A stretch of 63,343 nucleotides of DNA, the filler included, from Stramenopiles sp. TOSAG23-6 (Eukaryota): assembly GCA_900128565.1 (NCBI GenBank). It is 8 parts of 8 records of this genome, joined end to end, with 100 filler letters (N's around TTAATTAATTAA, not from the genome) between each part and the next. Parts side by side here need not be neighbours in the genome. Positions count along the whole stretch, not along the records: positions 1 to 10,025 come from LT636336.1; positions 10,126 to 20,145 come from LT636337.1; positions 20,246 to 30,244 come from LT636338.1; positions 30,345 to 40,309 come from LT636340.1; positions 40,410 to 50,371 come from LT636341.1; positions 50,472 to 60,403 come from LT636342.1; positions 60,504 to 61,873 come from LT639156.1; positions 61,974 to 63,343 come from LT639157.1. The stretch is one strand, 5' to 3'. Of the stretch, positions 1 through 63,343 are shown piece by piece. How positions within the stretch are numbered: position 1 is the first letter of the stretch; the number at the start of each line of letters is the position of its first letter. The notes under the pieces are model-generated. The model had not been told where the DNA came from. It did no database searches and saw only the letters and a program-made list of their open reading frames with translations. Both the position numbers and the translations under genes were made by a program.

Positions 1-6
1 CCTGCC

Positions 7-1017
7 ATGAGAAAAATGAAACTTTTAATTTACTTGACTCTAGTCAATATCATTACAGTACAAGTAGCTGTCTCATCAACCTCTTTTGCTTCGTCATGCT
101 GTCGTTCAATAAGCAAAATATTTTCCAGGTCTCCAAAGGGAAGTGTTGCGCCCGCGCCAGAAGGTCCGTGTACTCCTTGTGGCACAATGTCAGGCTATGT
201 TGATTCAAGCATCGTCAGAAATGCCGACAAGGAAAGTATGCATCAATTCTTCAGTGATATATCACCCGATGTTGCCAGGGTTGTCAAGGTTGTCAACGTC
301 GAACAAACACAAAAGGTACAACAGGTGGATTTAGAAGGTTCTGGGTTGTCCAGAAACGCGATTCACGGGCTTGAATATCCACCCTCAAACTCAAGTATTA
401 TTACTGCGTCTTCTCCTGAATGTGAACCAATCAAATCCATAATTATTTACCGTCATGATAGTCGTGATAAGTTCACAAAAATTTTCATGAAAGTTGCTAC
501 ACGTGCTGTAAGTGATGCAAGTCCGATTGATATTCATTTGGCTTTCGATAAAGCGAAGACTTTGGAAGAGAGGATGAAAGATTTCAACGATTTGTTTGAT
601 GAACCTGATGATATAAACAATGGAGCCTCAGCCAAGTTGGATAAAATGCTACATTTTTCAAGTTCAACCGTATTAGTTCTGGAAAGCAATTTTGGTTATC
701 CTTCTGATAAGAGGTTGAATATGCGCATACAAAAGTACATTGAGAGCAGACGCAAACGTGATTTACCCGAGGATAATCTCTACCTTATTTCAAGTACACC
801 TGATTCATTTTATTTTCGAGATAAACATGGCTCAAAACTTGAGCATTATCCGAAGTTTATTTTAGATGGCACCAAATCATGGAACGCGAAATTTGCAACT
901 GAAATAAGTAACCTTAACAAGTCAAGAAAGAAATTGTGTTCATTCAAAATAAAAACTTCGCCAACGCCACCACAATTAACTCATCTCAATATTCCATACG
1001 AAACAAAACAAAATTAA
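7..1017 (+). CDS. Hypothetical secreted protein (336 aa)
   Basis: Long ORF with N-terminal hydrophobic signal-peptide-like stretch; no family recognised. Confidence 0.6.
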   Translation: MRKMKLLIYLTLVNIITVQVAVSSTSFASSCCRSISKIFSRSPKGSVAPAPEGPCTPCGTMSGYVDSSIVRNADKESMHQFFSDISPDVARVVKVVNVEQTQKVQQVDLEGSGLSRNAIHGLEYPPSNSSIITASSPECEPIKSIIIYRHDSRDKFTKIFMKVATRAVSDASPIDIHLAFDKAKTLEERMKDFNDLFDEPDDINNGASAKLDKMLHFSSSTVLVLESNFGYPSDKRLNMRIQKYIESRRKRDLPEDNLYLISSTPDSFYFRDKHGSKLEHYPKFILDGTKSWNAKFATEISNLNKSRKKLCSFKIKTSPTPPQLTHLNIPYETKQN

Positions 1018-1460
1018 CAAAAAACATTTGTATCTCATAGGAATTGAATACAAATTATTTTGCACAAAAAATTGTACATAAAACAAAAACATTCTCAAAA
1101 TTTTTCTTTCTTTTTCTATACCATTTTAAACTTCAAAACAAACAATATTCTCTATTTATTTGAAACAACTCCGGCTTCAGACTCGAAATAAATAAAAGAA
1201 AAACGAAAAAGAGGGGGTGTTCCACAAGCAGTATCTAATAACATTATCATAACTTTATTACGTTAAAATCCGGGTAAAATACTTGAGATGGAGAAACCCT
1301 AACCCTATTTATCGATCGCGTCAGCGCGCGTCTGGCCGGCCATCAATATCATCGTGCTTGCATAAGGCTAGCATTTATACGTAGTAAAGTTACTAAAGTA
1401 GGCACCACAAGTTCTTTGTTGTTAGCATTTCCTCAATATTGCACTACATTATTATCTAGC

Positions 1461-3933
1461 ATGGGAGAACCATCTATGTCAACGAAAGATTTACTGAATT
1501 GCATTGAAGTTGCACGCAAAACGGGAAATTTTACTGACGAGTCGAGTTTTAGTTTGTCATGCAAAAATAGGTTAGCTCTTGTTTACAGCGTTTTATCTCT
1601 ACCTGATATCCCTGGAATTGATATTTCTTCAAATAAAAATACGAATCCTAATTCGTGGGATAATGAGATAACTAATAATCCTGAGCAGGCGTTGGAAAAT
1701 GTTGCTATATTGTTAGTTTCGCTAGAAAAGTTGATTGCTGACAACACATCCATACTTGATGAATTTGCGTTAGATGTTTTGCAATATGTGTTTCAGTATA
1801 TGACTGATGATGATAAAGTATTTGGCCATTTTTCTACACAGCTAAATAAATCTGTACAACAAGCCGCTTCCAATTTTATAGAGACTGTGTGTAGAACGCG
1901 AAATCCTCGCGAAGTTTGGATGCCTATAAAAGTGATTGCAACTTCAAGAATGGTGAACCTTGGTCGTGATTTTCAGCTACTCCGTTCTATCCCTATACTT
2001 TTAGATAGAATTGTTTCAGAACGAAAGGGAAGATCACGTCGTCTACTGTTCTCAGACATTACCAATATATCATGTAAAATAGTAGAAAAGATGATGTTAT
2101 CTCATAGAGACGACTTTCTAATTCATGAGAGTTTACTTACAAAGCATTTTTTGAATGAGGTTGTTGGTAAGCTTCCTCTTGCAAAGTATCTTAAGAGTGG
2201 AGAGCATCATCAGAGTGGAGATCATTATCACACTATTTTCGAATTATGTATTCGTGGAATGTCAACAATTATCGAACCATTTACAGCATATTTATATCGT
2301 ACGAGAATTGCACTTCAATGCGTAGGTGTTTACCGAAAAGACACAACTATAGAAAAAGAATATGAGTTTGCATTAGATTGTTCAGCTCATCGTCTTTTTA
2401 TATTACGTCATGTGAATTCGATAGCAGTTTTGTCCAAGGAAAAGAGTTCACCTGATCTTCCAATACAAAATTTTGTACAACAACTACTACGAGTAGATGG
2501 TTCAGCACTTTATATTTTAGAGTTTATTAGAAAACAGAATATGTGTAATACTACAGTATCTAGTGAAGTATGTTTTTATCATTTATGTTTTTTTCAAATG
2601 TTCAATTTTGATTTTTTTTTTTCTTTGAAAATTCTGTACTTAACGATTTTCAATTTTGACATATTTTAAATAGTACTGGCCTTAAATGGCGCAGCTCTAT
2701 TATCTTGGTGGTTATTAGGACGAAATCCTAGAATTCTTAATCAAAATCAATCATTACTATCATATATACCATCAGTATTATCGCCAAGTATGTACGTTTT
2801 CATCATTCATTTTATTTTTTTTTTGGTACGAAATTTTGTACCTAACAAAAAACTATCAATTTTTTTTTAATATTTTCCGAAAATATATGTTTGTCCGTAT
2901 TGGCATTGAGAATTGTTCACGATTATTAGATACTAGTCAAAGTAAAGTTAACATTGAAAGAGGCCTGGAATTAATGTCAAGGATATTTGAAGCATATTTA
3001 CCACCTCCGATATATATAAAATGTAAACAGGAAAGCTCTCATAATAATGATAATATCGTTTGTGACGCTTATCAACTTTTAATATGTACATTTTCAATTT
3101 CAAAATTTTAATTTTTTTTTCCAACGAAATTTTGTACCTAACGTTTTTTATGTACCAAAAAAAAAATATTTTTTCACAATATATATACCTGTTTCAAAAT
3201 GTTATTAAATATTAGTACAATGAACGAAAAGGAGAAAAATCGTGAAAAATCTTTACATTTAATTCCTTTATTATTATCTATTTTACCACCGTGTTTACGA
3301 TTTAATACTATATTTAGATTGCTAAAGGGAAATTATGCTGCTTTTGATAATTATTCATTTGGTAGAAAACTTGGTACAAAACAAAAAGATTCAGATAATT
3401 ATTGTCTTTCATCAGCAAATACTGCGATAGTTTTCGATATAATTCGTGCACAGGTTGTTGAATCTATTTCTTATATACGAAAATCTGTACCAAAACCAAA
3501 GCAAAATGAAGTATACAACAATTTCTATACTTCTCCTTTTGTAACAGGTAAAGTCTTTTGTTTTGTGAAATGGTTGTTAGAAAAGTTATCTCAGAGAGAA
3601 CTTGTAGAATGGTCTATGGCTTATGCAAGCTGTTTGAATTTACTACGTTTTCTAATTCTTGTAGTTCCAGATGCTCTGAAAAAAATAAATAGTAAGCCTA
3701 ATCGTATGGCGTCTCATAATAATATCGATGATAGTCCAAAGAATAATGTGGTAAATATTTGTGATTTAATTAATCTTATGAGTAATGCTGTTGATGATAA
3801 GACAAATGAACTTTGTAAATTAAGTAATAATATTGATTCTACAGAATATGCGACAACAAGATTGAAAGAATCAAAAAGTCGTATTTTTATTGTGCAGGAA
3901 GTGTTGAGTAGAGTTAGAGAACTTTTAGTATAA
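1461..3933 (+). CDS. Multi-exon helical protein, possibly glomulin/ALF4-like; introns ~2568-2672 (boundary ambiguous), 2792-2888, 3086-3184
   Basis: Four exons join in frame after intron removal; C-terminal AYASCLNLLRFLIL resembles the glomulin/ALF4 C-terminal motif. Confidence 0.55.
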
Positions 3934-4076
3934 AATAATATATTTTTTAAGAATTTTCCAATTTGGATTTGTTTTTCGTACAAAATTTTGTACTAACAAA
4001 AAAGAAAAAAAACAAATTTTGATAGTATAAAATAAGAAATATATACATTTATTCATATTTACATGATTTTAGAAAT

Positions 4077-6628
4077 CTAGGGCAAAGTCTCGATAAAAAG
4101 TTTCATCGTTTCACTTTTCAATATTTCAAGTATTGATAATGGGGAATACATAGTAAAAATATTTCGGAGAACATTACCTGAATTTTCTACACCTCCGCGT
4201 CTCAAAGCTTTTATGAAAGACATTTTCCGCCGGAAACGCATTTTTTTCAATTCATGTATTGTGAAAAGATATTTGTTTTACGAAAAAAAACAAATTAGGT
4301 ACAAAATTTTCTATGAAAAAAAAAATGAAATTCATGATGAAGACTTACATTCACAAAATTATCAACACTTTCTTCTGGTATTGAATCAATCATAGTGAAT
4401 TCTGAAGCTTCTTTATTATTGGACATGGCGACTAAAGCAACAACTTTATCATTGCGTAAATCTTCTGATGCGTATTTAAGAGTCATTCCATTTATATATA
4501 CTGCCTGTAAGAAAAAATCACGATTCTTTTTTAATTGTTCCGAAATGTTCTCAAATAATCCATACCCGAATAATTCATTTCCTAGAGATGGTGGTTTATT
4601 TAATGAGAGTGCATAAATTGTGAAAAAATACTTTTTTTGTTAAAATAAAATTCGTTAGGTATGGAATTGGGTACAAAAAATAAATAAATTTAAAATTCAA
4701 GAATTCAAGAAAACAAAACGCACATCAAGTAAAAATTGACCGTTTGACTTTAAATTCACTGGAATATTTTCGACAATATATTGTTCTTCACCCCACGCAT
4801 TGTTTAAAGCACAAAGTGTTATTTCACTCTGTTCTCTCAATGATTTCGAAGCGTCATTGTATATTGTGTTGTCAGGATGATATAACGCTGCCAAAAATAA
4901 ATCTCTCTCACCCTGTAATCTCTTTGAAGCTACTTTGAAGAATAGATCACCATCATCACCTTGAATCCTAGCCATCATTATATGGTAGTCATCTACATAT
5001 GGCAGACGTTTTACTGTATCCATGCAAAAAGAATCTGGATTCTCTTCCCAAAATTCGATTTCGAAATTTCCAAGTATGGCAGCATCAAAAACAAAACCAT
5101 AATTTTGTTTTAAAGAATCTGAAGCAAAAGCAATATTAAGAGCATTTACTTGTACAGCTAACAAAACAATCTCGGGATCATTAATAAACTTTGGTTCGTC
5201 GAAAAACATAATATCTCCATTTTGAATAGCCACTAAGTAATCATCTCGCATATTTTGCATTTCACTTGAGTACCTTATTTTCGGAAATTGAGGATAGTCA
5301 TTCACCCAATGTTGTTTTCTCTTTGCTACAATATCATTAGCAATTGCCCTGGATTTAATTTTTGCAATATCAACTTTATCAACTCCAGAAATGACACGAG
5401 GAATATCAAGAAGCCTTGGTGATGCCCATTCTAAAGCAGCGATATTTCCCCTTTTAGCAGCCATAACAATATTGAATGTATTTCGTAACCTTAGTGAAGC
5501 ATATTGAAGTGCATTACCATTACTTTTATCAACCGCAGTCATAACAATAAAAGATGTATCTCGTAAATTCACTGAAGCATATTCGAGTGCATTACCATTA
5601 CTTTCCACCGCAGCCTTAACAATATCATTGCTATCTTGTAAACCAAATGAAGCATATTCGAGTGCAACACCCACACTTTTCACCGCAGCCATAACAATAT
5701 CGTCATTATTTTTCAATAAATCTGAAGCATATTGGAGTACAAAGCCATACTTTTGTACAATATTTAATACAAAATTGTAGTTTCCAAAGTTTGTTACTGA
5801 GGTGTGTTGTAGAATGTCCACCAAAGTTTGTCTTTTATTGCTGCCGTCTACAGCTAACTGTGTAACCCAGAGCTCATGTCGAAGCCTTGATGATAAGAAT
5901 TGAAAAGATGCTGGATTCAATAACACAGCTGTAACAGCTATAATTTCATTATCACGCTCTTCTACTGATAAATTTTGAAAATATTCTTTCAAACAGAGAT
6001 AGGATTGCTCAGACACCATTAGAGGAGTTTGTACAGAGAGTAAGGTAGTTATGTGATGATATATTGTATCAATCAACTCAAAATCATAAGTATATTCGGG
6101 TATTATTTCTCCTGAAATTGTATGCCATTCATTTCTTAACTGTTGTATAACAGGATTAAATATATTTGAAGTTTTTAAAATCTCATGCAATTTAAGTTGA
6201 AAAATTCTTTGAGCAAATGAATGAATGAAAGGGATTTGGCGAAGTCTCTCCGAAACGTGCTGTATCATCATCGGGTTTTTATGAAGTACTCTTATTGCAA
6301 CTGCCATGTCGTCTTGAAAGAACGGTGATACTGTAGCGAATTTACTCGGGGTTTCCATGATTACACGTACCACTTTATCCCGGGAGACCAACACATTAGA
6401 GATGTCTGTGCTGGGAGCGGCGGTGGCTGCTACTCCAGCAACGGACGCATTTATCGGACTTGCATGCGCCACCGAGGACTGTAGAGTTGTTGTTGCGTCG
6501 TTTTGCGAGGCGTTGTCTGTTCTTTGTCTTTTTGAGTCGCGCATAACGTCGTCGGACCCCCGTCGTTCCATTCCACTTGCAATGGTTAAAAGAAACGTAA
6601 TGTATAGAAACAATGTATAATATTTCAT
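4077..6628 (-). CDS. Secreted DUF4116-repeat protein; introns 4613-4723 and 4254-4348
   Basis: Signal peptide from MKYYTL; many 'AV..NG.ALEYAS..L' repeats; the repeat pattern continues across the first GT-AT intron and the frame stays open across the second to TAG at 4077. Confidence 0.8.
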
Positions 6629-6879
6629 GCTGTACCTGCTTTTGATGATTCCTTTCAGCTGAAGTGGTGTGGCTGGGGTAGAAGTATCTGTACAACAATT
6701 ATTTCCGAATTTCCTTAGTAAGTATGCGTATGTACGTCGGTAGTATGCGCCAGTTAGCAATAGAGCCAGCGCGCAAAACCGGTAACGATCCCCGATCGAA
6801 ATCTTGACAGAAGTGGCCACATCAAGTTTCAGTGCGCATCTAAAGACTTTCGTATAATTCAGTAACTCAATCAAGTACT

Positions 6880-9132
6880 ATGCGCCTCTTACTCATACTA
6901 AGTGCTATCGCAATTGCAGGAGCAAGTAGTAATGCTGGTGAATCAGTTAATTCAGGTAATCTTGAAGCTAATGGATTCGAAGAAATTCAACATAAGAGCC
7001 TCGGAGATGTGCAACGGGAACGTTTAAAAAGAGCTCAAGGCGGTGGCGACGACACACTGTATTATGTCGACCTTACTGGTGCACCAGATGAACCTCAACC
7101 AAAACGACAGCAAACTGATGCACCTGATGGACCTTCAGCAAAACGACAGCGAACAGGGCTTGCTCCTGCTGAAGTTTACCAAGAACAATACCTTGGTTTA
7201 AGGCGATATGAACGAGAACAAAGGCAGATTACAGACGATCGACGAATTGCTGAACAAATACATAATCAGCAGCTCGCCGCACGACAACAAATGCTCTTAC
7301 AACAGCAACAGCAACAGCATGCAGCTCAAACAGCAGCGCGACAACAGCAACTGCTTCGTCAACAACAACAACAACAACAGCATGCAGCTCAAATGGCGCA
7401 ACAACAACTGCTTCGTCAACAACAACAACAACAACGTCAAATAGCGCAGCAACAACTGCTTCGTCAACAACAACAACAACAAAAACGTGCAGCAGCGCAA
7501 CAACAACTGCTTCGTCAACAACAACAACAACAACAACAACAACGTCAAATAGCGCAACAACAACTGCTTCGTCAACAACAACAACAACAACAACAACGTG
7601 CAGCTCTAGCGCAGCAACAACTGCTTCGTCAACAACAACAACAAGCAGCTCAAGCTTTTCAACAACAACAAGCTGTTCAACAACAACAACAACACGCTCA
7701 AGCTATTCAAAAACAACAAACGCAGCTCATGCAGGATGTGGCCGCGACAGCACAGCCGATTCACGTGAAATGTCCGAAATGCGGACTCATACTTGTAGCT
7801 CCCGAACATGCGCCGGAGTTCAGATGCCCATGCGGCCAAGGCATGCGGCTGCCCGACTCGGTCTTGAAAGCTCAACAACAACAGCTAGAGCAGAGATTAA
7901 CCAAGGCTATTACTGAAAAAAAATTGGACGACCTAAAATCTCTCTGGGCAGATCATGAAAAACGCGGAGAGGATGCCGTTGAATCTTTTGTACTTGCAAG
8001 TGGAACTGTTGTTATCAAACTTTTTGAGGCAGGAAAAGATGTTGATTTTTCTGTTCTTCTATATTTAATGAATGACACCAGATTTCTTGTAGATTTGAAT
8101 GTTGAGGGCAATTTGGGCGTTGACACACAAATTCGGATCATCAGTAATTTAATGGGCAAAAAAGGTGGTCCTCAACTGATTTTTTCTTATTTGAGTTATA
8201 ATCCAAGAGATTTTTTGGCTTTTCTCGAACTTCTTGATCATGGGAATTCTTATTCTGTACCGGCATTTGTGGAGGAAGCAACAGCGGCAGGACTGAACCT
8301 TCTTCGACATACACTTACTTGTGGAGGTGGTCCTAAAGGTCGTGCCTACGGTTCGGCTGGCATAAAAATAAGGATAATGAAACGACTCATTGCAACAAAG
8401 AAAATTACTGAATTAAACAAAACATATAATGATGGCAGGACTCCATTAATTCTTGCCAGTGATCGAATGACATATGCAAAGATTCTAATTGATGCTGGTG
8501 CAAGAGGTGATACTCCACTAAAAGGTGGCGAGACATATTTCAGTTTGTTTGCGAGACGTCACATAAAAAAATACTTTTCTCCCAGGAGCCGCCATGAAGG
8601 AAATTTTGATGCAATTGCTGAACAGTTAATGATAAAAGGTGCAGTTTCACAAAGTGAAATGAACAGAGCATTGTTTATTGCTTTTAAACAAAAGGATTGG
8701 AGGAAGGTGAGGATGATGATATTACAACGAGGAGAGGGAACTAGCCAAGCCGACCCAAATTTCGAGACACCGGAAATACTACACAAATTAATGATGGAAG
8801 AGACAGTGGACGAATCGCATACAAGAGAATTCTTCCAAGGTCTTCTATTGCAGTTTAAAGCTGCAGAAGCAAAGTTCAATTATCGAATTCCTACCGAACG
8901 TTCAACAGAGTCGAATTTATCAGCATTGGGTCATTATCTTAATCGTTGGAAACATGAATTTGAACAAGGCCAGTATGACGAACGAGTGAAGCATCTAAAA
9001 TTCATGCATGTTGAGCTTGAAGTGCGGCCTACTGATAAGGAACAATATATTGTGAAAAGTTTGCTCCAGGGAATGAAAATCACTGACATCATGACCAAGA
9101 ATAATGAATTTTGGCCACATTTTGGACAATAA
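6880..9132 (+). CDS. Secreted polyQ protein with zinc ribbon (CPKC...CPC) and ankyrin-like segment
   Basis: 750-aa ORF with signal peptide, AQQQLLRQn repeats and a GRTPLILA ankyrin-like motif. Confidence 0.75.
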   Translation: MRLLLILSAIAIAGASSNAGESVNSGNLEANGFEEIQHKSLGDVQRERLKRAQGGGDDTLYYVDLTGAPDEPQPKRQQTDAPDGPSAKRQRTGLAPAEVYQEQYLGLRRYEREQRQITDDRRIAEQIHNQQLAARQQMLLQQQQQQHAAQTAARQQQLLRQQQQQQQHAAQMAQQQLLRQQQQQQRQIAQQQLLRQQQQQQKRAAAQQQLLRQQQQQQQQQRQIAQQQLLRQQQQQQQQRAALAQQQLLRQQQQQAAQAFQQQQAVQQQQQHAQAIQKQQTQLMQDVAATAQPIHVKCPKCGLILVAPEHAPEFRCPCGQGMRLPDSVLKAQQQQLEQRLTKAITEKKLDDLKSLWADHEKRGEDAVESFVLASGTVVIKLFEAGKDVDFSVLLYLMNDTRFLVDLNVEGNLGVDTQIRIISNLMGKKGGPQLIFSYLSYNPRDFLAFLELLDHGNSYSVPAFVEEATAAGLNLLRHTLTCGGGPKGRAYGSAGIKIRIMKRLIATKKITELNKTYNDGRTPLILASDRMTYAKILIDAGARGDTPLKGGETYFSLFARRHIKKYFSPRSRHEGNFDAIAEQLMIKGAVSQSEMNRALFIAFKQKDWRKVRMMILQRGEGTSQADPNFETPEILHKLMMEETVDESHTREFFQGLLLQFKAAEAKFNYRIPTERSTESNLSALGHYLNRWKHEFEQGQYDERVKHLKFMHVELEVRPTDKEQYIVKSLLQGMKITDIMTKNNEFWPHFGQ
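7270..7720 (+). repeat. Coding minisatellite (gcgcaacaacaactgcttcgt + (caa)n)
   Basis: About six visible tandem units encoding AQQQLLRQQQQQ. Confidence 0.9.
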
Positions 9133-9323
9133 TAAGGTCATTATATTAGTATGTTGTCAGCGAATAACACTTTATTCAGTTGGTCTACAACAATATTCTT
9201 TCTTTTTTTCGCGAGATTATTTTCTCATTCAATCTCTTGGTGAAACAAATAAAAAAAATGAAAATTTTTTCTTTTTTAGACTTTTTTTTATTTGAATAAA
9301 AAATAAACAACCAATGGAATGAA

Positions 9324-9958
9324 TCATGCTTGTTGACTAAAATAAGAATCTTTAGATTTCCCAGACCTACCTCCTGAAGTTTTTGAACTTGTTTTGTTTG
9401 ATGTATCACTTTGTCCAACTTCTTGCGCATCAGACTTATTTGCATGTTTCTTTTTCCCGTGTTTGTTCTCAGTTTTTTCATTTTTTTTCGTATTTTTTTC
9501 TTCTCCATTTGACAAATTTAAATTATTGATTCCATTGGGCATACACCAACCAAGCATAGCAATGGTATGTAATAATATATGAAGCGCTGTAATAGTAGCA
9601 CCCCAAATAAGAACACTTGCTGCAGTATACTTTTCTTTCTGAGAATCTACACTTTGTCCATTATCTGATTCTATGATCCAAGTACCTATATTGTGAAAAA
9701 ATATTTTTTCATTTTTTTGTTAGGTACAAAATTTCGTACGAAAAATAAATTTGAAATTGAAAAAAAGTTGAACATTAACATACCAAATTCTCTGCTGGAT
9801 AAAGCAAAAGCACAATATATACTGTAACCAAAAAAGAAAAAATCTACAAAAAAAAGAAGGATCCATGTTGTACGATTTGCAAATTTTTCTGGATGATAGA
9901 AATGCAAATAAGTAAAAAATATTAAGTAGACTTGTACAAGAACTGAACAAATCAGTGT
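9324..9958 (-). CDS. 3' part of a multi-pass membrane protein; GT-AG intron 9686-9783
   Basis: Two exons join in frame (REF-G-TWII); hydrophobic segments; 5' end lost at contig edge. Confidence 0.6.
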
Positions 9959-10025
9959 ATGCATTGTGAAAAAATATTTTTTAAAATTTTTTTGTAATTT
10001 GTTTTGTTAGGTACAAAATTTCGTA

Positions 10026-10125
10026 NNNNNNNNNNNNNNNNNNNNNNNNNNNNNNNNNNNNNNNNNNNNTTAATTAATTAANNNNNNNNNNNNNNNNNNN
10101 NNNNNNNNNNNNNNNNNNNNNNNNN
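10026..10125. other. Artificial contig linker N-TTAATTAATTAA-N (also near 20190, 30289, 40354, 50416, 60448, 61918)
   Basis: Identical 12-mer with stops in all six frames, flanked by N runs. Confidence 0.97.
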
Positions 10126-10175
10126 CGAAATTTTGTACCTAACAAATTTCGAATTTAATTTTTTTTACAATACAT

Positions 10176-10274
10176 GTTGATGCCAACCAAATAGCGCAAG
10201 TTGTGAAAGGAGGTTATATGTTAAAAGATCGTGTTCTCCGGCCTGCACAAGTTGGGGTTTCAAAATCAGAATAA
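10176..10274 (+). CDS. grpE: Last exon of GrpE nucleotide exchange factor
   Basis: VDANQIAQVVKGGYMLKDRVLRPAQVGVSK matches the GrpE C-terminal signature; preceded by an intron end ...ACAATACAT. Confidence 0.85.
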   Translation, partial: VDANQIAQVVKGGYMLKDRVLRPAQVGVSKSE

Positions 10275-10440
10275 ATATAGATATTTTTTTACTCTTTATT
10301 GATATTGTGTTTTATCAATTTATCCATTTCTAAATCTATGTTGAATTTATCAATTTATCCATTTCTAAATCTATGTTGAATACATACATTCACTACTCAT
10401 ATTAATTAATTAATTATTCAAAAGAGAAGCATCAGAAAAT

Positions 10441-10764
10441 TCAAGATATCTCTACAAATACAATGAGGCCAGATAAAAGACAAAAACCTAAGATGAATAA
10501 AATATGTCGTGAGTTGTCTTCATCGTTTGGTGATGATAAATGTTTCTTCAAAACAACAAAAGCATGTTGTTCTTTTACATCTGCTTTCTTTTGTAATAAT
10601 TTGGCATGCGTTGTTGCATCTTGTGCTACATTTTTCTTTTCTTCATTCATTGGATCCTTTGTGGAAGCATCTTTCGCCTCTCTTGCTCTCTGCGATGCTT
10701 CATTCGCCAATATACGATGGTCGTGTGCATCAACAACAGCTGGAATGTGGACACATACCAACAA
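10441..10764 (-). CDS. Small coiled-coil protein or fragment with C-terminal TM helix
   Basis: Charged helical composition plus hydrophobic tail; no ATG start; overlaps the next gene's 5' end. Confidence 0.35.
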   Translation of the reverse strand: MLVCVHIPAVVDAHDHRILANEASQRAREAKDASTKDPMNEEKKNVAQDATTHAKLLQKKADVKEQHAFVVLKKHLSSPNDEDNSRHILFILGFCLLSGLIVFVEIS

Positions 10765-12583
10765 ATGATACGTTGTTGTGCACTATCTGGTGATTTAATC
10801 CGAGCCGCGACATTATTTGATGAATCACGAGAATATAATTTTACTGTAAATTCATTAACACATCATGAAATTCTGAAAGCACATGCAAAAAAAATATGAT
10901 TTTGAATTTATTAATAAACATTTAAAGGATATGAACAGAGCAGCTGACTTATGTCGTGAAAATGGCGTCGATGACTCCAATTATCAATTAAATGAGAATA
11001 TATATCGTATACTTATTAATGCAGCTATTCAGAATAATGATTCTAATCAAGCTACTACATACTTGTATTTATTACAACAAACACACCATCAACCGAGACT
11101 TTTATCACAAGATGCAATTTCCTGTGTAAGCAGTTCAATTCTCCATAATGATTTAAAAAGTGCTAAAATTTCTTTTAGAATCTGTTGTGAGTGTGTTGAT
11201 GTTTTATATAAAGCTGACGTTGTACGTACAAAACATCAAAATGCACGGGAGAAAGAGAGGTGGTTAAAACATGAAAAACAAAAGAAATATCAGAAACAAA
11301 ATGGATCGTCTTCCTATTTGGGTTCAACATTTGGTAGAGGAAATGTATTCGCTCGTGGTCCTTCCTCTGAACTTTCTAACTCATTTGGACATATCAATAA
11401 TGATGATAATACATCTAGTGATTCAAATGACTCTAAAGATCAAAATGGGCCGAAAACATTAGAAGTCATTCCTGGTTCATTCCGTGTTTTAAATCGTGGA
11501 ACTTTTCGTGCTTTAGTCAATTGTGCTTCACGTCATTTAGATACGGAATTTATATATGAATTACTTAATATAATGCAAGATAATGAATATCCTATAGAAC
11601 AAATGCATTGTGATGCATTAACTGAAGCTGCTGCATATCTGATTGCGGAGGATAGTCAAAACTTTTGTGGTGAATTTTTAAAATCAGCTACATTTGTTGA
11701 GAAAAATGGATTCCGTGTCTCTGAGACAAGTATATTCACTGCATCTAATTCAATATTTCATATGAGTACGGATCGTGATAAAGCAGTGGATCATATGTAT
11801 TATTTACTTCAAGATGTACGGAGAGGAATTTCATATGAAAATGACGATCTTTCGGATGATGAAAATAATGAAAATAATAAAAAAATGGAGAAACACACAA
11901 ATAATGATACATCGAATATATCACATACATCGAATGAAGATACGATAATTCATGACATACCAGAGTCCGTAGCAAATGTGATTGCTTTAAGTTGTGCTCG
12001 CCTTGGTCATTATAATCTTAGTTATAGTTTGATTGCGGATTGGTCTACTATTTGTAGTGATTCTATATCGTCTTTGTCATATTCGTATTTATTACAAACT
12101 ATTCAATATAGTAGCTCTGATTCTAATGATGATGCGAGTGAATTTATGAGTAAAATATTGAATCATCTCAATCATGAAATAGAAGATTGGCGAAATCATA
12201 GACAATTGACATCTAGTATAACTGAAGCATATTTGACTTTGAATGATTTCGAGAATGTTGTGTCAATGTTGCGTCAAATGAAAGGTTCTACTGCTGATAA
12301 TTCAAACTTGGACAGTTGTGAACAATGGGGACTTTTACCAACACAAAACTGTATTGATGTGTTGGTACGTCGTGTAACAAATGATAAAGCTTTGATTGAA
12401 TCTGCAACGAAAACACAGAAAAAAACACTACAAAAGTCTAAAAAAACAAAATATGACCCAGAAACTGCAAAAGATATAGTCTTATTGGTACAGAATATTG
12501 TAAAACAAGAATCTGTTTATATTTCAAGTGATATATCTAAACAACTGAATTCTGCAGAAGAATTTCTCTTAAAACAAAAATAA
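10718..12583 (+). CDS. Pentatricopeptide-repeat-like protein, frameshifted at A8 run ~10887-10894
   Basis: NVDTYQQMIRCCALSGDLIRAATLFDE and later motifs fit the PPR consensus; two ORFs join across the homopolymer; start uncertain. Confidence 0.6.
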
Positions 12584-12633
12584 AAACTTAATTCCACAGA
12601 AAAATATCTCTTATAAAAATTCAACATATAGAA

Positions 12634-13014
12634 TTATTTTAAATCAAATCCACCAACTCGAATAGAACGTGGAACTTTGTATTCTACTTTTTTCACAAAA
12701 CCAGTAAGTAAGTCGACAACCTTTGCAGAATTGGAATTAAATTGACTTTGTAAGTTTTGAATGTCTTCGTCAGTTTGTTTAGAAATGCTTTTACGAATTT
12801 CATCTTCAGATCCACCGAGACGCTCCCTAGATATCTTCTCATACTCGCTTTGTTTCTCAGCACGAAAAGCTGCAAGCTCATTGGCCGCTTCAGCTTTAGC
12901 GTCAGCGAGTCTTCGTGCACGATCAGACCTTGCCTGTGAAACCAAAGCTGTTGCGTTCTTCTCTGCATTTCTTAGCATCTTAAATCCACCCGAACTGTTC
13001 ATTTTCGAGTCCAT
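12634..13014 (-). CDS. ATP6V1G: V-type ATPase subunit G
   Basis: AEKNATALVSQARSDRARRLADAKAEA motif; 126 aa. Confidence 0.92.
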   Translation of the reverse strand: MDSKMNSSGGFKMLRNAEKNATALVSQARSDRARRLADAKAEAANELAAFRAEKQSEYEKISRERLGGSEDEIRKSISKQTDEDIQNLQSQFNSNSAKVVDLLTGFVKKVEYKVPRSIRVGGFDLK

Positions 13015-13205
13015 GTGTTTTTATGTAGTACAGCGATCTCAAATCGAAATTTATTCTAATGGTGAACGCTAAATACAATGTCTAAAGACACACAAAATGT
13101 AAAAAAAAACTTTTACTTTATAATGTTAAAAAAACACAGTCTCTCTCTTGACCGAAAATAATAATTATTATTGGCCTAAGCCACAAAACATCGTGTTACC
13201 GGGTA

Positions 13206-14921
13206 TCATTTAAATTCCTTATTTTTTTTCTTTTTCATTTGTTTTTCTTTTCTATCTTTTCGTTTTTGTTCAGCAACTTTAATTCTTTTTTTAGCACGTC
13301 TACTTAGAGACGTTTTACGTTTCGTTGTAGACATTTCCTTATTTATTACATCATTTTTCATACCTATATTATCTTTCATTTTTCCTTTTTTCTTTCGTAA
13401 ATCTGCTTCAATTTTTAATTTATTTCGTCTCGAGCCGACACGTTTTAACAATACATCAAAAATAAGGTCACTATTTGGTGGAATATCAGGTGGATGTCCA
13501 GCACAACCATAACCACGTAATGATGGAATAAAAATTCTTCTTGTCTCTCTCTCATAAATAGATTGCATACCTTCAAACATTGACATTCCAGAGACGACAC
13601 CACCTTGACCAGCTCTATAGGTTAAAATTCCTTTTGAGAAAATTTTTCCAGTATCAGCTAACATTCCTTTGTATTTAATTGTAACAATTTCATCTTGTTT
13701 TATTACTTTTGCATCTATACCATCCATATCATCAATATCAGTATTAGTAGTCATATATTTTACTCCTGATCGAAGTGAAATTAATTTATTTACAATATTT
13801 TTTTTTTTTACTATTTTTTGGGTAGTTGATGACGGTGATGAAACGCATATTTCTNCGTTTTTTGTTTTTTTTGTTTTTTTTGTTTTTTTTGTTTTTTTTT
13901 TATCAATACTATCATCATTAATACTATTATCATTAATACTATTATCATTAATACTATCATCATTAATACTATCATCATCAATACTATCATCATCAATACT
14001 ATCATCATCAATACTATCATCATCAATACCTTCAGGTCCATACAATTTGACCAATTTATTCAACAAAATTTCTTCTTTTCCTTTTGTTTTTTCCATCAAA
14101 TTAAATATGAAATTTCCGTCTTCAGTGTTTATCTTTTCAGGATTGTACTTTAAATACATATTAAATACCCGAATACCAAAATCAGATAAATTATCAAAAG
14201 GTGTTTCTTCACCAACATCAACAACATTTGGTGTTGTACATTTTGGTATCTTCACAGTTAAAATATTCTCATCATCATCATCTTGATTAGGTGAAAAATC
14301 TTTTGGTAGAGTGACAGATATACATTTACCATTAGGTAAGTCAACGGACACTTCTTCACCCGGACAAACATCTTTTGGGACTTTGATTTCAATAAAATCA
14401 AAGTCATCATCAACGTGAGATACAACTTTGTTGTTTTTGACGTAACTTTCTTTTTGGTTTTTGCTTTTCAACTGATTTCTTACATCATCTCCCAAAGATT
14501 GTTGAATATTACTCCACATACCGCTTATTTGAATAGATATATCAGAGTTATTGAAAACACTCTTATTTTCACCTCCAATAGCTATGACCTTAAAAGTTAC
14601 AGATCCATCACAAGAAAAGAATGAAACGTCTAAATTGACATATGTTTGACCCAATGTACTCAGTGTTGCCACCGTAATTGAGTCAGTTATCGAACTTACA
14701 TTTTTTGACAACATATCAGACTTATTGTGCATATTGTGTTCCATTCTTTCTGTCATAATTTTCAACTGATAGGCAGTCTGATAGGCAGTGGTTGCTGACT
14801 CATCTGGAGGAATTTGACCTACAGAGAGTGAAGCTTTGTGTAAAGACAACGCTGTTCCAGGCTTTATGGAAACAACGCAGGAAGAATGTAGAGGAACACG
14901 AAAAAATGCTGAAGATGACAT
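13206..14921 (-). CDS. FKBP-type PPIase with nucleoplasmin-like N-terminus, acidic and basic tracts
   Basis: IKYKGML...IPSLRGYG...PPDIPPNSDLIFDV FKBP motif; DDDSI repeats; K-rich tail. Confidence 0.8.
   Translation of the reverse strand: MSSSAFFRVPLHSSCVVSIKPGTALSLHKASLSVGQIPPDESATTAYQTAYQLKIMTERMEHNMHNKSDMLSKNVSSITDSITVATLSTLGQTYVNLDVSFFSCDGSVTFKVIAIGGENKSVFNNSDISIQISGMWSNIQQSLGDDVRNQLKSKNQKESYVKNNKVVSHVDDDFDFIEIKVPKDVCPGEEVSVDLPNGKCISVTLPKDFSPNQDDDDENILTVKIPKCTTPNVVDVGEETPFDNLSDFGIRVFNMYLKYNPEKINTEDGNFIFNLMEKTKGKEEILLNKLVKLYGPEGIDDDSIDDDSIDDDSIDDDSINDDSINDNSINDNSINDDSIDKKKTKKTKKTKKTKNXEICVSSPSSTTQKIVKKKNIVNKLISLRSGVKYMTTNTDIDDMDGIDAKVIKQDEIVTIKYKGMLADTGKIFSKGILTYRAGQGGVVSGMSMFEGMQSIYERETRRIFIPSLRGYGCAGHPPDIPPNSDLIFDVLLKRVGSRRNKLKIEADLRKKKGKMKDNIGMKNDVINKEMSTTKRKTSLSRRAKKRIKVAEQKRKDRKEKQMKKKKNKEFK
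13906..14028 (-). repeat. 15-bp coding tandem repeat (DDDSI/NDNSI x8)
   Basis: atactatcatcatca units visible directly. Confidence 0.9.
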
Positions 14922-15098
14922 TTTAAAGAAATGCTGTCAATAGAAAACAATATTACACCTATACACGTACTAACTCTGCAGACTAATTATTAACACTGAA
15001 ATGTAAGATGGTACTACTAGCTATAGTAGGCTACTACTTTCTGTAGTTTTTGTTTTTTGTTGCGTTACGCTGAAACAAAGAATTGGCCTAGCTACACA

Positions 15099-15376
15099 GC
15101 ACGGCCCTAACCCTAATTTTGGACGGTTCGGACCGCGGCTTTAAAGTGCTGTAATTCCTAAAGTTCGTGCAGTTTTGACTACTACCGCATATGGGAATGA
15201 TCAATGCCAGGCAATGAAGACATGTATCTATATGGCATGTTAAAACTGCACGGCTTACATGGTCAAATAATGCATTGTAGCCGCGCCTGAAATAGGGGGG
15301 GTTTTCGTACGAAATTTTGTACCTAACGATTTTTTTTTTTTTTCCAACCGTCCACTTTTTGGCGTTTTGGCCGTGC
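15099..15376. mobile_element. Putative MITE-like or fold-back element carrying the intron motif
   Basis: Three nested inverted-repeat pairs; internal exact copy of the intron branch motif; no clear TSD. Confidence 0.4.
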
Positions 15377-15494
15377 ATGCAGTGCTAGGGTTAGGGTTAT
15401 ACGAAGGAACTCAAAATTTTTTGCATCGGCGGCGAAGCCAGCCAGACAGAGAGCACTTGTAGTAGCAGCTGGTATATTTAAATCTGATTAGTAA

Positions 15495-15908
15495 ATGCAA
15501 CGGGTAGGATATAGTCATAGCATGAACAATCGTAAACGAAGTGAATTATTTGGGAGTGGACGTGATTCTTCATCAAAGGGTCCCCAATTTGCATCTGGTT
15601 TTAGTAAAATTCAAAATGAAGAGTCTCAAGCAATGTTAGAAAACGAGAATAATCAAGCTTTAGATCATCTTCATTCTCAACTGTCAACACTAAAGGGTCT
15701 TAGTATGGAAATTAATCACGAAGTAGAGTCGCAAAATAGTTTTCTCGATGGTATGAGCAACGATATGTCAAATACGACGAATCTTCTCTCACAGACCTTG
15801 TCACAATTAACAGATATGGTCAACAGTGGGGGTGGAAATCACATGTGCTATTTAATTATGTTTTGTGTCTTTATTTTCTTATTTCTGTGGTTTTTGATGA
15901 AACTCTAA
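15495..15908 (+). CDS. BET1: Bet1-like Qc-SNARE
   Basis: ENENNQALDHLHSQLSTLKGLSMEINHEVESQN SNARE motif with C-terminal TM. Confidence 0.85.
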   Translation: MQRVGYSHSMNNRKRSELFGSGRDSSSKGPQFASGFSKIQNEESQAMLENENNQALDHLHSQLSTLKGLSMEINHEVESQNSFLDGMSNDMSNTTNLLSQTLSQLTDMVNSGGGNHMCYLIMFCVFIFLFLWFLMKL

Positions 15909-16048
15909 ATATGTAATAAAGCAAATATTGGATCCATATATATATATATATATATATATAAATACATTGAATCCTTTGGCTTGTATAAAAAAATGAGACA
16001 ACACCAAAAGGTTGTTGTCATCAGAAGTTGGTGTATAATTTTTATAAT

Positions 16049-17164
16049 TTACTCTTTTAAAGCTGTAATAAAAGTATTGAAATGTGATGTATCCGAAAAA
16101 AGAATATCTAATGCCATGGGGTCTCTTCGCAAGCACATATATGAAAAAAAATGCTCCACGTCTTTTTCATCTGCATATTGTTTACCATTTAGTTGAGTAT
16201 GTCTAAAATGACGAATAAGAAACAATAAATGTTTCTGTTCAATTTGTTTTAAACAAGATTGTTTGTTTAACAAGCCTATACTGTACATACTATCGACTAA
16301 ATGTCGTAGCGAAGTAGGTGTACCTAAATCAAGTCTATTTACTCTTTTTCTTAAAGGTTTATCAAACATTTGAGAACTTACCGTTACGCTAGCCTCTACA
16401 CTCTCTGTATTAGGGTTAGGGTTTGTATTAGGGTTAGGGTTTGTATTCTTTTCATCAAGTATATATTGTCCACTCATATTTGTTAATGCTTTGGCAATCT
16501 CTTTTATAACACCGCGAAGACCACCATTCAGTTTTGCAGTAATAAAAGCTTCACTTATACCTTGAAGATTTCGCGGTGTTTTGTTATTTAATTTTGCTAT
16601 ATTTATTCTAGCTTTATTCAATCTATCTTTTGAAACTAATAGTTTTTCTGTTAAACTTTTAATGTCAATTATATTTGATTTTTTTTTTAATAATATATTG
16701 AAAGATTTTTGGGAATTTTGATCATGTAAAGTATGCTGGTCAAACAACATACTCATTTCATCAGTTGTTGAAGTCCAATTAAAAAGTTGATGCCATTTAC
16801 ATTTGTAAACTAAACCAGAGGAATCTTTAGTTGCTTGTCGCGAACAACCCGATATTTCACAGCTCCGTTGTCGCTTTGTTGGTGTGCTTGGTAAAGACAA
16901 TGATACTATATCCATTCCACTCTCTGTTCTCTTTCTAGGAGAACCAGTCAAAGAGTCACTACGTTGACGGAGATGGAAACTTTGCTTCTTTTGTCTAGCT
17001 GTATGATCTATAGATAGATTACCCCTTGTATAGCGTCGCCATATACGAGGACTTGAGACTTTTTGGTCAACATGACAACTATCGTGAATTCTATTCATAT
17101 TTGTCGTCTGTGTGTTTGGGGTGCATATTTTCTCACGGCCTTTCTCTAGAGTTGTAGGAATCAT
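16049..17164 (-). CDS. Hypothetical protein (371 aa) with small Cys/His knuckle
   Basis: Long ORF; CEISGC...CKWH. Confidence 0.6.
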   Translation of the reverse strand: MIPTTLEKGREKICTPNTQTTNMNRIHDSCHVDQKVSSPRIWRRYTRGNLSIDHTARQKKQSFHLRQRSDSLTGSPRKRTESGMDIVSLSLPSTPTKRQRSCEISGCSRQATKDSSGLVYKCKWHQLFNWTSTTDEMSMLFDQHTLHDQNSQKSFNILLKKKSNIIDIKSLTEKLLVSKDRLNKARINIAKLNNKTPRNLQGISEAFITAKLNGGLRGVIKEIAKALTNMSGQYILDEKNTNPNPNTNPNPNTESVEASVTVSSQMFDKPLRKRVNRLDLGTPTSLRHLVDSMYSIGLLNKQSCLKQIEQKHLLFLIRHFRHTQLNGKQYADEKDVEHFFSYMCLRRDPMALDILFSDTSHFNTFITALKE

Positions 17165-17610
17165 TAATTACTAATTTGTATTCTCACTTCTAACGCCAGG
17201 TAGTTTGACGCTNTTTAGTTTTATAAAATTTGTACTATATGTAACGTGTAGTATAAATGGTGATACCTGTTACTCCCCGTTAAAGTAAACTTTTGGAGTA
17301 TTACATATGTAAATGTACCAGTAACTAATAGTTATATTATATAGTTCGCTTTACTTTGGTACTACCGGTACCGTAGTGGTGTACAAGTCTCCTAGGCTAC
17401 GTACAAAAAAACAAAAAAAAACAAAATGTAACTCCTAAACGACTGTTATTATAAAACGTACTTGCCTTGGAAGACTTTTGTAGTACTTTTGTCCATATAC
17501 TTGTAGAATTAATTAGTACACTGCTTCTTCTTATTATTATTATTATCAATAATTTACAGTAGATTACATCAAACACTAACATAAAAAACAATAATTTATA
17601 TTACTGTTTA

Positions 17611-18231
17611 ATGAGTTCAAATAATTCACAAACAAAACAAAAAAACAAAACCATATTGGACGATATAGCCGATACAACATTGAATACAAAATTGAATTCG
17701 GAGACAAAATGTGTTTCTCCTTTGTTATCGGACAGTAAGACTTCTTTGCTAGACATTCCTGCGATAGAAATCAGTTACTGGAAAGAAATATTCCTCTGTT
17801 TGGATACTACAAAATCTGGGTCAATCAATAGAGATGAATTTTTAACAATATTTTCTGATCAATTCGACGTTGATTTTGAAAATGACGAACTAGCTATAGA
17901 TAATATTTTCAACGTTATAACAAGTTCAAAATCAACAAATGAAATCACATTTAATGATTTTGCAAAGTATATGAATGATAGGCTACACTCTGACAATAAA
18001 TTAGATTCGAAAAAATCATTTGTGGCTGCTTTTATGCTGATGACAGGTAACAATAAAAAGAAACAAATCAAATGGTTTGAAATGTTGAATTTTTACAAGA
18101 AATTTCCATTAACTTTTGATTCGGAGAAAGAAGTCGAAATAACTGATGAAATGATGAAATTTTGTACTGCAAATAAGACAATGAAAGATTGGATCAATGC
18201 AATGAAACAATGTATAACACATCAAAAATAA
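17611..18231 (+). CDS. EF-hand (calmodulin/centrin-like) protein
   Basis: LDTTKSGSINRDEF and NEITFNDF EF-hand loops. Confidence 0.75.
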   Translation: MSSNNSQTKQKNKTILDDIADTTLNTKLNSETKCVSPLLSDSKTSLLDIPAIEISYWKEIFLCLDTTKSGSINRDEFLTIFSDQFDVDFENDELAIDNIFNVITSSKSTNEITFNDFAKYMNDRLHSDNKLDSKKSFVAAFMLMTGNNKKKQIKWFEMLNFYKKFPLTFDSEKEVEITDEMMKFCTANKTMKDWINAMKQCITHQK

Positions 18232-18329
18232 ATCAATAAAATAAGCTAATAATAAATGACTGATTATTTTACTCTTACAAACAGTTGTAAAAATAATACC
18301 ATAAAAAACGGAAAATATAATTGTCATTA

Positions 18330-19970
18330 TTATCCATCCATAGCACCATGAGTTGATATACTCATATCCAAAGGTTTACCAGTCACTTTTTCAAATAGAT
18401 GTAAAACATCAGTTGAAACATCACCAAAATGAGGTTCAGCAGTATAACTGTTTGAAATGTAACAGTGATCATCAATAGTTGAATCTTTCTGAGAATATGT
18501 TTCTTTAATATCATCGAAACGTTCAACAATATATTTCCGGCCTCTTCTTTCTTGTTGTCCATTGATTAAATCAATACCAATTTGTACCTCAGCACTAGGA
18601 TCATTTGTTTCAACAACAGTTGACACAATGGCTACATAAAATCCTTTACTCGCCACATATTGAGATGCACCAACACAAGTGACATAAACATCATTTGCAC
18701 GTGCAGGGTAGCCTCGTTTTGCCACTTGTGTTTGTGGAATAATAATTTGGCAAGAATCAGCACCATTTGTACCATCAATAGGTGCATTTAAGATGCAAAT
18801 TGCGCGAATTATTTTACCCGTTAATTTTAACTTTTCTTTAGGAAAGTAACAAGGTTCACCAATAATAATAGGTGCTGTGGCAACACCTTTGTCACCTACT
18901 TTAATTCCTTCACAAATACCATCTGAATTAAATAATAAATCAATATTATTTTCACCACCAGCCTGTTTGGTTTCCAAAGATTCACCAAGCATAAATGCAC
19001 CGCCTAAAGATTCACCAAGAACAGCAGAATATCTTGCAAAGTTTTGTGGTAAAGAACTAATGCCATACTCTGGATAAAGATAAGGTGATGAACCATATTG
19101 TAATACGGATGCAGCATATAAACGACAACGTTCAACTAACTCAATTGCAGGTTTGAGTTTGTAATTGTCATTTGAGTAAAGTGCCATAGAATGTCCAACA
19201 AACTCCTGTGTATTTTGATCAAGACCATGTTTTTCATACAACTGAGCTACGGTCATCGAAGGAGGTAATTTTTTATCCTTTCCCGCTTTAGCGACGTCAA
19301 CATCAGTTGTTTGAACTTGCTGTAAAAACATAATCAAAGCTCGCTTCTGTAACATTCCGACTAAAGGAGTCTTCATAGCTTCAGTTTTCGTCGACGGAAC
19401 TTTAAACAAATACGACTTTGGTCCACTACCAAACCAACCACCCGAGGTACCTTCGCCTTTGTACACGTAACTTGCACCAATACTACAGTATGATCCATAT
19501 TTACTAACTCTGTCGACACCAAGAGCGTGGACAAGAAGTTTAACTAAATCACCCTGTGCCATGATGAATTTTGGGCAAAGATCAATTTGGTAGTTAAATG
19601 CACGACCAAATCCACGACCACCTTCGGCTACTGGCTTCTCCCAAATTTTCTTGTACGAGCCTTTTCCACCAAACTTTTCGTAAAATTCATCAAGTGCGAG
19701 CGATGCTCCTTCACCACCATAGAATTTCTCACGATCAACTTGTAAGACACGCTTTTTGTGCTGCGCAAGACAGAGACCGAGGAGACAAGACTGAATTCCC
19801 GTTCCAAGGATAATAGCATCGTATTTACCGCGTGCTTTTGCGTCCTTTCCCATTAAAGATGGATATTCTTGTCCACAGACAGTGACTCTACAATCGTCGC
19901 CTTTTTCCTCATTTAATTTTGCATCGGCATCCTTGCCTTCCGACAGCGATACATCCTTGTTTTCCGACAT
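18330..19970 (-). CDS. GDI: Rab GDP-dissociation inhibitor
   Basis: YDAIILGTG, DREKFYGGE, IDLCPKFIMAQG, SPYLYPEYG motifs; intronless. Confidence 0.95.
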   Translation of the reverse strand: MSENKDVSLSEGKDADAKLNEEKGDDCRVTVCGQEYPSLMGKDAKARGKYDAIILGTGIQSCLLGLCLAQHKKRVLQVDREKFYGGEGASLALDEFYEKFGGKGSYKKIWEKPVAEGGRGFGRAFNYQIDLCPKFIMAQGDLVKLLVHALGVDRVSKYGSYCSIGASYVYKGEGTSGGWFGSGPKSYLFKVPSTKTEAMKTPLVGMLQKRALIMFLQQVQTTDVDVAKAGKDKKLPPSMTVAQLYEKHGLDQNTQEFVGHSMALYSNDNYKLKPAIELVERCRLYAASVLQYGSSPYLYPEYGISSLPQNFARYSAVLGESLGGAFMLGESLETKQAGGENNIDLLFNSDGICEGIKVGDKGVATAPIIIGEPCYFPKEKLKLTGKIIRAICILNAPIDGTNGADSCQIIIPQTQVAKRGYPARANDVYVTCVGASQYVASKGFYVAIVSTVVETNDPSAEVQIGIDLINGQQERRGRKYIVERFDDIKETYSQKDSTIDDHCYISNSYTAEPHFGDVSTDVLHLFEKVTGKPLDMSISTHGAMDG

Positions 19971-20294
19971 TTTACTTACAGGTACGTAAATCGTGAATCG
20001 AAATTTTCAATTTTTTGATGATTTCTTTCAAGAATAATTAATGGTCATAAAACTCATGGCTTACCTAGGCCTAGGGTTAGGGTTTGCGTTCGAAAAAAAA
20101 CCATTAATAATAATACAAATATTTTTTTTGTTTTCAAATTTTTGTNNNNNNNNNNNNNNNNNNNNNNNNNNNNNNNNNNNNNNNNNNNNTTAATTAATTA
20201 ANNNNNNNNNNNNNNNNNNNNNNNNNNNNNNNNNNNNNNNNNNNNACCTAACAAATTTTAGTTTTTTTTTTTTAAATACTTTTTCACAATACAT

Positions 20295-20784
20295 TCTTGT
20301 AATGTCGATTACTGGGCCTTGGGGATTCTCATATATGAAATGTTATTTGGAGAAACACCATTTGCGGATCCTAATAATAATCATTTAAATGTGTATAAGA
20401 ACATCAATCGAGGCCGTTTAACATTTAATACAAAGTTTGGACTTTTTGAAACTCCGGATTTATTGAAATCTTTAATAACCCGTATTGNNNNNNNNNNNNN
20501 NNNNNNNNNNNNNTGTTGTTCAAAGACTTGGTTGCTCGTCAAGAGGAGGATGGGAAATTCGGGAACACAAATGGTTTTCTGAAGGAAAGAATCCTGATGG
20601 AAGCTGCACACCAATTGACTTTGAAAAGTTAGAATCATTGGAAACCCCACCTCCAATTGTACCAAATATTAGCGATGCTTTTGATGTACAGAATTTTGAT
20701 GATTGGGGCGAAGAACCAAAACATTCAAAAAAATATATTAATTCTGGAAAGTGGTATGAAGCAATATGGACTGATGAGTTTTAA
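20295..20784 (+). CDS. Last exon of PKA/PKG-like AGC kinase
   Basis: VDYWALGILIYEMLFGETPF, RLG...EIREHKWF, and AGC tail; preceded by intron end ...CACAATACAT. Confidence 0.85.
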
Positions 20785-21032
20785 TTACAATTGTAGTGTT
20801 GTAACGTTTTAAGTAGAGAGAGAGAGAGAGAGAAAGAGAGAAGAAACTAAAGAGAAAGAGAAAAAAAAGAGTAAATGTGTTTTGAATAAAACATATAAAA
20901 AAGAGTAAATGTGTTTTGAATAAAACATATACATTAAAATTCCCTTTTTTATTTTTGAAGATTATATTTTTGAATTCGAAATTTGTTACGTACAAAAGTT
21001 TGTAACAAAAACATTAATTGGGTACATCAATT

Positions 21033-22594
21033 TTAAATATCTGGCCTTTGGCGATTACAAGCAGCACAGCATAAGAATCTGCCTTTATTTACAAGAGTGC
21101 ATAATGAGCAGACATTGTGAAAAAATATGTCAAATTTTAAATCCGTTAACTACGAAACCTTTACATTAAGTACAAAATTTTCTAGTAAAAAAAATGAAAT
21201 TCATAATGAAAACAAACATGTCCACTCTCCCTCTTTACACGAATCATTTGAGTTATCCAATTCATATTTACTTTGATTATGTTGATTNNNNNNNNNNNNN
21301 NNNNNNNNNNNNNNNNNNNNNNNNNNNNNNNNNTTGATTATTTTTTTCATCACAATTTTTTATTTCTGTATTTTCTACAACTTTTGAATTATTGTCCACT
21401 GGAAAATTATTACAACTGTCTTCGGATATGTCAATCAAAATGTTTTTGTTTGATGTATTATCATTGAAAGGCTCGCATGGATTTTCTATTTCATCAGTTG
21501 AAATATGCATTTTGGAAAAATATTTCAATAAAAAAACACGTTAGGTACAAAATTTCGTACGAAAAAAAAACAAATTGAAAAAAAATAAAACATACATCAA
21601 TCACAGACCTAGCAATCTTTTTAGGTCGCGGATTTCTAGGACAAACTTTTGGAAAATCAGTAAAAAAATGAGAAATTTTACGTTTCCTAGAAACTTTAGA
21701 TTTTTTAGAGATATTATTGTAATAGTTTTTACTACATTGAGGATGTTCTCCGTTCAAAACTTTATGCAATTTTACTGCTTCTGCTTCATCATCATTACTT
21801 GCTGAGATACTCGAAGCTTTACTTCCCTGGGATAATTCAAATGGGCATTTATTTTTATTGATTAGGGAGTTTTCAATGCGAATGAGCATAGAAGAATTAC
21901 TTGAATTTAGCATAGAAGAATTACTTGAATTTAGATTCAATATGCTTGAATTATTTGTTTGGATTATTCTATTGGAATTTTGGACCTCAAACGAAGCATT
22001 CAAATCCATTGCAAATTTTTTATCTCTCTTTTCTTGCTCTCTATTTCTTTCTACATCTTTCGATTGTAACTTTGCAGCAAAATCAGCGTCTTCTTTTTCT
22101 CGAAGTACTTTTTGTATAAATAACTGGGCTTCTTCATCCTGTTCTATCAGTGCCTTGGATTTTTCTTCTTCTCTGAGTCGATCTTCATCGTGTAACTTTT
22201 GCATAGAAGACAAACCTGATAGTAATTCACCATTTGTGTTACTAGATACTGGAACTTTGACAGATTCCTCACCAAAAATAATTAAATCTGAATCAAACTC
22301 ATACTCTTCATCTGTTGGATCAATGATATGCGTTTCAAAAAATTTAGTCATTTCGACTTTTTGTCTTTCGTTAATGAAAGTTCCATTATTTTTGGCCCTA
22401 CGAATCCAACGCATTGTTTTACGACATAGTGGACATACTACCTTTTGACCCTCAGTTTTTTCATAAGTGTTATAACATCCTTCGCACATAGAAACAGAAA
22501 TGGCTCTACAACATTGAAGATTTATCGGTGGATATGCCCACTCAAAACAAGTTTGACACTTCCAACTCTTGGGTAGATTTTTCATAGGGTCCAT
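21033..22594 (-). CDS. RING-finger protein with C-terminal RanBP2-type zinc finger; introns 21505-21595, 21110-21217
   Basis: N-terminal CQTC...CEGC...CPLCR; the spliced C-terminus gives WTCSLCTLVNKGRFLCCAAC. Confidence 0.8.
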
Positions 22595-23055
22595 CAAAAA
22601 ATACTAGAATAAAAAACTACAAAAATAATCAAAGATGAATCATTGTACGACACAAAATGTGTATATCCCAAAAAATATTCAAACAGGGACAACTTATGAA
22701 TGAATTTCACAGCCACCAACAGAGGAGGAGTAAGCAAAGGTTTTCCCCCTTAGATGAGAAGAGAATGCAACTGTGGTACGCTAGGATATTCTCTAACTAT
22801 AGTACTATTATAACAGCATTTATAATCTCAATAAATCATCTATCCCACAATAGCTTGCGTACTGTTGACATGAAGGAGACTCTTTTTTTACTCTCAGTCT
22901 CAATAATTCGTACGAGTTCCGAAATTTATTTTGAGATTGATTGCTGATGTTTTGACTGTGTCGCGCGCTGTCAGGACAAAATTAATTTAGAAGTACTTCG
23001 ACTTGGTCATATTACATATTCTGAGTAGTATTATAGCGTCCAAATAGACAACATC

Positions 23056-24955
23056 ATGTCAAGAAAAAAGAGAGGGAAACGTACCCAAGCTAAGAAAAAG
23101 GCAACTAAAGTGGTCGCTGGTTCAGGCAATGGAGCCAAGTTTAATTTGCGTGAAATATTGGTAGCACTTGGAACAGTTGGTGAGTGTTTGAACCCTTCTC
23201 TTGACAATGAGTGGTCCTTGGATAAATTCTTTTGTACCTTCTACAAAAGTACCTTCTACAAAAGATTCGAGTGATAGAGTGACGCGTTTGAAAGTTCTTC
23301 AGAAATGGCACGAGTCGAAGAGCAACACAGGGTCTACTACTACTGAGCAACCATTTACTTTTAAATCAACAAAAGAGGGATGTGGTATAATAGCTACTCG
23401 CGATATTGAAAAAAATGAGGAAGTTTTGAGAATTCCTCGAGGAGTAATGATGTCCGAGTCTACTGCAAAGAGTGAACATTCGCGTTTGAGTCCGTTACTC
23501 AAAGAAATACCTTTTTTAACAAAAGCTCCAACTCTTCTTCTTGCTCTCCAACTTTTATCAGAATGTTTTGCAGTAGCTAGTAATCCCCCCTCTCCTTGGG
23601 CTGCTTATTGTGCATCTCTTCCACCACCCTCAAGTTTGAATATACCAATTATTTGGGATAGTAGTCGAATTATTTTCGATAGTAGTCAAAATATGAGTGA
23701 CAAGGAAAAGGTTAGACTTGATATCGATTATGCAACATTCAATATGGAATTTCTTCGTGGTACATCTGCATTCTTAGCCGCCTTAAGATCTTGGCGTTCT
23801 GCAGCCCGGCACTACCATTCACTGTATCAATGCCTTGTAAGAAAATCTATCAAGCAAAATCCACTTCCTCTTGAATTATTCACATGGGATGCATTTCGAT
23901 GGGCTATGTCAATTGTCATTACTCGTCAGAACAAAGTCCCAATTCAAAAAGATACAAAACAATTTAAAATATCAACAGAGGATTCAAGTGTCGGATTTAT
24001 CGGCGAGTTAGCTCTGATTCCAATATTTGATATGTGTAATCATGAATGTGGCACTGTGACTACAGATTATGTATGGAACGACTGTCAGCGGGAAGATGAC
24101 AAGAATATTGTGAAACAATGTGAAAAAAACACATTTACAGAGAAATGTATGAAAAAAAAAAAAATGGTTGATACGATAAATGACGGATACCTTGTTTTAT
24201 ATGCAAAACGCTCATTTTCTGCTGGTGAACAAATTAAAATGTCATATGGTCCTCGGTCTAGTTGTGAGTTTTTATTATCGTCTGGCTTCGTGCCATACGA
24301 TAATAAAAACTCATACTGTGGAAGTAAGTATGGTGAGCGTGTTTCCATTACATGGAAGTTAGACGTTTGTTGCGAGTCTAAAGATCCGTTACTACTATTA
24401 AAGCAAAAGTTTTTGGCAAGTTTAGGTTGGATGCAGTCTAATAAGATGACTTTTGAACAAACGAAGCAGACAAACGCATCCACATTAACGTACACATTTG
24501 TAGTGTATCCAAATGATGTTTGTGATAAAGTTCTCATAGATCAAATAGATTGTGGCGCAGCTCGTGAAACTATACAAAAACAAGTAAAACAATCTTCACA
24601 TTTGGAATTATTTCTCAGAGTAGCTTCTGCAGATAAAGTTGGCATTTCAAATTTAATGCGAAATTGTATGAATGTGAAAACAATAGATGATTTATGTTTT
24701 GATGGAGATGATTTTTTGTATTTATGTGATGATATGCCTGCTTTATCAGCACTACGTCGAGGTTGCATTTCGACCCTTGATCAAAAAGAAAAAACCCTAA
24801 CCCTAATGAAACAATTTCCACTTCCCGGGGGCGCATTTCTTATCGGAAGAAAGTCGCCATATAGTGTTGCCATGGCATCACGACTTCAAGAACGTGAAAA
24901 AAGTGTGATACGTTCAATAATTAGTGCAGTGGATGTTTTACTGAACAAAGAATAA
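23056..24955 (+). CDS. SET-domain methyltransferase (SETD3/Rubisco-LSMT family); probable GT-AG intron 23180-23249
   Basis: GIIATRDI, ALIPIFDMCNH, GEQIKMSYG, LLSSGFV; GTGAGT...AAAG removal fuses ORFs 23056 and 23201 in frame. Confidence 0.85.
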
Positions 24956-25098
24956 TATTTTACTATTATTTCACTATTTTAAAAATATTATTTTTTTGTG
25001 TGTTGAAATGCAAAAATTTATTTGGTAGTACTTACTATAAAGATAATACTTTGTACGAAAGACATNTTTTTCTCCTTTAGCAATTTAAATTAAATAGT

Positions 25099-25770
25099 TT
25101 ATTCAGTTGCGATAGGACTAGATAACATATAATCTCGGATATCATTTGATTGATTTTCAGACATATCTCGTATATAGTTGGATTGATTGTCAGACATTGA
25201 AATGTTTTCAACATCTGGTTCTTCCAATTCATCAACTGTTTTTGCTTTCATATACTGAATAATCATATCTGCACAACCAATCTTTTCCCCAGTGTCCCCT
25301 CTATGATACACCTGTTTACTACGATACCATCCGTGAGGTGTCCATTTATTTAACTTAGGATGTTTCGCGGTGGTATTGAAACTCTTTCCAGCTTCGAAAG
25401 GACACATGGTTGCGTGCTCTTTACAGACATCAATTTTGATATTCAGAAAATTGAACCATGGAAAGCCTGTTTTCCATTTTATTGAACCATCCTGATTATG
25501 ACAATCGAAAGGACACCAATATTGGCTGAACTCAGAAGTAACATTTTTCCCGAAAGTTAAATCACTTGAACCATACTTTGTAATGTACTGGTCTTCACCA
25601 GTATGCAGAGGATCAGGATTCGAAATAATGTTTGTAAAACGAATTCTGCCTTCCTTTGGAATTCCTTCTTCATCCCCACAATCCCGCCATAGAGTAGCAG
25701 AGACAATTGTAGACATACAAATTAACGATAGCAAACCTCGCATTATTTTGAAGTGAGCCAGCCAAGCCAT
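25099..25770 (-). CDS. ML-domain (MD-2/NPC2-like) lipid-binding protein
   Basis: Signal peptide, WRDCG, PDPL..G, DVC...CP..AG, IGC. Confidence 0.75.
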   Translation of the reverse strand: MAWLAHFKIMRGLLSLICMSTIVSATLWRDCGDEEGIPKEGRIRFTNIISNPDPLHTGEDQYITKYGSSDLTFGKNVTSEFSQYWCPFDCHNQDGSIKWKTGFPWFNFLNIKIDVCKEHATMCPFEAGKSFNTTAKHPKLNKWTPHGWYRSKQVYHRGDTGEKIGCADMIIQYMKAKTVDELEEPDVENISMSDNQSNYIRDMSENQSNDIRDYMLSSPIATE

Positions 25771-26159
25771 TAAATTTTGTTCTTTTAGTTTTTGGTATAT
25801 TTTAAGATACTCCGGCCAAGAAGGCTGGCTTGGCCAATGAATGGCTTGGTCAGCTCATATTTTTTCATTTTTTATTTATTTCGTGTTGTAATACTACATT
25901 AACTTAATTTGAAATTAGGCTATTTTATTCTCTGAAAGGTCCATATTCTTTGGGTTGTTACCTTGTACCTGAATGAACGAATTTTTCTTAAAAGATTTTC
26001 ATTATTATTATTATTATTTCATTTGATTTTTCATTAGCATTTGTATAAAGAATAAAAAAAATCTAAAAAATCCAAAAAATGTTGTTTTTATTGATTGGAT
26101 ACATTGGTCATGTAAATTCCATTCAATAATGGTTTCGCTCAATTCGTAAAAAGTCAACT

Positions 26160-28634
26160 TTACATGCATCGAGATACAATATTAAGCAATGGACGTTCCA
26201 ATAGAAAAAAAGTAATAGCTGAAGCTAGATACGCAAATGTAGAATTTATGAAAGTTCTACCTATTAAATCTATACCATCAAAATGATAATATGAATTTCT
26301 ACTACCTGCAATGACCATCATTACAATTGGATGCCATAAATATGCACCGTACGTAAGTCTAGCAAGTGGTACGAAACAATACAAAGACAAAAAATAACTA
26401 ACAGCACCATTCAAACCTGTTTTTGTACCTTCAAACCAAATGAAGCATAGTATTGCAAGAAGAAATGTCCAAAGCGGACGGCTAAATGTTAAATATACTG
26501 CAGATTCAAAAGTTGTCCAATCACCATCAGTATTATAGTCAGTAATTGGAATTAAGACAATGAATACCATCAGACCTAGGGTTATAGAATGTATCAAAGT
26601 GGTCCAATTTGTACTATCGAGCCAAGAATACGTCGAACTATTTTCTCTCACTCTTTGAGGGTTAGAATTACTTTCTATCCGTCTTTGAGATTGTTCTTTT
26701 TGTTCTTGTTCTTGTCCGAGTTGTTGATATTGTTGTTGTGGTTGTTGTCTCAAAGTTTTTTGTTTTTGTTTTTCATTGTAAAACACTCCAAACAAAACAC
26801 CCACTAGATAAGCAGGAATTCTAATATACGGTTTTCCATATAATAAACTTGAGTATTTTGAAAATTTACCACCAAACATATATATATTAAGGTCCCAATG
26901 TGTTATATAATACATACTAATTGACATGGAAGTTAACATAACTACGGTAATAATAGACATTCCAAGGTTACGTCTTAAATACAATAGAGGCAGCAATATT
27001 GCTGTAATGATAAAGAAGACGAAATCACATCCAAGATACCATACCCATCCCATGTAACATAACAAATATGTCAAATTTAAAATTCATTAAGTAGAAATAC
27101 CTTTGGATTATTAGGTCATGAGGATAGGAAAAAAATGAAATTGAACAATAAAAATATAATCCTTAGGTACAAAATTTTGTATACAAAACAATGATAACGT
27201 ACATACAAATATCACCAAAACGTTTCGGATAAAAATCCATTATGTAGAGTAAATTAGACCACCAGTATTTTTCACATGTATTTTTCACAGAAAATTGATA
27301 TCGTACATATATTGTGAAAAATATTTTTTTTGTAAAAAAACTCGTTAGGTACGAAATTTTGTATTAAAAAAAATAACTTCGAACATTTGGAAAAAAAAAG
27401 GTACATACGAAATTATGTAAAAAACAATTAGGTATTATATAAAAAATTATTGATAAAAACCTACATGAAAAGGACCAGTGCCGATAAATTTAGAAACTTT
27501 CATGTAGAATAACATGACAAATGCTAATGCCGGTGTAAGCCGAAAATACCGATATATTAAAACACGTGGAAGCGACCATTGTCCTTTTTTCTTGGATGAT
27601 ATTTTTTTAAGTGATATATACGTAAAAAGGAATCCAGACATCATAAAAAATGTGTCTACAGCAAACTCAGCACCAAATATAGTTTGCATCCATAATTTGT
27701 TTTTTGCACCATACTTTTCAGCAATTTCATCATCCATGTTGTCATATCCCGATATCATACTTGGTATCATCCATGTATGTCCAAAAACAATCCATATCAT
27801 TGATAGAACGCAGACGCCATTGAGTGAATCAGTCTTTCGTTGCACTGCTACGTATTTTGGAAAAATATTTAAAAAAAAAAAAAAAAATGTTAGGTACAAA
27901 AATTTCGTATGAAAAATAAATTCGAAATTAAAAAAAAATAAAACATACACTTTCATTAGATGGTTCCAATTGACTTGTATATCAAATGCTTCAATACTCC
28001 AGTGCCCAAATATTTTCGTTATACAACTTTTTCTCGGTTGAATAGGTGCATATACCTCATTTGGAAGCAAAGAAACCGTTATCTCAGTAGAGTTACCAAG
28101 AACTACATTTTCATCTTGCAAATCAAAAGTTTTCTGAGGTTGTTTTTTGAGAACTTTTGAATTTAATCCTAGGAAAGCCCGTACAAGGGTCACTAATATG
28201 ACAAATGCTGAGAGGACACCGCAAAATATGATCGAAACCCAACTTTTTACATCAGGCTTCATTTCTTCATCTGCAGATAAAATACTTGTAATATTTACAT
28301 TCTTCTGGGTCACATTGTTATGAGCAAGTACATTATGAACGCCTTCAGTAATTGCTTGAAGGCTACATATTTTTGGTAAACAGACACCTAATTCACACGG
28401 AATTCCAGGTACATTAGGCCACAAAGAAGCTGTAAATCCAACTAATGAGTACTGCATTCCGGCTGAATTGACACACATGGAATACCTGCCAGAGTCCATG
28501 GGCAAGTCCTTGCCTGTTGCAAGCAAGATAGTTCCTTTGCTTTTTTCGATTGCTTTCTCACATTCCGGGGAAACATTAGTCCCCATGCATATGTGGAATA
28601 CGAATAGAAAAACAAATACTCGCATGCATTTCAT
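26160..28634 (-). CDS. NRF-6-like O-acyltransferase (acyltransferase-3); introns 27850-27948, 27307-27464, 27052-27202
   Basis: WIVFGH, AVDTFFMMSGFL, RYFRLTP, CEKYWWSNLLYI, CMGWVWYLGCD, LARLTYGAYLWHP, LLERP. Confidence 0.9.
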
Positions 28635-28934
28635 TTGCCGTGGAAGTTAAAATGTTCTAACAGTATTTAGTGTCGGTAAGTCCAAGCAAGTTGTTGAAGA
28701 AAACTCGCTCGGCACCAGGAAAAAAACATCAACTTTGATGATGTCATTTTTTTTTCTAAACGAAAACGAAAACATCAAAAATCAAATGATCCATCATTTC
28801 TTCGAACTTCGAACTTCGACCCGGGAAAATAAAAGAATACAACCTTTCTCTCTTTTCTGAAATATTCGACAACGTTAGCTGGATACTGGTGGATTCATTG
28901 GGCTTATAGATAAACCGAGTGTTCCATCTTGATA

Positions 28935-30038
28935 ATGGCTGATTTCGTAAATGCCACTCGTGGTGAGCAAGATTTTTATTCCGATAATGACGAAAACCAG
29001 CCTCTTAACGTGATGCCTCAAAGTTTTCAACATTCGGCGAAAAAGCAACCTCGCCAACACCAGAAAGATTTTCACTCACAATATGAACAACAGAGTTTAA
29101 ATTACCGAGATTCAGAAAAAAATACATGTACGCCTTTGTCAAATAGTGACCTAGATATGGAGCATGAAGATGGATTCAATTCATCAATCGAAGAACATGA
29201 CTTTGACTCTGTTTGTCATGCAATGCGAAGTGCGGAGAAACACGAGCGTGCTCGCGAGCGAACAAGAAAACCTCAAAATCATAATTTTCATGATGATCGC
29301 CAACCTCATGGACATCCTAACAGACCCGATGGAGTACCTATGCATGCATCAGCAGAAATCGCATGTGTTCGAGATGAATCAGATTTACTCGATTGCTTTG
29401 CTGAACACTTGCCACATATTTTAATAACAGATAAGCACCTTGCACGTAAAGTTTTACGGGCGCATAAGCGCAAAACACTAACAAAACGAGCTTGTACCTT
29501 ATATTTGGCATCTGTGACTGGATTTTCAGCTTTCTATAAAGCACTATCTTTTGTTGGATCTAAATTATTTACCTCAAATCCTTCATTTATTGAAGAGGTG
29601 GACGATGTGCAACAAATTCATCATTCAAGATCAGGTTTATATCATCCTTCATCTCGCAAACGAAAAAATGTGAACCTCCCAGTAGTATCTCATAATGAAG
29701 GTTGGGGTTTTGGAACTTGGTTTCTTTCTGTTTCATGTGCAACAGCACTTAGTGCAATCATTGCAGTCAATGTAACAGATGCAAATAAAGGGTATGAACT
29801 TGAGCTAACTCAGATGGGTCTTCAAATTCTACGAAAAGATTTCGCACAAGCCAAACGTGAAAATGAAGAACGTGAAGCACTCCTTCATCGGCGATATGCA
29901 AGACAACGAAGAAACGAATCTAGTCATAAAAGCCGTGAAGAATTCAGAGATCATCAGTTTTCGAGGCAATCAAAGTATGCCTGTGATGAAAATGAGTTTT
30001 CATTTGATAGTGATGATAAGGATTTTACTCCATACTAG
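28935..30038 (+). CDS. Hypothetical protein with predicted TM segments
   Basis: Long ORF; no family recognised. Confidence 0.6.
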   Translation: MADFVNATRGEQDFYSDNDENQPLNVMPQSFQHSAKKQPRQHQKDFHSQYEQQSLNYRDSEKNTCTPLSNSDLDMEHEDGFNSSIEEHDFDSVCHAMRSAEKHERARERTRKPQNHNFHDDRQPHGHPNRPDGVPMHASAEIACVRDESDLLDCFAEHLPHILITDKHLARKVLRAHKRKTLTKRACTLYLASVTGFSAFYKALSFVGSKLFTSNPSFIEEVDDVQQIHHSRSGLYHPSSRKRKNVNLPVVSHNEGWGFGTWFLSVSCATALSAIIAVNVTDANKGYELELTQMGLQILRKDFAQAKRENEEREALLHRRYARQRRNESSHKSREEFRDHQFSRQSKYACDENEFSFDSDDKDFTPY

Positions 30039-30397
30039 TCCCAAAGGGTAGGGTTTAAATTTCTGATATTTCTTATTTTTCGGGCATTTTTATTGCGTAG
30101 GGTAAATAATCAATTGAAGAGTTGAAGTGGGAGAATTTTTTATTGTGTATAGAGTAAACAATTTTTTTTGTACGAAATTTTGTACCTAACAAATTTTAAA
30201 AAAAATAATTCTAGAGTGTAAGTGGGAAAAATATATGAGAGATTNNNNNNNNNNNNNNNNNNNNNNNNNNNNNNNNNNNNNNNNNNNNTTAATTAATTAA
30301 NNNNNNNNNNNNNNNNNNNNNNNNNNNNNNNNNNNNNNNNNNNNGTACAAAATTTCGTACGAAAAAAAAATCAAATTTGAAAAAAAATAAAACATAC

Positions 30398-31614
30398 ATT
30401 TCCAACTCCCAAACTTCTTTTTGCATAGCTTCCTTTGAACTCACAACTCGTTGAAGTTCAGCTTTGAGATGAGCTCGATTTTGTTTCATCTGTTCAACAT
30501 CTTTAGCACTTAGTTCTTGTGCATCAACCTCAGCTTGAAGTTGAGCCTGTCGTTCTTGACATTCAATCAATTGTTTCGATTTTGCTTCACAATCTTCTCG
30601 TCGATGAGCCAGCTTTTTCTTCATAGTAACGGCATGATCATCTAACTTCTGAATGAGCATTTGGAACTTTTGTAAATCGTTTGTATAATCAGCTTGTTTT
30701 GCATGAAGAGCAGGTAAAGCAGACCCGGAATTTTCCAAAGTTGTTTTTTCTGCAGTGAGTTCTTGTTGCTTTTCTACGCTATCATCAATCTTCATTTGAA
30801 TTGCTTTATTACGATTTTCTTTATCCAAAATTAAATCTTGGAGAAGAGATTCTTCCATAGCATCGTCACCCGCGAGAAATGCTTTGTACGCTTTGCCCAG
30901 ATACTTAAAAAAGATGCGGGCACTCTTTTGTTCGTAGTCAACTTCAGTTTTATCTGTTTCATTTTCTTCAGCAAGGGAGACGGCATCATCGTATGATAGT
31001 AATTCAACAAGCCATGTCAGAGCAGCCAATAGAGCAGGCCATGTGTGTGGTGTACCAACGGCGCTGAGAGCGGTTTTTGATATAGAAAAAGGATAGCTGA
31101 TACCTTTGAACATTAAAGGAACTTCTTTTGTCATTTCCGTCATGGACCGACCGTTCTGATAATTCACGTCTAGTTTTCTAAATAAGAAATGAACAATATT
31201 GTGAAAATCACGATTAGTTGGTCGAAGAACTTGCTTTTTGTTTACAGGATGTTCATATTGGTGAGTAGCTAAATAAGTAATGAGAATATTCGCACACTCC
31301 TCAGTATACTTTTTATCACCAATGGGGCGACACTCTTTCTTCATTTCTGTGTGCATACTTCCATATAAACTTTGACGACGACCGACACCTAGACTGGATC
31401 TGTAATTACCAACACTTGCACGACGATTCTCGCGTAATCGACCACCACCCCCTCGTCGTGCGGGTGCGAGCGATACACGACCCCCGCCACCTACTCGTGG
31501 AGCCATGGACTGACGAGCCTTTGATCTTCGGATAGGTCGTGAACCACCTCTGTCATTATTCCGAAACTCATTAATTGACATCGCCCCTAGAGTTTGTCGG
31601 CGAGATGCACGCAT
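30398..31614 (-). CDS. NDC80: Kinetochore protein NDC80/HEC1, exon 1 (mirror copy)
   Basis: RPIGDKKY, RPTNRDF, YPFSISKTALSAVGTPHTWPALLAALTWL. Confidence 0.9.
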
Positions 31615-31941
31615 TTTCAATAATGTTGTATTTTCAACACTATACTTAATACACTCTTTAGGAATCAATGTAACACTACTAATTATTCAAAAAAAGAAAA
31701 ACAACACGCAAACAAAGAAGAAGTCCAATATCATGAAAAATGAATTCAAATTTTTGATGTTGCCGAAAAACAGCAGATTTCGTGTAGTAAGAGTCAGCCG
31801 CGATTTCAGATTAGATTGGCATTAGGTTAGGTAGTCTACAAGCTATATAGTAATATATGTATCAACCATTACAGTACGCTAACTACTGTAGCTAAAACGG
31901 ACAGAACTCTTTCAGTAGTTGCTTGCAAACCTTTCCATAAT

Positions 31942-33933
31942 ATGGGGAAATATGGGAAAATGAAGCGTAAGCGCAAGCGTAAGCGAGTAGCTGGAATGAA
32001 CCCTCCAGTATCAGCTGCCTGTACTACTGTTTCCGAAAACTCTAATGATCAAGTAAATATAGATGAGCTTTGTTCTCTTCTTACGTATTTATCGAATAAT
32101 AGTGCCGTAGTAGACTATTATAGTTTACACTTTCGACCACTTCGTCGGTCTCTTCGTCCACTTTTAGAGGAATTGTCGATTGTTTATAACTCTTCAAACG
32201 TCACAAAGAAACAGAGGAAGCATAGACAACAACAACATAATTTGAAGAAAAAACAAAAATACATGGTTGAAGAAACTGACTTTAGTATTGATTTATTGAA
32301 TAGTGAGAAAATATTGAGTCAATCCATTAGAACCATTGATGAAGTTGTGTCTGTTCCGGGACTGATCACGACGAAGCCAATGAAGAAACTTCGTAGCACA
32401 CTTACTTACTTTATGCAAGAATATGATAAAGAGAAATCAAGTAGTATGAGTAATCGTATTTCAGTTGCCTTACGAGATGGTTGCCACCGCGACGCAATTA
32501 CTTTATTATCCAAAATGCGGTCAGAAAAGCATCAGCCAAAGTTATCGTCTGTTCAACGTTGGGTGCGTGATGTCATGAATGAGGATAAATTTGCTAGTTT
32601 AGATAACAAAGATGCTGTTAGTTTACTTTATAATATTTGTTGTTTACAGCCTTTATCGTGGTGGTGGATTGAACAAAAAAATCAAGAAAATCAAAACAGT
32701 CAAGTGATAAAACAGAAGAAACAAGAAAATAAAGAAAATCAAGTGGTACAAAAAAAGTGTCACAAACTAATTGAATGGTTTCCTTCATTTGCCGCGGAAC
32801 CTCGGGGAAAACCAATTCCATCTGATCCGCATGACATTGCCGATATACATGCATTTGAATTGGGTCAACAACGCATTCTTGCATCTACTACTACTACTAC
32901 TACTACTACTAATACTAATACGAGTATGGATATTTCAAAAAAGACTAGTACAGATGTCACATTAAATATATATACTGGAAAATATGGAACACGAGAAAGA
33001 GAAAATCTTTGTGTAATGTCTGCATCACACTACGCAAATGCTTTTAAAGTAGTATATAAAGAAAATGGCGGAGATCGCCGTCCACGAAATCGTTATGCAT
33101 TAACAATCTATCAGTCTATAGAATCCATTATTACATATGATATTGATTTAGATAAGCCGAATTGTAGTAAGCAAATACGTACAGACGTACCAAATGTCCC
33201 AGGAGCATTTGTCATTTCAAATATTCTTTCCTTGAATGAATGCAATCAAATTATTGCTGCTGCTGAAGGATCTCCTGATGGGTATGTACCGGATGAACCT
33301 CTCACTTCAGCACCACCACCACCAGGATATACTCCACGAGCACGTAGTTTTATTTGGCTAACAGATCAATTATCAGAAAAGATGTTTGCTCGATGTCGAA
33401 GATTTTTACCACAGACTGTTGGAGATTCAACACTACCAATGACACAAGGGTTAAATGCAAGATTGCGATTATATAGATATCACCCAGGTGCAATTTATCG
33501 ACCTCACGTTGATGGATCTTGGCCAGGAAGTGGTATAAGAATGATGAATAAAAATGTGGATAATGAGCTAGGAATGAATCCTTCCAATATGTTGTCTGAA
33601 TCATTTTCAAAAACAAATCAAATAGAAAAGTATGAATATGATATTTTCGGAGATAGATGGTCACGTTTTACCTTTTTAGTCTACTTAAATGACGATTTTG
33701 AAGGTGGAACAACCAATTTTTATACACCTAGTCCAAATGAAAATATAATGGAAGGAAGAAGAGTTGAACCACGTGTTGGTTCTGTTTTGATATTTCCTCA
33801 TGGAGGATCTGTTGGTAGTATTGTTCATGAAGGGAGTGCAGTAACTAAAGGAGCAAAATATGTAATTCGTACTGATATTTTATACTTAATTCCAGGACAT
33901 ACACGTAAAGTGTGGGGTGAGAATAATGAGTAA
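31942..33933 (+). CDS. 2OG-Fe(II) oxygenase (prolyl-4-hydroxylase-like)
   Basis: RLRLYRY, PHVDG, TFLVYLNDDFEGGTT, HEGSAVTKGAKYVIRTD. Confidence 0.9.
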   Translation: MGKYGKMKRKRKRKRVAGMNPPVSAACTTVSENSNDQVNIDELCSLLTYLSNNSAVVDYYSLHFRPLRRSLRPLLEELSIVYNSSNVTKKQRKHRQQQHNLKKKQKYMVEETDFSIDLLNSEKILSQSIRTIDEVVSVPGLITTKPMKKLRSTLTYFMQEYDKEKSSSMSNRISVALRDGCHRDAITLLSKMRSEKHQPKLSSVQRWVRDVMNEDKFASLDNKDAVSLLYNICCLQPLSWWWIEQKNQENQNSQVIKQKKQENKENQVVQKKCHKLIEWFPSFAAEPRGKPIPSDPHDIADIHAFELGQQRILASTTTTTTTTNTNTSMDISKKTSTDVTLNIYTGKYGTRERENLCVMSASHYANAFKVVYKENGGDRRPRNRYALTIYQSIESIITYDIDLDKPNCSKQIRTDVPNVPGAFVISNILSLNECNQIIAAAEGSPDGYVPDEPLTSAPPPPGYTPRARSFIWLTDQLSEKMFARCRRFLPQTVGDSTLPMTQGLNARLRLYRYHPGAIYRPHVDGSWPGSGIRMMNKNVDNELGMNPSNMLSESFSKTNQIEKYEYDIFGDRWSRFTFLVYLNDDFEGGTTNFYTPSPNENIMEGRRVEPRVGSVLIFPHGGSVGSIVHEGSAVTKGAKYVIRTDILYLIPGHTRKVWGENNE

Positions 33934-34399
33934 CTTGAACTTTATACGAATTTTATACTGATATTATAAAGAAAACTAACTCTTGTCTTTTATATTTGTT
34001 AGGATTTTTAAATGCGGAACAATATTTAAACTTCCTATTAGTATTATTATTATTATGTTGAACTACTCATGTCTCACTCATGTCAAGATGAAAACGTGTT
34101 TTACTATTAATATCTATAACGAAAATCTCCGCTTTTTCGGTCGACGGAGGTTTTAATAATTTTTTGCTCTGACCACTCGCGCTCATCCTGATGACAGAAT
34201 TCGGCCAACCGATATGTCAACATTGGATCGATTGGCTTTGTGTTAACTTAATCATCATAAGTAAATACTTAATACAACTAAACATTCGTTACGTTGTTCA
34301 GTGTTTAGCATCCAAGGATCTGGACGTACCACACCTGCCAGTGGCCAGGAGAGAGAGAGAGTTTTATGAGAGAGAAAAAGTATTCCGCAGAGCTTCAAC

Positions 34400-35520
34400 A
34401 TGGGTGCGAAAAACAAAAAAAAAGCTTTCAAGCGGTACACTCATTCTGCTAAGTCAGGTAACAGTATTTCACAATACAATCTTGGTAAGTGCTATTATTA
34501 TGGTGATGGTGTTGCTGAAGACAAAAAAGAAGCTTTCAAGTGGTTTACTAAATCTGCGAATNNNNNNNNNNNNNNNNNNNNNNNNNNNNNNNNNNNNNNN
34601 NNNNNNNNNNNNNNNNNNNNNNNNNNNNNNNNNNNNNNNNNNNNNNNNNNNNNNNNNNNNNNNNNNNNNNNNNNNNNNNNNNNNNNNNNNNNNNNNNNNN
34701 NNNNNNNNNNNNNNNNNNNNNNNNNNNNNNNNNNNNNNNNNNNNNNNNNNNNNNNNNNNNNNNNNNNNNNNNNNNNNNNNNNNNNNNNNNNNNNNNNNNN
34801 NNNNNNNNNNNNNNNNNNNNNNNNNNNNNNTGGTGTTGCTGAAGACAAAAAAGAAGCTTTCAAGTGGTTTACTAAATCTGCGAATGCTTGTAATAGTTAT
34901 GGACAATTTATGCTTGGCTTATGCTATTTTTATGGTAATGGTGTTGCTGAAGACGAAAAAGAAGCTTTCAAGTGGTTGACTAAATCTGCAAATGCTGGTA
35001 ATAGTGAAGGACAATTTATGCTTGGTGGATGCTATTTGAAAGGTCATGGTGTTGCTCAAGATGAAAATGAAGCTTTTAAGTGGTTTACTAAATCAGCTAA
35101 TGCTGGTAATAGTGATGCACAATTTCAAGTTGGTCTTTTTTATTTTAATGGTGATGGTGTTGCTGAAAATAAAAAAGAAGCTTTCGAATGGTTTACTAAA
35201 TCGGCTATTGCGGGTAATATGCGTGCACAGTATCATCTTGGTTTATGTTATTTTAATGGTCATGGTGTTGATATAGACAAAAAAAAAGCTTTCAAGTGGT
35301 ATACTAAATCGGCTAATTTAGGTAGTAGTGAAGCACAACAAAATCTTGGTTCTTGTTACATGGATGGTAATGGTGTTGCTGAAAACAAAAAAAAAGCTGT
35401 CAAGTGGTTGACTAAATCTGCAAATGCTGGTAATAGTGAAGGACAAAATAAGCTTGGTTATTGCTATTTTCATGGTGTTGGTGTTGCTGAAGACAAAAAA
35501 GAAGCTTTCAAGTGGTATAA
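34400..35520 (+). CDS. Sel1-like repeat protein (gapped, truncated at inversion point)
   Basis: 36-aa repeats AQxxLGxCYxxGxGVAEDKKEAFKWFTKSA. Confidence 0.9.
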
Positions 35521-36254
35521 CCAAGCTTATTTTGTCCTTCACTATTACCAGCATTTGCAGATTTAGTCAACCACTTGACAGCTTTTTTTTTGTTTTCAGC
35601 AACACCATTACCATCCATGTAACAAGAACCAAGATTTTGTTGTGCTTCACTACTACCTAAATTAGCCGATTTAGTATACCACTTGAAAGCTTTTTTTTTG
35701 TCTATATCAACACCATGACCATTAAAATAACATAAACCAAGATGATACTGTGCACGCATATTACCCGCAATAGCCGATTTAGTAAACCATTCGAAAGCTT
35801 CTTTTTTATTTTCAGCAACACCATCACCATTAAAATAAAAAAGACCAACTTGAAATTGTGCATCACTATTACCAGCATTAGCTGATTTAGTAAACCACTT
35901 AAAAGCTTCATTTTCATCTTGAGCAACACCATGACCTTTCAAATAGCATCCACCAAGCATAAATTGTCCTTCACTATTACCAGCATTTGCAGATTTAGTC
36001 AACCACTTGAAAGCTTCTTTTTCGTCTTCAGCAACACCATTACCATAAAAATAGCATAAGCCAAGCATAAATTGTCCATAACTATTACAAGCATTCGCAG
36101 ATTTAGTAAACCACTTGAAAGCTTCTTTTTTGTCTTCAGCAACACCATCACCATAATAATAGCACTTACCAAGATTGTATTGTGAAATACTGTTACCTGA
36201 CTTAGCAGAATGAGTGTACCGCTTGAAAGCTTTTTTTTTGTTTTTCGCACCCAT
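35508..36254 (-). CDS. Sel1-like repeat protein (mirror copy)
   Basis: Same repeats on the opposite strand. Confidence 0.85.
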   Translation of the reverse strand: MGAKNKKKAFKRYTHSAKSGNSISQYNLGKCYYYGDGVAEDKKEAFKWFTKSANACNSYGQFMLGLCYFYGNGVAEDEKEAFKWLTKSANAGNSEGQFMLGGCYLKGHGVAQDENEAFKWFTKSANAGNSDAQFQVGLFYFNGDGVAENKKEAFEWFTKSAIAGNMRAQYHLGLCYFNGHGVDIDKKKAFKWYTKSANLGSSEAQQNLGSCYMDGNGVAENKKKAVKWLTKSANAGNSEGQNKLGYTT

Positions 36255-36720
36255 GTTGAAGCTCTGCGGAATACTTTTTCTCTCTCATAAAACTCTCTCT
36301 CTCTCCTGGCCACTGGCAGGTGTGGTACGTCCAGATCCTTGGATGCTAAACACTGAACAACGTAACGAATGTTTAGTTGTATTAAGTATTTACTTATGAT
36401 GATTAAGTTAACACAAAGCCAATCGATCCAATGTTGACATATCGGTTGGCCGAATTCTGTCATCAGGATGAGCGCGAGTGGTCAGAGCAAAAAATTATTA
36501 AAACCTCCGTCGACCGAAAAAGCGGAGATTTTCGTTATAGATATTAATAGTAAAACACGTTTTCATCTTGACATGAGTGAGACATGAGTAGTTCAACATA
36601 ATAATAATAATACTAATAGGAAGTTTAAATATTGTTCCGCATTTAAAAATCCTAACAAATATAAAAGACAAGAGTTAGTTTTCTTTATAATATCAGTATA
36701 AAATTCGTATAAAGTTCAAG

Positions 36721-38712
36721 TTACTCATTATTCTCACCCCACACTTTACGTGTATGTCCTGGAATTAAGTATAAAATATCAGTACGAATTACATATTTTG
36801 CTCCTTTAGTTACTGCACTCCCTTCATGAACAATACTACCAACAGATCCTCCATGAGGAAATATCAAAACAGAACCAACACGTGGTTCAACTCTTCTTCC
36901 TTCCATTATATTTTCATTTGGACTAGGTGTATAAAAATTGGTTGTTCCACCTTCAAAATCGTCATTTAAGTAGACTAAAAAGGTAAAACGTGACCATCTA
37001 TCTCCGAAAATATCATATTCATACTTTTCTATTTGATTTGTTTTTGAAAATGATTCAGACAACATATTGGAAGGATTCATTCCTAGCTCATTATCCACAT
37101 TTTTATTCATCATTCTTATACCACTTCCTGGCCAAGATCCATCAACGTGAGGTCGATAAATTGCACCTGGGTGATATCTATATAATCGCAATCTTGCATT
37201 TAACCCTTGTGTCATTGGTAGTGTTGAATCTCCAACAGTCTGTGGTAAAAATCTTCGACATCGAGCAAACATCTTTTCTGATAATTGATCTGTTAGCCAA
37301 ATAAAACTACGTGCTCGTGGAGTATATCCTGGTGGTGGTGGTGCTGAAGTGAGAGGTTCATCCGGTACATACCCATCAGGAGATCCTTCAGCAGCAGCAA
37401 TAATTTGATTGCATTCATTCAAGGAAAGAATATTTGAAATGACAAATGCTCCTGGGACATTTGGTACGTCTGTACGTATTTGCTTACTACAATTCGGCTT
37501 ATCTAAATCAATATCATATGTAATAATGGATTCTATAGACTGATAGATTGTTAATGCATAACGATTTCGTGGACGGCGATCTCCGCCATTTTCTTTATAT
37601 ACTACTTTAAAAGCATTTGCGTAGTGTGATGCAGACATTACACAAAGATTTTCTCTTTCTCGTGTTCCATATTTTCCAGTATATATATTTAATGTGACAT
37701 CTGTACTAGTCTTTTTTGAAATATCCATACTCGTATTAGTATTAGTAGTAGTAGTAGTAGTAGTAGTAGATGCAAGAATGCGTTGTTGACCCAATTCAAA
37801 TGCATGTATATCGGCAATGTCATGCGGATCAGATGGAATTGGTTTTCCCCGAGGTTCCGCGGCAAATGAAGGAAACCATTCAATTAGTTTGTGACACTTT
37901 TTTTGTACCACTTGATTTTCTTTATTTTCTTGTTTCTTCTGTTTTATCACTTGACTGTTTTGATTTTCTTGATTTTTTTGTTCAATCCACCACCACGATA
38001 AAGGCTGTAAACAACAAATATTATAAAGTAAACTAACAGCATCTTTGTTATCTAAACTAGCAAATTTATCCTCATTCATGACATCACGCACCCAACGTTG
38101 AACAGACGATAACTTTGGCTGATGCTTTTCTGACCGCATTTTGGATAATAAAGTAATTGCGTCGCGGTGGCAACCATCTCGTAAGGCAACTGAAATACGA
38201 TTACTCATACTACTTGATTTCTCTTTATCATATTCTTGCATAAAGTAAGTAAGTGTGCTACGAAGTTTCTTCATTGGCTTCGTCGTGATCAGTCCCGGAA
38301 CAGACACAACTTCATCAATGGTTCTAATGGATTGACTCAATATTTTCTCACTATTCAATAAATCAATACTAAAGTCAGTTTCTTCAACCATGTATTTTTG
38401 TTTTTTCTTCAAATTATGTTGTTGTTGTCTATGCTTCCTCTGTTTCTTTGTGACGTTTGAAGAGTTATAAACAATCGACAATTCCTCTAAAAGTGGACGA
38501 AGAGACCGACGAAGTGGTCGAAAGTGTAAACTATAATAGTCTACTACGGCACTATTATTCGATAAATACGTAAGAAGAGAACAAAGCTCATCTATATTTA
38601 CTTGATCATTAGAGTTTTCGGAAACAGTAGTACAGGCAGCTGATACTGGAGGGTTCATTCCAGCTACTCGCTTACGCTTGCGCTTACGCTTCATTTTCCC
38701 ATATTTCCCCAT
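36721..38712 (-). CDS. 2OG-Fe(II) oxygenase (mirror copy)
   Basis: Identical translation to 31942-33933. Confidence 0.9.
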   Translation of the reverse strand: MGKYGKMKRKRKRKRVAGMNPPVSAACTTVSENSNDQVNIDELCSLLTYLSNNSAVVDYYSLHFRPLRRSLRPLLEELSIVYNSSNVTKKQRKHRQQQHNLKKKQKYMVEETDFSIDLLNSEKILSQSIRTIDEVVSVPGLITTKPMKKLRSTLTYFMQEYDKEKSSSMSNRISVALRDGCHRDAITLLSKMRSEKHQPKLSSVQRWVRDVMNEDKFASLDNKDAVSLLYNICCLQPLSWWWIEQKNQENQNSQVIKQKKQENKENQVVQKKCHKLIEWFPSFAAEPRGKPIPSDPHDIADIHAFELGQQRILASTTTTTTTTNTNTSMDISKKTSTDVTLNIYTGKYGTRERENLCVMSASHYANAFKVVYKENGGDRRPRNRYALTIYQSIESIITYDIDLDKPNCSKQIRTDVPNVPGAFVISNILSLNECNQIIAAAEGSPDGYVPDEPLTSAPPPPGYTPRARSFIWLTDQLSEKMFARCRRFLPQTVGDSTLPMTQGLNARLRLYRYHPGAIYRPHVDGSWPGSGIRMMNKNVDNELGMNPSNMLSESFSKTNQIEKYEYDIFGDRWSRFTFLVYLNDDFEGGTTNFYTPSPNENIMEGRRVEPRVGSVLIFPHGGSVGSIVHEGSAVTKGAKYVIRTDILYLIPGHTRKVWGENNE

Positions 38713-39039
38713 ATTATGGAAAGGTTTGCAAGCAACTACTGAAAGAGTTCTGTCCGTTTTAGCTACAGTAGTTAGCGTACTGTAATGGTTGATACATATA
38801 TTACTATATAGCTTGTAGACTACCTAACCTAATGCCAATCTAATCTGAAATCGCGGCTGACTCTTACTACACGAAATCTGCTGTTTTTCGGCAACATCAA
38901 AAATTTGAATTCATTTTTCATGATATTGGACTTCTTCTTTGTTTGCGTGTTGTTTTTCTTTTTTTGAATAATTAGTAGTGTTACATTGATTCCTAAAGAG
39001 TGTATTAAGTATAGTGTTGAAAATACAACATTATTGAAA

Positions 39040-40256
39040 ATGCGTGCATCTCGCCGACAAACTCTAGGGGCGATGTCAATTAATGAGTTTCGGAATAATG
39101 ACAGAGGTGGTTCACGACCTATCCGAAGATCAAAGGCTCGTCAGTCCATGGCTCCACGAGTAGGTGGCGGGGGTCGTGTATCGCTCGCACCCGCACGACG
39201 AGGGGGTGGTGGTCGATTACGCGAGAATCGTCGTGCAAGTGTTGGTAATTACAGATCCAGTCTAGGTGTCGGTCGTCGTCAAAGTTTATATGGAAGTATG
39301 CACACAGAAATGAAGAAAGAGTGTCGCCCCATTGGTGATAAAAAGTATACTGAGGAGTGTGCGAATATTCTCATTACTTATTTAGCTACTCACCAATATG
39401 AACATCCTGTAAACAAAAAGCAAGTTCTTCGACCAACTAATCGTGATTTTCACAATATTGTTCATTTCTTATTTAGAAAACTAGACGTGAATTATCAGAA
39501 CGGTCGGTCCATGACGGAAATGACAAAAGAAGTTCCTTTAATGTTCAAAGGTATCAGCTATCCTTTTTCTATATCAAAAACCGCTCTCAGCGCCGTTGGT
39601 ACACCACACACATGGCCTGCTCTATTGGCTGCTCTGACATGGCTTGTTGAATTACTATCATACGATGATGCCGTCTCCCTTGCTGAAGAAAATGAAACAG
39701 ATAAAACTGAAGTTGACTACGAACAAAAGAGTGCCCGCATCTTTTTTAAGTATCTGGGCAAAGCGTACAAAGCATTTCTCGCGGGTGACGATGCTATGGA
39801 AGAATCTCTTCTCCAAGATTTAATTTTGGATAAAGAAAATCGTAATAAAGCAATTCAAATGAAGATTGATGATAGCGTAGAAAAGCAACAAGAACTCACT
39901 GCAGAAAAAACAACTTTGGAAAATTCCGGGTCTGCTTTACCTGCTCTTCATGCAAAACAAGCTGATTATACAAACGATTTACAAAAGTTCCAAATGCTCA
40001 TTCAGAAGTTAGATGATCATGCCGTTACTATGAAGAAAAAGCTGGCTCATCGACGAGAAGATTGTGAAGCAAAATCGAAACAATTGATTGAATGTCAAGA
40101 ACGACAGGCTCAACTTCAAGCTGAGGTTGATGCACAAGAACTAAGTGCTAAAGATGTTGAACAGATGAAACAAAATCGAGCTCATCTCAAAGCTGAACTT
40201 CAACGAGTTGTGAGTTCAAAGGAAGCTATGCAAAAAGAAGTTTGGGAGTTGGAAAT
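39040..40256 (+). CDS. NDC80: NDC80/HEC1 exon 1; intron starts 40257 (AT|GTATG)
   Basis: Same CH-domain motifs as the mirror copy; coiled coil; truncated by contig end. Confidence 0.9.
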
Positions 40257-40409
40257 GTATGTTTTATTTTTTTTCAAATTTGATTTTTTTTTCGTACGAA
40301 ATTTTGTACNNNNNNNNNNNNNNNNNNNNNNNNNNNNNNNNNNNNNNNNNNNNTTAATTAATTAANNNNNNNNNNNNNNNNNNNNNNNNNNNNNNNNNNN
40401 NNNNNNNNN

Positions 40410-40947
40410 CCTGATTCGATAGATTCCGAAATGGTATCCCGGGACTGGATGAATATGGGATATGTATAGTACTTGATCCATTTGGAAGAAATACATTAAC
40501 AGGTGGTGACTGAGGCGACTGAGGCTGATGATTATGATAATACTGTTGTGGTGTTAATTGTAGAGGCGGCGGAGAATGTGAAAACCTCTGATGAGTTTGA
40601 TGAGTTAGATGAGTCTGTGATAAATGCAGAGGCGGCGGAGAATGAGTTTGATGATAGGGATAATATGGGCTTTGAGGACCCGGACGCTGTCCCATCAAAG
40701 GTGACTCACGTGACTCATCTGAGCCCAAACGGAATCGCCGTTGTTCATATTGTTGTTGTTGTTGTTCATGATAGTACTGATGTTGTTCTTGCATGTCCAG
40801 TGCACGGACGTCCATTGAACGAAATCGTCCATGGTGAGGATTGTTTTGTTTTCGTTGTTGCTGCTGTTGCTGATGATAAGAACCATACGAAGCAGCATGA
40901 CTGACGTATATGTAATGCAACACGAATAAAACAAATAACAATCTCAT
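40410..40947 (-). CDS. Secreted Q/H/P-rich protein, 5' part
   Basis: MRLLFVLFVLHYIYVSHA signal peptide; RFR motifs; truncated. Confidence 0.6.
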
Positions 40948-40984
40948 CGGATTAACCACTAACAAAGCCAACCTGTGAAAGTAT

Positions 40985-43900
40985 GTGAATGAGGTAAAAG
41001 TGAATATTGCAAATAATGCAAATAATAGTTCAAAGGACAAAGTAATTACACAATTCAACAGCATTGTAGAACAAGTAATAAAGCAATTGCGTGGTAAATC
41101 ATCAGATAATAAAATACCATCTAAAAGCGCCGTATTTGATAAAGTACTACAAGGACAAATCGAATCATTAAGACTTTATTGAAAAATATTCGAAAGAACG
41201 AAGGTAATCAAATATCGGGTAAACCAAAACAAAAACCTCGGAAAGATGAACAACGTCAATCGTTAAGGTCAAACAACCGTTCAAATAAGAAGAGTGGATG
41301 TTTCAGTTGTATGACAAAGAAGAAAAGTGGTGCAAGTGGTCATAAGAGCAAGAAGAGTGCGTGTTCATGGATACGTTTCGTCCAATCTGGAATTGCGTGC
41401 GTCTTTGCAATGATGTTTCATGTATCTATGTTACCAACAGATACATATGATTCATTGTCGAGTCAACCCTCAGTGATAACGTCTTCACAGTAGCCTGATT
41501 CATTGAAACAACATAAACCATGGTATCCTGATTCATTGAAATTACATAAATCATGGTATGTTCCAAGAACAGATACTATGAATAATGAGATACCATATGG
41601 CATATCCCCTGGATTTGATGTACAACGGTATCAAAACTTAGGACATACGACATCAATAAATACAATACCACAGGATCCAAGCAATATAAAAGTGCTTGAT
41701 CATATTGGATTTGATGCTTATGATGGTCTACCAAATGAAGCAAAGTACGAAGTGTACAAGGATAATTACTTTATGATGACTAAAACGTTACATCAAATAC
41801 TCGTGTCGTTTTCTGCTATGCCTCCGAAATGGCATGAAGATCTTACTATTCGTTGTACACATTTATTACCGTATTATCAAAAGGAAAAACAATTACGTGA
41901 AAAATTGTTTCATTATCATGTAATGTTTGATAAAAGTTATCCAGGAGTATGCGGTCAGTATTACACACAACAACATGCTCTTAACGATTTCGAATTAAAA
42001 AGATTGAATTACTATACATCTCAATGTGGTCTAGACAAGGGTAAATCACCAATGCAAACAATTGATTTTGTAAAAAGTTGGTGGCAGAAAATGGAACTGA
42101 AAATGATTCAAAATCATCCAGGATTATATGTTTTATTTTTTTTTTTCTTGTATGAATTTTTTTTCGTACGAAATTGTGTACCTAACAATTTTTTTTTCAA
42201 ATATTTTTCCAAAATACATAGTTGAACGTCATACAGTTGAATATACAACGAAACTGGTACGTTTAGTGTATCATGTGAACATTCATGGCTATGCGAACAA
42301 AATTAAACAAGTTGAAGCAGAACACTATCAAAAAGCAAAGAAAAAACGAAACGGTAATCATCAAGAAAGATCGTCTCAATTAGAGAGCACTCCTAAATTG
42401 GATGAGGCAATAAAAGAAATCAAAAGACGACGTAAGGAGTGGAGTAAATCATTTCATTTATTATTTCCGGATCGAGTACCAAGATGTATGTTTTTTTTTT
42501 CAATTTCAATTTCGAATTTTTTTTTTATTTTCGTACTAAATTTTGTACCTAACGAATTGTTTTTGAAATATTTTTCCAAAATACATATACCAAACGCAAA
42601 AGGATGCGTCTCAAGCGCGAATACAATGATTATATATCGAAATTAATGCTAGCATTGATAAATGATCAAAAGGAAATATCAGCAGAAGAATATCAAGTTA
42701 ATTTGAAGTACGTACGTGATGTAAAAATTCCAAGATATAAGAAAAACTTTCATGAAGAAAATGTATGTTTTATTTTTTTTCAAATTCTATTTTTTTTTTC
42801 GTACGAAAATTTGTACCTAACAAATTTTAGTTTTTTTTTACTATTTTTCCAAAATACATCCTGGTGTAGTTGTCGATGAAACACATGCTAATGCTGTTTT
42901 ACTAAATGTATATGAGCATATGGTGAAACCGTATGATATGCAGGCAAATGATATTCGAATGGAGTATCAAAGTAATCTTCATCATATTCAAGATCCTTCT
43001 CAAATTAATTTTCATTATACTCAACAACTTGATAAAATATCTGCGTCAAGAAAGAATATGTATGAAGAGTTTATTTATCTATTCCCACAACTTGAATCAA
43101 GGCTCGAAACTGGTGAGAAGAAGTATGAATTATTCGGTGCAGATCCTCAAAATACTCCTGAACATATAGCAAGAGCAATACGTGTGCTTGATGACATTAT
43201 TGGTGATATTGGTGATATTGGCAAGACACTGGAGCCTGTACCAATAAGAGTATCAATGGACGATGTACTACAAAAGTACAAACAAACTATGGGTACAATG
43301 GATGAAAAATTAGTACAATATGATACATTCCCAGATGAAGTCAAACTCGAAATATATAAGGAAAACTATTTTATTCATTCTCGTCCAATAAATTTTTTAG
43401 GAAGGGCTTCTTTTACATTGGGCAACATACGCAATGGATATGAAAGATGTGAGACAATCCTCGGATATGATCGCGCTGAAATATCAGCTAGAGAAAGATT
43501 ATACAAATACACTAAAGCATTTAATGATAAATACCCTTCCTTGCTTGGTCCTAACTATACAGAAAAGCATTTGATCAATGTACGTTTTCATTTCATTTTT
43601 TTGTCTAAATTGTTTTTCATACGAAATTTTGTACCTAACATTTTTTTTTTTTTTTTTTAAATATTGTTTTTCATACGAAATTTTGTACCTAACATTTTTT
43701 TTTTTTTTTTTGAAATATTGTTTCATAATCCATGGCTATCAAATACGTAGTCTCGGCTATTTTACAAAAATGTGTGATTTGGGCAGAGATGCAAAAGTTG
43801 AAGAAAGGAAAAAGATAAAAAGTGGAATGGAAGAAATGGTAAAGGATTTTAATAGAAATTATCCAGGACTTATTGATAAATTCTATAAAGAGTATCAAAC

Positions 43901-46223
43901 AAAAGTAAACAGGCTAATTTATCATGTCACTGTTAATGGTTATCATAACCAAATAAAAGAACGAGAAACAAAAAATGATGACATGTTGAAAAAGTATGGT
44001 GACTCTGAAGAACGTAGAAAACGTGCAACAAGTTATATTGAAAAAATTAAAGAAAAATTGGAACAATTTATTCGACAATTCCACAAGGATTATCCAAATC
44101 AAGTGCCAAAATATTCAAAAGCAAAAAGGAAGCGTTTGCAGCGCGAATATAGAGAATATATATCTGGTGTCATGTCTCAACTTGAAAAGAAAAAGCAGCA
44201 AGTATTATCTCCTGACCATGACTTTGAGAGCTTACGAAGTCATGCAGTCAATACCAAAATTGCCCAATATAAAGAAGAATTTCATGAGAGGTATGTATGT
44301 TTTATTTGTTTTCAAATTCGAATTTGTTTTCGTACGAAATTTTGTACCTAACGAGTTTTTGTTTTGAAATATTTTTCCAAAATACATCCTGGTGTTATTG
44401 TAGATGATTTATTTTCTGAAGTTACGTTGGTATTTGCATATACAAATATTATGAAGAATTTAGATAATCAAGCACAAGCAGTTATGTCGGGATATCAGAA
44501 AGAATTTCGCGCTTCAGCTAATCCGGCGAATGTTCAGTACGAATACTCATTGAAACTTCAAGAAGTCGGTGAACTGCGAAAGAAGAAAGAGAAAGAATTT
44601 CTTAAATTATTTCCACAACTCAGAGACAAGATTCAATTCCAACAACAACAAGGTCCCGTTACTTATGAACCGTTGCCTCTACAAGTGAATACAAGGCTGA
44701 CAAGCAATGGGAAAAAGAATGAAACACTTGATACAAATAGAAATGAATCACTTGCTAAAAATGGTGAAAGTATTCCTGAGCAAATAACAAGTGTAATAAA
44801 TCCCCAGGATGATGCTATTATTGAGACACAAGAGCCTGTACCAATAAGATTATCAATGGATTTTATATCGGAACAAACGGCGCGATCTCCTGTGATAGAA
44901 TCTAATTCAAGTCAAGCAGATAAATCTCCTGTGATAGAATCTAATTCAAGTGAAGCAGATAAATCTCCTGTGATAGAATCTAATTCAAGTGAAGCAGATA
45001 AATCAATAGCTTTCTTTCAACTTGACCTGATGGGAGATCAGTTACTACAGTATGATGATTTATCTGATGAAGACAAATCCGAAAGATACAAGGTATATTA
45101 TTTTAGACAGACGCGCATATTACAGGAAATAGAAATGGAGTTTGCAAAGATTCCATCACACTACAGAGGTTATGAAAAATGTGATTATGTCCGTCCATTA
45201 TATCGTACTGAAAACGAAGCAAGAGAGAAGCTATTCGATTATCATAAACGATTTGTGAAGAAATATTCTGGTTTGAGCGATTACTATCTTGAACAGCATG
45301 TAATGAATGGATATGAAATAAAACGATTGAAATTTTATACTAGTATGTGTGACTTAGGTAGACCAATGGGCGTAGAACAATTAGAATCAAAGGAAAAGAT
45401 AAAAAGGAGATGGAAAAAGATGGAAGAGGATTTGGATAAAAAACATCCTGGAATTATTGATAGATACAACAAAGCATTTCGAAAGAAGAACAATATACTT
45501 GTCTATCACATTAAAATCCATGGTTATCATAATAAGATGAAGGAACGTGATGTCAAGTATAAAAGAAGAGTCAAATTATTTGGTGATTCTGAAAGTCGAA
45601 GAGGACGTGTGAGAGATTTTAAAATAGGAGTACGAAAAAAGTTGAAAAACTTTATTAAAAAGTTCCATGAAAGTTNTCCNGGCGCGGTACCAAAATATTC
45701 AGAAATGGAAACAAAAACTTTACAGAGACAATATAGAGAACATATATCTAATATTATGTCTGAAGTAGAACGATATAAACATCTGGTTTCATCAGAAGTT
45801 GAATTTGAGAAATTTAAAGAATATACAATGAATATAAGACTAGCAAAATACAAACAAAGTTTTCACCAGGAATATCCTGGTATTATCGTCGATGAACCAT
45901 TTACTGATGCTACATTGTTTCACATATACACGCAAATGATGAAGTCTTTGGATGCCCAAGCACAAGAAGNAGTGTTGAAATTCCGCAAAGATTNTCANAC
46001 TACNGANGATCCAGAGAAACTGCAGCAAGAGTACNATTCAAAACTTGAGTTGGTTAGTAAAAGGCGAATTGTANTAGAGTTTGATTTCCTTGATTTCTTT
46101 CCGCAAATGGAAGGCAAACTTCCTATACAAGGACCAAAACCTTGGGAATTTGGAAATCATGTGCGAATGCAAATATATATGGATGGTGTTGAGGTTCAAG
46201 TAGACCCTACTAACCCTCAATAG
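40985..46223 (+). CDS. Large protein with three internal ~260-aa helical repeats; introns 42126-42219, 42486-42586, 42763-42859, 43580-43733, 44295-44387; 5' region disrupted
   Basis: Recurring LVYHVxIHGY, VPKY, FHxEYPG, FPQL motifs; frameshift ~41178 and in-frame TAG 41491-41493. Confidence 0.7.
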
Positions 46224-46348
46224 ATACTACATTGTATAAACGATAAAGGCAATAGATAGTTGTCATGAATATTATTTATTGTTTCGTTTTTTTTATTGAA
46301 TAAAAATGATATTTAGTGTTTGTTCTATTTTTTGTTGTACACTTTTCA

Positions 46349-47488
46349 TTATTCACGCTTTCTAATCTGCATTTTGACACCACCAGCACCAAGACCACTT
46401 AAACCCATCATCGCACGAAAATTTGACATTGTCTTGGCTTCTTTTTCTTGAGCAGCCCTTGCTCGTTTCAATTTACTTTTATTTTGATTCTCTTTTTTTC
46501 TATCAATTCTTTTCTTCATCCTTTGAAATTGAGATCCTTCATTTGTGCCACCACCACCCATCGATACATTTTCAGATACAGACATTCCATCACGAAGAAA
46601 TTCTTTTTCTCTAGCACTACCATGTATTGTAAAAAAATATTTTTTTTTGTAAAATTTGTTAGGTACGAAATTTCGTACGAAAAAAAAATCGAAATTGAAA
46701 AAAAATTGAAAAAAAAAACATACATGAATTCTGTTTCCTTGTGATTGACGTTTTGCCATTTTCGAAGCATGACTTCCAGGGTCTGCTCTCGCGTTGTGAA
46801 TAATTTCCGATCGATGTCTTTTCTTTTTATCCTTTATATTTTTTCGGTTTTCTTGTTTTTCTTTATAGGAGATATTTTTACGCTGTGTAATATTTAAAGT
46901 ACCTGAATTTCTTCCCTCATTATTCGTGAATGTGTCGACCGCATCTTTTGTAGACTGAAGTTGAGCTCGATCTTTATCACCTAAAGTTTTGACAAAATTC
47001 CATTTATGTTTTGTTCTTTTAGTTGTTTCGAGGATTGCTTGGGAGATACCATCATAATACATAGTATCTAAGTCATCAGAATTCCATTTTGAACAAAATT
47101 TGGAGAATAAATGACGCGCATCATCAGTTAAAAGATCATCGAGATATTTCCTTTTCTCAAGATGCAACCACACGCGAAACTCTTTTGCATGTGTAAAGTA
47201 GTCTTCTCCACTTAAAACCCTTCGGCCACCGACGTCAATTCCGCGAGCTTGTAACAAAAGTTTGGCTTTCTTCAATTTACTATCGTGACTACTGCTAGAA
47301 CGGTGCTTCTTTGCTTTTTTGATGCGTTTTTTCTCTCTACGTTCAGTACTATCAGATTGGCTACTATTGTCATCAGTATCACTACGTTTGCTTTTGCGAT
47401 GTCGCTTTTTACTCTTTTTATGAGACTTCTTTTCCTTACTACTCTTTTTTTCCTTTTTTGCTTTTTTCTCTTTCTTGTTACGACTCAT
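46349..47488 (-). CDS. SCI1 (style cell-cycle inhibitor 1)-like nuclear protein; intron 46622-46723
   Basis: EDYF...EFRVWL.LEK..Y...L...AR.LFSKF..KWN...YY.GI motif; K-rich N-terminus. Confidence 0.7.
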   Translation of the reverse strand: MSRNKKEKKAKKEKKSSKEKKSHKKSKKRHRKSKRSDTDDNSSQSDSTERREKKRIKKAKKHRSSSSHDSKLKKAKLLLQARGIDVGGRRVLSGEDYFTHAKEFRVWLHLEKRKYLDDLLTDDARHLFSKFCSKWNSDDLDTMYYDGISQAILETTKRTKHKWNFVKTLGDKDRAQLQSTKDAVDTFTNNEGRNSGTLNITQRKNISYKEKQENRKNIKDKKKRHRSEIIHNARADPGSHASKMAKRQSQGNRIHVCFFFQFFFNFDFFFVRNFVPNKFYKKKYFFTIHGSAREKEFLRDGMSVSENVSMGGGGTNEGSQFQRMKKRIDRKKENQNKSKLKRARAAQEKEAKTMSNFRAMMGLSGLGAGGVKMQIRKRE

Positions 47489-47853
47489 TCCTCTATAAAT
47501 CTATTGAGAATGACGCTATGTAATAAAATCACTACGAGTAAGACAAATCAGTACTACAGTTTGGCTATCAGGCCTACACTCACGAATCTTAGAGGATGGC
47601 CTAGCTAGAACTATAATATGATATACTCGTGTGCGTGTGTGAATGAGCAAGGAGAGGTACAAATATTTTAATATTCTTGTTTTTCTGCTGATTTTCTTTG
47701 ACCAAAAAGTCCAAAAACACGAAAAACTGTAAAAAAAAACAGTTTTGCCCAAAAATGGTAGTCAGTTCGAGTTTTTCTCGCTCTGCGGTCGTTTGTTGTT
47801 CGGTCTCTTTCTGCTTCGCCATAGCTCTATCTACTACACACAAGCAAAACAAA

Positions 47854-48255
47854 ATGGGACGTGTTCGCACTAAGACTGTCAAGAAATCTGCTCGCAAGAT
47901 TGTGGAGAAATATTACTCCCGTCTTACGATGGATTTCCAGACCAACAAACGTATCACTGATGAGGTTGCTGTCATTCCATCCAAGCGCATGCGCAACAAG
48001 ATTGCTGGTTTCGTCACTCACTTGATGAAGCGCATCTCTCGTGGCCCTGTCCGTGGTATTTCTCTCAAGCTCCAGGAAGAAGAGCGTGAGCGCCGTATGG
48101 ACTTCGTTCCAGAAGTTTCAGCTATCGCTACCGAAAACATCGAAGTTGACCCTGACACCTACAAGTTGCTCACTAGCCTCAACATGGAGCTTCCAGGAGT
48201 CACCCAGGCTAACGAGTACGGTCAGCGCCGCCGCTTCAACAAACGCCGCAACTAA
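47854..48255 (+). CDS. RPS17: 40S ribosomal protein S17 (eS17)
   Basis: [11 protein letters not shown]...[15 protein letters not shown]...[18 protein letters not shown]. Confidence 0.98.
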
Positions 48256-48639
48256 ATTATTTTAGGAGTGGTAACACACTTTGTTGCGGGACTGCGTACG
48301 TAAAAATACGAGGAAGGAGCTACCGCAGCTACTAATAAGAAAGCAATAGGGGTTAGATTGGAGATTGATGGAATTTTTGTCGTCAAATATGACAAAAATA
48401 TTTCATTCTTTTCCATTTTGACCTTCGTTATGGGACTGCGTAATGGATTACGAGGAAGGAATTGCCATAACAACAAGCCTTGTTTTTTTGGGTGACCAAA
48501 TAAAGGGTGGATTGAGCTTCATTGATTATGTATTATACTTTTTTTATTTTTATTTCTATTTTGTTGTACGTACTTGCCGCCTCTCTTTGAGTATTCGACA
48601 TGAATTTCAAATGTATTGTTTTTGTACGAAATTTCGTAC

Positions 48640-49554
48640 CTAAGGAAATTTCGAATGTACATCCAAACGTTGAATATCGTTTTCTCTGGCTTGAAGGATA
48701 TTTTGTCGAGTCTTCATTCCTGATTGTGTCAGTGTAATGAGATGTAATAATCCAGGTATTTTGTCTTGTTTTGCCTGACATTCTTTCGTCTTTAGGGTTA
48801 GGGTGTTGAATTTTTTCATTCTGTTTTTTGTTTTTTTCCAAAGATCATTTGCCGTCTGTATNGTTTCCTGTTTAGCTGCTTGTATTATCTTTTTTTTCTC
48901 TTTATGATGAATAAAAAGTCCATTATTAGATTTCTTCTTTGCTAAGTCTGACAATTCTGCTGCTTTCTTTTCTTCTATAACTGATTGACGGAACTCATAT
49001 ATTGTGAAAAAAAAAAGTTTGGTTAAAAAAAATCGTTAGGTACAAAATTACGTAGAAAAAGAAAAACATTCATGATGAAGACATACGTCTTGAATAAACT
49101 GAAGTTGTTGTTTGCAAGATTTTATAGCCATTTTTGTCATTTGTAGTTTTTTTCTATGCGACAAAAGCTCTTTGTTGTATTGTTTGTAAACAAACTGAGC
49201 ATTATTAAAATCTTCTTGATAATGATTTCGTCGTACTATAAATTTTGAAGCTTCTCCTTTACCGTGAACACTTTCCTCCTCCTCCTTATCTTTGCAATTA
49301 CTGTTATCATCACACTTTCTATAATTCCAGCATTTGCAGTCCATTTCATTCAAAGGACCAATATCCCCTCCATATACACATTGAGAATTTTTCCCTGGAG
49401 AAGAACACCAACCACAAAATTCTGTACTTGTACACTTTGAACAATTATCGGTCTGTGGACAGAGAGAATTTGATCTCAAGAATACCTTTTCAGATTTCTG
49501 AAGGCTTATTTGAATAACTGTAATAATAATTAAAAAATATACTCTAGAGCTCAT
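48640..49554 (-). CDS. Secreted PSI-domain plus coiled-coil protein; intron 48997-49086
   Basis: Signal peptide; CSKC...CGWC PSI motif; in-frame join to ORF 48640-48954. Confidence 0.7.
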
Positions 49555-49808
49555 TGGAGTGTTGTTATAAAAAGCTTTGGCAAATCTGTTTTATATTATC
49601 AATATTGTCTCCCATTCTAATTCGGAAAAGAAGAGGGACGGAAATGACGTAATTTTTTTTAAATCACTTCCTTTCTTGAGCAGGTTTGTGATTAGATTAG
49701 ATTACTAAAAGAAACAAAAGTGTTATTTTTCCCTTACTATATATTGCAGAGTTGGTCATGACACAAACGTGTGAACAAGACACTGTCAAATAATACCTAT
49801 TCTAAAGA

Positions 49809-50371
49809 ATGGGAGAAAATGTAGGACTTGCTGAGGCTCTCATGATTGCTTCTGAGAATGTAATTACTCCTTCGCCGTCACCTCACTCTGCATCATTTCA
49901 AGAGCGCATAACTGGTCCTCTTTTAGTTTTGCTTGGAGCTTTCTTTTATTCGTTAGGTATTTGTATTCAACGTAATGCGCTTATAAAAGAAGTGGCCCAA
50001 TCTGAGGCGGTGCGCCGTGCTTCTCTAGCATCTACAGAGTTTTCGTCACAGTTGCAACAAGCTTCGTGTTATAAACGTTATTATTGGACATTAGTATGGT
50101 GTTTTGGGATGTTTGTTTACACTGTAGGGAATGGTATCTACACCGTTGCTTTGCTTTATTCTACTTTATCTCTTTGTACTTCTTTATTCTGTGTTGTTTT
50201 GATCTATAATGGTATTCTTGGTTATTTTTTATTAGGAGAGAGAATGTCCAAAACGGATATTGCCGGTTGCTTTACTATTATTGTTGGTGTTTTGGTCACT
50301 TGTAATTTTATAAGTGCAGAAGTCATACATTATGATTCAGGATTACTAGTAGAATCCGCGGAAAAGCCTCT
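49809..50371 (+). CDS. NIPA-type magnesium transporter (DMT superfamily), partial
   Basis: G.CIQR, W..GM......GN, LGER...TDI.G motifs; multiple TMs. Confidence 0.75.
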
Positions 50372-50605
50372 NNNNNNNNNNNNNNNNNNNNNNNNNNNNN
50401 NNNNNNNNNNNNNNNTTAATTAATTAANNNNNNNNNNNNNNNNNNNNNNNNNNNNNNNNNNNNNNNNNNNNAAAAAAAAAAAAAAAAAATTGAAAAAAAA
50501 AAAAAAAATTGAAAAAAATTGAAATTTTTTTTTTTTTTTTGTTTAATACGAAATTTTCAAAAAAAAATAATAATAATTGAAACACAAAATGATAATGAGA
50601 CATAC

Positions 50606-51851
50606 ATGATTTCCTTTACACGCCGTTAAATACATTGGTAAACTATTTCTACACTGAAGTTTTTCAGAGGATTGAACATTTGCATTAGGGTTAGGGTTAT
50701 TATGTTCAGATTCAGATAAAGTTTTGTCTAATTTTGTTGCGTTTTCATTTTCAACTTGGACAGTACTAGGGTTGGGGTTAACCGCTTGGTTCCATAGTGC
50801 AATTCTATGTCGTTTTTGTTCCAATTCTTTTTTTTTTTTTTTTTCTTCTTCATTTTTTATTAAATTTAGACGTTTTTTTGCATCTTCTTCCGCTTTTTTT
50901 TTTTCTTTTCGTGTCATTGGACGACCAGACCCTAACCCTAGGTTCGTTGAATGCTTTTTTTTGTTATTATTTGTTCTATGTTTCAGTTGTTGTTGTTGTT
51001 GATTCTGTCCAAATTGACTTAATTCATGTATTTTGGAAAAATATTTCAAAAAAATCTTAAAAAAATTTGTTAGGTACGAAATTTCGTACGAAAAAAAAAT
51101 TTTGTAAAAAAAAATAAAACATACATTATCACTCAATTGAAATAATGACTGTTTAAATGTAGTATCATTTTCAATACAATGTTGGATTTTTTGCATTTGC
51201 TGTATAAGATGTTTGACAACTTTTCGAGTCGCAATTTTTGACAATGATGATTCAAAATTCTTTTTTCCCTTGGAATATTCAATATGAATTTTGGAAAAAT
51301 ATTTCAAAAAAAAAATCTAAAAAAATATGTTAGGTACAAAATTTCGTACGAAAACCNAAAAAAAAAAANCGATTTTTTTNTAAAAAAAAAAATATTTCAA
51401 AAAAAAAATCTAAAAAAATATCTTATGTACAAGTTTTCGTATGAAAACCAAAAAAAAAAATAAAACATACATAAATATCTTGAAGAGTTTCGACGTCTAC
51501 ACATTTACAAATAATTTGCATTTGATATATATCAATTGTAAGAAGCTCACGAGAATTCTTCGGTATACAATTTTGTAACCCTGCAATTTCAGCAGGAGTT
51601 GCTTTTGTATTTAGTGCTTTTTCCCAAAAACGTTCAACATAGACTTTAAACAGTGACATTCGTCTTTTTTTTTGTTCCATTAATTTTTGCTTTTCAGATC
51701 TTTGAGTTGTTGTAGACTTTTTTGAGTGTTTTGAGTGTTTCGAATGTTTCGAATGTTTAGACTGTTTCGATTTTTTAGTTGTCGTTGGCTCTTGTGAATG
51801 ATCTTTGCTCGCTTTCTTATCAAATTTATCGTTTCTTTGCATAAAAGACAT
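50606..51851 (-). CDS. Hypothetical protein, 5' part; introns 51284-51470, 51026-51124, next intron from 50605
   Basis: Exons join in frame at phase-0 GT-AT introns. Confidence 0.6.
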
Positions 51852-52412
51852 TATGTTTCTTGTTGAAAATCAAATTCAAATTTGATTTTGTTGTTTCGTC
51901 TTTTTTTAACGATATATCACTGTAATAGTTAAATTATAGTCCAGCCAAGTATCATTCATAAATCGTATAATACTCTTTATACGTATGTAAATCTTAGTAC
52001 GTCTAGTTTTATGAAAATACAAGATTTTACTTACTAATATAGTAGTAGGCTAATCGATTTTAAGGTAACTTTTATGGTGGATAGATAGAGCAACAACCAA
52101 TACCAAAGTTGTCTTGTTTTGAGATCTGTCAAAAATATCCTTTCTCAGAGCGAACAAATTGTGTAACTGCTAAATGCTATGACGTCATTGATTCCGTACT
52201 AAATTGGTACAAAAATAATAATACTCCAGTAGTAGGCTACACAAGCTTTTGGAATTCTTATTTTCGTTTTCGCGGAATCCAATCGAAATGATAGTGTGTG
52301 TGTGTCGCTGTCACATAGTATTTACCGAAATTACCGGCTTTTTCTGCTGTCGGTGGTGAGCTAAGAAAAAGCCAAAAAGGGAATATAGCTTTCCTTCTGC
52401 TCTATTCTCACG

Positions 52413-54332
52413 ATGAAGCACTTATTTACAGGAGTATTCTTTTATTCAAGTATACTGTTTACTTTGAGTACTGTGTATGCAGTTGATAAACAGCAGATTA
52501 CTTGTAGCGCAACTCAACCATGCCCCGAACATCAACGTTGCTACCGTCCAGGATCGACTCAGTCGCTTTGTATTGAAAACAATATGCTAGGTGCATCTGC
52601 TCCACCCACTCTTGGTGCTTCAGTACAGGATGAAACAGTTAAGAAAATATTATCATCCATTTTAGGTGATTTTTTTGATGGTTCAAAGGGTCTGTCTGCA
52701 GAGCAAAAGGAATTACTCTTTTCACAATTTGAAAAGTTGTCAACAAAACAAAGAGAGCAATTCGCCTCTTTTGCTGAAAAATTAGGCGAAGGAAGTGGTA
52801 ATAGGAACCCAGGTGATCCTGTCACATCTGAAGAAAAAGAGAAGTTCACTAAAGCTGGATTTATTGCGCTACAAAATGCATGTATGTTTTCATCTCAATG
52901 TTTTGTCTACATTTTTTTATTTTTTTTGGTTTTTTGGTTTTCATACGAAATTTTGTACCTAACAATTTTTTTTTTTTTTTTTTTTTTTAAAATTTTTTTC
53001 AAAATGTTTTTATACTCCATTCATGAACCATCTTGGACTATCGGAAAAAGATAAAGAGAAACTTTCTTTCATCAATTCTGATCAAATGTCTGCAATTTTA
53101 AACAATCTTCGAGATGCTTTGAACAATGATGGTCAACAATTCGATCCCAAAGATTTGCACGACAAAACGAAACTTACTGCAAAACAACTCAACGGCCTTG
53201 TCAATGTTTTTGGATCATTGAGGGCTGATTGTTCATCTAACGAAGCAAAACAATGCCAAGACGAATTTATGTATTTTTTTTTTTTTTTTTGAATTTATTT
53301 TTTCGTACGAAATTTTGTACCTAACAATTTTTTTTTTTTTTTTTAAAATTATTTTTCCAAAAAACATGAATGGAAAGACTCAGTGTATTTGGACAAAATT
53401 TCAAAAACGAATGAAAAAATGCGTCAAATATGGGAAATGTATCTTTGAAGAATGTCAAAATATCACACAATGTGACTCACCTGATGCTCTGGAGTGTACG
53501 AAAAAATTCGAAAACGAATCTTGTCCAATTTCAAATGTAGTTTTTTTTTTTAATTTTTTTTTTTAAATTTTTTTTCATAGGAAATTTTGTACCTAACAAA
53601 AAAAATTAAAAATTTTTTTTTTGAAATATTTTTCCAAAATATATTTTGATTCTTTTCTTCATCATAATAAGAAATGTATTGTGTATGGCTCATGTCTATT
53701 CGCACGTTGTATCGATATTTCAAGCATTGGTGATGATGATGATACAAAAAGTGATAATAAAAGTTATTGGGAAAAAGAAGAACAACAATCAAATGGGAAA
53801 TCTTTGGGTGTGTTTTCAACAATTCTTGTGGTGATTTCTGTACTGTTTGTGATGGGTATGTTTTACGTTTTTTAAAAAAAAAATTTTTAATTTTTTTTAC
53901 ATTTTTTTTTACATTTTTTTAAAATTTTTTTTTAAAATTTTTTTTTGAATTTTTAAAAAAATTGTAAATATTTTTCAATGATTCCAATGATTTCAATCAT
54001 TGGTGTACCAGATCCAAAGATAAAACTAATACTCTATAGTATATACACATACTACATTCACTCTGTTACTTTTGTATTGAAATTTCGTACCTAACAAAAA
54101 CATCAGTTTACTTTTGTATTGAAATTTCGTACCTAACAAAAACATCAGTTTAAAAATAAAAATAAAAATATTCTTATACAAGAACAGGTGTAATTGGATA
54201 TTTAGGATTTCGTGTTTGTGTGAAGAAAAATAATGTTTCAAATGACAACTCTGTAATGTCAAATGGATCGAGATCGGACAATCGACGAACGTTTCGTACT
54301 TTTTTCTTAATGAATTTTTCACTTTTTTTTTC

Positions 54333-54384
<52 letters not shown>

Positions 54385-54503
54385 CATAGGAAATTTCATA
54401 CCTAACAAAAAAAAATGAAATATTTTTTCTCAATATAGACACAGGACCAGGAGATTATATGCCACCTACGAATCAAAATGAAGGAACATATACGGAACTA
54501 TGA
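52413..54503 (+). CDS. Cys-rich type I membrane protein; introns 52882-53020, 53271-53367, 53537-53644 (GT-AT), 53856-54187, 54296-54438 (GT-AG)
   Basis: Signal peptide; six exons join in frame; repeated KKC..YG.C.F..C unit; TM helix; C-terminal YTEL. Confidence 0.75.
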
Positions 54504-54804
54504 TTGTCTTTTTTTGGTCTTTGTTTGAAGGCATTTTTCAAATTTGTGTTGATTATAAAAACAAAATTTTCAACATTTATAATTTTTTTTCAAATTTGTG
54601 TTGATTGTTAAAAAAAATATAATTTTTTTTTGATGTACATTTATTTTGTACCTAATAAAAAAATCAATGTTTTTATTACCTACTTTTTTATTGAAAAAAA
54701 AAATACATAATAACCCAACCATTCCTCTTCATAATAATTTAAAAGATATTATGAAACTTTTCATAATAATTTAAAAGATATTATGAAACTTTTCAAATTA
54801 AGAA

Positions 54805-56694
54805 TTATACAAAATTTGAAAATGATACAACTGCCAATAAGACAGCTGTAACTCCAATTGTAGATGAAGATCCAGATCCATTGTCCTCAACGTAATCGCA
54901 TTTGATGTCACACTCTTTGGCGTCCTCATCAGCAGATTCCTTGAATTTTTTCGAATGTTGAGTAACCTTTTCTTCATTTCCATGACTACAACAATCATAC
55001 TTACTGTGGCAAAGAGCGTATTGTTTTGCACCTTCACAGCTGTTTTTTTCTTTATAGAAATCGTTTTCTTTGAGTTCAGCAATACACGATTCAACTTTTT
55101 TGATGTTTTCACATTGTTCAGGTGCAGGTTTAGGTGCAGGTGCAGGTGCAGGCTTAGATGGTGCAACAGGTTCAGATACAGGTGCAGATACAGGTGTTTC
55201 AGCAGGTGCTGCAACAGGTTCAGGTACAGGTGTAGTGTCCAAAAAATTCTTGGCTGCTTCATAAGCCTTATCTGCCAAGTTGCACAGTCCTGCAGTTTTG
55301 AGGTTATATTCCTTAAGCAATTCTTTTATCATGTCAACTTTTTGTTTTGTAATTCCCAGAAAAAAATTTTCTTCATCAATATTTAAACCTGACAAACAAA
55401 GTTGTTGCCATGCAAGCGAAGCCCTTTGATCGTCACACGCAGACCCACATTGATCAAAGCTTACAACGTCTGCCACCGCATCGTCGAATGTTTTGTGCAT
55501 GAAAGCATTTTCTTCATCTGTGGGGACCCTCGCTTTTTCCATATCATGAAGTTGGTTCGGTTGAACATTAGCATTAAACAATTTATGAGAAGAGTTATCC
55601 CACTCCACCATCTGGTACACCCTTTTTCCCAAAGGGGTCATCTTGTTATAGTCGTCGTGTTGTTTTTGTTCATACCATTTTCCTTGTTTGTCGCACATAG
55701 CTTCGCATTGCTCTGCGGAATTTTCAGCGACAAGGTTGATTCGGTCATACTTTGCTTGTAATAAAAGTTTCTGCACTTCTTCCTTTTGCAGTTGAACATC
55801 TTTCTTTTCCAGTTGACCTGCTTCCTCGCCGAGAAGGTTAATCAAATTTGCCACTTCTGTTTGTGTCCTTTGTAATTCTTCTTCTGTAAAATCATCAGTT
55901 GTTACGGTTGCAGCATGATGCGCTCTTATTGTATTTAAGGCACCACAGGTTGCTTGGCATTGGGCCGAGTTATACGTCTTATTTTCAAAGACATTTAAGA
56001 GTTCTTTCTCGAAATCTTTTTTAAGTTTGGCTTTTTTTTTTAGTTTTTGAAGCTTATTTCGAGCCATTCGCCCACGGGCGTCCTTTTGAATAACTGTAGC
56101 AGCAGCAGCTTTTTGAGCGTTTTTTCGAACGTTTCGCCCACGGGCGAACTTTTGAATAAGTGTAGCAGCTTGAAGTCTTTGACTGTCTGCAGACGCTTTC
56201 TCCTGTTTCGCCTCCTTCAATTGCGCTTCCAAACTTGCAACTTTCTCATCTTGAGGGGTCACATGCTTCGCAGCCTCCGGCTGGCCCGCAGCCGCCTGGG
56301 CATCACCAGCAACAACAACAGGAGCAGTACCACCCCCAGCATCCGTCGAAGTCGCATCCGCCTGGTCCGCAGCATCCCTCGAAGTCGAAGCCGCCTGGCT
56401 CGCACCATTCGTCGAAGCCGCAGCATCCGTCGAAGTCACCTGGTCCGCAGCACCCGACTGGACCGCAGTCGCCCCATCCAGCGCCACCGGAGTCGCAGCA
56501 GACACATTAGCATCCTCCGTCGAATCCGCAGCCGTAGCCACCTGGACCGCAGCCGCCTTGTCCGACACCAGCTCCTGTTCCGGCACCGACACCAGCTCCA
56601 CAGCCTCCGCCTCCTGCATCGCATGCGTTATTTGAAAGTGCGTCAAAAACATTAGCATTAAAAACGCTGCAGGAAAGAAACACGTCATTTTCAT
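54805..56694 (-). CDS. Secreted protein with two IQ motifs and GPI-anchor-like tail
   Basis: Signal peptide, Ala-rich region, IQKFARG and IQKDARG, PA-rich linker, hydrophobic C-terminus. Confidence 0.75.
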   Translation of the reverse strand: MKMTCFFPAAFLMLMFLTHFQITHAMQEAEAVELVSVPEQELVSDKAAAVQVATAADSTEDANVSAATPVALDGATAVQSGAADQVTSTDAAASTNGASQAASTSRDAADQADATSTDAGGGTAPVVVAGDAQAAAGQPEAAKHVTPQDEKVASLEAQLKEAKQEKASADSQRLQAATLIQKFARGRNVRKNAQKAAAATVIQKDARGRMARNKLQKLKKKAKLKKDFEKELLNVFENKTYNSAQCQATCGALNTIRAHHAATVTTDDFTEEELQRTQTEVANLINLLGEEAGQLEKKDVQLQKEEVQKLLLQAKYDRINLVAENSAEQCEAMCDKQGKWYEQKQHDDYNKMTPLGKRVYQMVEWDNSSHKLFNANVQPNQLHDMEKARVPTDEENAFMHKTFDDAVADVVSFDQCGSACDDQRASLAWQQLCLSGLNIDEENFFLGITKQKVDMIKELLKEYNLKTAGLCNLADKAYEAAKNFLDTTPVPEPVAAPAETPVSAPVSEPVAPSKPAPAPAPKPAPEQCENIKKVESCIAELKENDFYKEKNSCEGAKQYALCHSKYDCCSHGNEEKVTQHSKKFKESADEDAKECDIKCDYVEDNGSGSSSTIGVTAVLLAVVSFSNFV

Positions 56695-57841
56695 TATAAT
56701 ACGCCCTGTTTGTCGTAGAATAAACAAGTTATATTCACAGTTATGTGTAGCTCGTTTGCGTTGTTGCTGAAGCTGGATCAATAGACCACAAGAAAAACGG
56801 TTTAAAAGTTTTTGAATGTAACAGAGAAAAAACGTATCCTAATTTTTGAATCACACACACAAAAACGTATCCTACTTTTCAAAAATTTTGTTTTTTTTTA
56901 ACCGACCAAAAGTATAAAATCTTATATTTCGTGTTTTTTTCAAAACATGAAAACAAACAACAAGAAAAAAAAAAAAAAAGAAAATTGAAAACTGCTTTAA
57001 AACTCTGGATAAATTTATTATTTTATCAATCAAATCTTTTGCAAAGTGAAAATGAAATAAATTCAAAATTATGAATAATAAAAGAAATAAATAGAATAAA
57101 TCAAACTAAATATCAAAGTGACATCGAAATTTCTTACGTATAAAATTTCGTATGATTTTTTTTTTTCGATACACTATATATGATACACCATCTTTACACG
57201 AAATCTCAACAAAAGTTTATTCAATCATATGCATAAACGAACTTGCATGCATTGCTTCAATGACCTTATTATATTGACAAAATTGGTTCATGGTATCACT
57301 TAGACAATATCTAGATACATTTCATACAATTTGTGTTGAGTCATAATACGTATATCAGAGTTTTTTGTTACATTGTAAGATTTCGTACCATTTTTTCGTA
57401 CCTAATTTCATGTAATTTTTCTAGATTTCGTGTTGAGAAGACAAATAATGATTGTTGATTGTTGATTGTTTGATGTCACTCTCCCGTATATAGTATATAC
57501 TATACAACAACTTTTATTTCATGACTGACACTGTACAATTTCAAAGTAACCTTCAAATATTGATTCATATAGATCCATATTGAGTTCTAAGAGTATTTAA
57601 AAAAAAAAATGAAAAAAAAAGTACAAAAAAATGGTACGGAATCCAAAAATAACACTGATTATTTTTCATTTATCGTCTTTTTATTGTTTACGATTTTTTA
57701 CAACTCTTTTTCACTCTTTTTTTTTCTCTTTTTCACTCTTTTCCCCTTCAAATGATGAATATTTTTTATCCTACAATTTTTCTAGCACATTTTTCACTCT
57801 TTTTCACTCTTTTTCCCTTCAAATGACAAATATTTTTTATC

Positions 57842-60381
57842 CTACAATTTTTCTAGCAAATTACAATGTTTCAACTTCGAAGCTAAAAAGGAAGCAGTAA
57901 CACCGTTATTATTCTTAATATTTGATTCAGCGCCAGCTTCAAGTAATAAATGAATTGTTTCTATTCCTTCCTTATAATTACTTTTATACCATTTTTCTTT
58001 ACCTAAAGCCAAATGATTACTTTTATACCATTTTTCTGTACCTAAAGCCAAATGTAGCGCAGAATTACCTGCAGAATCTGTTGCATCAATCAAATCTCGG
58101 GATTTCATGTTTTGTGAAAAGGTTTTTTTTTTTTCAATTTAAANNNNNNNNNNNNNNNNNNNNNNNNNNNNNNNNNNNNNNNNNNNNNNNNNNNNNNNNN
58201 NNNNNNAAAAAAAGAAATACAAATCTAAAATACAAAATTTCATACAAAATTTCATAGTTAAGAACAAAAAAATATAATACTGGAGACGTACTTGTCCTTT
58301 AGAATGACTTTCAAAGCATCGGTATGATGCAACGATGCAGAAATCATCATTGGGGACCTTTTTTTATTATTACCAATTGTAAGATCTGCACCTGCAAGGG
58401 TAGGAAAATATTTCAAAAAATGTTTTTTTTTTATATTAGGTACAAAATTTACTATAAAAAAAAACATAAAGACACAAATGATGAAAACGTACCTGCATCA
58501 AGTAGTAATTTGATGATCANNNNNNNNNNNNNNNNNNNNNNNNNNNNNNNNNNNNNNNNNNNNNNNNNNNNNNNNNNNNNNNNNNNNNNNNNNNNTGGTT
58601 TGAGTTTTTTTTATGTCAAATTGTTTTTTTTTTCATAGTACATTTTGTACCTAATATGAAAAAAACAAGAAAAACAAGAAAATTAAAACAATATAAATAT
58701 GTACACAAAACGTTTTACAACGTAAAAATTAAATGATGAAAAATATATAATAAAATGAATGATGAAACTAACCTGTTTGTCTCTTGAATTGAGATGTATT
58801 CCATGACGTATGAGTATGTTTAAACATTTTGTACGGTTTAGTTGAGCAGCAATCATAGCTGCGGAAGTTGCTGTCCAATTTATATGGTTNNNNNNNNNNN
58901 NNNNNNNNNNNNNNNNNNNNNNNNNNNNNNNNNNNNNNNNNNNNNNNNNNNNNNNNNNNNNNNNNNNNNNNNNNNNNNNTTCATTTTGATGGTCATTTTG
59001 ATGTTCATTTCCCATTTCTATTTTGTTTTTGATATTTTTAGAGGTATCTGTTGCTAACGTTTTGTTCAAAAATCGTTTGCACAACATTTGAGTAATTCTA
59101 GGGAAATTATTTTGTACTGATATATATAATGGGGAACAACCGTGTATTTTTTCACTCGCGATATCTATGGATGCGCCTCTAGATAAAAGCAATTGGACGC
59201 ATTGCTCATGTCCATTTGTGCACGCTTTATACAGTGGCGTTTCATTGAACTTATCACAAATATCAATATTTATATTTGGTTCTGGTATGAAATTTTGTAT
59301 GAAAAAAAAAAAAAAAGTTGAAATGAAAAATGATACCTTACGGCATTATCGTACTCGCTCCTTTAGCGGCAAGAACATGAAGTGATGTCATTTGTGTAGA
59401 ATCTTCTCTTGCATTCACATCGACTTTATAATTAAGTAAAAGCTGAACGACACGATAATAATCTGGTTTTGTATTTGTTGTAGATTTTGATGTTTTCATA
59501 GAGAGAGCTGTTGTTGAAGTAATGGCGATTGGATTTATGTTTTTTTCAATTTGACTTTGATCACTCAAGTGATAATTATTCTTTGAATCATTGTGTATAG
59601 AGTCGACTAATGTATCGCTGCAGTATCCTTCACATGCGGCATATAGTGGAGTTTGACCATTGTATGACGTTATATCTGCCTTGGCGCGTGTCTTTAACAT
59701 TCGTGTAACGTGTAACAGGCGTTGAATTTCAGGATTAGCTTGTAGTTCATATTTTGGGTGTTTCAAACACCAGCCATTTTCAAATAAATCTCTCTCAACG
59801 TCATTCTTCACAGTTTTAGCTTCCTGATCCGTCAGTTGCGCCAGTGAACTATTCAAATTTTTCAAAATCAATTCAACACCGATATAACACCCGGAAGCTG
59901 AAGCTAGCCACAGTGGTGTTTGACCACTTGCATTTCTACTCTCTACATTGACGTATACTCCTAACAAAGAGCGAATAATATGTGCATTTCCTTTATATGC
60001 AGCAGCATGCAAACAAGACCAACCCACATTATTCAATCTATGTGGATCAGCACCTTCTCCAATGAGAAACTGTACAGCTTCGTCAGCATTATTACGACAA
60101 GCAATATATAAAGCTGTGCTACCATCTTTTGGTCTATAATCATCTATATCTACGTTTCTGTACAGTAACTCCTGAAGTATATCAACACAATTCGCACCCG
60201 CTGCATCCATCAATGGTGTATTCCCCAACTTATCACATACTTGATATGAAGCACCAGCATTTAATAAAAGACAGAAAGCGGTATAATTAGCTGTAGAGCA
60301 TGAGTCCAATAAAGCACTCCGGAAAAATGATGGTTCGGTATAATTGATAAAATGTCTTTTCATTTCTTCTCTACGACTCAT
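57842..60381 (-). CDS. Multi-exon ankyrin-repeat protein (gapped); introns include 58392-58492 (GT-AG) and 58107-58291 (GT-AT, spans a gap)
   Basis: Many GxTPL/ALH ankyrin motifs over several ORFs; junction near 59270-59340 unresolved. Confidence 0.8.
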
Positions 60382-60902
60382 GGTACTTTTTTTTTTTTTT
60401 TTTNNNNNNNNNNNNNNNNNNNNNNNNNNNNNNNNNNNNNNNNNNNNTTAATTAATTAANNNNNNNNNNNNNNNNNNNNNNNNNNNNNNNNNNNNNNNNN
60501 NNNTCACTTTTATTAGCAAGGAAAAAACTACGAATTGCTCCGCTATTTGGAGTTTCATCTATAACGATTGCTCGGTCTGGTGTTGTCATTCTACAAGTAT
60601 ATATCCCCACAGTATGACTGTTAGACTTCGTTGTGCCAGCAACGCTAACAGTATGTAATACGTCCTTTTGCTTCACAGTATTATTAGTACTAGTAAGTCG
60701 ATTATTTATATCTCGAAATCGAAATCCCGTTACAAAAAGATTCGAAAGAAGGAAAAACGTTTTGGCCAAAGAGGCAGCCTGGCAGGTTTGTTTGATTTTC
60801 GCGAAGATGATTGATCGGCCAGAATACTAATATATTTCACTACGAAGCGCACATATAGGTATTACTTAAATATACTGAGGAGGCGCTCATAAGATAACCA
60901 AA

Positions 60903-61873
60903 ATGAAGAAAGCTACAGGAAATACTGCGTTGCCTCTATCCAATGTGCGCGTGTCATGCAAAGATTGCTTTGAAAAATGCAATTCTGTTTCTCTTTGTAT
61001 ACCAGCTATTAAAGACCTTGCCACTCGCTGGTTAAATACAGAACAAATATCAACATTCTCGGCTAACATGTACGACGTAAACCTACCTCTAAAATTTGAA
61101 AATATCAATGATGAAATTAATTTTATTGCTTTAGTAAACCTTACTCGTTTTGGATCAGGCTATGCTACAGAATTTCGAAAGTTGACTGGAGATTGGCGTG
61201 GAGCATTAGCTGCGGCTCAATTTGGAGTGATTGGTCTACATTTAAGCGGTTCACTTGATGCTCGACGTATGCGGGGTTTATCTGTATCTGATGTGGGATC
61301 ACTATTCGAAATCCCACTTTTTGAAGATGTGCCAACCTCTGTCAGTGGGTGCTATCGACAGGAGAAATCTTCTCTCTATACACTTGCAGAGAATTTAACA
61401 GCAGTTCTAAACACTTCTGGAAAAGAGCTTAACGACAGAGGTTATACAGATTTTGCAAGCTTCATTTGCAAGACTTTGGCAGAATGTCACCAATCATCTA
61501 AAATTCATGAAAATCCTACTTCAGTGTTAGTACAGAGCCTTGCTTCCATGTTCTATGGATTTTGTGACGAAATAGTTGTAGCTCGAAGCGAAGGAGAATT
61601 TGGAAAACTCGTGAACAAAATTTCCTACGAAAAACAAATTGAATCCTGTACAGTTGAAGACATCGAAAGTGATGGAAGAGATGAACTTTATATAACAACT
61701 TTCTATTCTAAAGCACAATCACTTGTACTAGACTTACATAGAAGATTTTCATCAGGATTCCACAAAATCCACAAAAACTACAAAGACTCTGATAATGATG
61801 TGAAAATATTGAATCAAAACTCTGATAATGATGTGAAAATANTGAATCAAAACTCTGATAATGATGTGAAAAT
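60903..61873 (+). CDS. Queuosine salvage protein (DUF2419/QNG1-like), partial
   Basis: N-terminal VRxSC and NFIALVNLTRFGSGY motifs; FYSKAQ.LV.DL. Confidence 0.6.
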
Positions 61874-61973
61874 NNNNNNNNNNNNNNNNNNNNNNNNNNN
61901 NNNNNNNNNNNNNNNNNTTAATTAATTAANNNNNNNNNNNNNNNNNNNNNNNNNNNNNNNNNNNNNNNNNNNN

Positions 61974-62000
61974 AAAAAAAAATAGGAAAAACCAATTGTG

Positions 62001-62033
<33 letters not shown>

Positions 62034-62497
62034 CAATTTCGATTTCGATTTTTTTTTTTATAAAAATGTTATACCTAACGAAAAACAACTTGAAATATTT
62101 TTCCAAATGCATGATGACATCGTTGATGATTTTGATACGAAAACGGCTAATACTATTAAGTCTATCTATCATCAAAAGAAACATATTCTTGCACAATCTG
62201 AAATTTTTCTTTCACCGGAGGATAGAAATTTTATTCCTTTTAGTTCAATGATTGGACATTTTGAAAAAAATTTTGAAAAAAAAATTGAAAAAAATATTGA
62301 AAAAAATTTTGAAAAAAAATTTCAATTGGATGATTTGACAAATGCACAAGATATATCAAATACATGCAAACGTTTACATATACCTCCACCAACCTCTCCT
62401 ACCTCTGAAGCTCGACAATTGTCAGTTTGTTTAAATAATTCTTCCCATCAGAATGTATGTTTTTCATACCCTAACACTCAATAACCTTAATTATTTC

Positions 62498-62544
<47 letters not shown>

Positions 62545-62772
62545 NNNNNNNNNNNNNNNNNNNNNNNNNNNNNNNNNNNNNNNNNNNNNNNNNNNNNNNN
62601 NNNNNNNNNNNNNNNNNNNNNNNNNNNNNNNNNNNNNNNNNNNNNNNNNNNNNNNNNNNNNNNNNNNNNNNNNNNNNNNNNNNNNNNNNNNNNNNNNNNN
62701 NNNNNNNNNNNNNNNNNNNNNNNNNNNNNNNNNNNNNNNNNNNNNNNNNNNNNNNNNNNNNNNNNNNNNNNN

Positions 62773-62819
<47 letters not shown>

Positions 62820-63283
62820 GAAATAATTAAGGTTATTGAGTGTTAGGGTATGAAAAACATACATTCTGATGGGAAGAATTATTTAAACAAACTGACAATT
62901 GTCGAGCTTCAGAGGTAGGAGAGGTTGGTGGAGGTATATGTAAACGTTTGCATGTATTTGATATATCTTGTGCATTTGTCAAATCATCCAATTGAAATTT
63001 TTTTTCAAAATTTTTTTCAATATTTTTTTCAATTTTTTTTTCAAAATTTTTTTCAAAATGTCCAATCATTGAACTAAAAGGAATAAAATTTCTATCCTCC
63101 GGTGAAAGAAAAATTTCAGATTGTGCAAGAATATGTTTCTTTTGATGATAGATAGACTTAATAGTATTAGCCGTTTTCGTATCAAAATCATCAACGATGT
63201 CATCATGCATTTGGAAAAATATTTCAAGTTGTTTTTCGTTAGGTATAACATTTTTATAAAAAAAAAAATCGAAATCGAAATTG

Positions 63284-63316
<33 letters not shown>

Positions 63317-63343
63317 CACAATTGGTTTTTCCTATTTTTTTTT
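61974..63343. repeat. Whole-contig inverted duplication around an N gap, containing an internal exon (62113-62453) of an unknown gene
   Basis: Mirrored identical ORFs; exon flanked by ...TGCAT| and AT|GTATG. Confidence 0.9.

What the first reader, a model, noticed from the sequence alone, without database searches (positions are those of the whole stretch)
2792..62112. Dominant class of non-canonical GT-AT (GU-AU) introns
Seen: 17 complete intervening sequences read AT|GT...YAT|: 2792-2888, 3086-3184, 4254-4348(-), 4613-4723(-), 21505-21595(-), 27052-27202(-), 27307-27464(-), 42486-42586, 42763-42859, 43580-43733, 44295-44387, 46622-46723(-), 51026-51124(-), 51284-51470(-), 52882-53020, 53271-53367, 53537-53644. 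Further AT ends occur at 9959(-), 10175, 20294, 48997(-), 58107(-) and 62112. Donors are ordinary U1-type (GTATGT, GTACGT, GTAAGT), with a CTAAC branch site and T tract, but the 3' consensus is TTTTC(C/A)(A/C)AATA(C/T)AT. Removal at AT restores known motifs (acyltransferase-3 DICMGWVWYL, DUF4116 repeats) and gap-free alignment of internal repeats (VPRYTKRKRMRLKREY vs VPKYSKAKRKRLQREY). Where I checked nearby AGs they gave frameshifts or were absent (exception 48997). Established: major-spliceosome introns almost always end in AG, and U12 AT-AC introns need an ATATCC donor, which is absent here. Inference: this lineage's spliceosome routinely accepts AU as the acceptor, across several independent contigs.
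Basis: partly seen in the sequence, partly recalled or inferred. Interest (0 to 1): 0.95.

Follow-up and report, generated by a model that had tools for sequence, protein, structure and literature searches.

The report
Mobile introns ending in AT
An uncultured marine protist carries many copies of one small mobile element inside its genes that looks like a normal intron but ends in AT instead of the near-universal AG, apparently because the two bases duplicated at insertion serve as the intron's end.

Summary
All 17 segments sit at the stated coordinates, read AT|GT...AT|, and rejoin the flanking reading frames when removed (17 of 17). The precise joint is confirmed without gaps by intron-free paralogous repeats or homologues at 7 of the 17.

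It has a yeast-like donor, a CCTAAC-type branch motif, a T tract and a conserved 3' block. It is flanked by a 2-nt direct repeat: the exon ends in AT and the intron ends in AT. Intron-free paralogous sites carry a single AT. One further copy has GT/GT instead of AT/AT.

This looks like an introner, a transposon-derived intron whose 3' terminal dinucleotide is the target-site duplication. All 17 copies lie in the sense orientation of the gene they interrupt, which argues for removal from RNA rather than DNA.

No transcript evidence was obtained, because the RNA runs barely cover these exons. Which spliceosome acts is inferred, and GT-AT is also a known rare U12-type pair. Five of the 17 have in-frame AG alternatives.

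It is a new variant of a known kind, as in Fritillaria, Amoebophrya and Micromonas introners.

The parts
2792..2888 (+). AT|GT...AT| element intron, 97 nt, phase 2
   Evidence: frames join. No homologue check.
3086..3184 (+). AT|GT...AT| element intron, 99 nt, phase 1
4254..4348 (-). AT|GT...AT| element intron in the DUF4116 gene, 95 nt, phase 0
   Evidence: The antisense frame is almost as open (57 against 58 codons), so strand is assigned from gene context.
4613..4723 (-). AT|GT...AT| element intron in the DUF4116 gene, 111 nt, phase 0
   Evidence: The junction window aligns without gaps to two other repeats of the same protein. The in-frame AG at -18 would insert 6 residues.
21505..21595 (-). 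AT|GT...AT| element intron, 91 nt, phase 0
27052..27202 (-). AT|GT...AT| intron in the acyltransferase-3 gene, 151 nt, phase 2
   Evidence: Gap-free against 12 homologues. The conserved Met codon is formed from exon AT plus the next exon's G.
27307..27464 (-). AT|GT...AT| intron in the acyltransferase-3 gene, 158 nt, phase 0
   Evidence: Gap-free against 12 homologues.
27850..27948 (-). Same element in the acyltransferase gene, flanked by a GT/GT direct repeat. Needs 99 nt removed: GT...GT, or AT...AG if slid 2 nt.
   Evidence: Five close homologues (P0004, P0008, P0013, P0036, P0052) of the 12 aligned fix the spacing. The canonical donor with the adjacent TAG (101 nt) breaks the frame.
42126..42219 (+). 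Element copy whose donor reads AT instead of GT. Needs 94 nt removed: AT...AT here, or AT...AG at 42128-42221.
   Evidence: Paralogue spacing. The exact register is not resolved.
42486..42586 (+). AT|GT...AT| intron, 101 nt, phase 1
   Evidence: Intron-free repeats 2 and 3 of the same protein align without gaps. Empty sites carry one AT.
42763..42859 (+). AT|GT...AT| intron, 97 nt, phase 0
   Evidence: Intron-free repeat 3 aligns without gaps. An AG at -29 is skipped, as it is out of frame.
43580..43733 (+). AT|GT...AT| intron, 154 nt, with the element core duplicated in tandem
   Evidence: Intron-free paralogous sites align without gaps. Two cores are present.
44295..44387 (+). AT|GT...AT| intron, 93 nt, at the site homologous to 42763
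   Evidence: (family D8)
46622..46723 (-). AT|GT...AT| intron, 102 nt. It is open in frame, so retention would add 34 residues.
51026..51124 (-). AT|GT...AT| intron, 99 nt. An in-frame AG alternative lies at -30.
51284..51470 (-). AT|GT...AT| intron, 187 nt, element partly duplicated. An in-frame AG alternative lies at -33.
52882..53020 (+). AT|GT...AT| intron, 139 nt. An in-frame AG alternative lies at +30.
53271..53367 (+). AT|GT...AT| intron, 97 nt
53537..53644 (+). AT|GT...AT| intron, 108 nt. An in-frame AG alternative lies at +27.
9686..9783 (-). Canonical GT...AG intron of the same family, in the same gene as the AT end at 9959. Its 3' block differs from AT-type copies only in the last base.
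   Evidence: Frames join with a split Gly codon. I derived the donor coordinate by counting from a neighbouring site.
58392..58492 (-). Canonical GT...AG intron with the same branch motif, in an ankyrin-repeat gene
   Evidence: The junction rebuilds an ankyrin-repeat-like sequence. The ankyrin consensus it is compared with is recalled. Coordinates were counted.
54296..54438 (+). Probable GT...AG intron of the family, containing a T run of about 50
   Evidence: Frames join, but the downstream frame is only about 21 codons.
48994..49086 (-). Element copy without an upstream AT. Both GT...AT (to 48997, 90 nt) and GT...AG (to 48994, 93 nt) keep the frame.
30345..30397 (-). 5' half of an element after exon ...AT in the Ndc80 gene, cut by the contig end. 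It is mirrored at 40257-40309.
21114..21217 (-). Possible further AT|GT...AT| copy. The downstream frame is only 9 codons.
   Evidence: Not verifiable.

Best explanation
The segments are copies of one small non-autonomous mobile element, an introner, that has inserted in the sense orientation into protein-coding exons of an uncultured marine eukaryote.

What the element carries:
- a strong 5' splice site (GTAYGT) at its very first base;
- a branch-site motif (CCTAAC) about 34-58 nt from its end;
- a T tract and a conserved 3' block.

Insertion duplicates a 2-nt target, nearly always AT. One copy stays as the end of the upstream exon and the other becomes the last two bases of the intron. Splicing removes the element plus one copy of the duplication and so restores the original coding sequence exactly. 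The intron therefore reads GT...AT.

Shown:
- the repeat family;
- the AT/AT direct repeat and single-AT empty sites;
- the exact joint at 7 junctions;
- the sense-strand bias;
- coexistence with GT-AG introns that carry the same donor and branch motifs.

Inferred:
- that removal happens on RNA;
- that the major (U2-type) spliceosome performs it, accepting U in place of G at the last position, with A at -2 and a pyrimidine at -3 kept;
- that the repeat is a true target-site duplication.
For: (1) Family. The core occurs 31 times against 0.39 expected. nhmmer gives 45 hits, and the alignment shows conserved central and 3' blocks.

(2) Direct repeat. Exon -2/-1 is AT and intron -2/-1 is AT in 17 of 17. 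Intron-free paralogous sites in the same gene have a single AT exactly at the insertion point in 4 of 5 sites read; the fifth reads AAC.

(3) Exact joint. Four junctions are confirmed by intron-free internal repeats, two by 12 acyltransferase homologues, where a Met codon is rebuilt across the joint, and one by DUF4116 repeats.

(4) A further copy with a GT/GT repeat needs exactly 'element plus one repeat copy' (99 nt) removed to keep homologue spacing, although a TAG lies 2 nt further on.

(5) Spliceosomal signals. GT is present in 17 of 17, +5 G in 14 of 17, a CCTAA[CT] or CTTAAT motif 34-58 nt upstream in 17 of 17, and -3 is a pyrimidine in 17 of 17.

(6) Orientation. The sense-strand frame join is longer than the antisense join in 17 of 17, though only 58 against 57 codons at 4254. 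Under orientation-neutral removal this would be about 2^-17.

(7) GT-AG introns with the same architecture occur in the same genes. One 3' block differs from AT-type copies only by G for T at the last base.

(8) An independent DNA run and three RNA runs list no alternative letter at or above the listing threshold of 10 reads in 100 at terminal T positions 42586, 42859 and 44387, where depth is hundreds to thousands. That depth pools many paralogous copies.

(9) Precedent. In Fritillaria borealis a TAC target duplication forms the 3' AC of MITE-derived introns, and 3' AT ends occur there too. In Micromonas the 3' AG is co-opted from the duplication (passages of PMC11282704; PMC13326754).
Against: - No spliced transcript was seen. 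In the three RNA runs laid, the exons of 40410-45675 have depth 0 to about 5, while the element itself is thousands deep in RNA and DNA alike. That is compatible with DNA carry-over, unspliced RNA or excised introns.
- No near-identical transcript-derived protein was found.
- Ten of the 17 junctions rest on reading frame alone. Five of the 17 have an in-frame first AG, 4 of which are among those 10; the fifth (4613) is disfavoured by repeat alignment.
- The AG-type copies at 9686-9783 and 54296-54438 do not show a 2-nt repeat (exon TG and TC against intron AG), so not every family member fits a simple duplication model.
- The copy at 42126-42219 fits neither GT...AT nor the repeat rule.
- The inverted termini are only about 4-6 nt, and RNAalifold finds no conserved pairing.
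- No transposase and no snRNA lie in the window.
- The GT/GT copy would require the spliceosome to prefer GU over an AG 2 nt downstream, which is hard to reconcile with ordinary 3' site choice.
Confidence: 0.6

Rival explanations
1. The introns are removed by a transformed minor (U12-type) spliceosome, which is intrinsically tolerant at the 3' terminal dinucleotide. This would parallel the transposon-driven U12-type expansion in Physarum.
For: - GT-AT, AT-AG and AT-AT are the commonest non-canonical U12-type pairs in Physarum. A transposon origin with a 2-nt TA insertion site was proposed there (passages).
- Here the donor is conserved out to +9 (T at +6 to +9 in 16-17 of 17), longer than usual for U2-type.
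- One copy has an A at +1.
- A at -9 is invariant (17 of 17), so a branch point close to the 3' end is conceivable.
Against: - The defining U12 donor bases are absent. There is no C at +5 or +6 in any of the 17, +5 is G in 14 of 17, and +4 varies. That is the yeast-like U2-type pattern.
- The only strong branch motif lies 34-58 nt upstream and is followed by a T tract.
- A canonical-looking intron with a pyrimidine tract and CAG uses the same branch motif.
- No U11, U12, U4atac or U6atac match was found, but the window is only 63 kb.
Confidence: 0.15
2. Removal occurs at RNA level but is not set by terminal dinucleotides. The 3' cut is position-defined, 2 nt past the element's end, either by a dedicated factor or by pairing of the element's ends. 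This would resemble Euglena nonconventional introns or Amoebophrya introners.
For: - The GT/GT copy is cut (by inference) 2 nt before an available AG.
- The first intron base can pair with -3 (G with C or U) in 17 of 17, and the termini GTAT / ATAC are inverted repeats in 6 of 17 (counted by eye).
- Euglena uses a paired motif plus fixed spacers. Short direct repeats make 84% of its introns 'slidable' (passages of PMC12501133).
- Amoebophrya non-canonical introns have 3-5 nt direct repeats and 8-20 nt inverted repeats (passages of PMC7789003).
Against: - RNAalifold on 14 copies predicts 0 conserved pairs, and the possible terminal helix is only 3-4 bp.
- Unlike the Euglena, Amoebophrya and hemistasiid cases, these introns keep a textbook donor, branch motif and T tract (section 5 of PMC12621601).
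- Only one non-AT repeat case supports position-definition, and it has an alternative AT...AG register.
Confidence: 0.1
3. Many of the 17 are really GT-AG introns, or the segments are not removed at all. That would mean boundaries mis-set by the reader, use of nearby in-frame AGs, pseudogenes, or insertions tolerated as read-through.
For: - Five of 17 have an in-frame first AG.
- Frame-preserving GT/GC...AG pairs exist for all 17 if extra codons are dropped or added.
- At least one intron (46622-46723) is a multiple of 3 and open in the reading frame.
- Ten junctions lack homologue support.
Against: - At all 7 junctions with homologue or paralogue evidence, the AT end is required without gaps and the AG alternatives add or delete residues.
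- The first AG is out of frame in 12 of 17, close to the one-third in-frame rate expected by chance.
- 11 of 17 lengths would shift the frame if retained.
- AT/AT at 17 of 17 is unexplained by this reading.
Confidence: 0.08
4. The segments are excised from DNA, like ciliate internal eliminated sequences bounded by a short repeat, and the assembly derives from unrearranged DNA.
For: - Precise loss of 'element plus one copy of a 2-nt repeat' is what transposase-derived excision does (recalled knowledge of ciliate IES biology).
- No RNA evidence contradicts it.
Against: - All 17 copies are in the sense orientation.
- Spliceosomal signals are conserved.
- Long frames are open under the standard code.
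- Ribosomal protein eS17 scores higher against several other ribosome entries than against entry 4bts. I recall the former as plant and apicomplexan ribosomes and 4bts as the ciliate one; no call gave the organisms.
- The repeat is AT rather than the TA recalled for Paramecium.
- An independent seawater DNA run holds the element at high depth.
Confidence: 0.03

Closest known systems
MITE-derived non-canonical introns of the tunicate Fritillaria borealis (AG-AC, AG-AT)
   Same: - Transposon-derived introns with short inverted termini.
- The target-site duplication (exonic TAC there) forms the 3' splice site.
- 3' AC and 3' AT ends are processed by the major spliceosome.
- Canonical introns coexist.
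(Passages of PMC11282704; PMC13326754.)
   Different: - The 5' end there is also non-canonical (AG), and many introns have purine-rich 3' regions.
- Here the donor, branch motif and T tract are textbook and only the last base deviates.
- The host is a protist, not an animal.
- The U2AF duplication reported there could not be examined here.
Introner elements of Micromonas pusilla and Aureococcus anophagefferens
   Same: - Thousands of similar short elements that make introns.
- Inverted termini plus a target duplication.
- One splice site is carried by the element and the other is co-opted from the duplication.
(Passages of PMC11282704.)
   Different: - Those yield canonical GT/GC-AG introns.
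- Here the duplicated dinucleotide is AT, so the intron ends in AT.
- Large introner surveys accept only AG or AC at the 3' end (passage of PMC12130899), so a family like this would be filtered out.
Non-canonical introner elements of Amoebophrya (Syndiniales)
   Same: - A marine protist with repeated introns.
- Direct repeats overlap the exon-intron boundaries.
- Inverted repeats are present.
(Passages of PMC7789003.)
   Different: - There is no consistent terminal dinucleotide there, repeats are 3-5 nt and 8-20 nt, and U1 was reported missing.
- Here there is a single dominant GT...AT class with strong U1-type donors.
Expanded U12-type introns of Physarum polycephalum
   Same: - GT-AT, AT-AG and AT-AT boundary pairs occur.
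- A transposon origin with a 2-nt target was proposed.
(Passages of bioRxiv 10.1101/2020.10.12.336362.)
   Different: - The donor there is [AG]TATC[CT]TT and the branch motif lies 10-12 nt from the 3' end.
- GT-AT is a small minority there.
- Here +5/+6 are GT and the branch motif is 34-58 nt away.
Nonconventional introns of Euglena and hemistasiid diplonemids
   Same: - Slidable boundaries caused by short direct repeats.
- A suspected MITE origin.
(Passages of PMC12501133; abstract and section 5 of PMC12621601.)
   Different: - Those lack GT, a branch motif and a pyrimidine tract, and depend on end pairing.
- None of that applies here.

Membership tests
U2-type (major) spliceosomal intron | 5' GT with a U1/U6-type donor (GTRAGT or GTAYGT) | tested here: met
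   GT 17/17, A at +3 16/17, G at +5 14/17, T at +6 17/17.
U2-type (major) spliceosomal intron | Branch motif (YTRAY / TACTAAC-like) upstream of a pyrimidine tract | tested here: met
   A CCTAA[CT] or CTTAAT motif lies 34-58 nt from the end in 17/17, and a T tract runs from -16 to -12.
U2-type (major) spliceosomal intron | 3' terminal AG | tested here: not met
   AT in 17/17. At the 7 homologue-checked junctions no AG reading fits.
U2-type (major) spliceosomal intron | Removed from RNA as a lariat | tested here: inconclusive
   The RNA runs laid hardly cover the exons. Sense orientation in 17/17 is indirect support.
Introner / MITE-like transposon-derived intron | Many similar copies at unrelated gene positions | tested here: met
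   31 core matches against 0.39 expected, 45 nhmmer hits, copies in at least 8 genes.
Introner / MITE-like transposon-derived intron | Target-site duplication, with empty sites holding one copy | tested here: met
   AT/AT in 17/17 and one GT/GT copy. Of 5 intron-free paralogous sites read, 4 have a single AT at the site. True insertion polymorphism between individuals was not tested.
Introner / MITE-like transposon-derived intron | Terminal inverted repeats | tested here: inconclusive
   Only GTAT...ATAC (4 nt, or 6 with the AT), fully present in 6/17 (counted). There is no consensus pairing.
Introner / MITE-like transposon-derived intron | Related autonomous element or transposase | not testable with these tools
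   No whole genome is held. No transposase domain was found among the 40 frames scanned.
U12-type (minor) intron | Donor [AG]TATCCTT | tested here: not met
   C at +5 in 0/17 and at +6 in 0/17; +4 is variable.
U12-type (minor) intron | Branch motif TTCCTTRAC close to the 3' end (about 10-15 nt) | tested here: not met
   The nearest CTAAC-type motif is 34-58 nt away. The 3' block matches the consensus only in part, by eye.
U12-type (minor) intron | Minor snRNAs present in the genome | not testable with these tools
   There are no Rfam matches in the window, and no genome is held.
Euglena-type nonconventional intron | No GT-AG and no pyrimidine tract; ends paired by an internal motif with fixed spacers | tested here: not met
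   The donor, branch motif and T tract are present, and there are 0 conserved pairs.
Ciliate-type internal eliminated sequence | DNA-level excision, independent of orientation | tested here: not met
   17/17 are in the sense orientation, and the element is held in an independent DNA run. DNA lacking the element was neither sought nor seen.

The most novel reading that the evidence does not exclude
In this lineage the second step of splicing is no longer tied to AG. The 3' splice site is read as 'two bases past the element's conserved 3' block', whatever those bases are: AT usually, GT once, AG sometimes. Any insertion of the element into a coding exon is then harmless, and a single transposon family could seed tens of thousands of introns. 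That would be an AG-independent rule for 3' site choice in an otherwise yeast-like spliceosome, or a dedicated excision machinery that rides on spliceosomal signals.
Probability: 0.2. Interest if true: 0.9.

Novelty: new variant of a known kind. Interest (0 to 1): 0.72.

Why it matters
Almost all spliceosomal introns end in AG. The few lineages that break the rule at scale (Fritillaria, Amoebophrya, euglenids, hemistasiids) also break it at the 5' end or lose other signals.

Here a single base is changed, G to T at the last intron position, in an otherwise textbook intron. The change is tied to a 2-nt target duplication of a mobile element. That gives a clean natural experiment in two respects:
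- how a transposon can become an intron without carrying both splice sites;
- how much the last nucleotide matters for exon ligation.

There are practical consequences too:
- Gene finders and introner surveys that allow only AG or AC acceptors would mis-annotate most genes of this organism. In this window roughly three quarters of recognisable introns are of the AT type.
- They would also miss the family entirely.
- The element is extremely abundant in seawater DNA and RNA runs, so it may be a widespread feature of an ecologically common, uncultured protist.

Tried and rejected
- **Whole genome.** None is held.
- **Rfam.** No RNA family reaches its gathering score in the window, so no snRNA is available to inspect.
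- **Read laying.**
  - The accepted request, 40410-45675 with three RNA runs and one DNA run, gave almost no exon cover in RNA and none in the DNA run over 42874-44281.
  - It therefore shows neither exon-exon joints nor intron-less DNA. The listed joints are repeat-to-repeat artefacts.
  - 'No spliced reads seen' is not evidence of anything.
- **Near-identical transcript-derived proteins.**
  - Exon 42860-43579 had no hit at all among proteins of 132-420 aa.
  - Kinase exon 20295-20486 against longer proteins gave a best hit of 65% identity. That only shows the 3' boundary must lie between -35 and about +4.
- **Collection scans for the element core.**
  - Viral contigs gave 0 matches.
  - Prokaryote genome contigs gave 4 single matches, not inspected further.
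  - Metagenome contigs gave 77 loci. The 13 read had no element context, and the rest showed a single core match each.
  - The organism is therefore not in those collections.
- **Conserved RNA structure.** RNAalifold on 14 copies gave 0 pairs, so I dropped end pairing as the main mechanism.
- **Broad enumeration of donor and acceptor pairs**. It was too permissive to be informative by itself and was used only for single cases.
- **Literature.**
  - Searches for GT-AT / GU-AU intron classes found no paper describing a lineage with dominant GT-AT introns.
  - Searches on single-cell genomes of marine flagellates did not identify the organism.
  - Supplementary tables of the papers were not opened. 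Those of the Amoebophrya, Physarum and introner-survey papers may list GT-AT frequencies that bear on novelty.
- **Taxon.** Only weak hints were obtained. The nearest GDI cluster is commonest in diatoms. eS17 scores highest against ribosome entries I recall as plant and apicomplexan. I name no organism.

Full report
**What the window is**

It consists of eight contigs joined by N spacers that carry a stop-codon linker.
- Several contigs end inside the repeat described below.
- It is nuclear DNA of an AT-rich eukaryote. Genes found include Rab GDI, FKBP, a SET-domain protein, Ndc80, ribosomal protein eS17, ankyrin and Sel1 repeat proteins, an acyltransferase-3 protein and a DUF4116 protein.
- Long frames are open under the standard code.
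- Public runs that hold the 40410-50371 contig are small DNA runs of one coded organism plus seawater metagenomes and metatranscriptomes.
- Two contigs are largely their own reverse complement, as in amplified single-cell DNA. That reading is my inference.

**Checking the observation**

- Deleting each one joins the longest flanking open frames on the sense strand in 17 of 17.
- Shifting the 3' end by 1 or 2 nt shortens the open span in all 17.
- 11 of 17 lengths are not multiples of three.
- The donor profile is GTA(Y)GT, with G at +5 in 14 of 17.
- All 17 have a CCTAA[CT] or CTTAAT motif 34-58 nt from the end, then a T tract and a conserved 3' block. In that block -9 is A, -3 is a pyrimidine, -2 is A and -1 is T in 17 of 17.
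- The six additional AT ends at contig edges are as described.

- The 12-nt core around the branch motif occurs 31 times at up to 1 mismatch, against 0.39 expected.
- A profile built from 12 copies finds 45 hits.
- The alignment shows conserved central and 3' blocks.
- In public runs the element is thousands deep, in DNA and RNA libraries alike, while neighbouring exons are at depth 0-8. It is therefore highly multi-copy in this organism or its relatives.

**Is the joint really at AT?**

Frame alone fixes only length modulo 3, and frame-preserving GT/GC...AG pairs can be found for all 17 if codons are dropped or added. I therefore looked for alignments that fix the exact joint.

1. *The gene at 41494-46223.* It has three internal repeats.
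   - The third repeat has no introns at the sites of introns 42486, 42763/44295 and 43580.
   - With GT...AT removed, all four junctions align to the intron-free repeats without gaps.
2. *The acyltransferase gene.* Its exons, joined at the AT ends, align without gaps to 12 homologues across both junctions.
   - At 27052-27202 the family's conserved Met codon is rebuilt from the exon's AT plus the next exon's G.
3. *The DUF4116 protein.* The 4613-4723 junction window aligns without gaps to two other repeats of that protein. The in-frame AG at -18 would insert six residues.

So 7 of 17 junctions are fixed by homology, and all seven require the AT end. The first AG at least 10 nt after the branch motif is out of frame in 12 of 17 and in frame in 5 of 17, about the chance rate. 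The ten junctions without homologue support, four of which have such an in-frame AG, remain inferences.

**The direct repeat**

- The exon ends in AT and the intron ends in AT in 17 of 17.
- Of the five intron-free paralogous sites read, four have one AT exactly at the insertion point. That is the signature of a 2-nt target-site duplication.
- Because of the repeat, the joint can be slid by up to 2 nt without changing the mRNA. In the slid registers the ends are heterogeneous (read): AT...AC in 8, and AT, TT, GC, CC or TC in the rest. Only the GT...AT register is uniform and puts the donor consensus at +1.
- A third element in the acyltransferase gene (27850-27948) is flanked by GT/GT instead.
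  - Five close homologues (P0004, P0008, P0013, P0036, P0052) of the 12 aligned require removal of exactly 99 nt, meaning the element plus one repeat copy.
  - The canonical donor with the TAG that lies 2 nt further on (101 nt) breaks the frame.
  - The same length slid by 2 nt would read AT...AG, and the two registers cannot be told apart.
- The copy at 42126-42219 has AT in place of the donor GT and needs 94 nt removed, as AT...AT or AT...AG.

**Canonical introns coexist**

- 9686-9783 lies in the same gene as the AT end at 9959. 58392-58492 lies in an ankyrin gene. 54296-54438 is probable. All are GT...AG with the same donor and branch motifs.
- The 3' block of 9686-9783 differs from AT-type copies only by G for T at the last base.
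- The copy at 48994-49086 has no upstream AT and can be read as GT...AT or, 3 nt further, GT...AG.
- By my count the window holds 17 complete AT-type introns, about six AT ends or AT|GT starts cut by contig ends, one possible further copy, three GT-AG introns and four ambiguous ones. 'Dominant class' is fair for this window.

**RNA or DNA?**

I could not get transcripts.
- Protein searches found no near-identical transcript products.

Indirect evidence favours RNA.
- Every one of the 17 copies is in the sense orientation of the gene it interrupts. Orientation-blind DNA excision does not predict that.
- The conserved positions are exactly the spliceosomal ones.
- The independent DNA run and the RNA runs list no alternative letter, at the listing threshold of 10 reads in 100, at the terminal T of 42586, 42859 and 44387. 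This pools paralogous copies.

**Which machinery?**

- The donor (G at +5, T at +6, variable +4), the distant CCTAAC motif and the T tract are U2-type. A canonical-looking intron uses the same branch motif.
- The U12 donor CC is absent in 17 of 17.
- Still, GT-AT, AT-AG and AT-AT are the characteristic non-canonical U12-type pairs in Physarum, where a transposon with a 2-nt target was proposed. I keep that as the main rival.
- A structure-guided mechanism like Euglena's is not supported, since no conserved pairs were found.
- From recalled structural work on yeast spliceosomes, the last G contacts the first G of the intron and the A at -2 contacts the branch adenosine. Keeping A at -2 and replacing G by U, another keto base, is the mildest conceivable change. 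This is inference, not tested here.

**Comparison and novelty**

- Transposon-derived introns whose duplication supplies a splice site are known. In Micromonas the result is a canonical AG. In Fritillaria a TAC duplication gives 3' AC, and 3' AT also occurs.
- Amoebophrya, Euglena and hemistasiid diplonemids have repeat-flanked non-canonical introns without canonical signals.
- I found no paper describing a lineage with a dominant GT...AT class.
- Introner surveys accept only AG or AC acceptors.
- I therefore rate this a new variant of a known kind, in a new host, with the smallest possible departure from the canonical intron.

Noticed in passing
window 30345-40309 and 61974-63343: Contig 30345-40309 is 95.7% identical to its own reverse complement, with all 403 mismatches in the centre (34844-35810). 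Contig 61974-63343 is 83% self-inverted. These look like inverted chimeras of amplified single-cell DNA. Features in them, such as the Ndc80 gene and the 62112/63238 intron end, are counted twice if this is not noticed.
   Followed up: partly
window 42130-42220, 42500-42590, 42760-42860, 44295-44390: The element is covered thousands-fold in a seawater DNA run and in poly(A) and other metatranscriptome runs, while flanking exons are at depth 0-8. The family is therefore extremely abundant in the sea. It is unclear whether the RNA signal is unspliced RNA, excised introns or DNA carry-over.
   Followed up: partly
window 15105, 16410, 16428, 24795, 48792, 50685: Short interstitial telomere-like dimers (TTAGGG twice, either strand) occur at six places. 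One lies downstream of the eS17 gene and one beside an isolated element core at 15302-15335. They may be a promoter or other regulatory motif.
   Followed up: no
window 15302-15335, 30162-30197, 48615-48651, 54070-54140: Isolated fragments of the element's central core occur without its ends, one of them as a tandem pair. They seem to lie outside the long open frames, though I did not check this. The core itself is a near-palindrome built around GTAC.
   Followed up: no
window 43580-43733 and 51284-51470: Two introns contain an internal tandem duplication of the element's core and 3' half. Two branch motifs are visible in 43580-43733; in 51284-51470 one of the two is degenerate. The frame still requires the outermost ends.
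   Followed up: partly
window 2568-2673: An intron of a related subfamily is ambiguous. The strong donor at 2568 is in frame only with an end at 2669, where exon and intron both end in AA. The nearby AG at 2673 is in frame only with a weak donor 4 nt further in. It may be a further non-AT repeat case.
   Followed up: partly
window 54330-54385: A run of about 50 T sits inside the probable intron 54296-54438. Its length may be unreliable in amplified, short-read data.
   Followed up: no
window 42724-42798 vs 44256-44330: Introns 42763 and 44295 sit at homologous sites of two internal repeats, with 77% identity across an exon-intron stretch of 75 nt. By eye the proteins of the two repeats look far more diverged. 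The cause could be constraint on intron sequence, gene conversion, or independent insertion at the same AT.
   Followed up: no

Follow-up and report, generated by a model that had tools for sequence, protein, structure and literature searches.

Features of the intron family

The stretch of DNA analysed here (the window; 63,343 bases) is a chain of ~10 kb contigs from an AT-rich marine eukaryote, and it holds an abundant family of introns of ~95 nt whose conserved termini are GT and AT. A search profile made from 12 clear copies gave 40 nhmmer matches at E<1e-3, among which two pairs are the same DNA counted twice, because two of the contigs are palindromic. The 5′ end of the family is conserved as GTATGTTTT; the core is a 16-nt near-palindrome with a branch-site-like CCTAAC directly after it, 33–57 nt upstream of the intron 3′ end, followed by T-rich tracts and a conserved 3′ block (CCAAAATACAT or CACAATATAT). 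In AT-, GT- and AG-ending copies alike, the intron ends 4 nt past the ..AAT of this block. Two subfamilies both conserve the 5′ site to position +9, the core with its branch-like site and the 3′ block, and differ by ~30% over the remainder; young-subfamily copies are 86–92% identical to the consensus, including linker stretches of no obvious signal role. Read depth in the likely source run was 10^4–10^5 over family stretches compared with 3–6 on unique DNA, and the family also had high depth in an independent metagenome from seawater. One family copy, with AT/AT (here and below, exon end/intron end), sits on an unrelated metagenome contig (L003), and contigs in the window break inside the family core.

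Two older-subfamily introns lie on the plus strand at 2792..2888 (97 nt, AT/AT), where the flanking frames join, and at 3086..3184 (99 nt, AT/AT), which joins ORFs of 122 and 248 codons in phase 1 and for which a search within 30 nt found no in-frame GT/GC..AG alternative. The 2792 intron has a second in-frame reading, taken from the sequence rather than computed, with donor and end each 4 nt upstream and again an AT end. On the minus strand, a gene of DUF4116 repeats is interrupted at 4254..4348 (95 nt, AT/AT; frame test), where a canonical alternative was sought and none found, and at 4613..4723 (111 nt, AT/AT), between ORFs of 718 and 105 codons in phase 0. Further along, 9686..9783 (minus, 98 nt, TG/AG; frame test) has the family 3′ block with its final T changed to G, and profile matches at 9942..10186 are two family-intron 3′ parts, both AT-ending, flanking a contig joint, with both contigs broken within the palindromic core. 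The young-subfamily intron at 21505..21595 (minus, 91 nt, AT/AT) shares 90% identity with the family consensus and joins ORFs of 336 and 57 codons. At 40251..40309 (plus), a profile match marks the 5′ part of a family intron after an exon ending in AT, truncated by the contig end; it is the same DNA as 30345-30403 (minus), in an Ndc80-like gene.

The frame test also placed minus-strand introns at 46622..46723 (102 nt, AT/AT), 48997..49086 (older subfamily, 90 nt, AC/AT), 51026..51124 (99 nt, AT/AT), 51284..51470 (187 nt, AT/AT, with an internal duplication and three single Ns) and 58392..58492 (a diverged AG/AG copy with a canonical pyrimidine tract and CAG end), and plus-strand introns at 53271..53367 (97 nt, AT/AT) and 53537..53644 (108 nt, AT/AT). 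An intron at 52882..53020 (plus; profile match and frame test) follows an exon ending in AT and has several in-frame 3′ ends, AT among them; as we read the profile alignment, its family-equivalent end is out of frame. In the intron list of the first-pass annotation, the end at 52882 is thus ambiguous, and 49086 has an alternative as an ordinary GT-AG intron, with its acceptor 3 nt downstream of the AT end. Two other entries need correction: the intron at 58291 enters an N gap, so its end is not visible, and the GTATGT donor proposed at 2568 with an AG acceptor is out of frame. In-frame options at 2568 are the same AG paired with a GT donor that follows an exon AT and is shifted 4 nt further, or non-AG ends.

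All genic family copies are in sense orientation, and the single antisense profile match within an ORF (61604-61640) is weak and core-like. The lack of an antisense genic copy fits selection after DNA insertion and RNA-level spread equally. Profile matches also include a core-only copy in non-coding DNA at 15301..15340 (plus), beside two TTAGGG units, and similar core-only copies at 30162-30197, 48616-48651 and 54079-54139. Neither a transposase nor an autonomous partner was found in the window, where 30 open frames searched against Pfam gave 0 transposon domains.

Exactness of removal

The length removed is exact. With introns taken from the G of GT to 4 nt past ..AAT, the longest flanking ORFs are in phase across 19 of the 24 introns as initially delimited, with two ties and three misses (chance = 1/3 each); two of the three misses were later given new boundaries from homology. 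An AG-acceptor rule, in which the intron ends at the first AG past the branch-like core, was rejected, as 12 of 19 introns would then be out of frame.

At five junctions the spliced sequence gives gap-free alignments with internal paralogues that lack the intron (33–39% identity). The intron at 42126..42219 (plus, 94 nt, TT/AT), which starts AT rather than GT and whose flanking frames join, aligns gap-free with two paralogous units that lack an intron; these have L and I as the junction residue, which leaves the register there open. At 42486..42586 (plus, 101 nt, AT/AT, phase 1) the alignment to two intron-less units is again gap-free, with the junction residue conserved. The introns at 42763..42859 (plus, 97 nt, AT/AT; paralogous units) and 44295..44387 (plus, 93 nt, AT/AT; frames and paralogues) share a position in adjacent repeat units, of which a third is intron-less and reads ..AT|CC, and they are not mutual nearest relatives; frames and paralogues also delimit 43580..43733 (plus, 154 nt, AT/AT), in which the core is tandemly duplicated. 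AT pre-exists at empty paralogous sites, standing at the exact insertion site in six of eight. Intron presence or absence differs among these old internal paralogues, and repeat units 33–39% identical carry introns 88–90% alike; by these comparisons, the introns look younger than their host gene units.

In the Acyl_transf_3 gene (minus strand), donor and acceptor positions were scanned blind to dinucleotides and the candidate products scored against an HMM of six homologues. Intron 1 (27850..27948; young subfamily, 99 nt, 89% identical to consensus, GT/GT) ranked first of 461 candidate products, and reading through it adds 33 residues that are absent from all six homologues; the scan thus backs the GT-ending intron after a GT exon end already listed in the first-pass annotation. 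Intron 2 (27307..27464; 158 nt, AT/AT) ranked first of 374, with its junction aligned gap-free, and looks like two family units in tandem, ~60 nt and then 98 nt. For intron 3 (27052..27202; 151 nt, AT/AT), at|GTACGT..TTACAT|gg belongs to the best-scoring class (522.9 bits); the initial boundary guess, at 510.4 bits, was discarded. Among the RNA contigs checked, none bridges any intron.

Letters at the two junctions

Our final set comprised 22 introns with usable boundaries; 21217 and 59336 were left out as weak, and the former 27404 and 27202 definitions were replaced by 27464-27307 and 27202-27052. Exon and intron ends read AT/AT in 17, GT/GT in one (27948) and AG/AG in one (58492), and one-letter mismatches occur once each as TG/AG (9783), TT/AT (42126) and AC/AT (49086). 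The earlier claims that GT...AT sequences are removed, with exons joined at AT|N instead of AG|G, and that the cut is ambiguous by 1–2 nt are borne out, the latter for the AT/AT cases. AT makes up 9.6% of window dinucleotides, and its presence at 17 of 22 exon ends has P ~8e-14.

The proposed covariation of exon and intron ends is found among the window introns: 19 of the 22 have both letters equal, where shuffling the intron ends gives an expectation of 14.8 (p 0.0005), and with 52882 and 58492 removed the count is 17 of 20 against 14.45 (p 0.009). An AT exon end precedes 17 of 19 AT-ending introns and none of the three with other ends (Fisher p 0.0065). Exon positions −3 to −8 hold <0.4 bit (exon and intron match at −3 in 8/24 and at −4 in 11/24 of the introns as initially delimited, counts without a shuffled expectation), and with so weak a signal beyond position −2 the repeat is therefore 2 nt long.

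The locus-specific part of the matching signal resides in the three non-AT-ending introns, and two of these have an AG end after G or AG, a pattern also accounted for by the usual AG|GT consensus. At phase-0 junctions the exon's last letter is T in 10 of 11; NAT accounts for 76% of NAY codons (P 0.23).

Origin of the family and mode of removal

The reading we favour, at a probability of about one half, is an introner that inserts at AT and duplicates those 2 nt, brings its own 5′ and branch sites, and has its 3′ cut at a constant spacing beyond its 3′ block. On this reading, the main intron type of the genome would have begun as a short, non-autonomous mobile element. It would supply its own 5′ splice site (GTATGTTTT) and branch-like site and target an AT already present in coding sequence, which after landing would flank it on both sides. 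Removal from RNA would run from the element's first G to 2 nt beyond its last base; the element and one dinucleotide copy would be lost together, thereby restoring the reading frame exactly, and the spacing between the 3′ block and the 3′ cut would thus be constant, irrespective of the last two letters. The last two intron letters would be AT mostly, GT in one copy, and AG or G in a few. Three elements of this account are inferred: duplication of the dinucleotide, as opposed to a simple preference for it; removal by the spliceosome; and a cut position set by distance from the 3′ block.

The transposon with a 2-nt target-site duplication put forward in the first-pass annotation fits because a high-copy family stands at non-homologous positions in unrelated genes, with a single AT at most empty sites, and because non-AT cases carry matching letters at both ends. 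As to the duplication itself, AT/AT makes up most of the matches, and there a 2-nt duplication and an AT-specific insertion without duplication give the same sequence, a caveat stated for AG by Gozashti et al. 2022 (PMC9860276). Three mismatched junctions, a short AT-rich inverted repeat and a window free of transposase count against an introner with duplication. The short terminal inverted repeats claimed earlier are present over ~9 nt, but they are bulged and AT-rich, and the older subfamily lacks them beyond GTA/TAT. We know of no transposon superfamily with a matching 2-nt AT duplication.

A mobile intron family that makes no target duplication is possible, if rather unlikely: the element may own one AT, or have TG...CA ends that slip between A and T, with AT targeted by a DNA enzyme or by reverse splicing of the spliced-out intron into AT|N sites in further transcripts, with subsequent reverse transcription and recombination. 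All three registers are identical in sequence for AT/AT copies, cases of a kind inseparable from target-site duplication according to Gozashti et al. 2022 (PMC9860276); the window has neither a long terminal inverted repeat nor a transposase, and the sense orientation of all genic copies is expected under RNA-level spread. Against this, GT/GT could then have arisen only through two independent changes that hit precisely the two matching places, and reverse splicing into transcripts does not predict core-only copies in non-coding DNA; the sample is small on either reading. We consider it improbable that AT at both places is a selected splicing signal, for example through altered snRNA pairing with exon-end and intron-end letters, the 'family' then being in part a convergent constraint on all introns of the organism. 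A parallel exists in fission yeast, where U1 contact with the 3′ AG has been reported, and three blocks are conserved across both subfamilies despite the divergence elsewhere, with older copies retaining AT/AT. However, AT is present at intron-less paralogous sites, where no splicing occurs; the exon-final T at phase-0 junctions is no more conserved than codon usage predicts; linkers are common to copies; AG-ending family introns exist; and a fixed snRNA would not produce GT/GT.

Highly doubtful, in our view, is stem-guided removal as in euglenid nonconventional introns, by a non-spliceosomal or modified machine, in which the exon's last two letters and GTAT.. would pair with ..ATAC and the intron's last two, and both stem strands would be cut with a 2-nt stagger. 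The reverse complementarity of donor and acceptor described earlier does hold for the consensus (the proposed register allows pairing in 162 of 198 cells, compared with 51–123 when the 3′ partner is slid by 1–3), the end stem occurs in the minimum-energy fold of four of eight copies, and GT/GT might pair through two G-U pairs. Yet z-scores against shuffles for the eight copies were −0.58, −2.87, −1.22, +1.59, −0.18, −1.07, +0.15 and +0.43, 44295..44387 (−2.87) being the sole copy to fold better than its shuffles, and intron position −4 varies (A, G, T or C) while its proposed partner at +2 is always T; the stem-guided or exon-matching rule of the first-pass annotation gains little from these results. 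The older subfamily pairs over only ~5 A-U or G-U pairs, no pairing is possible for AG/AG or TG/AG ends, the family lacks the Euglena signature (+4..+6 CAG with −8..−6 CTG; PMC12501133), and the combination of a strong GTATGT and a branch-like CTAAC is indicative of the spliceosome. That the copies are not working introns at all, but transposons inserted into dead genes, or artefacts produced by single-cell amplification and assembly, is scarcely credible: the assembly does contain contigs that are palindromic, runs of N and breaks within the repeat, and three introns (27850..27948, 46622..46723 and 51026..51124) are stop-free if unspliced with lengths that are multiples of 3, but long ORFs resume in the right phase across 19 of 24, spliced products are gap-free against paralogues and six homologues, and the family recurs at high depth in the independent metagenome and as an AT/AT copy on L003.

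Comparison with known systems

Huff and colleagues reportedly described introners in 2016 as transposon-derived spliceosomal introns. Such introns are found in algae, dinoflagellates and others (Gozashti et al. 2022, PMC9860276; Gozashti et al. 2025, PMC12130899), and the family here resembles them in being multi-copy, at unrelated positions, with coding sequence restored on removal, in that one splice site is carried by the element and its counterpart is supplied by, or next to, the target duplication, and in its marine protist host, common among introner hosts. It differs in its 2-nt (AT) repeat and AT end, whereas published duplications are 3–9 bp and the examples described have GY-AG ends; the examples consulted from these two papers include no 2-nt AT introner, and their supplementary tables may list one.

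The nonconventional and intermediate introns of euglenids and some diplonemids (PMC12501133, PMC4770533, PMC12621601, PMC6221363) also have short junction direct repeats that blur the cut, ends that can pair and a proposed MITE origin, and the 'intermediate' class keeps a 5′ GT with a non-AG 3′ end. Those introns, however, lack U1-complementary 5′ ends, have variable borders and depend on CAG/CTG pairing at fixed spacing, in contrast to the textbook GTATGT 5′ site, uniform borders and weak stem seen here. In the tunicate Fritillaria (PMC13326754) the spliceosome likewise handles introns without GT/AG genome-wide; its host is an animal, the end dinucleotides are other, and the opening of the abstract mentions neither a repeated intron family nor a junction repeat. 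Amoebophrya has introner elements (Farhat et al. 2021, PMC7789003) that are likewise non-canonical repeated introns of a marine protist, enriched in poorly conserved genes, with a direct repeat over the exon/intron boundaries and inverted end repeats; there, direct repeats are 3–5 nt, inverted repeats 8–20 nt and no end dinucleotide dominates, compared with a dominant GT...AT, a 2-nt repeat, a weak inverted repeat of ~9 nt and a clear branch-like site here.

The transposon-like U12-type introns of Physarum polycephalum (Larue, Elias and Roy, bioRxiv 10.1101/2020.10.12.336362) are a further parallel, with a mass of new introns, a 5′ motif to ~+9 (RTATCTTT there, GTATGTTTT here) and short inverted ends within a 2-nt direct repeat. 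Their repeat is TA and their ends mostly AG or AC, unlike the AT repeat and AT ends here; their branch motif lies 10–12 nt from the 3′ end, unlike the more distant CCTAAC of this family, whose +5/+6 letters also differ from the U12 consensus. Non-AG ends are tolerated in both, GT-AT accounting for 17% and AT-AT for 8% of non-canonical U12 introns in Physarum (bioRxiv 10.1101/2020.10.12.336362), and one copy here (42126) starts AT.

Matching letters at exon and intron ends

When the last two exon letters are set beside the last two intron letters, the 22 family introns with usable boundaries comprise 17 AT/AT cases and one each of GT/GT, AG/AG, TG/AG, TT/AT and AC/AT, so that the counts in the first-pass annotation were, with corrections, essentially right. 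Its claim that the two ends covary also survived: both letters agree in 19 of the 22 introns, compared with 14.8 expected when intron ends are shuffled (p 0.0005), and in 17 of 20 (14.45 expected, p 0.009) once the ambiguous intron 52882 and the canonical-looking intron 58492 are left out. An exon ending in AT precedes 17 of the 19 AT-ending introns and none of the three others (Fisher p 0.0065), and AT accounts for 9.6% of all dinucleotides in the window. The junction repeat is real and far beyond chance. Upstream exon letters are not conserved (<0.4 bit), and exon and intron match at −3 and −4 in 8 and 11 of 24 first-pass introns respectively, as counts without a shuffled expectation. Locus-specific matches are limited to GT/GT, AG/AG and a single-letter G/G, with 17 of the 19 matching introns being AT/AT.

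Reading the introns from GT gives the most uniform termini, with GT at the start of 21/22 and AT at the end of 19/22, whereas two nucleotides upstream the last two intron letters become variable. An AT-AC register, in which both cuts lie 2 nt upstream, would yield an identical mRNA in AT/AT copies, but is less likely, as the final two letters would then vary (AC, AT, GC, TT, TC, CC) and the first two would be non-GT in the mismatch cases.

Predicted removal restores frames and proteins

Judged from sequence, removal at these boundaries would restore the host reading frame and protein, as indicated by reading frames in 19 of 24 first-pass introns, by paralogues at five junctions and by homologues at three. 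In the frame test, each intron was started at the G of GT and ended 4 nt past the AAT of its 3′ block, and agreement in phase was sought between the longest open frames up- and downstream (chance 1/3 each); there were two ties and three misses. Cutting instead at the first AG past the branch-like core was out of frame in 12 of 19 introns and in frame in seven, compared with ~6 expected. Canonical GT/GC..AG alternatives within 30 nt are present by chance for 15 of 19 introns, and at the eight junctions checked they add or delete residues relative to paralogues or homologues.

The paralogue and homologue checks presuppose no end dinucleotide. The gene at 41494-46223 (+), when spliced, encodes 1,396 residues with no internal stop, comprising three repeat units of ~430 residues at 33–39% identity and without a Pfam match. 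Its five introns fall at four sites, each of them filled in one unit or in two but never in all three, and at all four the spliced sequence can be aligned gap-free to the intron-less units. For the three introns of the acyltransferase gene (28646-26163, minus strand), a hidden Markov model (HMM) was made from six full-length homologues (24–34% identity, one a transcript), and all in-frame, stop-free products were scored with each donor and acceptor shifted by ≤24 nt. The proposed boundaries of introns 1 and 2 ranked first among 461 and 374 candidate products, respectively. Those initially given to intron 3 ranked 108th of 374; the best class (522.9 vs 510.4 bits) relocated it to 27202-27052, once more with the pattern AT|GT...AT|. 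Contigs of two metatranscriptome runs contained no RNA bridging introns over 40410-45675, the listed joints lying between repeat copies, and a search of the protein collection for spliced relatives of exon 42221-42484 gave no candidate at 48–154 aa.

Anatomy and abundance of the family

After a simple motif search, a profile derived from 12 clear copies matched the window 40 times at E<1e-3. A full copy measures ~90–110 nt and opens with the consensus GTATGTTTT, from which a T-rich linker leads to the core, TTCGTACGAAATTTTGTACCTAAC; the GTAC..GTAC part of this core is a near-perfect 16-nt palindrome and its end resembles a branch site. Another T-rich stretch is followed by a 3′ block that separates a young subfamily (CCAAAATACAT, copies 86–92% identical to consensus) from an older one (CACAATATAT, 63–77%). 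Within the introns, conservation is concentrated at positions +1 to +9 and in the final 16 letters. Hosts of the young subfamily include the DUF4116 gene, the acyltransferase, the Ndc80-like gene and the triple-repeat gene, among others, and copies lie at non-homologous positions in unrelated genes. Genic copies are in sense orientation, and core-only copies are present in non-coding DNA. The intron at 42126 begins ATATGTTTT in place of GTATGTTTT, and a loose end in one RNA run (place 42523) holds a second copy that likewise starts with A; if R at +1 recurred, it would be reminiscent of U12-type 5′ sites.

Three introns (43580-43733, 51284-51470 and 27307-27464) have tandem duplications of the core or a two-unit look. 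The core, as branch-like site plus flank, is tandemly duplicated at 43580-43733 (+), 51284-51470 (−) and 54070-54140 (+), in introns or non-coding DNA, and seems prone to local duplication. Intron 27307-27464 (−) looks like two head-to-tail units, the first of ~60 nt and the second of 98 nt, each GT...AT; the second seems to have inserted at the AT with which the first closes, and the homologue alignment suggests that the whole is removed in one piece.

Summed depth in DNA runs reached 10^4–10^5 over family stretches compared with 3–6 on unique sequence, identifying the family as very abundant in both the source and an independent metagenome. Relative to unique exons, summed depth over family stretches was several-fold lower in RNA runs than in metagenome DNA, although depths are not comparable between runs. 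A scan for further copies with one 19-nt core pattern found four loci in metagenome contigs, of which that on one unrelated contig (L003) alone was a true copy, one chance match in genome contigs and none in viral contigs.

Comparison with known intron systems

Like introners, the family is multi-copy, with near-identical introns in unrelated genes, its removal is predicted to restore frame and protein, and its presence and absence among internal repeat units is a sign of recent gain. A transposon-derived intron with a target-duplication junction repeat that supplies a splice site was reportedly described by Huff et al. 2016. In the parts of two reports available to us, the junction repeat of transposon-derived introns is the target duplication and supplies the splice site (PMC9860276, PMC12130899). 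The present family is set apart from introners as described in the published portions consulted by a 2-nt AT repeat and a uniform AT 3′ end on an otherwise textbook GTATGT / CTAAC intron; we found no published case of this combination in the same partial literature, and supplementary tables of introner surveys may list one. Among the matches listed, literature searches with the family motif strings returned primer lists or unrelated work. Non-canonical repeated introns with 3–5-nt direct and 8–20-nt inverted repeats are described in Amoebophrya (PMC7789003, in part). The nearest parallel in detail, as far as the accessible text of the preprint goes, is Physarum, where a burst of U12-type introns carries short inverted ends and TA repeat flanks, and where GT-AT and AT-AT ends occur (bioRxiv 10.1101/2020.10.12.336362).

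Several known classes differ from the family in the features compared. U12-type introns have the 5′ site RTATCCTT and a branch motif like TCCTTAAC ~10–15 nt before the 3′ end. At the 5′ site, GTATGTTTT scores 7/9 against this consensus and is conserved to +9, with A at +1 in one copy; the CCTAAC-like core ends 33–57 nt before the 3′ end, and the last 16 nt bear only a loose likeness to the U12 branch motif. An Rfam search of the window for snRNAs gave no match. A Tc1/mariner-type MITE would duplicate TA, whereas the family flank is AT. Helitrons insert between A and T without duplication, and carry 5′-TC and 3′-CTRR ends with a hairpin close to the 3′ terminus. For the family, the −1 register formally allows an A|T insertion, but would give it TG...CA ends, and its palindrome lies in the middle instead of at the 3′ terminus. 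A duplicated TA lying within the ends would require a longer, palindromic target, and was rejected because the empty paralogous sites have none. Foldback of the whole element is at odds with its halves, which are not complementary, both being T-rich on the sense strand.

Origin of the junction repeat

We consider the family to be an introner, i.e. an intron-generating mobile element, with a 2-nt duplication, at a probability of roughly 50%. This reading draws on the high copy number and sense orientation of the family at unrelated positions, on presence and absence among old paralogous units, and on a similarity among introns that greatly exceeds that of the sequences hosting them, as in the three internal units of the triple-repeat gene, where signs of recent gain are found. 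AT stands at the exact position in six of eight intron-less paralogous sites, and therefore predates the intron and belongs to the coding sequence. At phase-0 junctions the last exon letter is T in 10 of 11 cases, no more than expected from codon usage (NAT accounts for 76% of NAY; P 0.23), so that the exon AT looks like a target and not a maintained signal. For the matching non-AT cases, above all the homology-validated GT/GT, the simplest account is a 2-nt duplication. The 5′ site, branch site and 3′ block would all come with the element, and the 3′ cut would fall at a fixed distance, 2 nt beyond the element, whichever letters stand there; such a cut would account for both the exact removal and the way in which the intron 'copies' the exon end. 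The transposon with a 2-nt duplication offered by the first-pass annotation thus stands as the best-supported reading, short of proof, as 17 of 22 introns are AT/AT and, with nearly all copies sharing one dinucleotide, duplication and site preference are inseparable. Gozashti et al. 2022 state the same caveat for AG, in the part of that paper available to us (PMC9860276). Tentatively, GT...AT may be the dominant intron class, with the 3′ cut measured from the internal block, either by another factor or by a U12-like system whose signals have changed, so that any duplicated two nucleotides would end the intron.

Insertion at AT without duplication, including by reverse splicing, would account for genic copies being in sense orientation only and for the absence of long inverted repeats, but seems unlikely, since GT/GT would require two coincident changes and core-only copies in non-coding DNA are not predicted. 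Three blocks conserved across both subfamilies would also be expected if AT were a selected signal, for example one in which an altered snRNA touches the end of the exon as well as that of the intron; we regard this as improbable given AT at the empty sites, linker sequence that is common to copies, and family members that end in AG or have GT/GT. Dead genes or an artefact have next to no probability, being contradicted by the frames and by the alignments to paralogues and homologues.

A further alternative, that removal is guided by a stem, has its counterpart in euglenids and some diplonemids, whose nonconventional introns have junction repeats and paired ends (PMC12501133, PMC4770533, PMC12621601, PMC6221363, each seen as partial text). 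At the consensus level the two ends of the family are complementary in 162 of 198 cells, compared with 51–123 when slid against each other. Nonetheless, of eight copies folded, only one does better than shuffles and the other seven do no better, a stable end-joining structure being expected of nonconventional introns, and position −4 varies opposite an invariant partner. The Euglenozoan introns have no conserved borders and a 5′ end that is not complementary to U1, whereas the family has GT in 21/22 and GTAxGT in most; the Euglena signature, CAG/CTG pairing between +4..+6 and −8..−6, is absent, the family consensus reading TGT and AAA. Euglena-like removal is accordingly highly doubtful, and the stem or exon-matching acceptor rule that the first-pass annotation had put forward beside the transposon is weak.

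Implications

How new introns originate, and how fresh insertions are spliced exactly, is a long-standing question. Known introners insert at sites that offer a GT or AG for recruitment; in this family it is AT that is recruited. If the 3′ cut is indeed measured from the internal block, a mobile element inserting with a 2-bp stagger could give rise to tens of thousands of introns, exact and frame-neutral, wherever coding DNA has AT. Confirmation by cDNA would establish that a wild marine protist removes introns at AT ends on a large scale, with the element, and not AG, determining where the 3′ cut falls. Small (~95 nt), uniform and abundant, the system would be convenient for testing 3′-site measurement, intron making by 2-bp staggered insertion, and adaptation of snRNA or U2AF. 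Genome annotation is affected as well, as most introns here would escape gene finders that insist on AG.

Contigs, genes and artefacts of the window

The window consists of approximately eight contigs separated by N44-TTAATTAATTAA-N44 linkers, with more N runs within contigs, and its GC content ranges from 27 to 42%. Seawater metagenomes match a stretch of it, seawater metatranscriptomes a small part, and small DNA runs of one organism match too, which identifies the source as a eukaryote of marine habitat. Genes with Pfam matches encode a DUF4116-repeat protein, FKBP, Rab GDI, SET-domain, EF-hand and ML-domain proteins, as well as Acyl_transf_3 / NRF-6-like, Ndc80-like, Sel1 and ankyrin repeat proteins and a 2OG-Fe(II) oxygenase; none of 30 window open frames submitted to Pfam had a transposase domain. 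The conserved GDI and FKBP genes (18333-20006 (−) and 13209-14936 (−)) appear as single long open frames without family introns, and poorly conserved genes host most of the family introns. Database comparison of the GDI protein returned nothing more specific than generic eukaryotic GDI clusters. A 762-residue open frame without a Pfam match at 6844-9132 is located where the GC content of the window peaks (42%) and several long frames overlap on both strands; it may represent a low-complexity gene or a compositional island.

Contig 30345-40309 is palindromic, with identical inverted arms of ~4.5 kb around a centre of ~970 nt, as is contig 61974-63343 along its whole length; both end in the family palindromic core or in poly-T, and resemble hairpin chimeras of the kind produced during whole-genome amplification or assembly. 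Genes and introns on these two contigs are therefore doubled in a naive scan, and such copies were counted once here. Contigs also break within the near-palindromic family core (..CGAAATTTTGTAC beside the N linker) at 10026-10125, 20146-20245, 30245-30344 and 40310-40409, as expected of a very high-copy repeat able to form a hairpin. Two telomere-like TTAGGG units lie inside a contig at 15301-15400, adjoining a core-only family copy, and the unrelated metagenome contig L003 carries CCCTAA / TTAGGG as an inverted pair at ~2260-2330 (minus strand), downstream of a gene.

What the first reader, a model, noticed from the sequence alone, without database searches (positions are those of the whole stretch)
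2615..62080. Shared palindromic motif fused to the branch point in nearly all introns (introner-like family)
Seen: TTTTCGTACGAAATTTTGTACCTAAC or close variants occur more than 30 times, oriented with the host gene, usually ~30-45 nt upstream of the acceptor, in both GT-AT and GT-AG introns. It holds two overlapping palindromes (TTTCGTACGAAA; GTACGAAATTT(C/T)GTAC), followed by a TACCTAAC branch site rather than TACTAAC. A second block, AAATATTTTTCC/TCAC, precedes the acceptor. Established: introner elements create families of similar introns in algae, fungi and other protists. Inference: common mobile origin and/or an extended recognition element or hairpin that compensates for loss of AG, with partly distance-based acceptor choice.
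Basis: partly seen in the sequence, partly recalled or inferred. Interest (0 to 1): 0.8.

Follow-up and report, generated by a model that had tools for sequence, protein, structure and literature searches.

The report
Repeated GT–AT intron family, marine protist
Nearly every intron in this marine protist sequence is a copy of one ~100-base repeated unit that carries its own splice signals and seems to end in AT instead of the almost universal AG, which points to intron spread by a mobile element and to an altered rule for choosing the end of an intron.

Summary
The 26-mer occurs 20 times with ≤3 mismatches (0 expected). Its core GTACCTAAC occurs 25 times (0.21 expected).

The motif is the middle block of a whole-intron repeat, median 100 nt, made of four parts: exon-AT|GTATGTTTT, a T-run, TTTTCGTACGAAATTTYGTACCTAAC, and AAATATTTTT(CC/TC)A(A/C)AATAYAT|.

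I curated 24 complete introns, all in the sense orientation of their gene. 23 start with GT. 19 end in AT, 4 in AG and 1 in GT.

GT…AT boundaries are supported without RNA. Removing 5, 3 and 3 introns gives single ORFs of 1396, about 400 and 692 codons. The junctions are colinear with intron-less paralogous units and with four homologues.

The last two exon bases are AT in 17 of 24 introns (background 10.7%). They match the intron's last bases locus by locus, which resembles a target-site duplication.

Introns are present or absent among ancient paralogous repeats, form subfamilies, break scaffolds, and recur in hundreds of marine RNA contigs.

The proposed hairpins show no covariation. No snRNA gene was available.

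Best reading: an introner-like family with a constrained, extended branch site and an AT acceptor. No spliced RNA junction was seen.

The parts
2568..2673 (+). Diverged family intron (GTATGT...TGTACTTAAC...AAATAG); exact borders unresolved
   Evidence: nhmmer hit. GT...AG does not keep the frame; only a 1-nt-shifted pair does (and inspection).
2792..2888 (+). Intron AT|GTACGT...ATATAT|
   Evidence: Frame kept at offset 0; full-length profile hit.
3086..3184 (+). Intron AT|GTACAT...CACAATATAT|
   Evidence: Upstream ORF 122 codons, downstream 248 codons, in frame.
4254..4348 (-). Intron AT|GTAAGT...CACAATACAT| in the DUF4116 gene
4613..4723 (-). Intron AT|GTGCGT...CACAATTTAT| in the DUF4116 gene
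   Evidence: Upstream ORF 718 codons, downstream 105 codons, in frame.
9686..9783 (-). Intron TG|GTATGT...CACAATATAG|; the one frame-validated AG-ending member
9959..10025 (-). 3' two-thirds of a family copy, cut by a scaffold end (ends CACAATGCAT)
10126..10175 (+). 3' part of a family copy at a scaffold start (ends TACAATACAT)
20246..20294 (+). 3' part of a family copy at a scaffold start (ends CACAATACAT)
21505..21595 (-). Intron AT|GTATGT...CCAAAATGCAT|
   Evidence: Upstream ORF 336 codons, in frame. 88% identical to the intron at 44295 in an unrelated gene.
27052..27202 (-). Acyltransferase intron 3, AT|GTACGT...GTTACAT|
   Evidence: Splits the ATG codon of the invariant M in CMGW(T/V)WYLG. 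Colinear with 4 homologues.
27307..27464 (-). Acyltransferase intron 2, AT|GTAGGT...CACAATATAT| (holds a second GTATGT inside)
   Evidence: Junction GPFH|VRYQ is colinear with 4 homologues.
27850..27948 (-). Acyltransferase intron 1, GT|GTATGT...AAAATACGT|: the exon end and the intron end are both GT
   Evidence: In-frame 33-codon insert that is absent from homologue P0121. Colinear with the homologues.
30345..30397 (-). 5' half of a family copy at a scaffold end (AT|GTATGTTTT...); same sequence at 40257-40309 (+) through the inverted duplication
42126..42219 (+). Intron b of gene 41494-46223, TT|ATATGT...ATACAT|; found only in repeat unit 1
   Evidence: units 2 and 3 are intron-less at this site.
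42486..42586 (+). Intron c, AT|GTATGT...ATACAT|; found only in unit 1
   Evidence: VPR|YTK aligns with VPKYSK in the intron-less units.
42763..42859 (+). Intron d in unit 1
43580..43733 (+). Intron a, AT|GTACGT...ATCCAT|; only in unit 2; the branch module is duplicated in tandem
44295..44387 (+). Intron d in unit 2, at the same position as 42763
   Evidence: 82 of 93 aligned bases identical to 42763-42859, while the flanking exons are 42-52% identical.
45861..45896 (+). Intron-less ('empty') site d in repeat unit 3: ...GAATAT^CCTGGT...
46622..46723 (-). Intron AT|GTATGT...TACAATACAT| (102 nt, open in frame)
48997..49086 (-). Intron AC|GTATGTCTTCATCATG...CACAATATAT|
   Evidence: The exon end GAC differs from GAT by a synonymous change (inspection).
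51026..51124 (-). Intron AT|GTATGT...ATACAT|
51284..51470 (-). Intron AT|GTATGT...AATTCAT| with a duplicated branch module
52882..53020 (+). Intron 1 of gene 52389-53880, AT|GTATGT...CTCCAT|
   Evidence: Removing all three introns gives one ORF with a signal peptide and a C-terminal membrane span.
53271..53367 (+). Intron 2 of that gene, AT|GTATTT...AAACAT|
53537..53644 (+). Intron 3 of that gene, AT|GTAGTT...ATATAT|
54296..54438 (+). Probable intron TC|GTACTT...CTCAATATAG| (weak ORF support)
58392..58492 (-). Probable intron AG|GTACGT...TTGCAG| beside an N gap
62031..62112 (+). 3' part of a copy (ends CCAAATGCAT); duplicated in inverted orientation near 63210-63286
15302..15338 (+). Branch-module copy with no 5' splice site or 3' block (not an evident intron)
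30162..30198 (+). Branch-module copy near a scaffold end with no evident 5' splice site
54064..54141 (+). Two tandem 42-nt units, each holding TTGAAATTTCGTACCTAAC, lying between genes

Best explanation
The motif is the branch-site module of an introner-like intron family.

The unit. The repeat is the whole intron, usually 90-110 nt, and it carries all of its own splicing signals. These are a yeast-like 5' site (GTATGTTTT), a T-run, the module TTTTCGTACGAAATTTYGTACCTAAC, a second T- or A-run, and a 3' block ending ...AATAYAT.

Spread (inferred). Copies spread into coding sequence, mostly after an AT. This left either a 2-bp target-site duplication or an exact intron-sized insertion.

Splicing. 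A U2-type spliceosome then removes GT...AT precisely. The 3' cut therefore follows AT rather than AG.

After insertion. Selection keeps the 5' site, the 3' half of the module (AAATTTYGTACCTAAC, an extended branch site) and the 3' block. The 5' palindromic arm and the spacers decay.

Shown: family similarity, sense orientation, the borders at the level of frame and homology, the exon-AT association, presence/absence among paralogous units, and the lack of hairpin covariation.

Inferred: mobility and its mechanism, the branch nucleotide, and which spliceosome acts.
For: Borders
- Gene 41494-46223: removing 5 introns at |[G/A]TAYGT...AT| gives one ORF of 1396 codons. In-frame stop counts are 1, 83 and 159 in the three frames.
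- Gene 52389-53880: removing 3 introns gives one ORF with a signal peptide and a membrane span.
- Acyltransferase gene: removing 3 introns gives one ORF of 692 codons. Its three junctions align without indels to P0121, P0123 and P0129 (P0124 needs small indels at two of them), and one junction rebuilds an invariant Met codon.
- In the first blind frame test, 16 of 20 candidates kept the frame exactly at the proposed cut.

One family
- Among 17 single-module introns the mean pairwise identity is 68% and the best is 88%, between unrelated genes on different scaffolds.
- Shared non-signal blocks recur: a 5' TTCATCATGAAT variant, and the CAC-type 3' block goes with an A-run in 7 of 11 copies against 2 of 12 for the CC-type (p=0.036).

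Gain-like pattern
- The three ancient repeat units of one gene are 18-28% identical in protein around site d.
- They hold introns at four sites. Three sites are occupied in one unit only, and unit 3 has no intron.
- The empty sites are exact.

Borders carry a direct repeat
- The exon ends in AT in 17 of 24 introns, against 10.7% before GT in long ORFs (p=5e-12).
- AT-ending introns have an AT exon end in 17 of 19 cases; non-AT-ending introns in 0 of 5 (Fisher p=0.0005, or p=0.029 if only the frame-validated ones are used).
- The last exon base matches the last intron base in 21 of 24 introns, against 16.2 on permutation (p=0.0015). This includes a GT/GT locus.

High copy number
- At least 4 scaffold ends stop inside a copy.
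- 857, 941 and 982 contigs from three marine RNA runs pile up on the intron blocks only.
- One unrelated metagenome contig, L006, carries a full copy.

Selection on part of the module
- In the 30-row alignment of the branch module the 3' arm plus the branch core (GTACCTAAC) is almost fully conserved: T23, A24, C25, T27, A28 and A29 never vary, and G22 and C26 are at 90% or more.
- The 5' arm varies.
Against: - No spliced RNA junction was seen. The RNA contigs did not cover the exons.
- The two introns at the same site d in units 1 and 2 are 88% identical, while their flanking exons are near saturation (third-position identity 19/50 and 23/50). This needs either parallel insertion at one site or very strong constraint on an old intron. 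The second option favours the rival.
- The direct repeat is only 1-2 nt and is mostly the same AT everywhere. The published criteria I read call such a pattern ambiguous. Its locus-specific part rests on few loci.
- The terminal inverted repeat is weak: GTAT...ATAC, or 6 nt if the AT is included.
- No clear full-length copy lies outside a gene or in antisense orientation, and no autonomous element was seen.
- Conservation is blocky rather than uniform.
- Only 63 kb plus one contig were examined.
Confidence: 0.55

Rival explanations
1. Old, immobile introns held to one long consensus by selection. In this view a streamlined spliceosome in this lineage needs extended 5', branch and 3' signals, as in budding yeasts or Trichomonas/Giardia but longer, so all introns converge on one sequence. 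Absences among paralogous units are losses.
For: - Conservation is concentrated in three blocks, with variable spacers between them.
- Introns at the same site in ancient paralogous units are 88% identical although the exons are near saturation.
- That pair is no closer to each other than introns of unrelated genes are.
- The invariant part of the module adjoins the branch core.
Against: - Recurring non-signal blocks and linked variants define subfamilies.
- The palindromic 5' arm has no visible function, yet it is the consensus.
- Explaining the paralogue pattern by loss needs 7 losses against 4-5 gains (my count).
- There is a locus-specific border match, including GT/GT.
- Branch modules are duplicated in tandem inside two introns.
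Confidence: 0.25
2. A transformed and expanded minor (U12-like) splicing system. The long invariant 5' site and branch site and the tolerance of non-AG ends would be minor-spliceosome traits, with snRNAs that have co-evolved as reported for Physarum.
For: - The 5' site is conserved over 9 nt with TTT at +7 to +9, and one copy starts with A.
- The branch site is nearly invariant.
- In Physarum, GT-AT made up 17% of 1,014 non-canonical U12-type introns, and the U12 snRNA had changed together with the branch motif (passages read).
Against: - Positions +5 and +6 are GT, not CC or CT.
- The branch A lies 31-59 nt from the 3' end, not about 10-12 as in Physarum.
- T-rich tracts are present.
- GTATGT is the classic major-type 5' site (recalled).
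- No minor snRNA could be looked for.
Confidence: 0.08
3. The palindromes fold into an RNA hairpin that presents the branch site or sets the acceptor by distance, making up for the missing AG.
For: A 6-bp hairpin (GUACGA/UUGUAC) is predicted just 5' of CUAAC in 7 of the 12 folded introns. Two introns reach z = -2.8 and -2.7.
Against: - There are 0 pairs with a change on both sides.
- 78% of cells are paired, against 77.1% in shuffles (105 of 500 shuffles are as high).
- The closing pair is broken in 15 of 28 copies.
- The second palindrome does no better.
- The mean folding z-score is -0.9 and 3 of 12 introns are above 0.
- The branch-to-end distance varies from 31 to 59 nt.
Confidence: 0.07
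4. Artefact of amplification or assembly, such as chimeric joins or a contaminant repeat.
For: - The window is a chain of scaffolds.
- One scaffold is a perfect 4217-nt inverted duplication.
- Three or four module copies have no intron context (15302, 30162, 54064-54141).
Against: - Copies sit exactly where reading frames break, and removing them restores the frames.
- The same family occurs in an independent metagenome contig and in contigs of RNA runs from three studies.
Confidence: 0.02

Closest known systems
Introner elements of marine algae and other protists (Micromonas, Aureococcus, Florenciella, Chrysochromulina and others), as described in the 2022 preprint 10.1101/2022.06.06.494994 (passages read)
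   Same: - Many introns in unrelated genes are similar from end to end.
- Copies sit in genes in the sense orientation.
- The element supplies splice sites.
- A short direct repeat at the borders may be a target-site duplication, with one splice site lying in it.
- The organism is marine and planktonic.
   Different: - The ends are GT...AT, not GY...AG.
- The repeat is only 1-2 nt and is almost always AT. That paper's own rule rates such a pattern as ambiguous.
- The inverted termini are weak.
- The family seems to account for nearly all introns seen here, not a subset.
- A later survey accepted only AG/AC 3' sites as familiar (passage read), so a family like this could be missed or discarded.
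Non-canonical introner elements of the parasitic dinoflagellate Amoebophrya (PMC7789003, passages read)
   Same: - Marine protist with a majority of non-GT-AG introns.
- Repeated introns with direct repeats across the exon/intron borders.
- Complementary 5' and 3' intron ends. Here exon-AT+GTAT can pair with ATAC+AT.
   Different: - Amoebophrya has no consensus dinucleotides, direct repeats of 3-5 nt and inverted repeats of 8-20 nt.
- Here the 5' site, branch site and AT end are near-invariant.
- Here the repeat is 2 nt and the complementarity 4-6 nt.
Budding-yeast type U2 introns (GTATGT ... TACTAAC ... YAG; recalled, no call)
   Same: - GTATGT 5' site.
- Near-invariant branch sequence with a CTAAC core.
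- Short introns in a compact genome.
   Different: - There is an extra C in the branch box (TACCTAAC).
- Conserved flanks extend about 16 nt upstream of the branch core and about 20 nt at the 3' end.
- The acceptor is YAT in 19 of 24 introns.
Physarum polycephalum expanded U12-type introns (10.1101/2020.10.12.336362, passages read)
   Same: - Long invariant 5' and branch motifs.
- GT-AT and AT-AT borders occur.
- Large numbers of such introns.
- Precedent for snRNA and motif changing together.
   Different: - The motifs differ at the diagnostic positions.
- The branch-to-acceptor distance is 3-4 times longer here.
- In Physarum GT-AT is a small minority; here it is the majority.

Membership tests
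Introner elements | Introns of unrelated genes share sequence from end to end | tested here: met
   17 single-module introns have a mean identity of 68%, up to 88% between genes on different scaffolds. Full-length profile hits were found.
Introner elements | Evidence of recent gain: presence/absence at exact sites between homologous sequences | tested here: inconclusive
   Four sites were compared among three paralogous units. Three are occupied in one unit only and the empty sites are exact. The units are ancient, one site is shared, and no orthologue or population comparison was possible.
Introner elements | Transposon marks: target-site duplication and/or terminal inverted repeats | tested here: inconclusive
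   Border match at exon -1: 21 of 24 against 16.2 expected (p=0.0015). At -2: 21 against 19.2 (p=0.045). The inverted termini are only GTAT/ATAC.
Introner elements | Spliced at familiar sites (GY-AG, AT-AC) | tested here: not met
   19 of 24 end in AT. An AT-AC reading is possible for only 8 of the 24 (my count from the listing).
U12-type (minor) introns | 5' site [G/A]TATCCTT, or TATCTTT in Physarum | tested here: not met
   The consensus is GTATGTTTT, with G at +5 in 20 of 24.
U12-type (minor) introns | Branch motif TTCCTTRAC close to the 3' end | tested here: not met
   The motif is GTACCTAAC, 31-59 nt from the end.
U12-type (minor) introns | Minor snRNAs and proteins present in the genome | not testable with these tools
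   No genome is held. No Rfam match was found in the window.
Yeast-like U2-type introns | GTATGT 5' site and a fixed branch box with a CTAAC core | tested here: met
Yeast-like U2-type introns | YAG acceptor | tested here: not met
   4 of 24 end in AG, and only one of these is frame-validated.
Amoebophrya-type non-canonical introners | 8-20-nt inverted repeats joining the intron ends, 3-5-nt direct repeats, no consensus splice dinucleotides | tested here: not met
   Complementarity is 4-6 nt and the repeat is 2 nt. The consensus is strong: GT in 23 of 24 and AT in 19 of 24.
Structured RNA element (hairpin at the branch site) | Base pairs kept through compensatory change | tested here: not met

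The most novel reading that the evidence does not exclude
In this lineage the acceptor of most introns is no longer AG. The spliceosome accepts, or is guided to, a 3' end that repeats the last two bases of the upstream exon: AT at most loci, GT at 27948/27850, AG at 58492/58392. The duplication made when the element inserts would then itself be the acceptor signal. One introner family and the splicing machinery would have co-evolved until almost the whole intron set follows the new rule.
Probability: 0.2. Interest if true: 0.9.

Novelty: new variant of a known kind. Interest (0 to 1): 0.74.

Why it matters
1. A genome in which most introns end in AT would be a rare natural exception to the AG rule. 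It offers a test of how the second splicing step reads the last intron base.

2. It would be an introner family that standard pipelines cannot see. The public coding sequence that matches the intron-less GDI gene here lacks three stretches that relatives keep. This suggests that gene models for this organism were forced onto GT-AG. Gene catalogues and intron surveys of such uncultured marine protists may be systematically wrong.

3. Exact filled and empty sites inside one gene give a direct handle on how new introns arise.

Tried and rejected
Direct RNA evidence
- One read-laying run on 40410-45675 with four marine RNA runs. 857, 941, 982 and 13 contigs were laid, almost all on the intron blocks. 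Exon bins had depth 0-5. No joint matched any predicted border, so splicing is neither shown nor contradicted.

Searches that found nothing useful
- Two protein searches meant to find spliced relatives.
- The metagenome scan gave 9 loci, of which 8 are chance hits without the family context.
- The viral collection gave 0 hits.
- The whole genome is not held.
- Rfam gave nothing at the gathering or E<=1 threshold.
- GTAGGTAC, a guess at an snRNA complement, is absent from the window.

Readings I rejected
- AT-AC, with both cuts moved 2 nt upstream. It gives the same mRNA at only 8 of 24 loci and inconsistent ends elsewhere.
- Cuts shifted by ±3 nt. The paralogue and homologue alignments need no indel at the proposed cut.
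- The hairpin.
- A long terminal inverted repeat.

Early errors, corrected
- 5' sites first set at 3082, 27408 and 27461 were moved to 3086 and 27464.
- A 3' end first set at 27118 was moved to 27052.

Rows left out of the 24
- Truncated copies at scaffold ends.
- Inverted duplicates.
- Diverged candidates at 21113-21219, about 59240-59345 and 48566-48660, and the module at 3954-3998.

Literature
- Searches for GT-AT or GU-AU introns and for MAST introns listed no paper on GT-AT-majority introns or on the introns of this lineage.
- Supplements were closed. The family lists in introner survey supplements could not be checked.

Full report
**What the window is.** It is eukaryotic, about 33% G+C. 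Pfam finds genes for a Rab GDI, an FKBP, a SET protein, a DUF4116 repeat protein and an acyltransferase-3 protein. It is not one molecule. Six pieces of about 10 kb and two short ones are joined by N44-TTAATTAATTAA-N44 linkers. One piece (30345-40309) is a perfect inverted duplication. The runs that hold the DNA are from seawater. The GDI protein is 100% identical to a protein from a public run. It is identical, apart from three missing stretches, to a EukProt coding sequence whose label begins GSMAST32. Two relatives are about 80% identical. From that label alone I take the organism to be a marine heterotrophic stramenopile of the MAST-3 kind. I did not pursue its source.

The 26-mer occurs 20 times with up to 3 mismatches, and no shuffle gave any. 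GTACCTAAC occurs 25 times, against 0.21 expected. A profile of 17 introns finds about 40 sense-strand modules. The motif is only the middle of a larger repeat, which is the whole intron. The consensus is:
- exon-AT|GTATGTTTT;
- a T-run, often with CAATTTCGAATTT;
- TTTTCGTACGAAATTTYGTACCTAAC;
- a T-run or an A-run;
- AAATATTTTT(CC/TC)A(A/C)AATAYAT|exon.

Length is 90-187 nt, median 100. The branch A lies 31-59 nt from the end, median 40.5.

**Where the introns begin and end.** I had no usable RNA junctions, so I relied on reading frames and homology.
- In a blind test, 16 of 20 candidates kept the frame exactly at |GTAYGT...A(T/G)|. The four failures were later traced to wrongly set ends or remain unresolved.
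- Gene 41494-46223: removing five introns gives a single ORF of 1396 codons. The other two frames of the joined sequence hold 83 and 159 stops.
- That protein has three paralogous repeat units. At all four intron sites the junction aligns to intron-less units without any indel. This excludes cuts shifted by ±3 nt.
- Gene 52389-53880: removing three introns gives one ORF with a signal peptide and a C-terminal membrane span.
- Acyltransferase gene (28646-26163, minus strand): removing three introns gives one ORF of 692 codons. A 37%-identical homologue lacks exactly the 33 codons of the in-frame first intron. All three junctions align without indels to three of the four homologues (P0124 needs small indels at two of them). 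The third junction rebuilds the ATG of an invariant methionine.

In the 24 curated introns, 23 start with GT and one with ATATGT. 19 end in AT, four in AG (one of these frame-validated) and one in GT. Moving both cuts 2 nt upstream to read AT-AC gives the same mRNA at only 8 loci, so it cannot be the general rule.

**A direct repeat at the borders.**
- The last two exon bases are AT in 17 of 24 introns. AT precedes GT in 10.7% of cases in long ORFs (243 of 2274; p=5e-12).
- The association is locus-specific. 17 of 19 AT-ending introns follow an AT exon end, against 0 of 5 others. Fisher p=0.0005, or p=0.029 with frame-validated introns only.
- Base by base, the exon's last base equals the intron's last base in 21 of 24 introns, against 16.2 on permutation (p=0.0015). 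For the base before it the figures are 21 against 19.2 (p=0.045). No other position stands out after allowing for 20 tests.
- One typical family member has GT at both places (27948/27850).
- One exception (exon AC at 49086) differs from AT by a synonymous change.

This is what a 2-bp target-site duplication looks like. But AT is self-complementary, so exon-AT+GTAT can also pair with ATAC+AT. An exact intron-sized insertion after AT is possible too. By the criteria of the introner survey I read, a repeat that is the same at nearly all loci is ambiguous.

**Descent or constraint?**

*For common descent and gain.*
- Introns of unrelated genes are up to 88% identical.
- Blocks with no splicing role recur. 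Examples are GTAWGTYTTCATCAT... at the 5' end of at least six copies, and the CAC-type 3' block, which goes with an A-run (7 of 11 against 2 of 12, p=0.036).
- Two introns contain tandem duplications of the branch module.
- In the three-unit gene, three of four intron sites are occupied in one unit only, and unit 3 has no intron.

*For constraint.*
- Conservation is blocky.
- The introns at the shared site d are 82/93 identical, although the flanking exons are 63/150 and 78/150 identical. Third positions are near saturation.
- That pair is no closer to each other than introns of unrelated genes are.

I conclude that both act. The family is mobile, or was once mobile, and its signal blocks are kept by selection. 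Inside the motif the split is visible. The T-run, AAATTT and GTACCTAAC are 90-100% conserved, while the 5' arm (CGTACG) varies.

**Structure.** Neither palindrome behaves as a conserved hairpin.
- For the 16-nt palindrome there is no pair with changes on both sides. 78.0% of cells are paired, against 77.1% in shuffles. The closing pair is broken in 15 of 28 distinct copies.
- The 12-nt palindrome does no better.
- Twelve whole introns fold with z from -2.78 to +1.54, mean -0.9.

The palindromes look like heritage of the ancestral unit rather than working RNA structure.

**Copy number beyond the window.**
- At least four scaffold ends stop inside a copy.
- Contigs of three marine RNA runs from two studies (857, 941 and 982 records) map almost only to the intron blocks. 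A fourth run, from a third study, gave 13. Family copies therefore number at least in the hundreds in those communities. Whether they are pre-mRNA, excised introns or DNA cannot be told.
- One unrelated 3.2-kb metagenome contig carries a complete copy with AT|GTATGT...ACAT|.

**Comparison with what is known.**
- The family works like introners: repeated introns that bring their own splice sites.
- It shares border repeats and complementary ends with the non-canonical introners of Amoebophrya. Unlike them it has strong consensus signals.
- Its 5' site and branch core are of the budding-yeast type (recalled).
- GT-AT borders are documented as a minority among the U12-type introns of Physarum. 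The diagnostic U12 positions and spacing are not met here.
- My searches listed no paper, and the passages I read contain no description, of a genome whose introns mostly end in AT or of the introns of this lineage. Supplements were closed.

**Limits.**
- No spliced read, no snRNA, no orthologous locus and no population data were available.
- Only 63 kb was examined.
- Several AG-ending members are not frame-validated.
- The mechanism of spread and the identity of the spliceosome are inferences.

Noticed in passing
window 10026-10125, 20146-20245, 30245-30344, 40310-40409, 50372-50471, 60404-60503, 61874-61973: N44-TTAATTAATTAA-N44 linkers, which carry stops in all six frames, join scaffolds of about 10,025 down to 9,932 nt plus two of about 1.4 kb. 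The window is a chain of separate scaffolds, apparently sorted by size, and not one locus.
   Followed up: partly
window 30345-40309: The whole scaffold is a palindrome: 4217-nt arms that are 100% complementary around 1531 nt. This looks like an amplification or assembly chimera. 61975-62544 and 62773-63343 are likewise inverted copies of each other.
   Followed up: partly
window 1297, 15105, 15386, 16411, 16429, 20072, 24795, 48793, 50686, 50930: The telomere-like 11-mer CCCTAACCCTA occurs 10 times (0.01 expected). The copies are scattered: some lie just upstream of genes (for example upstream of the GDI start) and some lie inside ORFs. It may be a promoter-type element.
   Followed up: no
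window 18333-20006 (-): The public coding sequence that matches this intron-less GDI gene lacks three stretches of 13, 13 and 11 residues that two 80%-identical relatives keep. These are probably false GT-AG introns in the public gene model.
   Followed up: partly
window 41494-46223 (+): A 1396-residue protein with no Pfam match is built of three diverged repeat units of about 380 residues. Each contains motifs such as HPG(L/I), YHV.(V/I)(N/H)GY and PG(V/I)(V/I)VD(E/D).
   Followed up: no
window 27850-27948, 46622-46723, 51026-51124 (-): Three family introns are 99, 102 and 99 nt long and free of in-frame stops. ORF finders therefore read straight through them and add 33-34 F/L/I-rich residues.
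   Followed up: partly
window 3954-3998 (+): A module with the classic GTACTAAC box in place of GTACCTAAC lies just after the stop of ORF 3142-3930. It may be a 3'-UTR intron or a relic copy.
   Followed up: no

Follow-up and report, generated by a model that had tools for sequence, protein, structure and literature searches.

A probable repeat-family intron with a putative GT-CT register inside a zinc finger codon of Stramenopiles sp. TOSAG23-6

Introduction

Where does an intron end when none of the AGs at hand can end it? The question is posed by a locus on the minus strand of the Stramenopiles sp. TOSAG23-6 assembly (GCA_900128565.1), in which the first Cys codon of a zinc finger (T/GC) is split by an insert of 108 nt. 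The 3' AG is among the most constant signals of eukaryotic genes, and structures and genetics have shown that the A at position -2 contacts the branch adenosine and the G at -1 the first base of the intron. A first-pass annotation had read the insert as a GT-CT intron and concluded that even the A at -2 is dispensable, with position or a match of the last nucleotide defining the acceptor. Here we examine this reading over the whole stretch of DNA that was analysed (63,343 nt, filler included; hereafter the window, along which all positions are counted), setting the insert beside its host gene, a family of similar introns, RNA-library contigs and known systems.

The Interrupted Finger and Its Host Gene

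On the minus strand the locus reads ...GAG TGG ACA T/GTTTGTTTTCATTATGAATTTC...TTGTACTTAA...TCGTAG...TTTTTTCACAATGTCT/GC TCA TTA TGC..., with slashes at the proposed limits (table 1). The insert that had been claimed is there: positions 21217..21110 comprise exactly 108 nt, beginning with GTTTGT and ending with GTCT. Their deletion rebuilds the finger as proposed, W-x-C-x2-C-x3-N-x6-C-x2-C, the spliced product being W-T-C-S-L-C-T-L-V-N-x6-C-x2-C followed by N-R-Q-R-P-D-I (seven codons) and a stop. Read-through likewise meets the TGA that had been predicted, the upstream frame running W-T-C-L-F-S-L before it. The finger frame opens at the upstream TAG (21152-21150) and reaches its first Cys with no in-frame ATG on the way, so the upstream exon is required for its translation.

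Table 1. Features of the interrupted gene and of its 108-nt insert (positions in the window).
Feature	Position	Strand	Description
Exon 1	21596..22594	-	ORF of 333 codons, counted from its first ATG; close to the N-terminus, a weakly RING-like cluster of Cys
Intron 1	21505..21595	-	Typical family copy, 91 nt, GTATGT...TTGTACCTAAC...CCAAAATGCAT; frame open across the junction
Exon 2	21218..21504	-	Ends ...K-E-G-E-W-T plus first base of the Cys codon; assembly gap (N) at 21288-21333
Insert, probable intron	21110..21217	-	Phase 1, diverged family copy, 108 nt, GTTTGT...GTCT
TGA ending the upstream frame on read-through	21201..21203	-	From sequence and ORF reading
Family box TTGTACTTAA of the insert	21166..21175	-	Branch-site-like; first base 58 nt before the last base of the insert; TTGTACCTAA in sisters
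TAG, last AG within the insert	21150..21152	-	AG 16 nt past the box
3' terminal box TATTTTTTCACAATGTCT of the insert	21110..21127	-	Homologous to TATTTTTTCACAATACAT and TATTTTTCCAAAATACAT of sisters
Exon 3	21033..21109	-	Completes the Cys codon (two bases) and the RanBP2/NZF-type finger; stop TAA at 21035-21033
Third family-like box, TTGTACGTAA	20986..20995 (copy 20940-21030)	-	Copy reads AT/GTACCC...TTGTACGTAAC...

Fingers of the RanBP2/NZF type follow, in PROSITE-type notation, W-x-C-x(2,4)-C-x3-N-x6-C-x2-C. At this locus the full pattern is matched only once the insert is removed, while the core without the Trp already lies in exon 3. That core, C-x2-C-x3-N-x6-C-x2-C, occurs a single time in the six frames of the 63 kb window, at exon 3, and in 0 of 200 shuffled sequences. 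When the 38-residue downstream ORF was compared with the PDB by phmmer, the best seven of ten matches were the fingers of Nup153, RanBP2, RNF31/HOIP (NZF) and Vps36 (NZF), all of them weak (E 0.2-2.5), and PF00641 is carried by the named ESM Atlas clusters that lie closest to it (score 0.91, 186 shared features). Exon 3 alone gave no match to Pfam PF00641, even at E up to 10.

The upstream part of the gene is less easily named. Exon 1 resembles Pfam PF13920 at E 0.032, under the family cut-off, and is covered by near-identical RNA-library contigs from three studies (21625-21785, 21924-22168, 22054-22201, 22258-22408 and 21957-22187). The 1214 candidates compared with exon 1 included no homologue, and 141 matches to its pattern in metagenome contigs included no related locus; hence no orthologue showing a C-terminal finger was found. 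Exon 2 is represented by P0001, a 95-residue protein of an independent public assembly, in which it forms one ORF across the assembly gap; identity is 56/62 in the first part, the alleles differing by one 4-residue indel and two substitutions in these 62 aligned positions, and 100% over the last 28 residues, C-L-F-S-L included. As P0001 ends in the identical read-through C-L-F-S-L, its gene call stopped inside the intron; the first 16 nt of the insert are kept at the protein level in this independent allele. Searches with the end of exon 2 returned no matches for queries of 28-91 residues and, for those of at least 92, only this unspliced gene call. Downstream, only 7 nt separate the finger gene's stop codon from the start of a third family-like copy, which therefore probably lies in the 3' UTR of that gene, as a UTR intron or a dead copy.

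A Family of Repeat Introns, Most of Them without a 3' AG

The insert has many relatives. Where 1.02 occurrences of the box TTGTACNTAA would be expected, the window has 28, and their flanks reveal a common layout: (AT)GTATGTTTT...TTTTCGTACGAAATTTTGTACCTAAC...T-run...GAAATATTTTTCCAAAATACAT, or ...TTTTCACAATACAT, at the 3' end. Nineteen copies were curated at both ends; the terminal motif was itself used to place the sister ends, so that independent support comes only from the checks of frame and paralogue. Of these copies 15 end in AT, the others in AG (two, 58492..58392 and 9783..9686), GT (one, 27948..27850) and CT (the finger insert). The reading frame is open across all 19 junctions and across 7-10 of them once the end is shifted by 1 or 2 nt, a lenient control with flanks of 20 codons. 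Moreover, in a repeat-protein gene at 41.5-46.2 kb, four sister junctions (42486-42586, 42763-42859, 43580-43733 and 44295-44387) match, residue for residue, an intron-free paralogous repeat of the last exon, as in F-H-E-E-N/P-G-V-V-V-D-E versus F-H-Q-E-Y-P-G-I-I-V-D-E, or H-L-I-N/G-Y-Q-I-R versus H-V-M-N-G-Y-E-I-K.

In 15/19 copies the two bases that precede the intron equal its last two (AT/AT in 13, AG/AG in one, GT/GT in one). In the two non-AT pairs flank and intron end co-vary, as a 2-nt target-site duplication would have it; on that view the last two bases would derive from the target and not from the element. Between box and end there are 2-17 AT dinucleotides per copy; five copies, namely the finger insert and sisters 42811, 44342, 51432 and 27172, also hold one or two AGs in this interval, all of them skipped (two in the insert, if it ends at 21110). 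Neither the first AG nor an AT by itself can therefore mark the site, which leaves the extended terminal box and the poly-U tract as the most evident candidates.

Within this family the insert is a diverged but recognizable copy. Its 5' end follows GTWNGT after AT (AT/GTTTGT at 21219-21212), with T at +3 where sisters have A; its internal box, in sisters (A)AATTTTGTACCTAAY, is AAAATTTTGTACTTAAT, with one change in the 10-nt core (TTGTACTTAAT in place of the sisters' TTGTACCTAAC). The 18-nt terminal box is present, the cut falling 4 nt after CAMAAT, the frame stays open and the finger is restored. What sets the insert apart is its last dinucleotide: preceded by AT, it ends in CT and so departs from the family habit of ending in AT that repeats the two preceding bases. 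It is the only one of the 19 curated copies with C at -2, and its ends (GTTTGT, GTCT) are the most degenerate of all. A CT ending would be new for this family of GT..AT introns.

Some sisters are themselves instructive. The copy at 27948..27850 (minus strand), within an otherwise intact acyltransferase-like gene, ends in ACGT and is preceded by GT; the frame demands a cut after CGT, the AG 2 nt further being out of frame. Its 99 nt are themselves an ORF, so that read-through there is undetectable by a stop. For the copy at 52882..53005 (plus strand), a cut at the end predicted from the box would break the frame, which is kept by cuts at -4 nt (AT), -1 nt (TT) or +2 nt (TT) from there. On the same strand, the sister at 42126-42219 starts with ATATGT, not GTATGT; a paralogue comparison (H-P-G-L/V-E-R versus H-P-G-I-I-D-R) favours AT..AT excision, and the first G may thus be dispensable too. 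An internal tandem duplication of the box region was seen at 43580-43733 (plus) and 51284-51470 (minus), with boxes 54 and 93 nt apart and total lengths of 154 and 187 nt, the CAT end being retained in both. A long gene at 41494-46223 (plus) encodes a protein of repeated units in which introns 42763-42859 and 44295-44387 occupy the same position of the unit (F-H-E-x-x/P-G); the last exon contains a third unit that is uninterrupted at that position, and either the unit was duplicated with its intron or the intron was lost.

The 64 loci found in metagenome contigs with the family box GAAATTTTGTACCTAAC included no family copy, and a 27-nt stretch across the donor of the insert had no match in genome_contigs or viral_contigs. 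Rfam and ARAGORN found nothing in the window itself.

Which Junction Restores the Finger

We tested exhaustively all donor/acceptor pairs around the insert for recovery of the full finger pattern. Forty-two pairs rebuild it, by removal of 102 nt (16 pairs), 105 nt (12) or 108 nt (14). Not one of the 42 ends in AG, the combinations GT-AG, GC-AG and AT-AC are all absent, and the GT that aligns with the sisters' GT is the start of a single pair, 21217..21110. The insert accordingly does not fit a canonical U2-type GT-AG intron, no AG end restoring the finger and the GT..AG alternative 21217..21150 (68 nt) giving W-T-F-N-G-F-K-I and a stop after eight codons, with no finger.

The end was also placed without recourse to the finger. 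For this we built a leave-one-out position matrix on the final 18 nt of the other 18 copies and ran it from position +30 of the intron to 60 nt into the exon. For the insert it ranks 21110 first (15.1 bits, runner-up 1.7); for intron 1, which has AT immediately before it and AT as its last two bases, the expected end also ranks first (22.2). Family alignment and protein logic hence predict the same base, 21110. The first-pass statement that CT sits where CAT sits in sister introns is borne out, the end lying 4 nt past CACAAT in all six copies of the CACAAT subfamily, which finish in ACAT, ATAT, ATAT, ATAG, GCAT (a partial copy at 10016) and, in the insert, GTCT.

The register is a separate matter. 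The mRNA is unchanged by a slide of one base, to TG..TC (21218..21111) or TT..TG (21216..21109), and a slide of -2 (AT..GT) turns ACA into ACC, both Thr, leaving the protein identical. Because the cut can slide, GT-CT is the register suggested by the family GT start and is unproven by DNA. An end at the internal ACAT (21130-21127) was rejected: it removes 91 nt, out of frame, and aligns with the internal GAAAT of sisters rather than with their ends. U12-type introns have the 5' consensus RTATCCTT and a branch site, TCCTTAAC, 10-15 nt from the 3' end. This class was also discarded, given that the insert starts with GTTTGTTT and its TAA-containing box starts as far as 58 nt from the last base (the distance between box and end is 34-140 nt in sisters).

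RNA-Library Contigs

Assembled contigs from 4 of 7 listed RNA runs were compared with the locus. The junction check called for by the first-pass annotation gave no contig joining 21218 to 21109, and a missing bridge is uninformative either way; none was seen at 21596/21504 (intron 1) either. The eight joints that the comparison listed have short sides (20-36 letters) and represent chimeras between family copies. Summed contig depth was about 3 on exons but, over the family sequence of intron 1 (21248-21581), reached 4689 in one bin of X1 and 34 for X6, and many contigs carry family sequence beside the exons of other genes, their similarity stopping at 21504/21505. The high depth shows that family sequence is abundant in these libraries and does not indicate the cause.

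A Possible Mechanism and Its Rivals

We consider it probable, if well short of assured, that the 108 nt are a real intron of this family, cut at 21217..21110 or at an equivalent register. Most introns of this genome would consist of one short, formerly mobile element, composed of a yeast-like GTWNGT start, the internal TTTTGTACYTAAY box, a T-run and the 18-nt terminal box, and the insert would be a spliceosomal intron derived from it. The element would be flanked by a 2-nt direct repeat, usually AT, whose 3' copy provides the last two bases of the intron, and a cut from the family GT to 4 nt past CACAAT would remove the element plus one repeat copy, restoring the finger. In this gene, putatively encoding a RING-like protein with a C-terminal RanBP2/NZF-type finger, the copy would have come to lie in the first Cys codon, its 3' repeat reading CT instead of AT. 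The 3' cut would be placed by poly-U, terminal-box context and a final U, rather than by AG, the A at -2 being not strictly needed; the final U may contact the first G of the intron, as proposed for yeast HAU sites. A more radical form, in which the spliceosome measures the cut from the terminal box, two bases past the end of the element whatever those bases are (AT, GT, CT and AG are seen), is conceivable yet doubtful. If true, any insertion would be removed exactly from the RNA and the pre-insertion message restored, no AG being brought or found, and the rule for the last two intron bases would be largely sequence-independent.

The first-pass claims on recognition fare unevenly against these data. 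That the A at -2 may be dispensable agrees with position, with reading frame and with one sister (27948..27850, GT..GT). That position defines the acceptor is in line with the coincidence of matrix end and finger junction, though not as an absolute rule, the end predicted for copy 52882..53005 being out of frame. A match of the last nucleotide is suggested by T at -1 in 17/19 copies (G in 2/19), a correlation within a family of common descent.

The insert could also be an intron that has ceased to work, its acceptor lost by an A-to-C change at -2 together with other changes at the ends, and either retained or spliced from GT to the TAG, with the finger exon a recently orphaned relic. Decay of this kind would yield the degenerate ends observed, a GT..AG pair is available, exon 2 evolves fast between alleles (the 4-residue indel and two substitutions in 62), and the contigs of the four runs do not cross the junction. 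Nonetheless, we judge such a loss unlikely: the finger is intact (four Cys, Asn and spacing) with a stop seven codons past the last Cys, its motif is unique in the window, the four sisters named above skip AGs after the box in the same way, and the sister that also lacks A at -2 resides in an otherwise intact acyltransferase gene. Less likely still is an error of base calling or assembly, with a true end in AT as in sisters and the CT an artefact of an assembly of the low-coverage, amplified single-cell type. The C at 21111 (-2) is a single unverified base in a draft contig; Ns number 1431 in the draft contigs of the window, some of them single bases, and one gap lies 70 nt away from the intron; and one contig looks like the inverted duplications that amplification chimeras produce. 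Yet turning GTCT into the sisters' GCAT or ACAT takes two or three changes, not one, and the RNA-contig comparison reported no differing letter here, a weak point given that local cover was not stated.

Another non-AG junction is the least probable of these alternatives, and a very improbable one. It might be a removal of 102 nt through the octamer TCATTATG, which is repeated in the insert (21209-21202) and in exon 3 (21107-21100) and would give W-x-C-x4-C, a removal of 105 nt, or the AT..GT register 2 bases upstream; the number of pairs that rebuild the pattern at the three lengths leaves room for it. These pairs start at non-GT bases, however, save three at a weaker GTTTTC (21213), the octamer within the insert is part of the family 5' region (TCATCATG in sisters), and the matrix offers no second site.

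Comparison with Known Systems

Full-text searches of the literature for introners with GT-AT ends, or for GT-AT/GU-AU introns, returned isolated mentions and no description of such a family. Canonical splicing motifs are reported for the introners of Micromonas pusilla and Aureococcus anophagefferens (PMC7789003). The present family resembles them in its many near-identical short introns in unrelated genes, in the direct repeats that border them and their short inverted ends, and in the splicing out of the element plus one repeat copy, as proposed here; it differs in that 17/19 copies have no 3' AG (PMC7789003). The same paper attributes to the introners of Amoebophrya A25 and A120 inverted repeats of 8-20 nt that form a hairpin, direct repeats of 3-5 nt and no fixed end dinucleotides (PMC7789003). 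Like these, the family occurs in a marine protist as repeated introns without GT-AG ends, its direct repeats overlapping the boundaries; unlike them, it has a constant GT start and a 2-nt direct repeat (PMC7789003). A hairpin of the Amoebophrya type, with paired ends, was considered and rejected: end-to-end duplexes range from -0.3 to -4.4 kcal/mol and are no better than shuffles in 18/18 copies (0.03 level), and the best duplex of the finger insert, -1.5 kcal/mol, is equalled by 15.5% of shuffled 3' ends. With end pairing weak and at the level of the shuffled control, such a hairpin is unsupported.

Two further systems bear on recognition. In Fritillaria borealis, 95% of introns are reported to escape GT/AG at both ends with a U2-type spliceosome, and the unusual 3' ends are proposed to be read by U2AF subunits that have been duplicated and have diverged (PMC13326754). 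The mass occurrence of non-AG 3' ends is shared, and the U2AF model offers a way in which the terminal box could be recognized; the 5' GT, by contrast, is kept in the present family. The closest mechanistic parallel is Saccharomyces cerevisiae without Prp18, which uses HAU (CAU, UAU) and BG 3' sites, helped by poly-U, with a contact proposed at HAU sites between the last and first intron bases (PMC10711555). The sisters' ACAT and ATAT ends after a T-run resemble these CAU and UAU sites, and 15/19 copies end in A-U after C, T or A; unlike the yeast sites, which are minor, error-type and used in a mutant, they would be normal sites here (PMC10711555). The finger insert ends in U-C-U and so falls outside HAU, its poly-U tract being present.

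A genome with normal introns ending in AT already strains the picture of contacts made by AG. A working CT copy, if true, would mean that the contact at -2 can be given up, and would point to recognition through poly-U and the terminal box. The matter also bears on how inserted mobile DNA is converted into a harmless intron and, in practice, on annotation: gene finders that insist on AG would truncate or mis-join most genes of such organisms, and P0001 does stop inside the intron.

Observations on the Assembly

Separate contigs are strung together in the window by identical linkers (44 N, TTAATTAATTAA, 44 N). These lie at 10026-10125, 20146-20245, 30245-30344, 40310-40409, 50372-50471, 60404-60503 and 61874-61973, and join pieces of 10020, 9999, 9965, 9962 and 9932 nt, in falling order; the contig of the finger insert spans 20246-30244. 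Family copies abut the linkers at contig ends (10007-10016, minus; 10133-10142, plus; 30180-30189, plus), so the assembly seems to break at the repeat. The contig at 30345-40309 contains mirror pairs of ORFs around an N run (34562-34830), with 465 residues each at 30289..31686 (minus) and 38968..40365 (plus) and 700 residues each at 31831..33933 (plus) and 36721..38823 (minus), and looks like an inverted duplication as from amplification chimeras. On the contig neighbouring that of the finger gene, positions 18330-20006 (minus strand) hold an intron-free ORF of 558 codons, which, by eye from its translation, looks like a Rab GDP-dissociation inhibitor.

Follow-up and report, generated by a model that had tools for sequence, protein, structure and literature searches.

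The introners of Micromonas pusilla, Aureococcus and other eukaryotes are MITE-like DNA transposons turned introns. AT-AC intron ends are tolerated by both spliceosomes, and the U12-type consensus has ATATCCTT at the 5′ end and the branch box TCCTTAAC near the 3′ end. In the tunicate Fritillaria borealis, MITE-derived introns at species-specific positions take an AC or AT 3′ end from an exonic target repeat (TAC) and depend on a spliceosome tolerant of 3′ ends other than AG, according to the relevant passages of two papers (PMC11282704, PMC13326754). The non-canonical introners of Amoebophrya, in the excerpted account of PMC7789003, show direct repeats of 3–5 nt across the junction, inverted repeats that pair the intron ends and an ambiguous cut, while the nonconventional introns of euglenozoans, in excerpts of PMC11282704 and PMC12621601, lack GT/AG ends and a pyrimidine tract and have stable end pairing. 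Our literature search found no published description of GT...AT introner introns of the kind reported here; neither the MAST-3-like lineage discussed below nor the words 'stramenopile' or 'MAST' occur in the available portions of PMC9860276 and PMC12130899, and the intron passages of the MAST single-cell paper PMC5778133, in which 'splice' is absent, make no mention of unusual introns.

Here we describe a gene that serves as its own control, in that a site occupied by an insert in one of its three diverged units can be empty in another; it touches the old questions of where new introns originate and how flexible the splice-site rules are. Five inserts in this gene are on balance likely to be introner-type introns, i.e., copies of a non-autonomous element of ~95 nt that spread after the units had diverged, with duplication of an AT, and that are removed by the spliceosome as GT...AT introns. 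The window, i.e., the whole stretch of DNA that was analysed, is 63,343 nucleotides long, filler included.

The host gene, its units and its inserts

The host gene comes from an uncultured marine protist (Table 1). With the five inserts removed, and insert 1 cut at 42126–42219, it forms one frame of 4107 nt (1368 codons); the cuts of the preliminary description, which differ only in insert 1 (42127–42217), give a frame of 4110 nt, also without an internal stop. Retention of any one of the five inserts results in a premature stop (for insert 5, an in-frame TAA within CCTAAC). Pairwise identity of the three units is 33.0, 34.9, and 39.9% for amino acids (MAFFT) and 50.6, 51.6, and 60.7% for nucleotides (codon alignment), and third codon positions, at 42–52% identity, are near saturation. 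No Pfam family was found in five exon translations of the gene, and no relative of the exon 6 protein among proteins of near length or among 1.84 billion representatives, where even the protein itself was missing; the Atlas comparison gave no usable match, and none of 107 pattern matches in metagenome_contigs was confirmed as a related locus.

Table 1. Coordinates of the host gene, its units, inserts and empty sites (a caret marks the insertion point)
Feature	Position	Strand	Remarks
Host gene	41578–46223	+	orphan protein, 1368 aa, three homologous units; open frame once five inserts are removed
Exons 1–3	41578–42125, 42220–42485, 42587–42762	+	six-exon model
Exons 4–6	42860–43579, 43734–44294, 44388–46223	+	six-exon model
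Unit 1	41680–43294	+	three inserts; MAFFT and codon alignment; exon 1 vs. unit 3 BLASTP E 3e-30
Unit 2	43295–45026	+	two inserts, longer linker; alignment, exon BLASTP
Coding tandem repeat	44885–45004	+	39 nt × 3.1, in unit 2 linker
Unit 3	45027–46220	+	uninterrupted; reference for all junctions; nine single N inside
Insert 1	42126–42219	+	94 nt, ATATGTTTT...CCAAAATACAT; equivalent cut 42127–42220; 91-nt cut of preliminary description 42127–42217
Insert 2	42486–42586	+	101 nt, phase 1, GT...AT, preceded by AT
Insert 2, equivalent cuts	42484–42584, 42485–42585	+	AT...AC and TG...CA, respectively
Insert 3	42763–42859	+	97 nt, phase 0, GT...AT, preceded by AT; site homologous to that of insert 5
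Insert 4	43580–43733	+	154 nt, phase 0, GTACGT...ATCCAT, different subfamily
Insert 5	44295–44387	+	93 nt, phase 0, GT...AT, preceded by AT
Empty site for insert 1, unit 3	45453–45458	+	gga att att; unit 2 counterpart 43869–43874 (ctt att)
Empty site for insert 2, unit 3	45695–45696	+	aaA T^at, VPKY; unit 2 counterpart 44111–44112, likewise aaATat in VPKY
Empty site for inserts 3 and 5, unit 3	45874–45875	+	gaa tAT^cct ggt, EYPG; homology by alignment
Empty site for insert 4, unit 3	45307–45308	+	atg aAT^gga tat, MNGY; homology by alignment
Unit 1 counterpart of insert 4 site	41984–41985	+	AC, at LIN^GY

The insert sites fall at alignment columns 151 (PGL^), 240 (phase 1, VPR-Y), and 301 (FHEEN^PG) in unit 1 and at columns 102 (LIN^GY) and 301 (FHERY^PG) in unit 2; unit 3 has none, and column 301 is the one site common to units 1 and 2. 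These positions match exactly those given in the preliminary description, which had also correctly reported a single AT at the homologous empty sites in VPKY, MNGY, and EYPG. AT was found at four of the five empty sites; because 33–45% of AT sites are common between units regardless, this number is only weakly above expectation. Insert 4 has a core with an internal tandem duplication (54 nt × 2.1), and insert 1 keeps the register of the family described below with A rather than G at position 1 and with TT preceding it.

Exon-by-exon BLASTP placed all five junctions colinear with unit 3, given a 94-nt insert 1. Exon 5 alone covers unit-3 residues 95–283 (E 6e-52), the two ends of exon 4 fall at residues 284 (start) and 94 (end), and exon 2 ends at residue 223 with exon 3 in register from residue 225; junctions 2–5 therefore need no indel, as had been proposed. 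This proposal failed for insert 1 at the 91 nt implied earlier, since unit-3 residue 143 is aligned both with the residue that ends exon 1 and with the one that begins exon 2 as cut earlier (the I of IVERH), so that this boundary needs a one-codon indel; at 94 nt (AT...AT, or the equivalent cut) the junction is indel-free. The suggestion that the repeats can act as a control for the intron boundaries thus holds, as the sites are homologous and comparison of filled and empty versions narrows each cut to a two-base range independently of transcripts. If the GTATGT start is kept fixed, inserts 2, 3, and 5 offer no GT-AG cut close to the ends of the element that would preserve the frame.

Contigs from the RNA library X7 match exons at 43185–43546, 44498–44649, and 45474–45673, with one to six differences. 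None of the eight pieces listed for this run crosses a junction; one (record 25, 40543–40845) is located upstream of the gene and the other seven are confined to exons or to the element, and the joints listed are all repeat-to-repeat with sides of <30 letters. DNA with the inserts in place occurs in DNA runs and also in a contig from a seawater metagenome (X3 record 12, 41718–42175). Assembly quality is poor, with 1431 N, a 4317-nt perfect inverted duplication, and the nine N in unit 3.

An abundant repeat family

All five inserts are copies of one dispersed and very abundant repeat family of the form AT^GTATGT...TTTTCGTACGAAATTTTGTACCTAAC...T-run...CCAAAATACAT^, for which 29 loci were curated in the window. 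The 22-nt core of the family occurs 21 times at ≤3 mismatches (0.01 expected), the 3′ end motif 11 times (1.25 expected), and a profile from four inserts gave 52 matches, including 28 at E < 1e-3. When contigs of four runs were mapped onto 5.3 kb (40420–45675), 7408 contigs from X2, 5784 from X3, 941 from X7, and 408 from X5 were placed; thousands of DNA-run contigs carry the family, and insert-bearing bins reach 10^2–10^5 times the depth of exon bins. Nineteen copies aligned end to end are 55–90% identical with unrelated flanks, and the five inserts are 73–90% identical to each other (73–87% in the 19-copy alignment, 76–90% if aligned alone). The high similarity of the copies might in part be due to constrained splicing signals, which we count as a point against the explanation given above. 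The 22-nt core had no match in viral_contigs and a 20-nt core none in metagenome_contigs; the single match of the core in genome_contigs, in a Bacteroidales MAG with unrelated flanks, is about the number expected by chance. No transposase was found in the 29 ORF translations scanned, the window gave no hit with Rfam at gathering score or in a tRNA scan, and an in-frame copy in ORF 46352–47500 (− strand) had no spliced-transcript match.

The family carries, in sense, GTATGT and a branch-site-like TACCTAAC; neither this single family with its own signals nor its sense-only orientation was part of the preliminary description. The branch-like A lies 34–41 nt before the end in all five inserts, three of which have no AG downstream of it, and the T content of the inserts is 49–58%. 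At 23 of the 29 loci the long open frames run in the direction of the element, three loci are ambiguous, and three are short core fragments outside long frames (at 3955, 15302, and 30162); none is clearly antisense in a gene. Such strict sense orientation is predicted equally by RNA-mediated intron transposition, a further point against our preferred explanation. A 50-nt candidate intron (48660–48611, − strand) has a core that is inverted relative to its own ends. Removal of 27464–27307 and 27206–27068 (− strand) as GT...AT introns gives an Acyl_transf_3 gene one frame of 729 codons, the halves so joined matching profile positions 4–100 and 121–319.

AT precedes 18 of 26 family 5′ ends, as compared to 12.3% of GT sites in the CDS, and inferred 3′ ends are AT in 19/23 cases. 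Fifteen of the 21 introns with both ends known have AT on both flanks, and in four introns the flanks are mismatched by a single base; the copy at 27948–27850 is flanked by GT at either end, which is what true duplication should produce. This pattern would fit the AT duplication put forward in the preliminary description, with the duplicated AT as a non-canonical 3′ splice site; insert 1, however, is preceded by TT in the colinear model. Eight of the 26 5′ ends lack AT and most such introns still end in AT, and AT may therefore be an intron-end signal instead of a duplication. The two-AT pattern would result equally from an AT-ending element inserting after AT, or from insertion between A and T, which likewise speaks against our explanation. 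Three inverted repeats are nested in the element, one at its ends (ATGTAT/ATACAT), one formed by TTTCAAA/TTTGAAA, and one as a central palindrome; the terminal one is short and A/T-rich, with 6 nt including the AT and 3–4 more past a 1-nt bulge, which weighs against the preferred explanation. So do the weak fold z-scores of the element (−0.6 to −3.1); AUGUAU/AUACAU end pairing is present in four of six folds.

Probable gain, possible loss and proposed removal of the inserts

The five inserts are more similar to each other, and to copies in other genes, than the units are at the nucleotide level (73–90% vs. 51–61%), which favours insertion after unit duplication; the best reading of the alignments is that inserts were gained after the units had duplicated and diverged. 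Where the preliminary description had offered precise gain or precise loss after duplication, turnover does appear to post-date the duplication and gain is favoured, while precise loss, especially from the 3′-most unit, is a less probable alternative. On this reading, a non-autonomous element would spread through genes of a MAST-3-like marine stramenopile and bring its own sense signals, i.e., GTATGT at the 5′ end, the branch-site-like box within a small palindrome (GTACGAAATTTTGTAC), a T-rich tract, and a fixed spacing from branch A to end. The element would come to lie between two AT dinucleotides, most likely by duplication of a 2-bp AT target, and the spliceosome would remove it together with one AT copy, restoring the reading frame exactly. 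We thus infer removal at the RNA level, with AT as the 3′ splice site, and transposition at the DNA level with target duplication. Either the homologous site at column 301 received an insert on two occasions, or two units retained an insert there that the third has lost; under the preferred reading, two independent insertions would have occurred there. If AT targets were hit uniformly, a site common to units 1 and 2 would be improbable (P ~0.016), a difficulty that the preliminary description did not raise, and an old intron lost from unit 3 would explain it at least as naturally. Exon identity near this site shows no rise specific to units 1 and 2, so gene conversion is not indicated.

A different route of gain seems unlikely, in which a GT...AT intron, once excised, enters a transcript by reverse splicing at a proto-splice site where the exon ends in AT, and then returns to the genome as a copy. 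This route involves no duplication, the preceding AT being a site preference, and it is consistent with the sense orientation of every in-gene copy, with retention of the intron-end AT even beside non-AT exon ends, with splicing signals as the only complete signals of the element, and with the lack of a transposase in the ORFs scanned; AT^cctggtgt, the homologous sequence at the site filled in two units, may represent an exon context that such introns prefer. Reverse splicing, however, needs neither nested inverted repeats nor a central palindrome, and the core fragments outside long frames, the inverted core of the 50-nt candidate intron, and the GT on both sides of copy 27948–27850 argue against it, as does the finding that copies elsewhere are at least as close to inserts 3 and 5 as these two are to each other (insert 5 is nearest to a copy in another gene, 21595–21505, at 90%, as compared to 87% for insert 3). 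This last relationship, with the nearest relatives of both inserts found in other genes, also bears on the slightly more doubtful alternative that several old introns were present in the ancestral unit and were then precisely lost through reverse transcriptase, chiefly from the 3′-most unit 3. The improbability of the common site by chance favours old introns, and all five inserts lie within the first 55% of the CDS, leaving the last 45% free (chance ~0.05), a pattern expected from 3′-biased loss; parsimony on ((2,3),1) is indifferent for the common site. The identity of the inserts is nevertheless far above that of the near-saturated third codon positions, and insert 4, of a different subfamily, would need two losses.

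Removal other than by the spliceosome, either by euglenozoan-style nonconventional excision via end pairing or by DNA elimination, is very improbable. The end pairing in most folds would fit it, as would the short direct repeat at the junctions, which leaves the cut ambiguous in a manner comparable to that of nonconventional introns in the passages of PMC12621601 and PMC11282704 concerned; however, the terminal stem consists of only six A/U-rich pairs, while GTATGT, the branch-like box, the T tract, the fixed spacing and the strict orientation indicate the spliceosome, and filled DNA in DNA runs and in the seawater metagenome contig speaks against elimination. That the inserts are not introns at all, in a decaying gene hit by transposons or in an artefact of assembly, is the least credible reading and scarcely to be entertained. 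The poor assembly and a host gene without known relatives would suit it, but exact removal of the five inserts leaves 1368 open codons in AT-rich DNA, every junction is colinear with unit 3, RNA-library contigs match the exons, and the same removal rule repairs the Pfam-recognised Acyl_transf_3 gene.

Lineage and comparison with described introns

A Rab GDI frame is 93% identical to a record labelled GSMAST32 and ≤43% identical to all named taxa, on which ground diplonemid and larvacean origins, suggested by the literature, were discarded; we take this label to mean MAST-3, a clade of that name being present in the taxonomy. It is quite possible, although slightly less likely than not, that nearly all introns of this MAST-3-like lineage are GT...AT introns from one introner family, with a canonical 5′ site and branch box brought by the element and AT duplication supplying the 3′ splice site; the spliceosome would then have to accept AT (YAT, 34–41 nt from the branch point) for AG. 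If so, surveys based on annotated canonical introns would have missed them. Confirmation of GT...AT by RNA would make an abundant uncultured ocean grazer a clean system for the study of 3′ splice-site recognition and of introner target choice, and would imply that gene models based on GT-AG in single-cell and metagenome assemblies of this kind mis-call most genes that carry inserts.

The inserts resemble the introners known from Micromonas pusilla, Aureococcus, and further eukaryotes, most of them aquatic, in being many near-identical short introns at unrelated positions and in being GC-poor relative to exons; similarity reaches the intron ends but not the exons, and exact removal restores homologous coding sequence. 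As in introners, to the extent that the excerpted accounts describe them, one splice site would come from the element and the other from target duplication, so that removal restores the frame. Unlike in introners, the apparent duplication is 2 bp (AT), and the co-opted 3′ end is therefore AT instead of AG; the inverted repeats at the termini are very short, and the element carries a yeast-like branch box. Inserts 2, 3, and 5 can also be written as AT...AC, like AT-AC introns (U12-type and rare U2-type); however, their 5′ end reads ATGTATGT rather than ATATCCTT, the branch-like box is 34–41 nt rather than about 10–20 nt from the 3′ end, and the last two bases vary in the AT...AC register (AC, CC, GC, TC, AT), whereas they are constant in the GT...AT register. 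U12-type AT-AC introns were rejected on these grounds (5′ (AT)GTATGT, with CTAAC 34–41 nt from the end). Euglenozoan nonconventional introns were rejected given the GTATGT, the T content, the 6-bp stem, and a lineage marker that points to stramenopiles, and ciliate-type internal eliminated sequences, which are TA-bounded, given the AT boundaries and the filled DNA in DNA runs and the metagenome contig. The introners of Amoebophrya are likewise repeated non-canonical introns with a direct repeat and pairing ends; in the part of their description available, they have no consistent terminal dinucleotides and inverted repeats of 8–20 nt, in contrast to the uniform GT...AT, the 6-nt stem and the branch and T-tract signals seen here. 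The introns of Fritillaria borealis are also transposon-derived and take their 3′ end from an exonic target repeat, but their 5′ end is non-canonical (AG), whereas that of the inserts is a textbook GTATGT, and here, in a protist rather than an animal, one family that shares a conserved internal core dominates; if the proposed reading is true, this lineage would provide another natural example, independent and simpler, of the 3′-site relaxation known from Fritillaria.

Inserts of the host gene and its uninterrupted unit

The gene at 41578–46223(+) reads as a single gene interrupted by five short T-rich inserts (inserts 1–5), and its protein is made up of a 34-residue head plus three homologous units, the third of which (45027–46220) is uninterrupted. 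The unit alignment placed inserts in unit 1 (columns 151, 240, in phase 1, and 301) and unit 2 (columns 102 and 301) and none in unit 3, at the sites given in the preliminary description. To examine the junctions, every exon alone was compared with unit 3. Exon 5 corresponds to unit 3 residues 95–283 over its full length (E = 6e-52), exon 4 starts at residue 284 and stops at 94, and exon 2 ends at residue 223, with exon 3 in register from residue 225; by this exon-by-exon comparison, inserts 2–5 fall between neighbouring unit 3 residues with no indels. Insert 1 had been proposed as a 91-nt cut, which costs one codon as compared to unit 3 because exon 1 ends, and the next exon as drawn there begins, on residue 143. 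Taken as 94 nt (42126–42219), insert 1 costs no codon, and both of its ends are in register with all other copies (ATATGTTTT replaces GTATGTTTT, with a 3′ end of ...ACAT); the spliced frame is then 4107 nt (1368 codons), as compared to 4110 nt, also free of internal stops, with the earlier boundaries. Retention of any one of the five inserts results in a premature stop. The single AT reported at empty sites was present as described, except at the LIN/GY site of unit 1, which has AC; it carries little weight, since 33–45% of AT positions are common to the units anyway. Treating the repeats as internal controls was sound, and the observed pattern of filled and empty sites is real and beyond chance.

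Amino-acid identities among the units are 33.0, 34.9, and 39.9%, and codon-level nucleotide identities are 50.6% (units 1 and 2), 51.6% (units 1 and 3), and 60.7% (units 2 and 3). Units 2 and 3 are thus the closest pair; silent sites are close to saturation, as third codon positions are only 42–52% identical between units. A scan of five exon translations found no Pfam family, no relatives of the host protein were found among proteins of similar length or among 1.84 billion representatives, and the gene is an orphan. The linker that joins units 2 and 3 contains an in-frame tandem repeat (44885–45004; 39 nt × 3.1; SPVIESNSS[QE]ADK), and another tandem repeat (33 nt × 2.1; 41490–41559) is located immediately upstream of the start codon.

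Membership, ends, and orientation of the repeat family

Judged by sequence similarity, the five inserts are copies of one repeat family. Aligned alone, they show pairwise identities of 76–90%; the window contains 21 occurrences of their 22-nt core (CGTACGAAATTTTGTACCTAAC) with ≤3 mismatches, as compared to 0.01 expected, and a profile built from four inserts gave 52 matches (28 with E < 1e-3), among which two pairs represent the same DNA counted twice via inverted duplicates in the assembly. The family alignment used 19 hand-picked copies out of 29 curated loci (identities of 55–90%), two rows of which were off register by 1–6 nt and were read by eye. Subfamilies can be distinguished by their 3′ ends (CCAAAATACAT vs. 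CACAATATAT) and 5′ ends (GTATGTTTTATTTT vs. GTAYGTYTTCATC); inserts 1, 2, 3, and 5 fall in the first, while insert 4, which carries an internal 54-nt tandem duplication, belongs to another. Internal tandem duplication of the core and T run (approximately 54 nt) was seen at 51470–51284(−) and 43580–43733(+), the latter being insert 4, suggesting that elements underwent slippage or nested insertion. The element is very abundant; 5.3 kb was matched by 7408 contigs of a DNA run from the same organism and by 5784 contigs of a seawater metagenome run, with depth concentrated in the insert-bearing bins. One seawater-metagenome contig (X3 record 12, 41718–42175) enters insert 1 from exon 1, and the filled state of insert 1 therefore exists beyond the source assembly.

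The element lies on the strand of the long open frames at 23 of the 29 curated loci and is ambiguous at three; three short fragments (at 3955, 15302, and 30162) are outside long frames, and clear antisense placement inside a gene was found at none of the 29. AT precedes the 5′ end in 18 of 26 copies (exceptions being TT, AC, TG, GT, AA, TT, TC, and GG), while it precedes 12.3% of GT sites in coding sequence. The 3′ ends, assigned from frame continuity and family register, are AT in 19 of 23 copies (the others being one AG, one GT, and two ambiguous), and 15 of the 21 putative introns with both ends known are AT/AT. The GT...AT rule also repairs a gene of a known family, Acyl_transf_3, in which removal of 27464–27307 and 27206–27068(−), both GT...AT (158 and 139 nt), gives one 729-codon frame whose joined halves represent profile positions 4–100 and 121–319.

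The element consists, after an AT, of GTATGTTTTATTTTTTTTCAAATT, a T run, TTTTCGTACGAAATTTTGTACCTAAC, a second T run, and GAAATATTTTTCCAAAATACAT. It contains inverted repeats at its ends (ATGTAT/ATACAT), a second pair (TTTCAAA/TTTGAAA), and a central pair (GTACGAAA/TTTTGTAC); predicted RNA folds pair the ends in four of six copies and are weak (z of −0.6 to −3.1). GTATGT is the classical 5′ splice signal, and TACCTAAC resembles the TACTAAC branch box, its branch-like A being 34, 34, 39, 41, and 36 nt from the insert ends. Downstream of this A, AG is absent from three of the five inserts, and inserts 2, 3, and 5 offer no in-frame GT-AG solution close to the element end when the 5′ cut is placed at GTATGT. 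Because AT both precedes and terminates the insert, GT...AT, TG...CA, and AT...AC are equivalent ways of writing the cut, with the same product. We infer removal from the RNA by splicing, with GT...AT as the preferred register, since GTATGT would then occupy positions +1 to +6 and since the last two bases are constant there, but vary (AC, CC, GC, TC, AT) in the AT...AC register. Each element carries a further TAT (or ATAT/CTAT) exactly 15 nt 5′ of its end (42571, 42844, 43718, and 44372; other copies alike); a cut there would also be in frame, adding five residues.

Individual family copies and related features in the window
Feature	Position	Strand	Description
GT-flanked copy	27948–27850	−	99 nt; GT on both sides; end ...ACGT
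Canonical-ended copy	9783–9686	−	Only family copy with putative GT...AG; CACAATATAG replaces CACAATATAT; TG before
Candidate intron, inverted core	48660–48611	−	50 nt; AT before GTACAT...CAATACAT; in gene 49590–48300(−)
Divergent copy	2568–2678	+	Exon end before copy ...GAA; family-register end TTTTGACAT out of frame
Core fragment	15302–15347		46 nt; intergenic (15080–15400), with an FKBP gene (−) on one side and a small SNARE-like ORF (+) on the other

The GT-flanked copy is stop-free and in frame within the N-terminal part of the Acyl_transf_3 gene and could be spliced or translated. Removal of the 50-nt candidate intron, whose palindromic core runs opposite to the family orientation, adds 26 codons to the frame; this is possibly an antisense copy or a rearranged one, spliceable through its symmetric ends. 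The only in-frame ends of the divergent copy are ...TTTTAA or ...AAATA, 7–10 nt beyond TTTTGACAT, and this copy either departs from the AT rule or reflects an indel in the assembly. The core fragment lies between imperfect inverted repeats that include telomere-like CCCTAACCCTAA/TTAGGGTTAGGG.

Gain, loss, and route of insertion

We infer, from the sequence comparisons, that gain of a mobile element after duplication of the units ranks first, and this gain probably occurred by DNA transposition with duplication of AT. Nested inverted repeats, core fragments outside genes, the GT/GT-flanked copy, and the candidate intron with the inverted core all favour a DNA element. Gain through RNA-mediated transposition, which we rank below the DNA route and regard as unlikely, would fit the strict sense orientation of the copies as well as the retention of AT at intron ends where the exon lacks a terminal AT.

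Ancestral introns followed by precise loss would account for the site shared by units 1 and 2, which is improbable by chance (P ~0.016 that three unit 1 inserts and two unit 2 inserts have a site in common, with AT sites chosen uniformly), and the location of all five inserts within the first 55% of the coding region (chance of ~0.05) is the pattern that 3′-biased loss would produce. However, the inserts are far more alike (73–90%) than the host units (51–61%), and insert 5 is closest to a copy in another gene (90%), as compared to 87% for insert 3 at the homologous site, a value no higher than that between unrelated pairs; we consider this explanation the least probable of the three. Exon identity around the site of inserts 3 and 5 is raised equally in all three unit pairs, indicating a conserved motif rather than conversion between units 1 and 2.

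Host lineage and comparison with known introners

The intact Rab GDI frame (18330–20006(−)) shares 93% identity with a EukProt record that bears the label GSMAST32, 79–80% with two further records, and ≤43% with everything else, including all named taxa. We read this label as MAST-3, a clade of uncultured marine stramenopiles that is present in the taxonomy, and low-difference contig matches from seawater and marine metagenome runs are consistent with a marine organism. The assembly contains a 4317-nt inverted duplication (30245–34561 and 36093–40409; 100% complementary, including 44N-TTAATTAATTAA-44N linkers) and a second one at the window end (61930–62484 vs. 62833–63342). Both look like assembly or amplification chimeras rather than biology, and genes including Ndc80 (38968–40290) are present twice because of them.

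Our literature search found no description of this intron family, and the passages on introns in the MAST single-cell paper report none that are unusual. Large introner surveys, as outlined in part of PMC12130899, start from annotated introns and expect AG and AC 3′ ends, so that such a family in unannotated single-cell assemblies would be missed. Introners are established MITE-like intron-creating elements; according to PMC11282704 and PMC9860276, each brings one splice site itself and recruits the other from the duplicated target. PMC11282704 and the PMC13326754 abstract describe AG-AC and AG-AT introns in Fritillaria borealis, with the 3′ end made from an exonic TAC and with U2AF paralogues that bind non-canonical 3′ ends, while Amoebophrya introners are described, in part of PMC7789003, as having direct repeats of 3–5 nt and inverted repeats of 8–20 nt. 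The present family follows the same logic as these non-canonical introners but, unlike them, has a canonical 5′ site, its own branch-like box, an AT repeat of 2 bp, and a putative 3′ end in AT. We regard the inserts as a new member of the introners.
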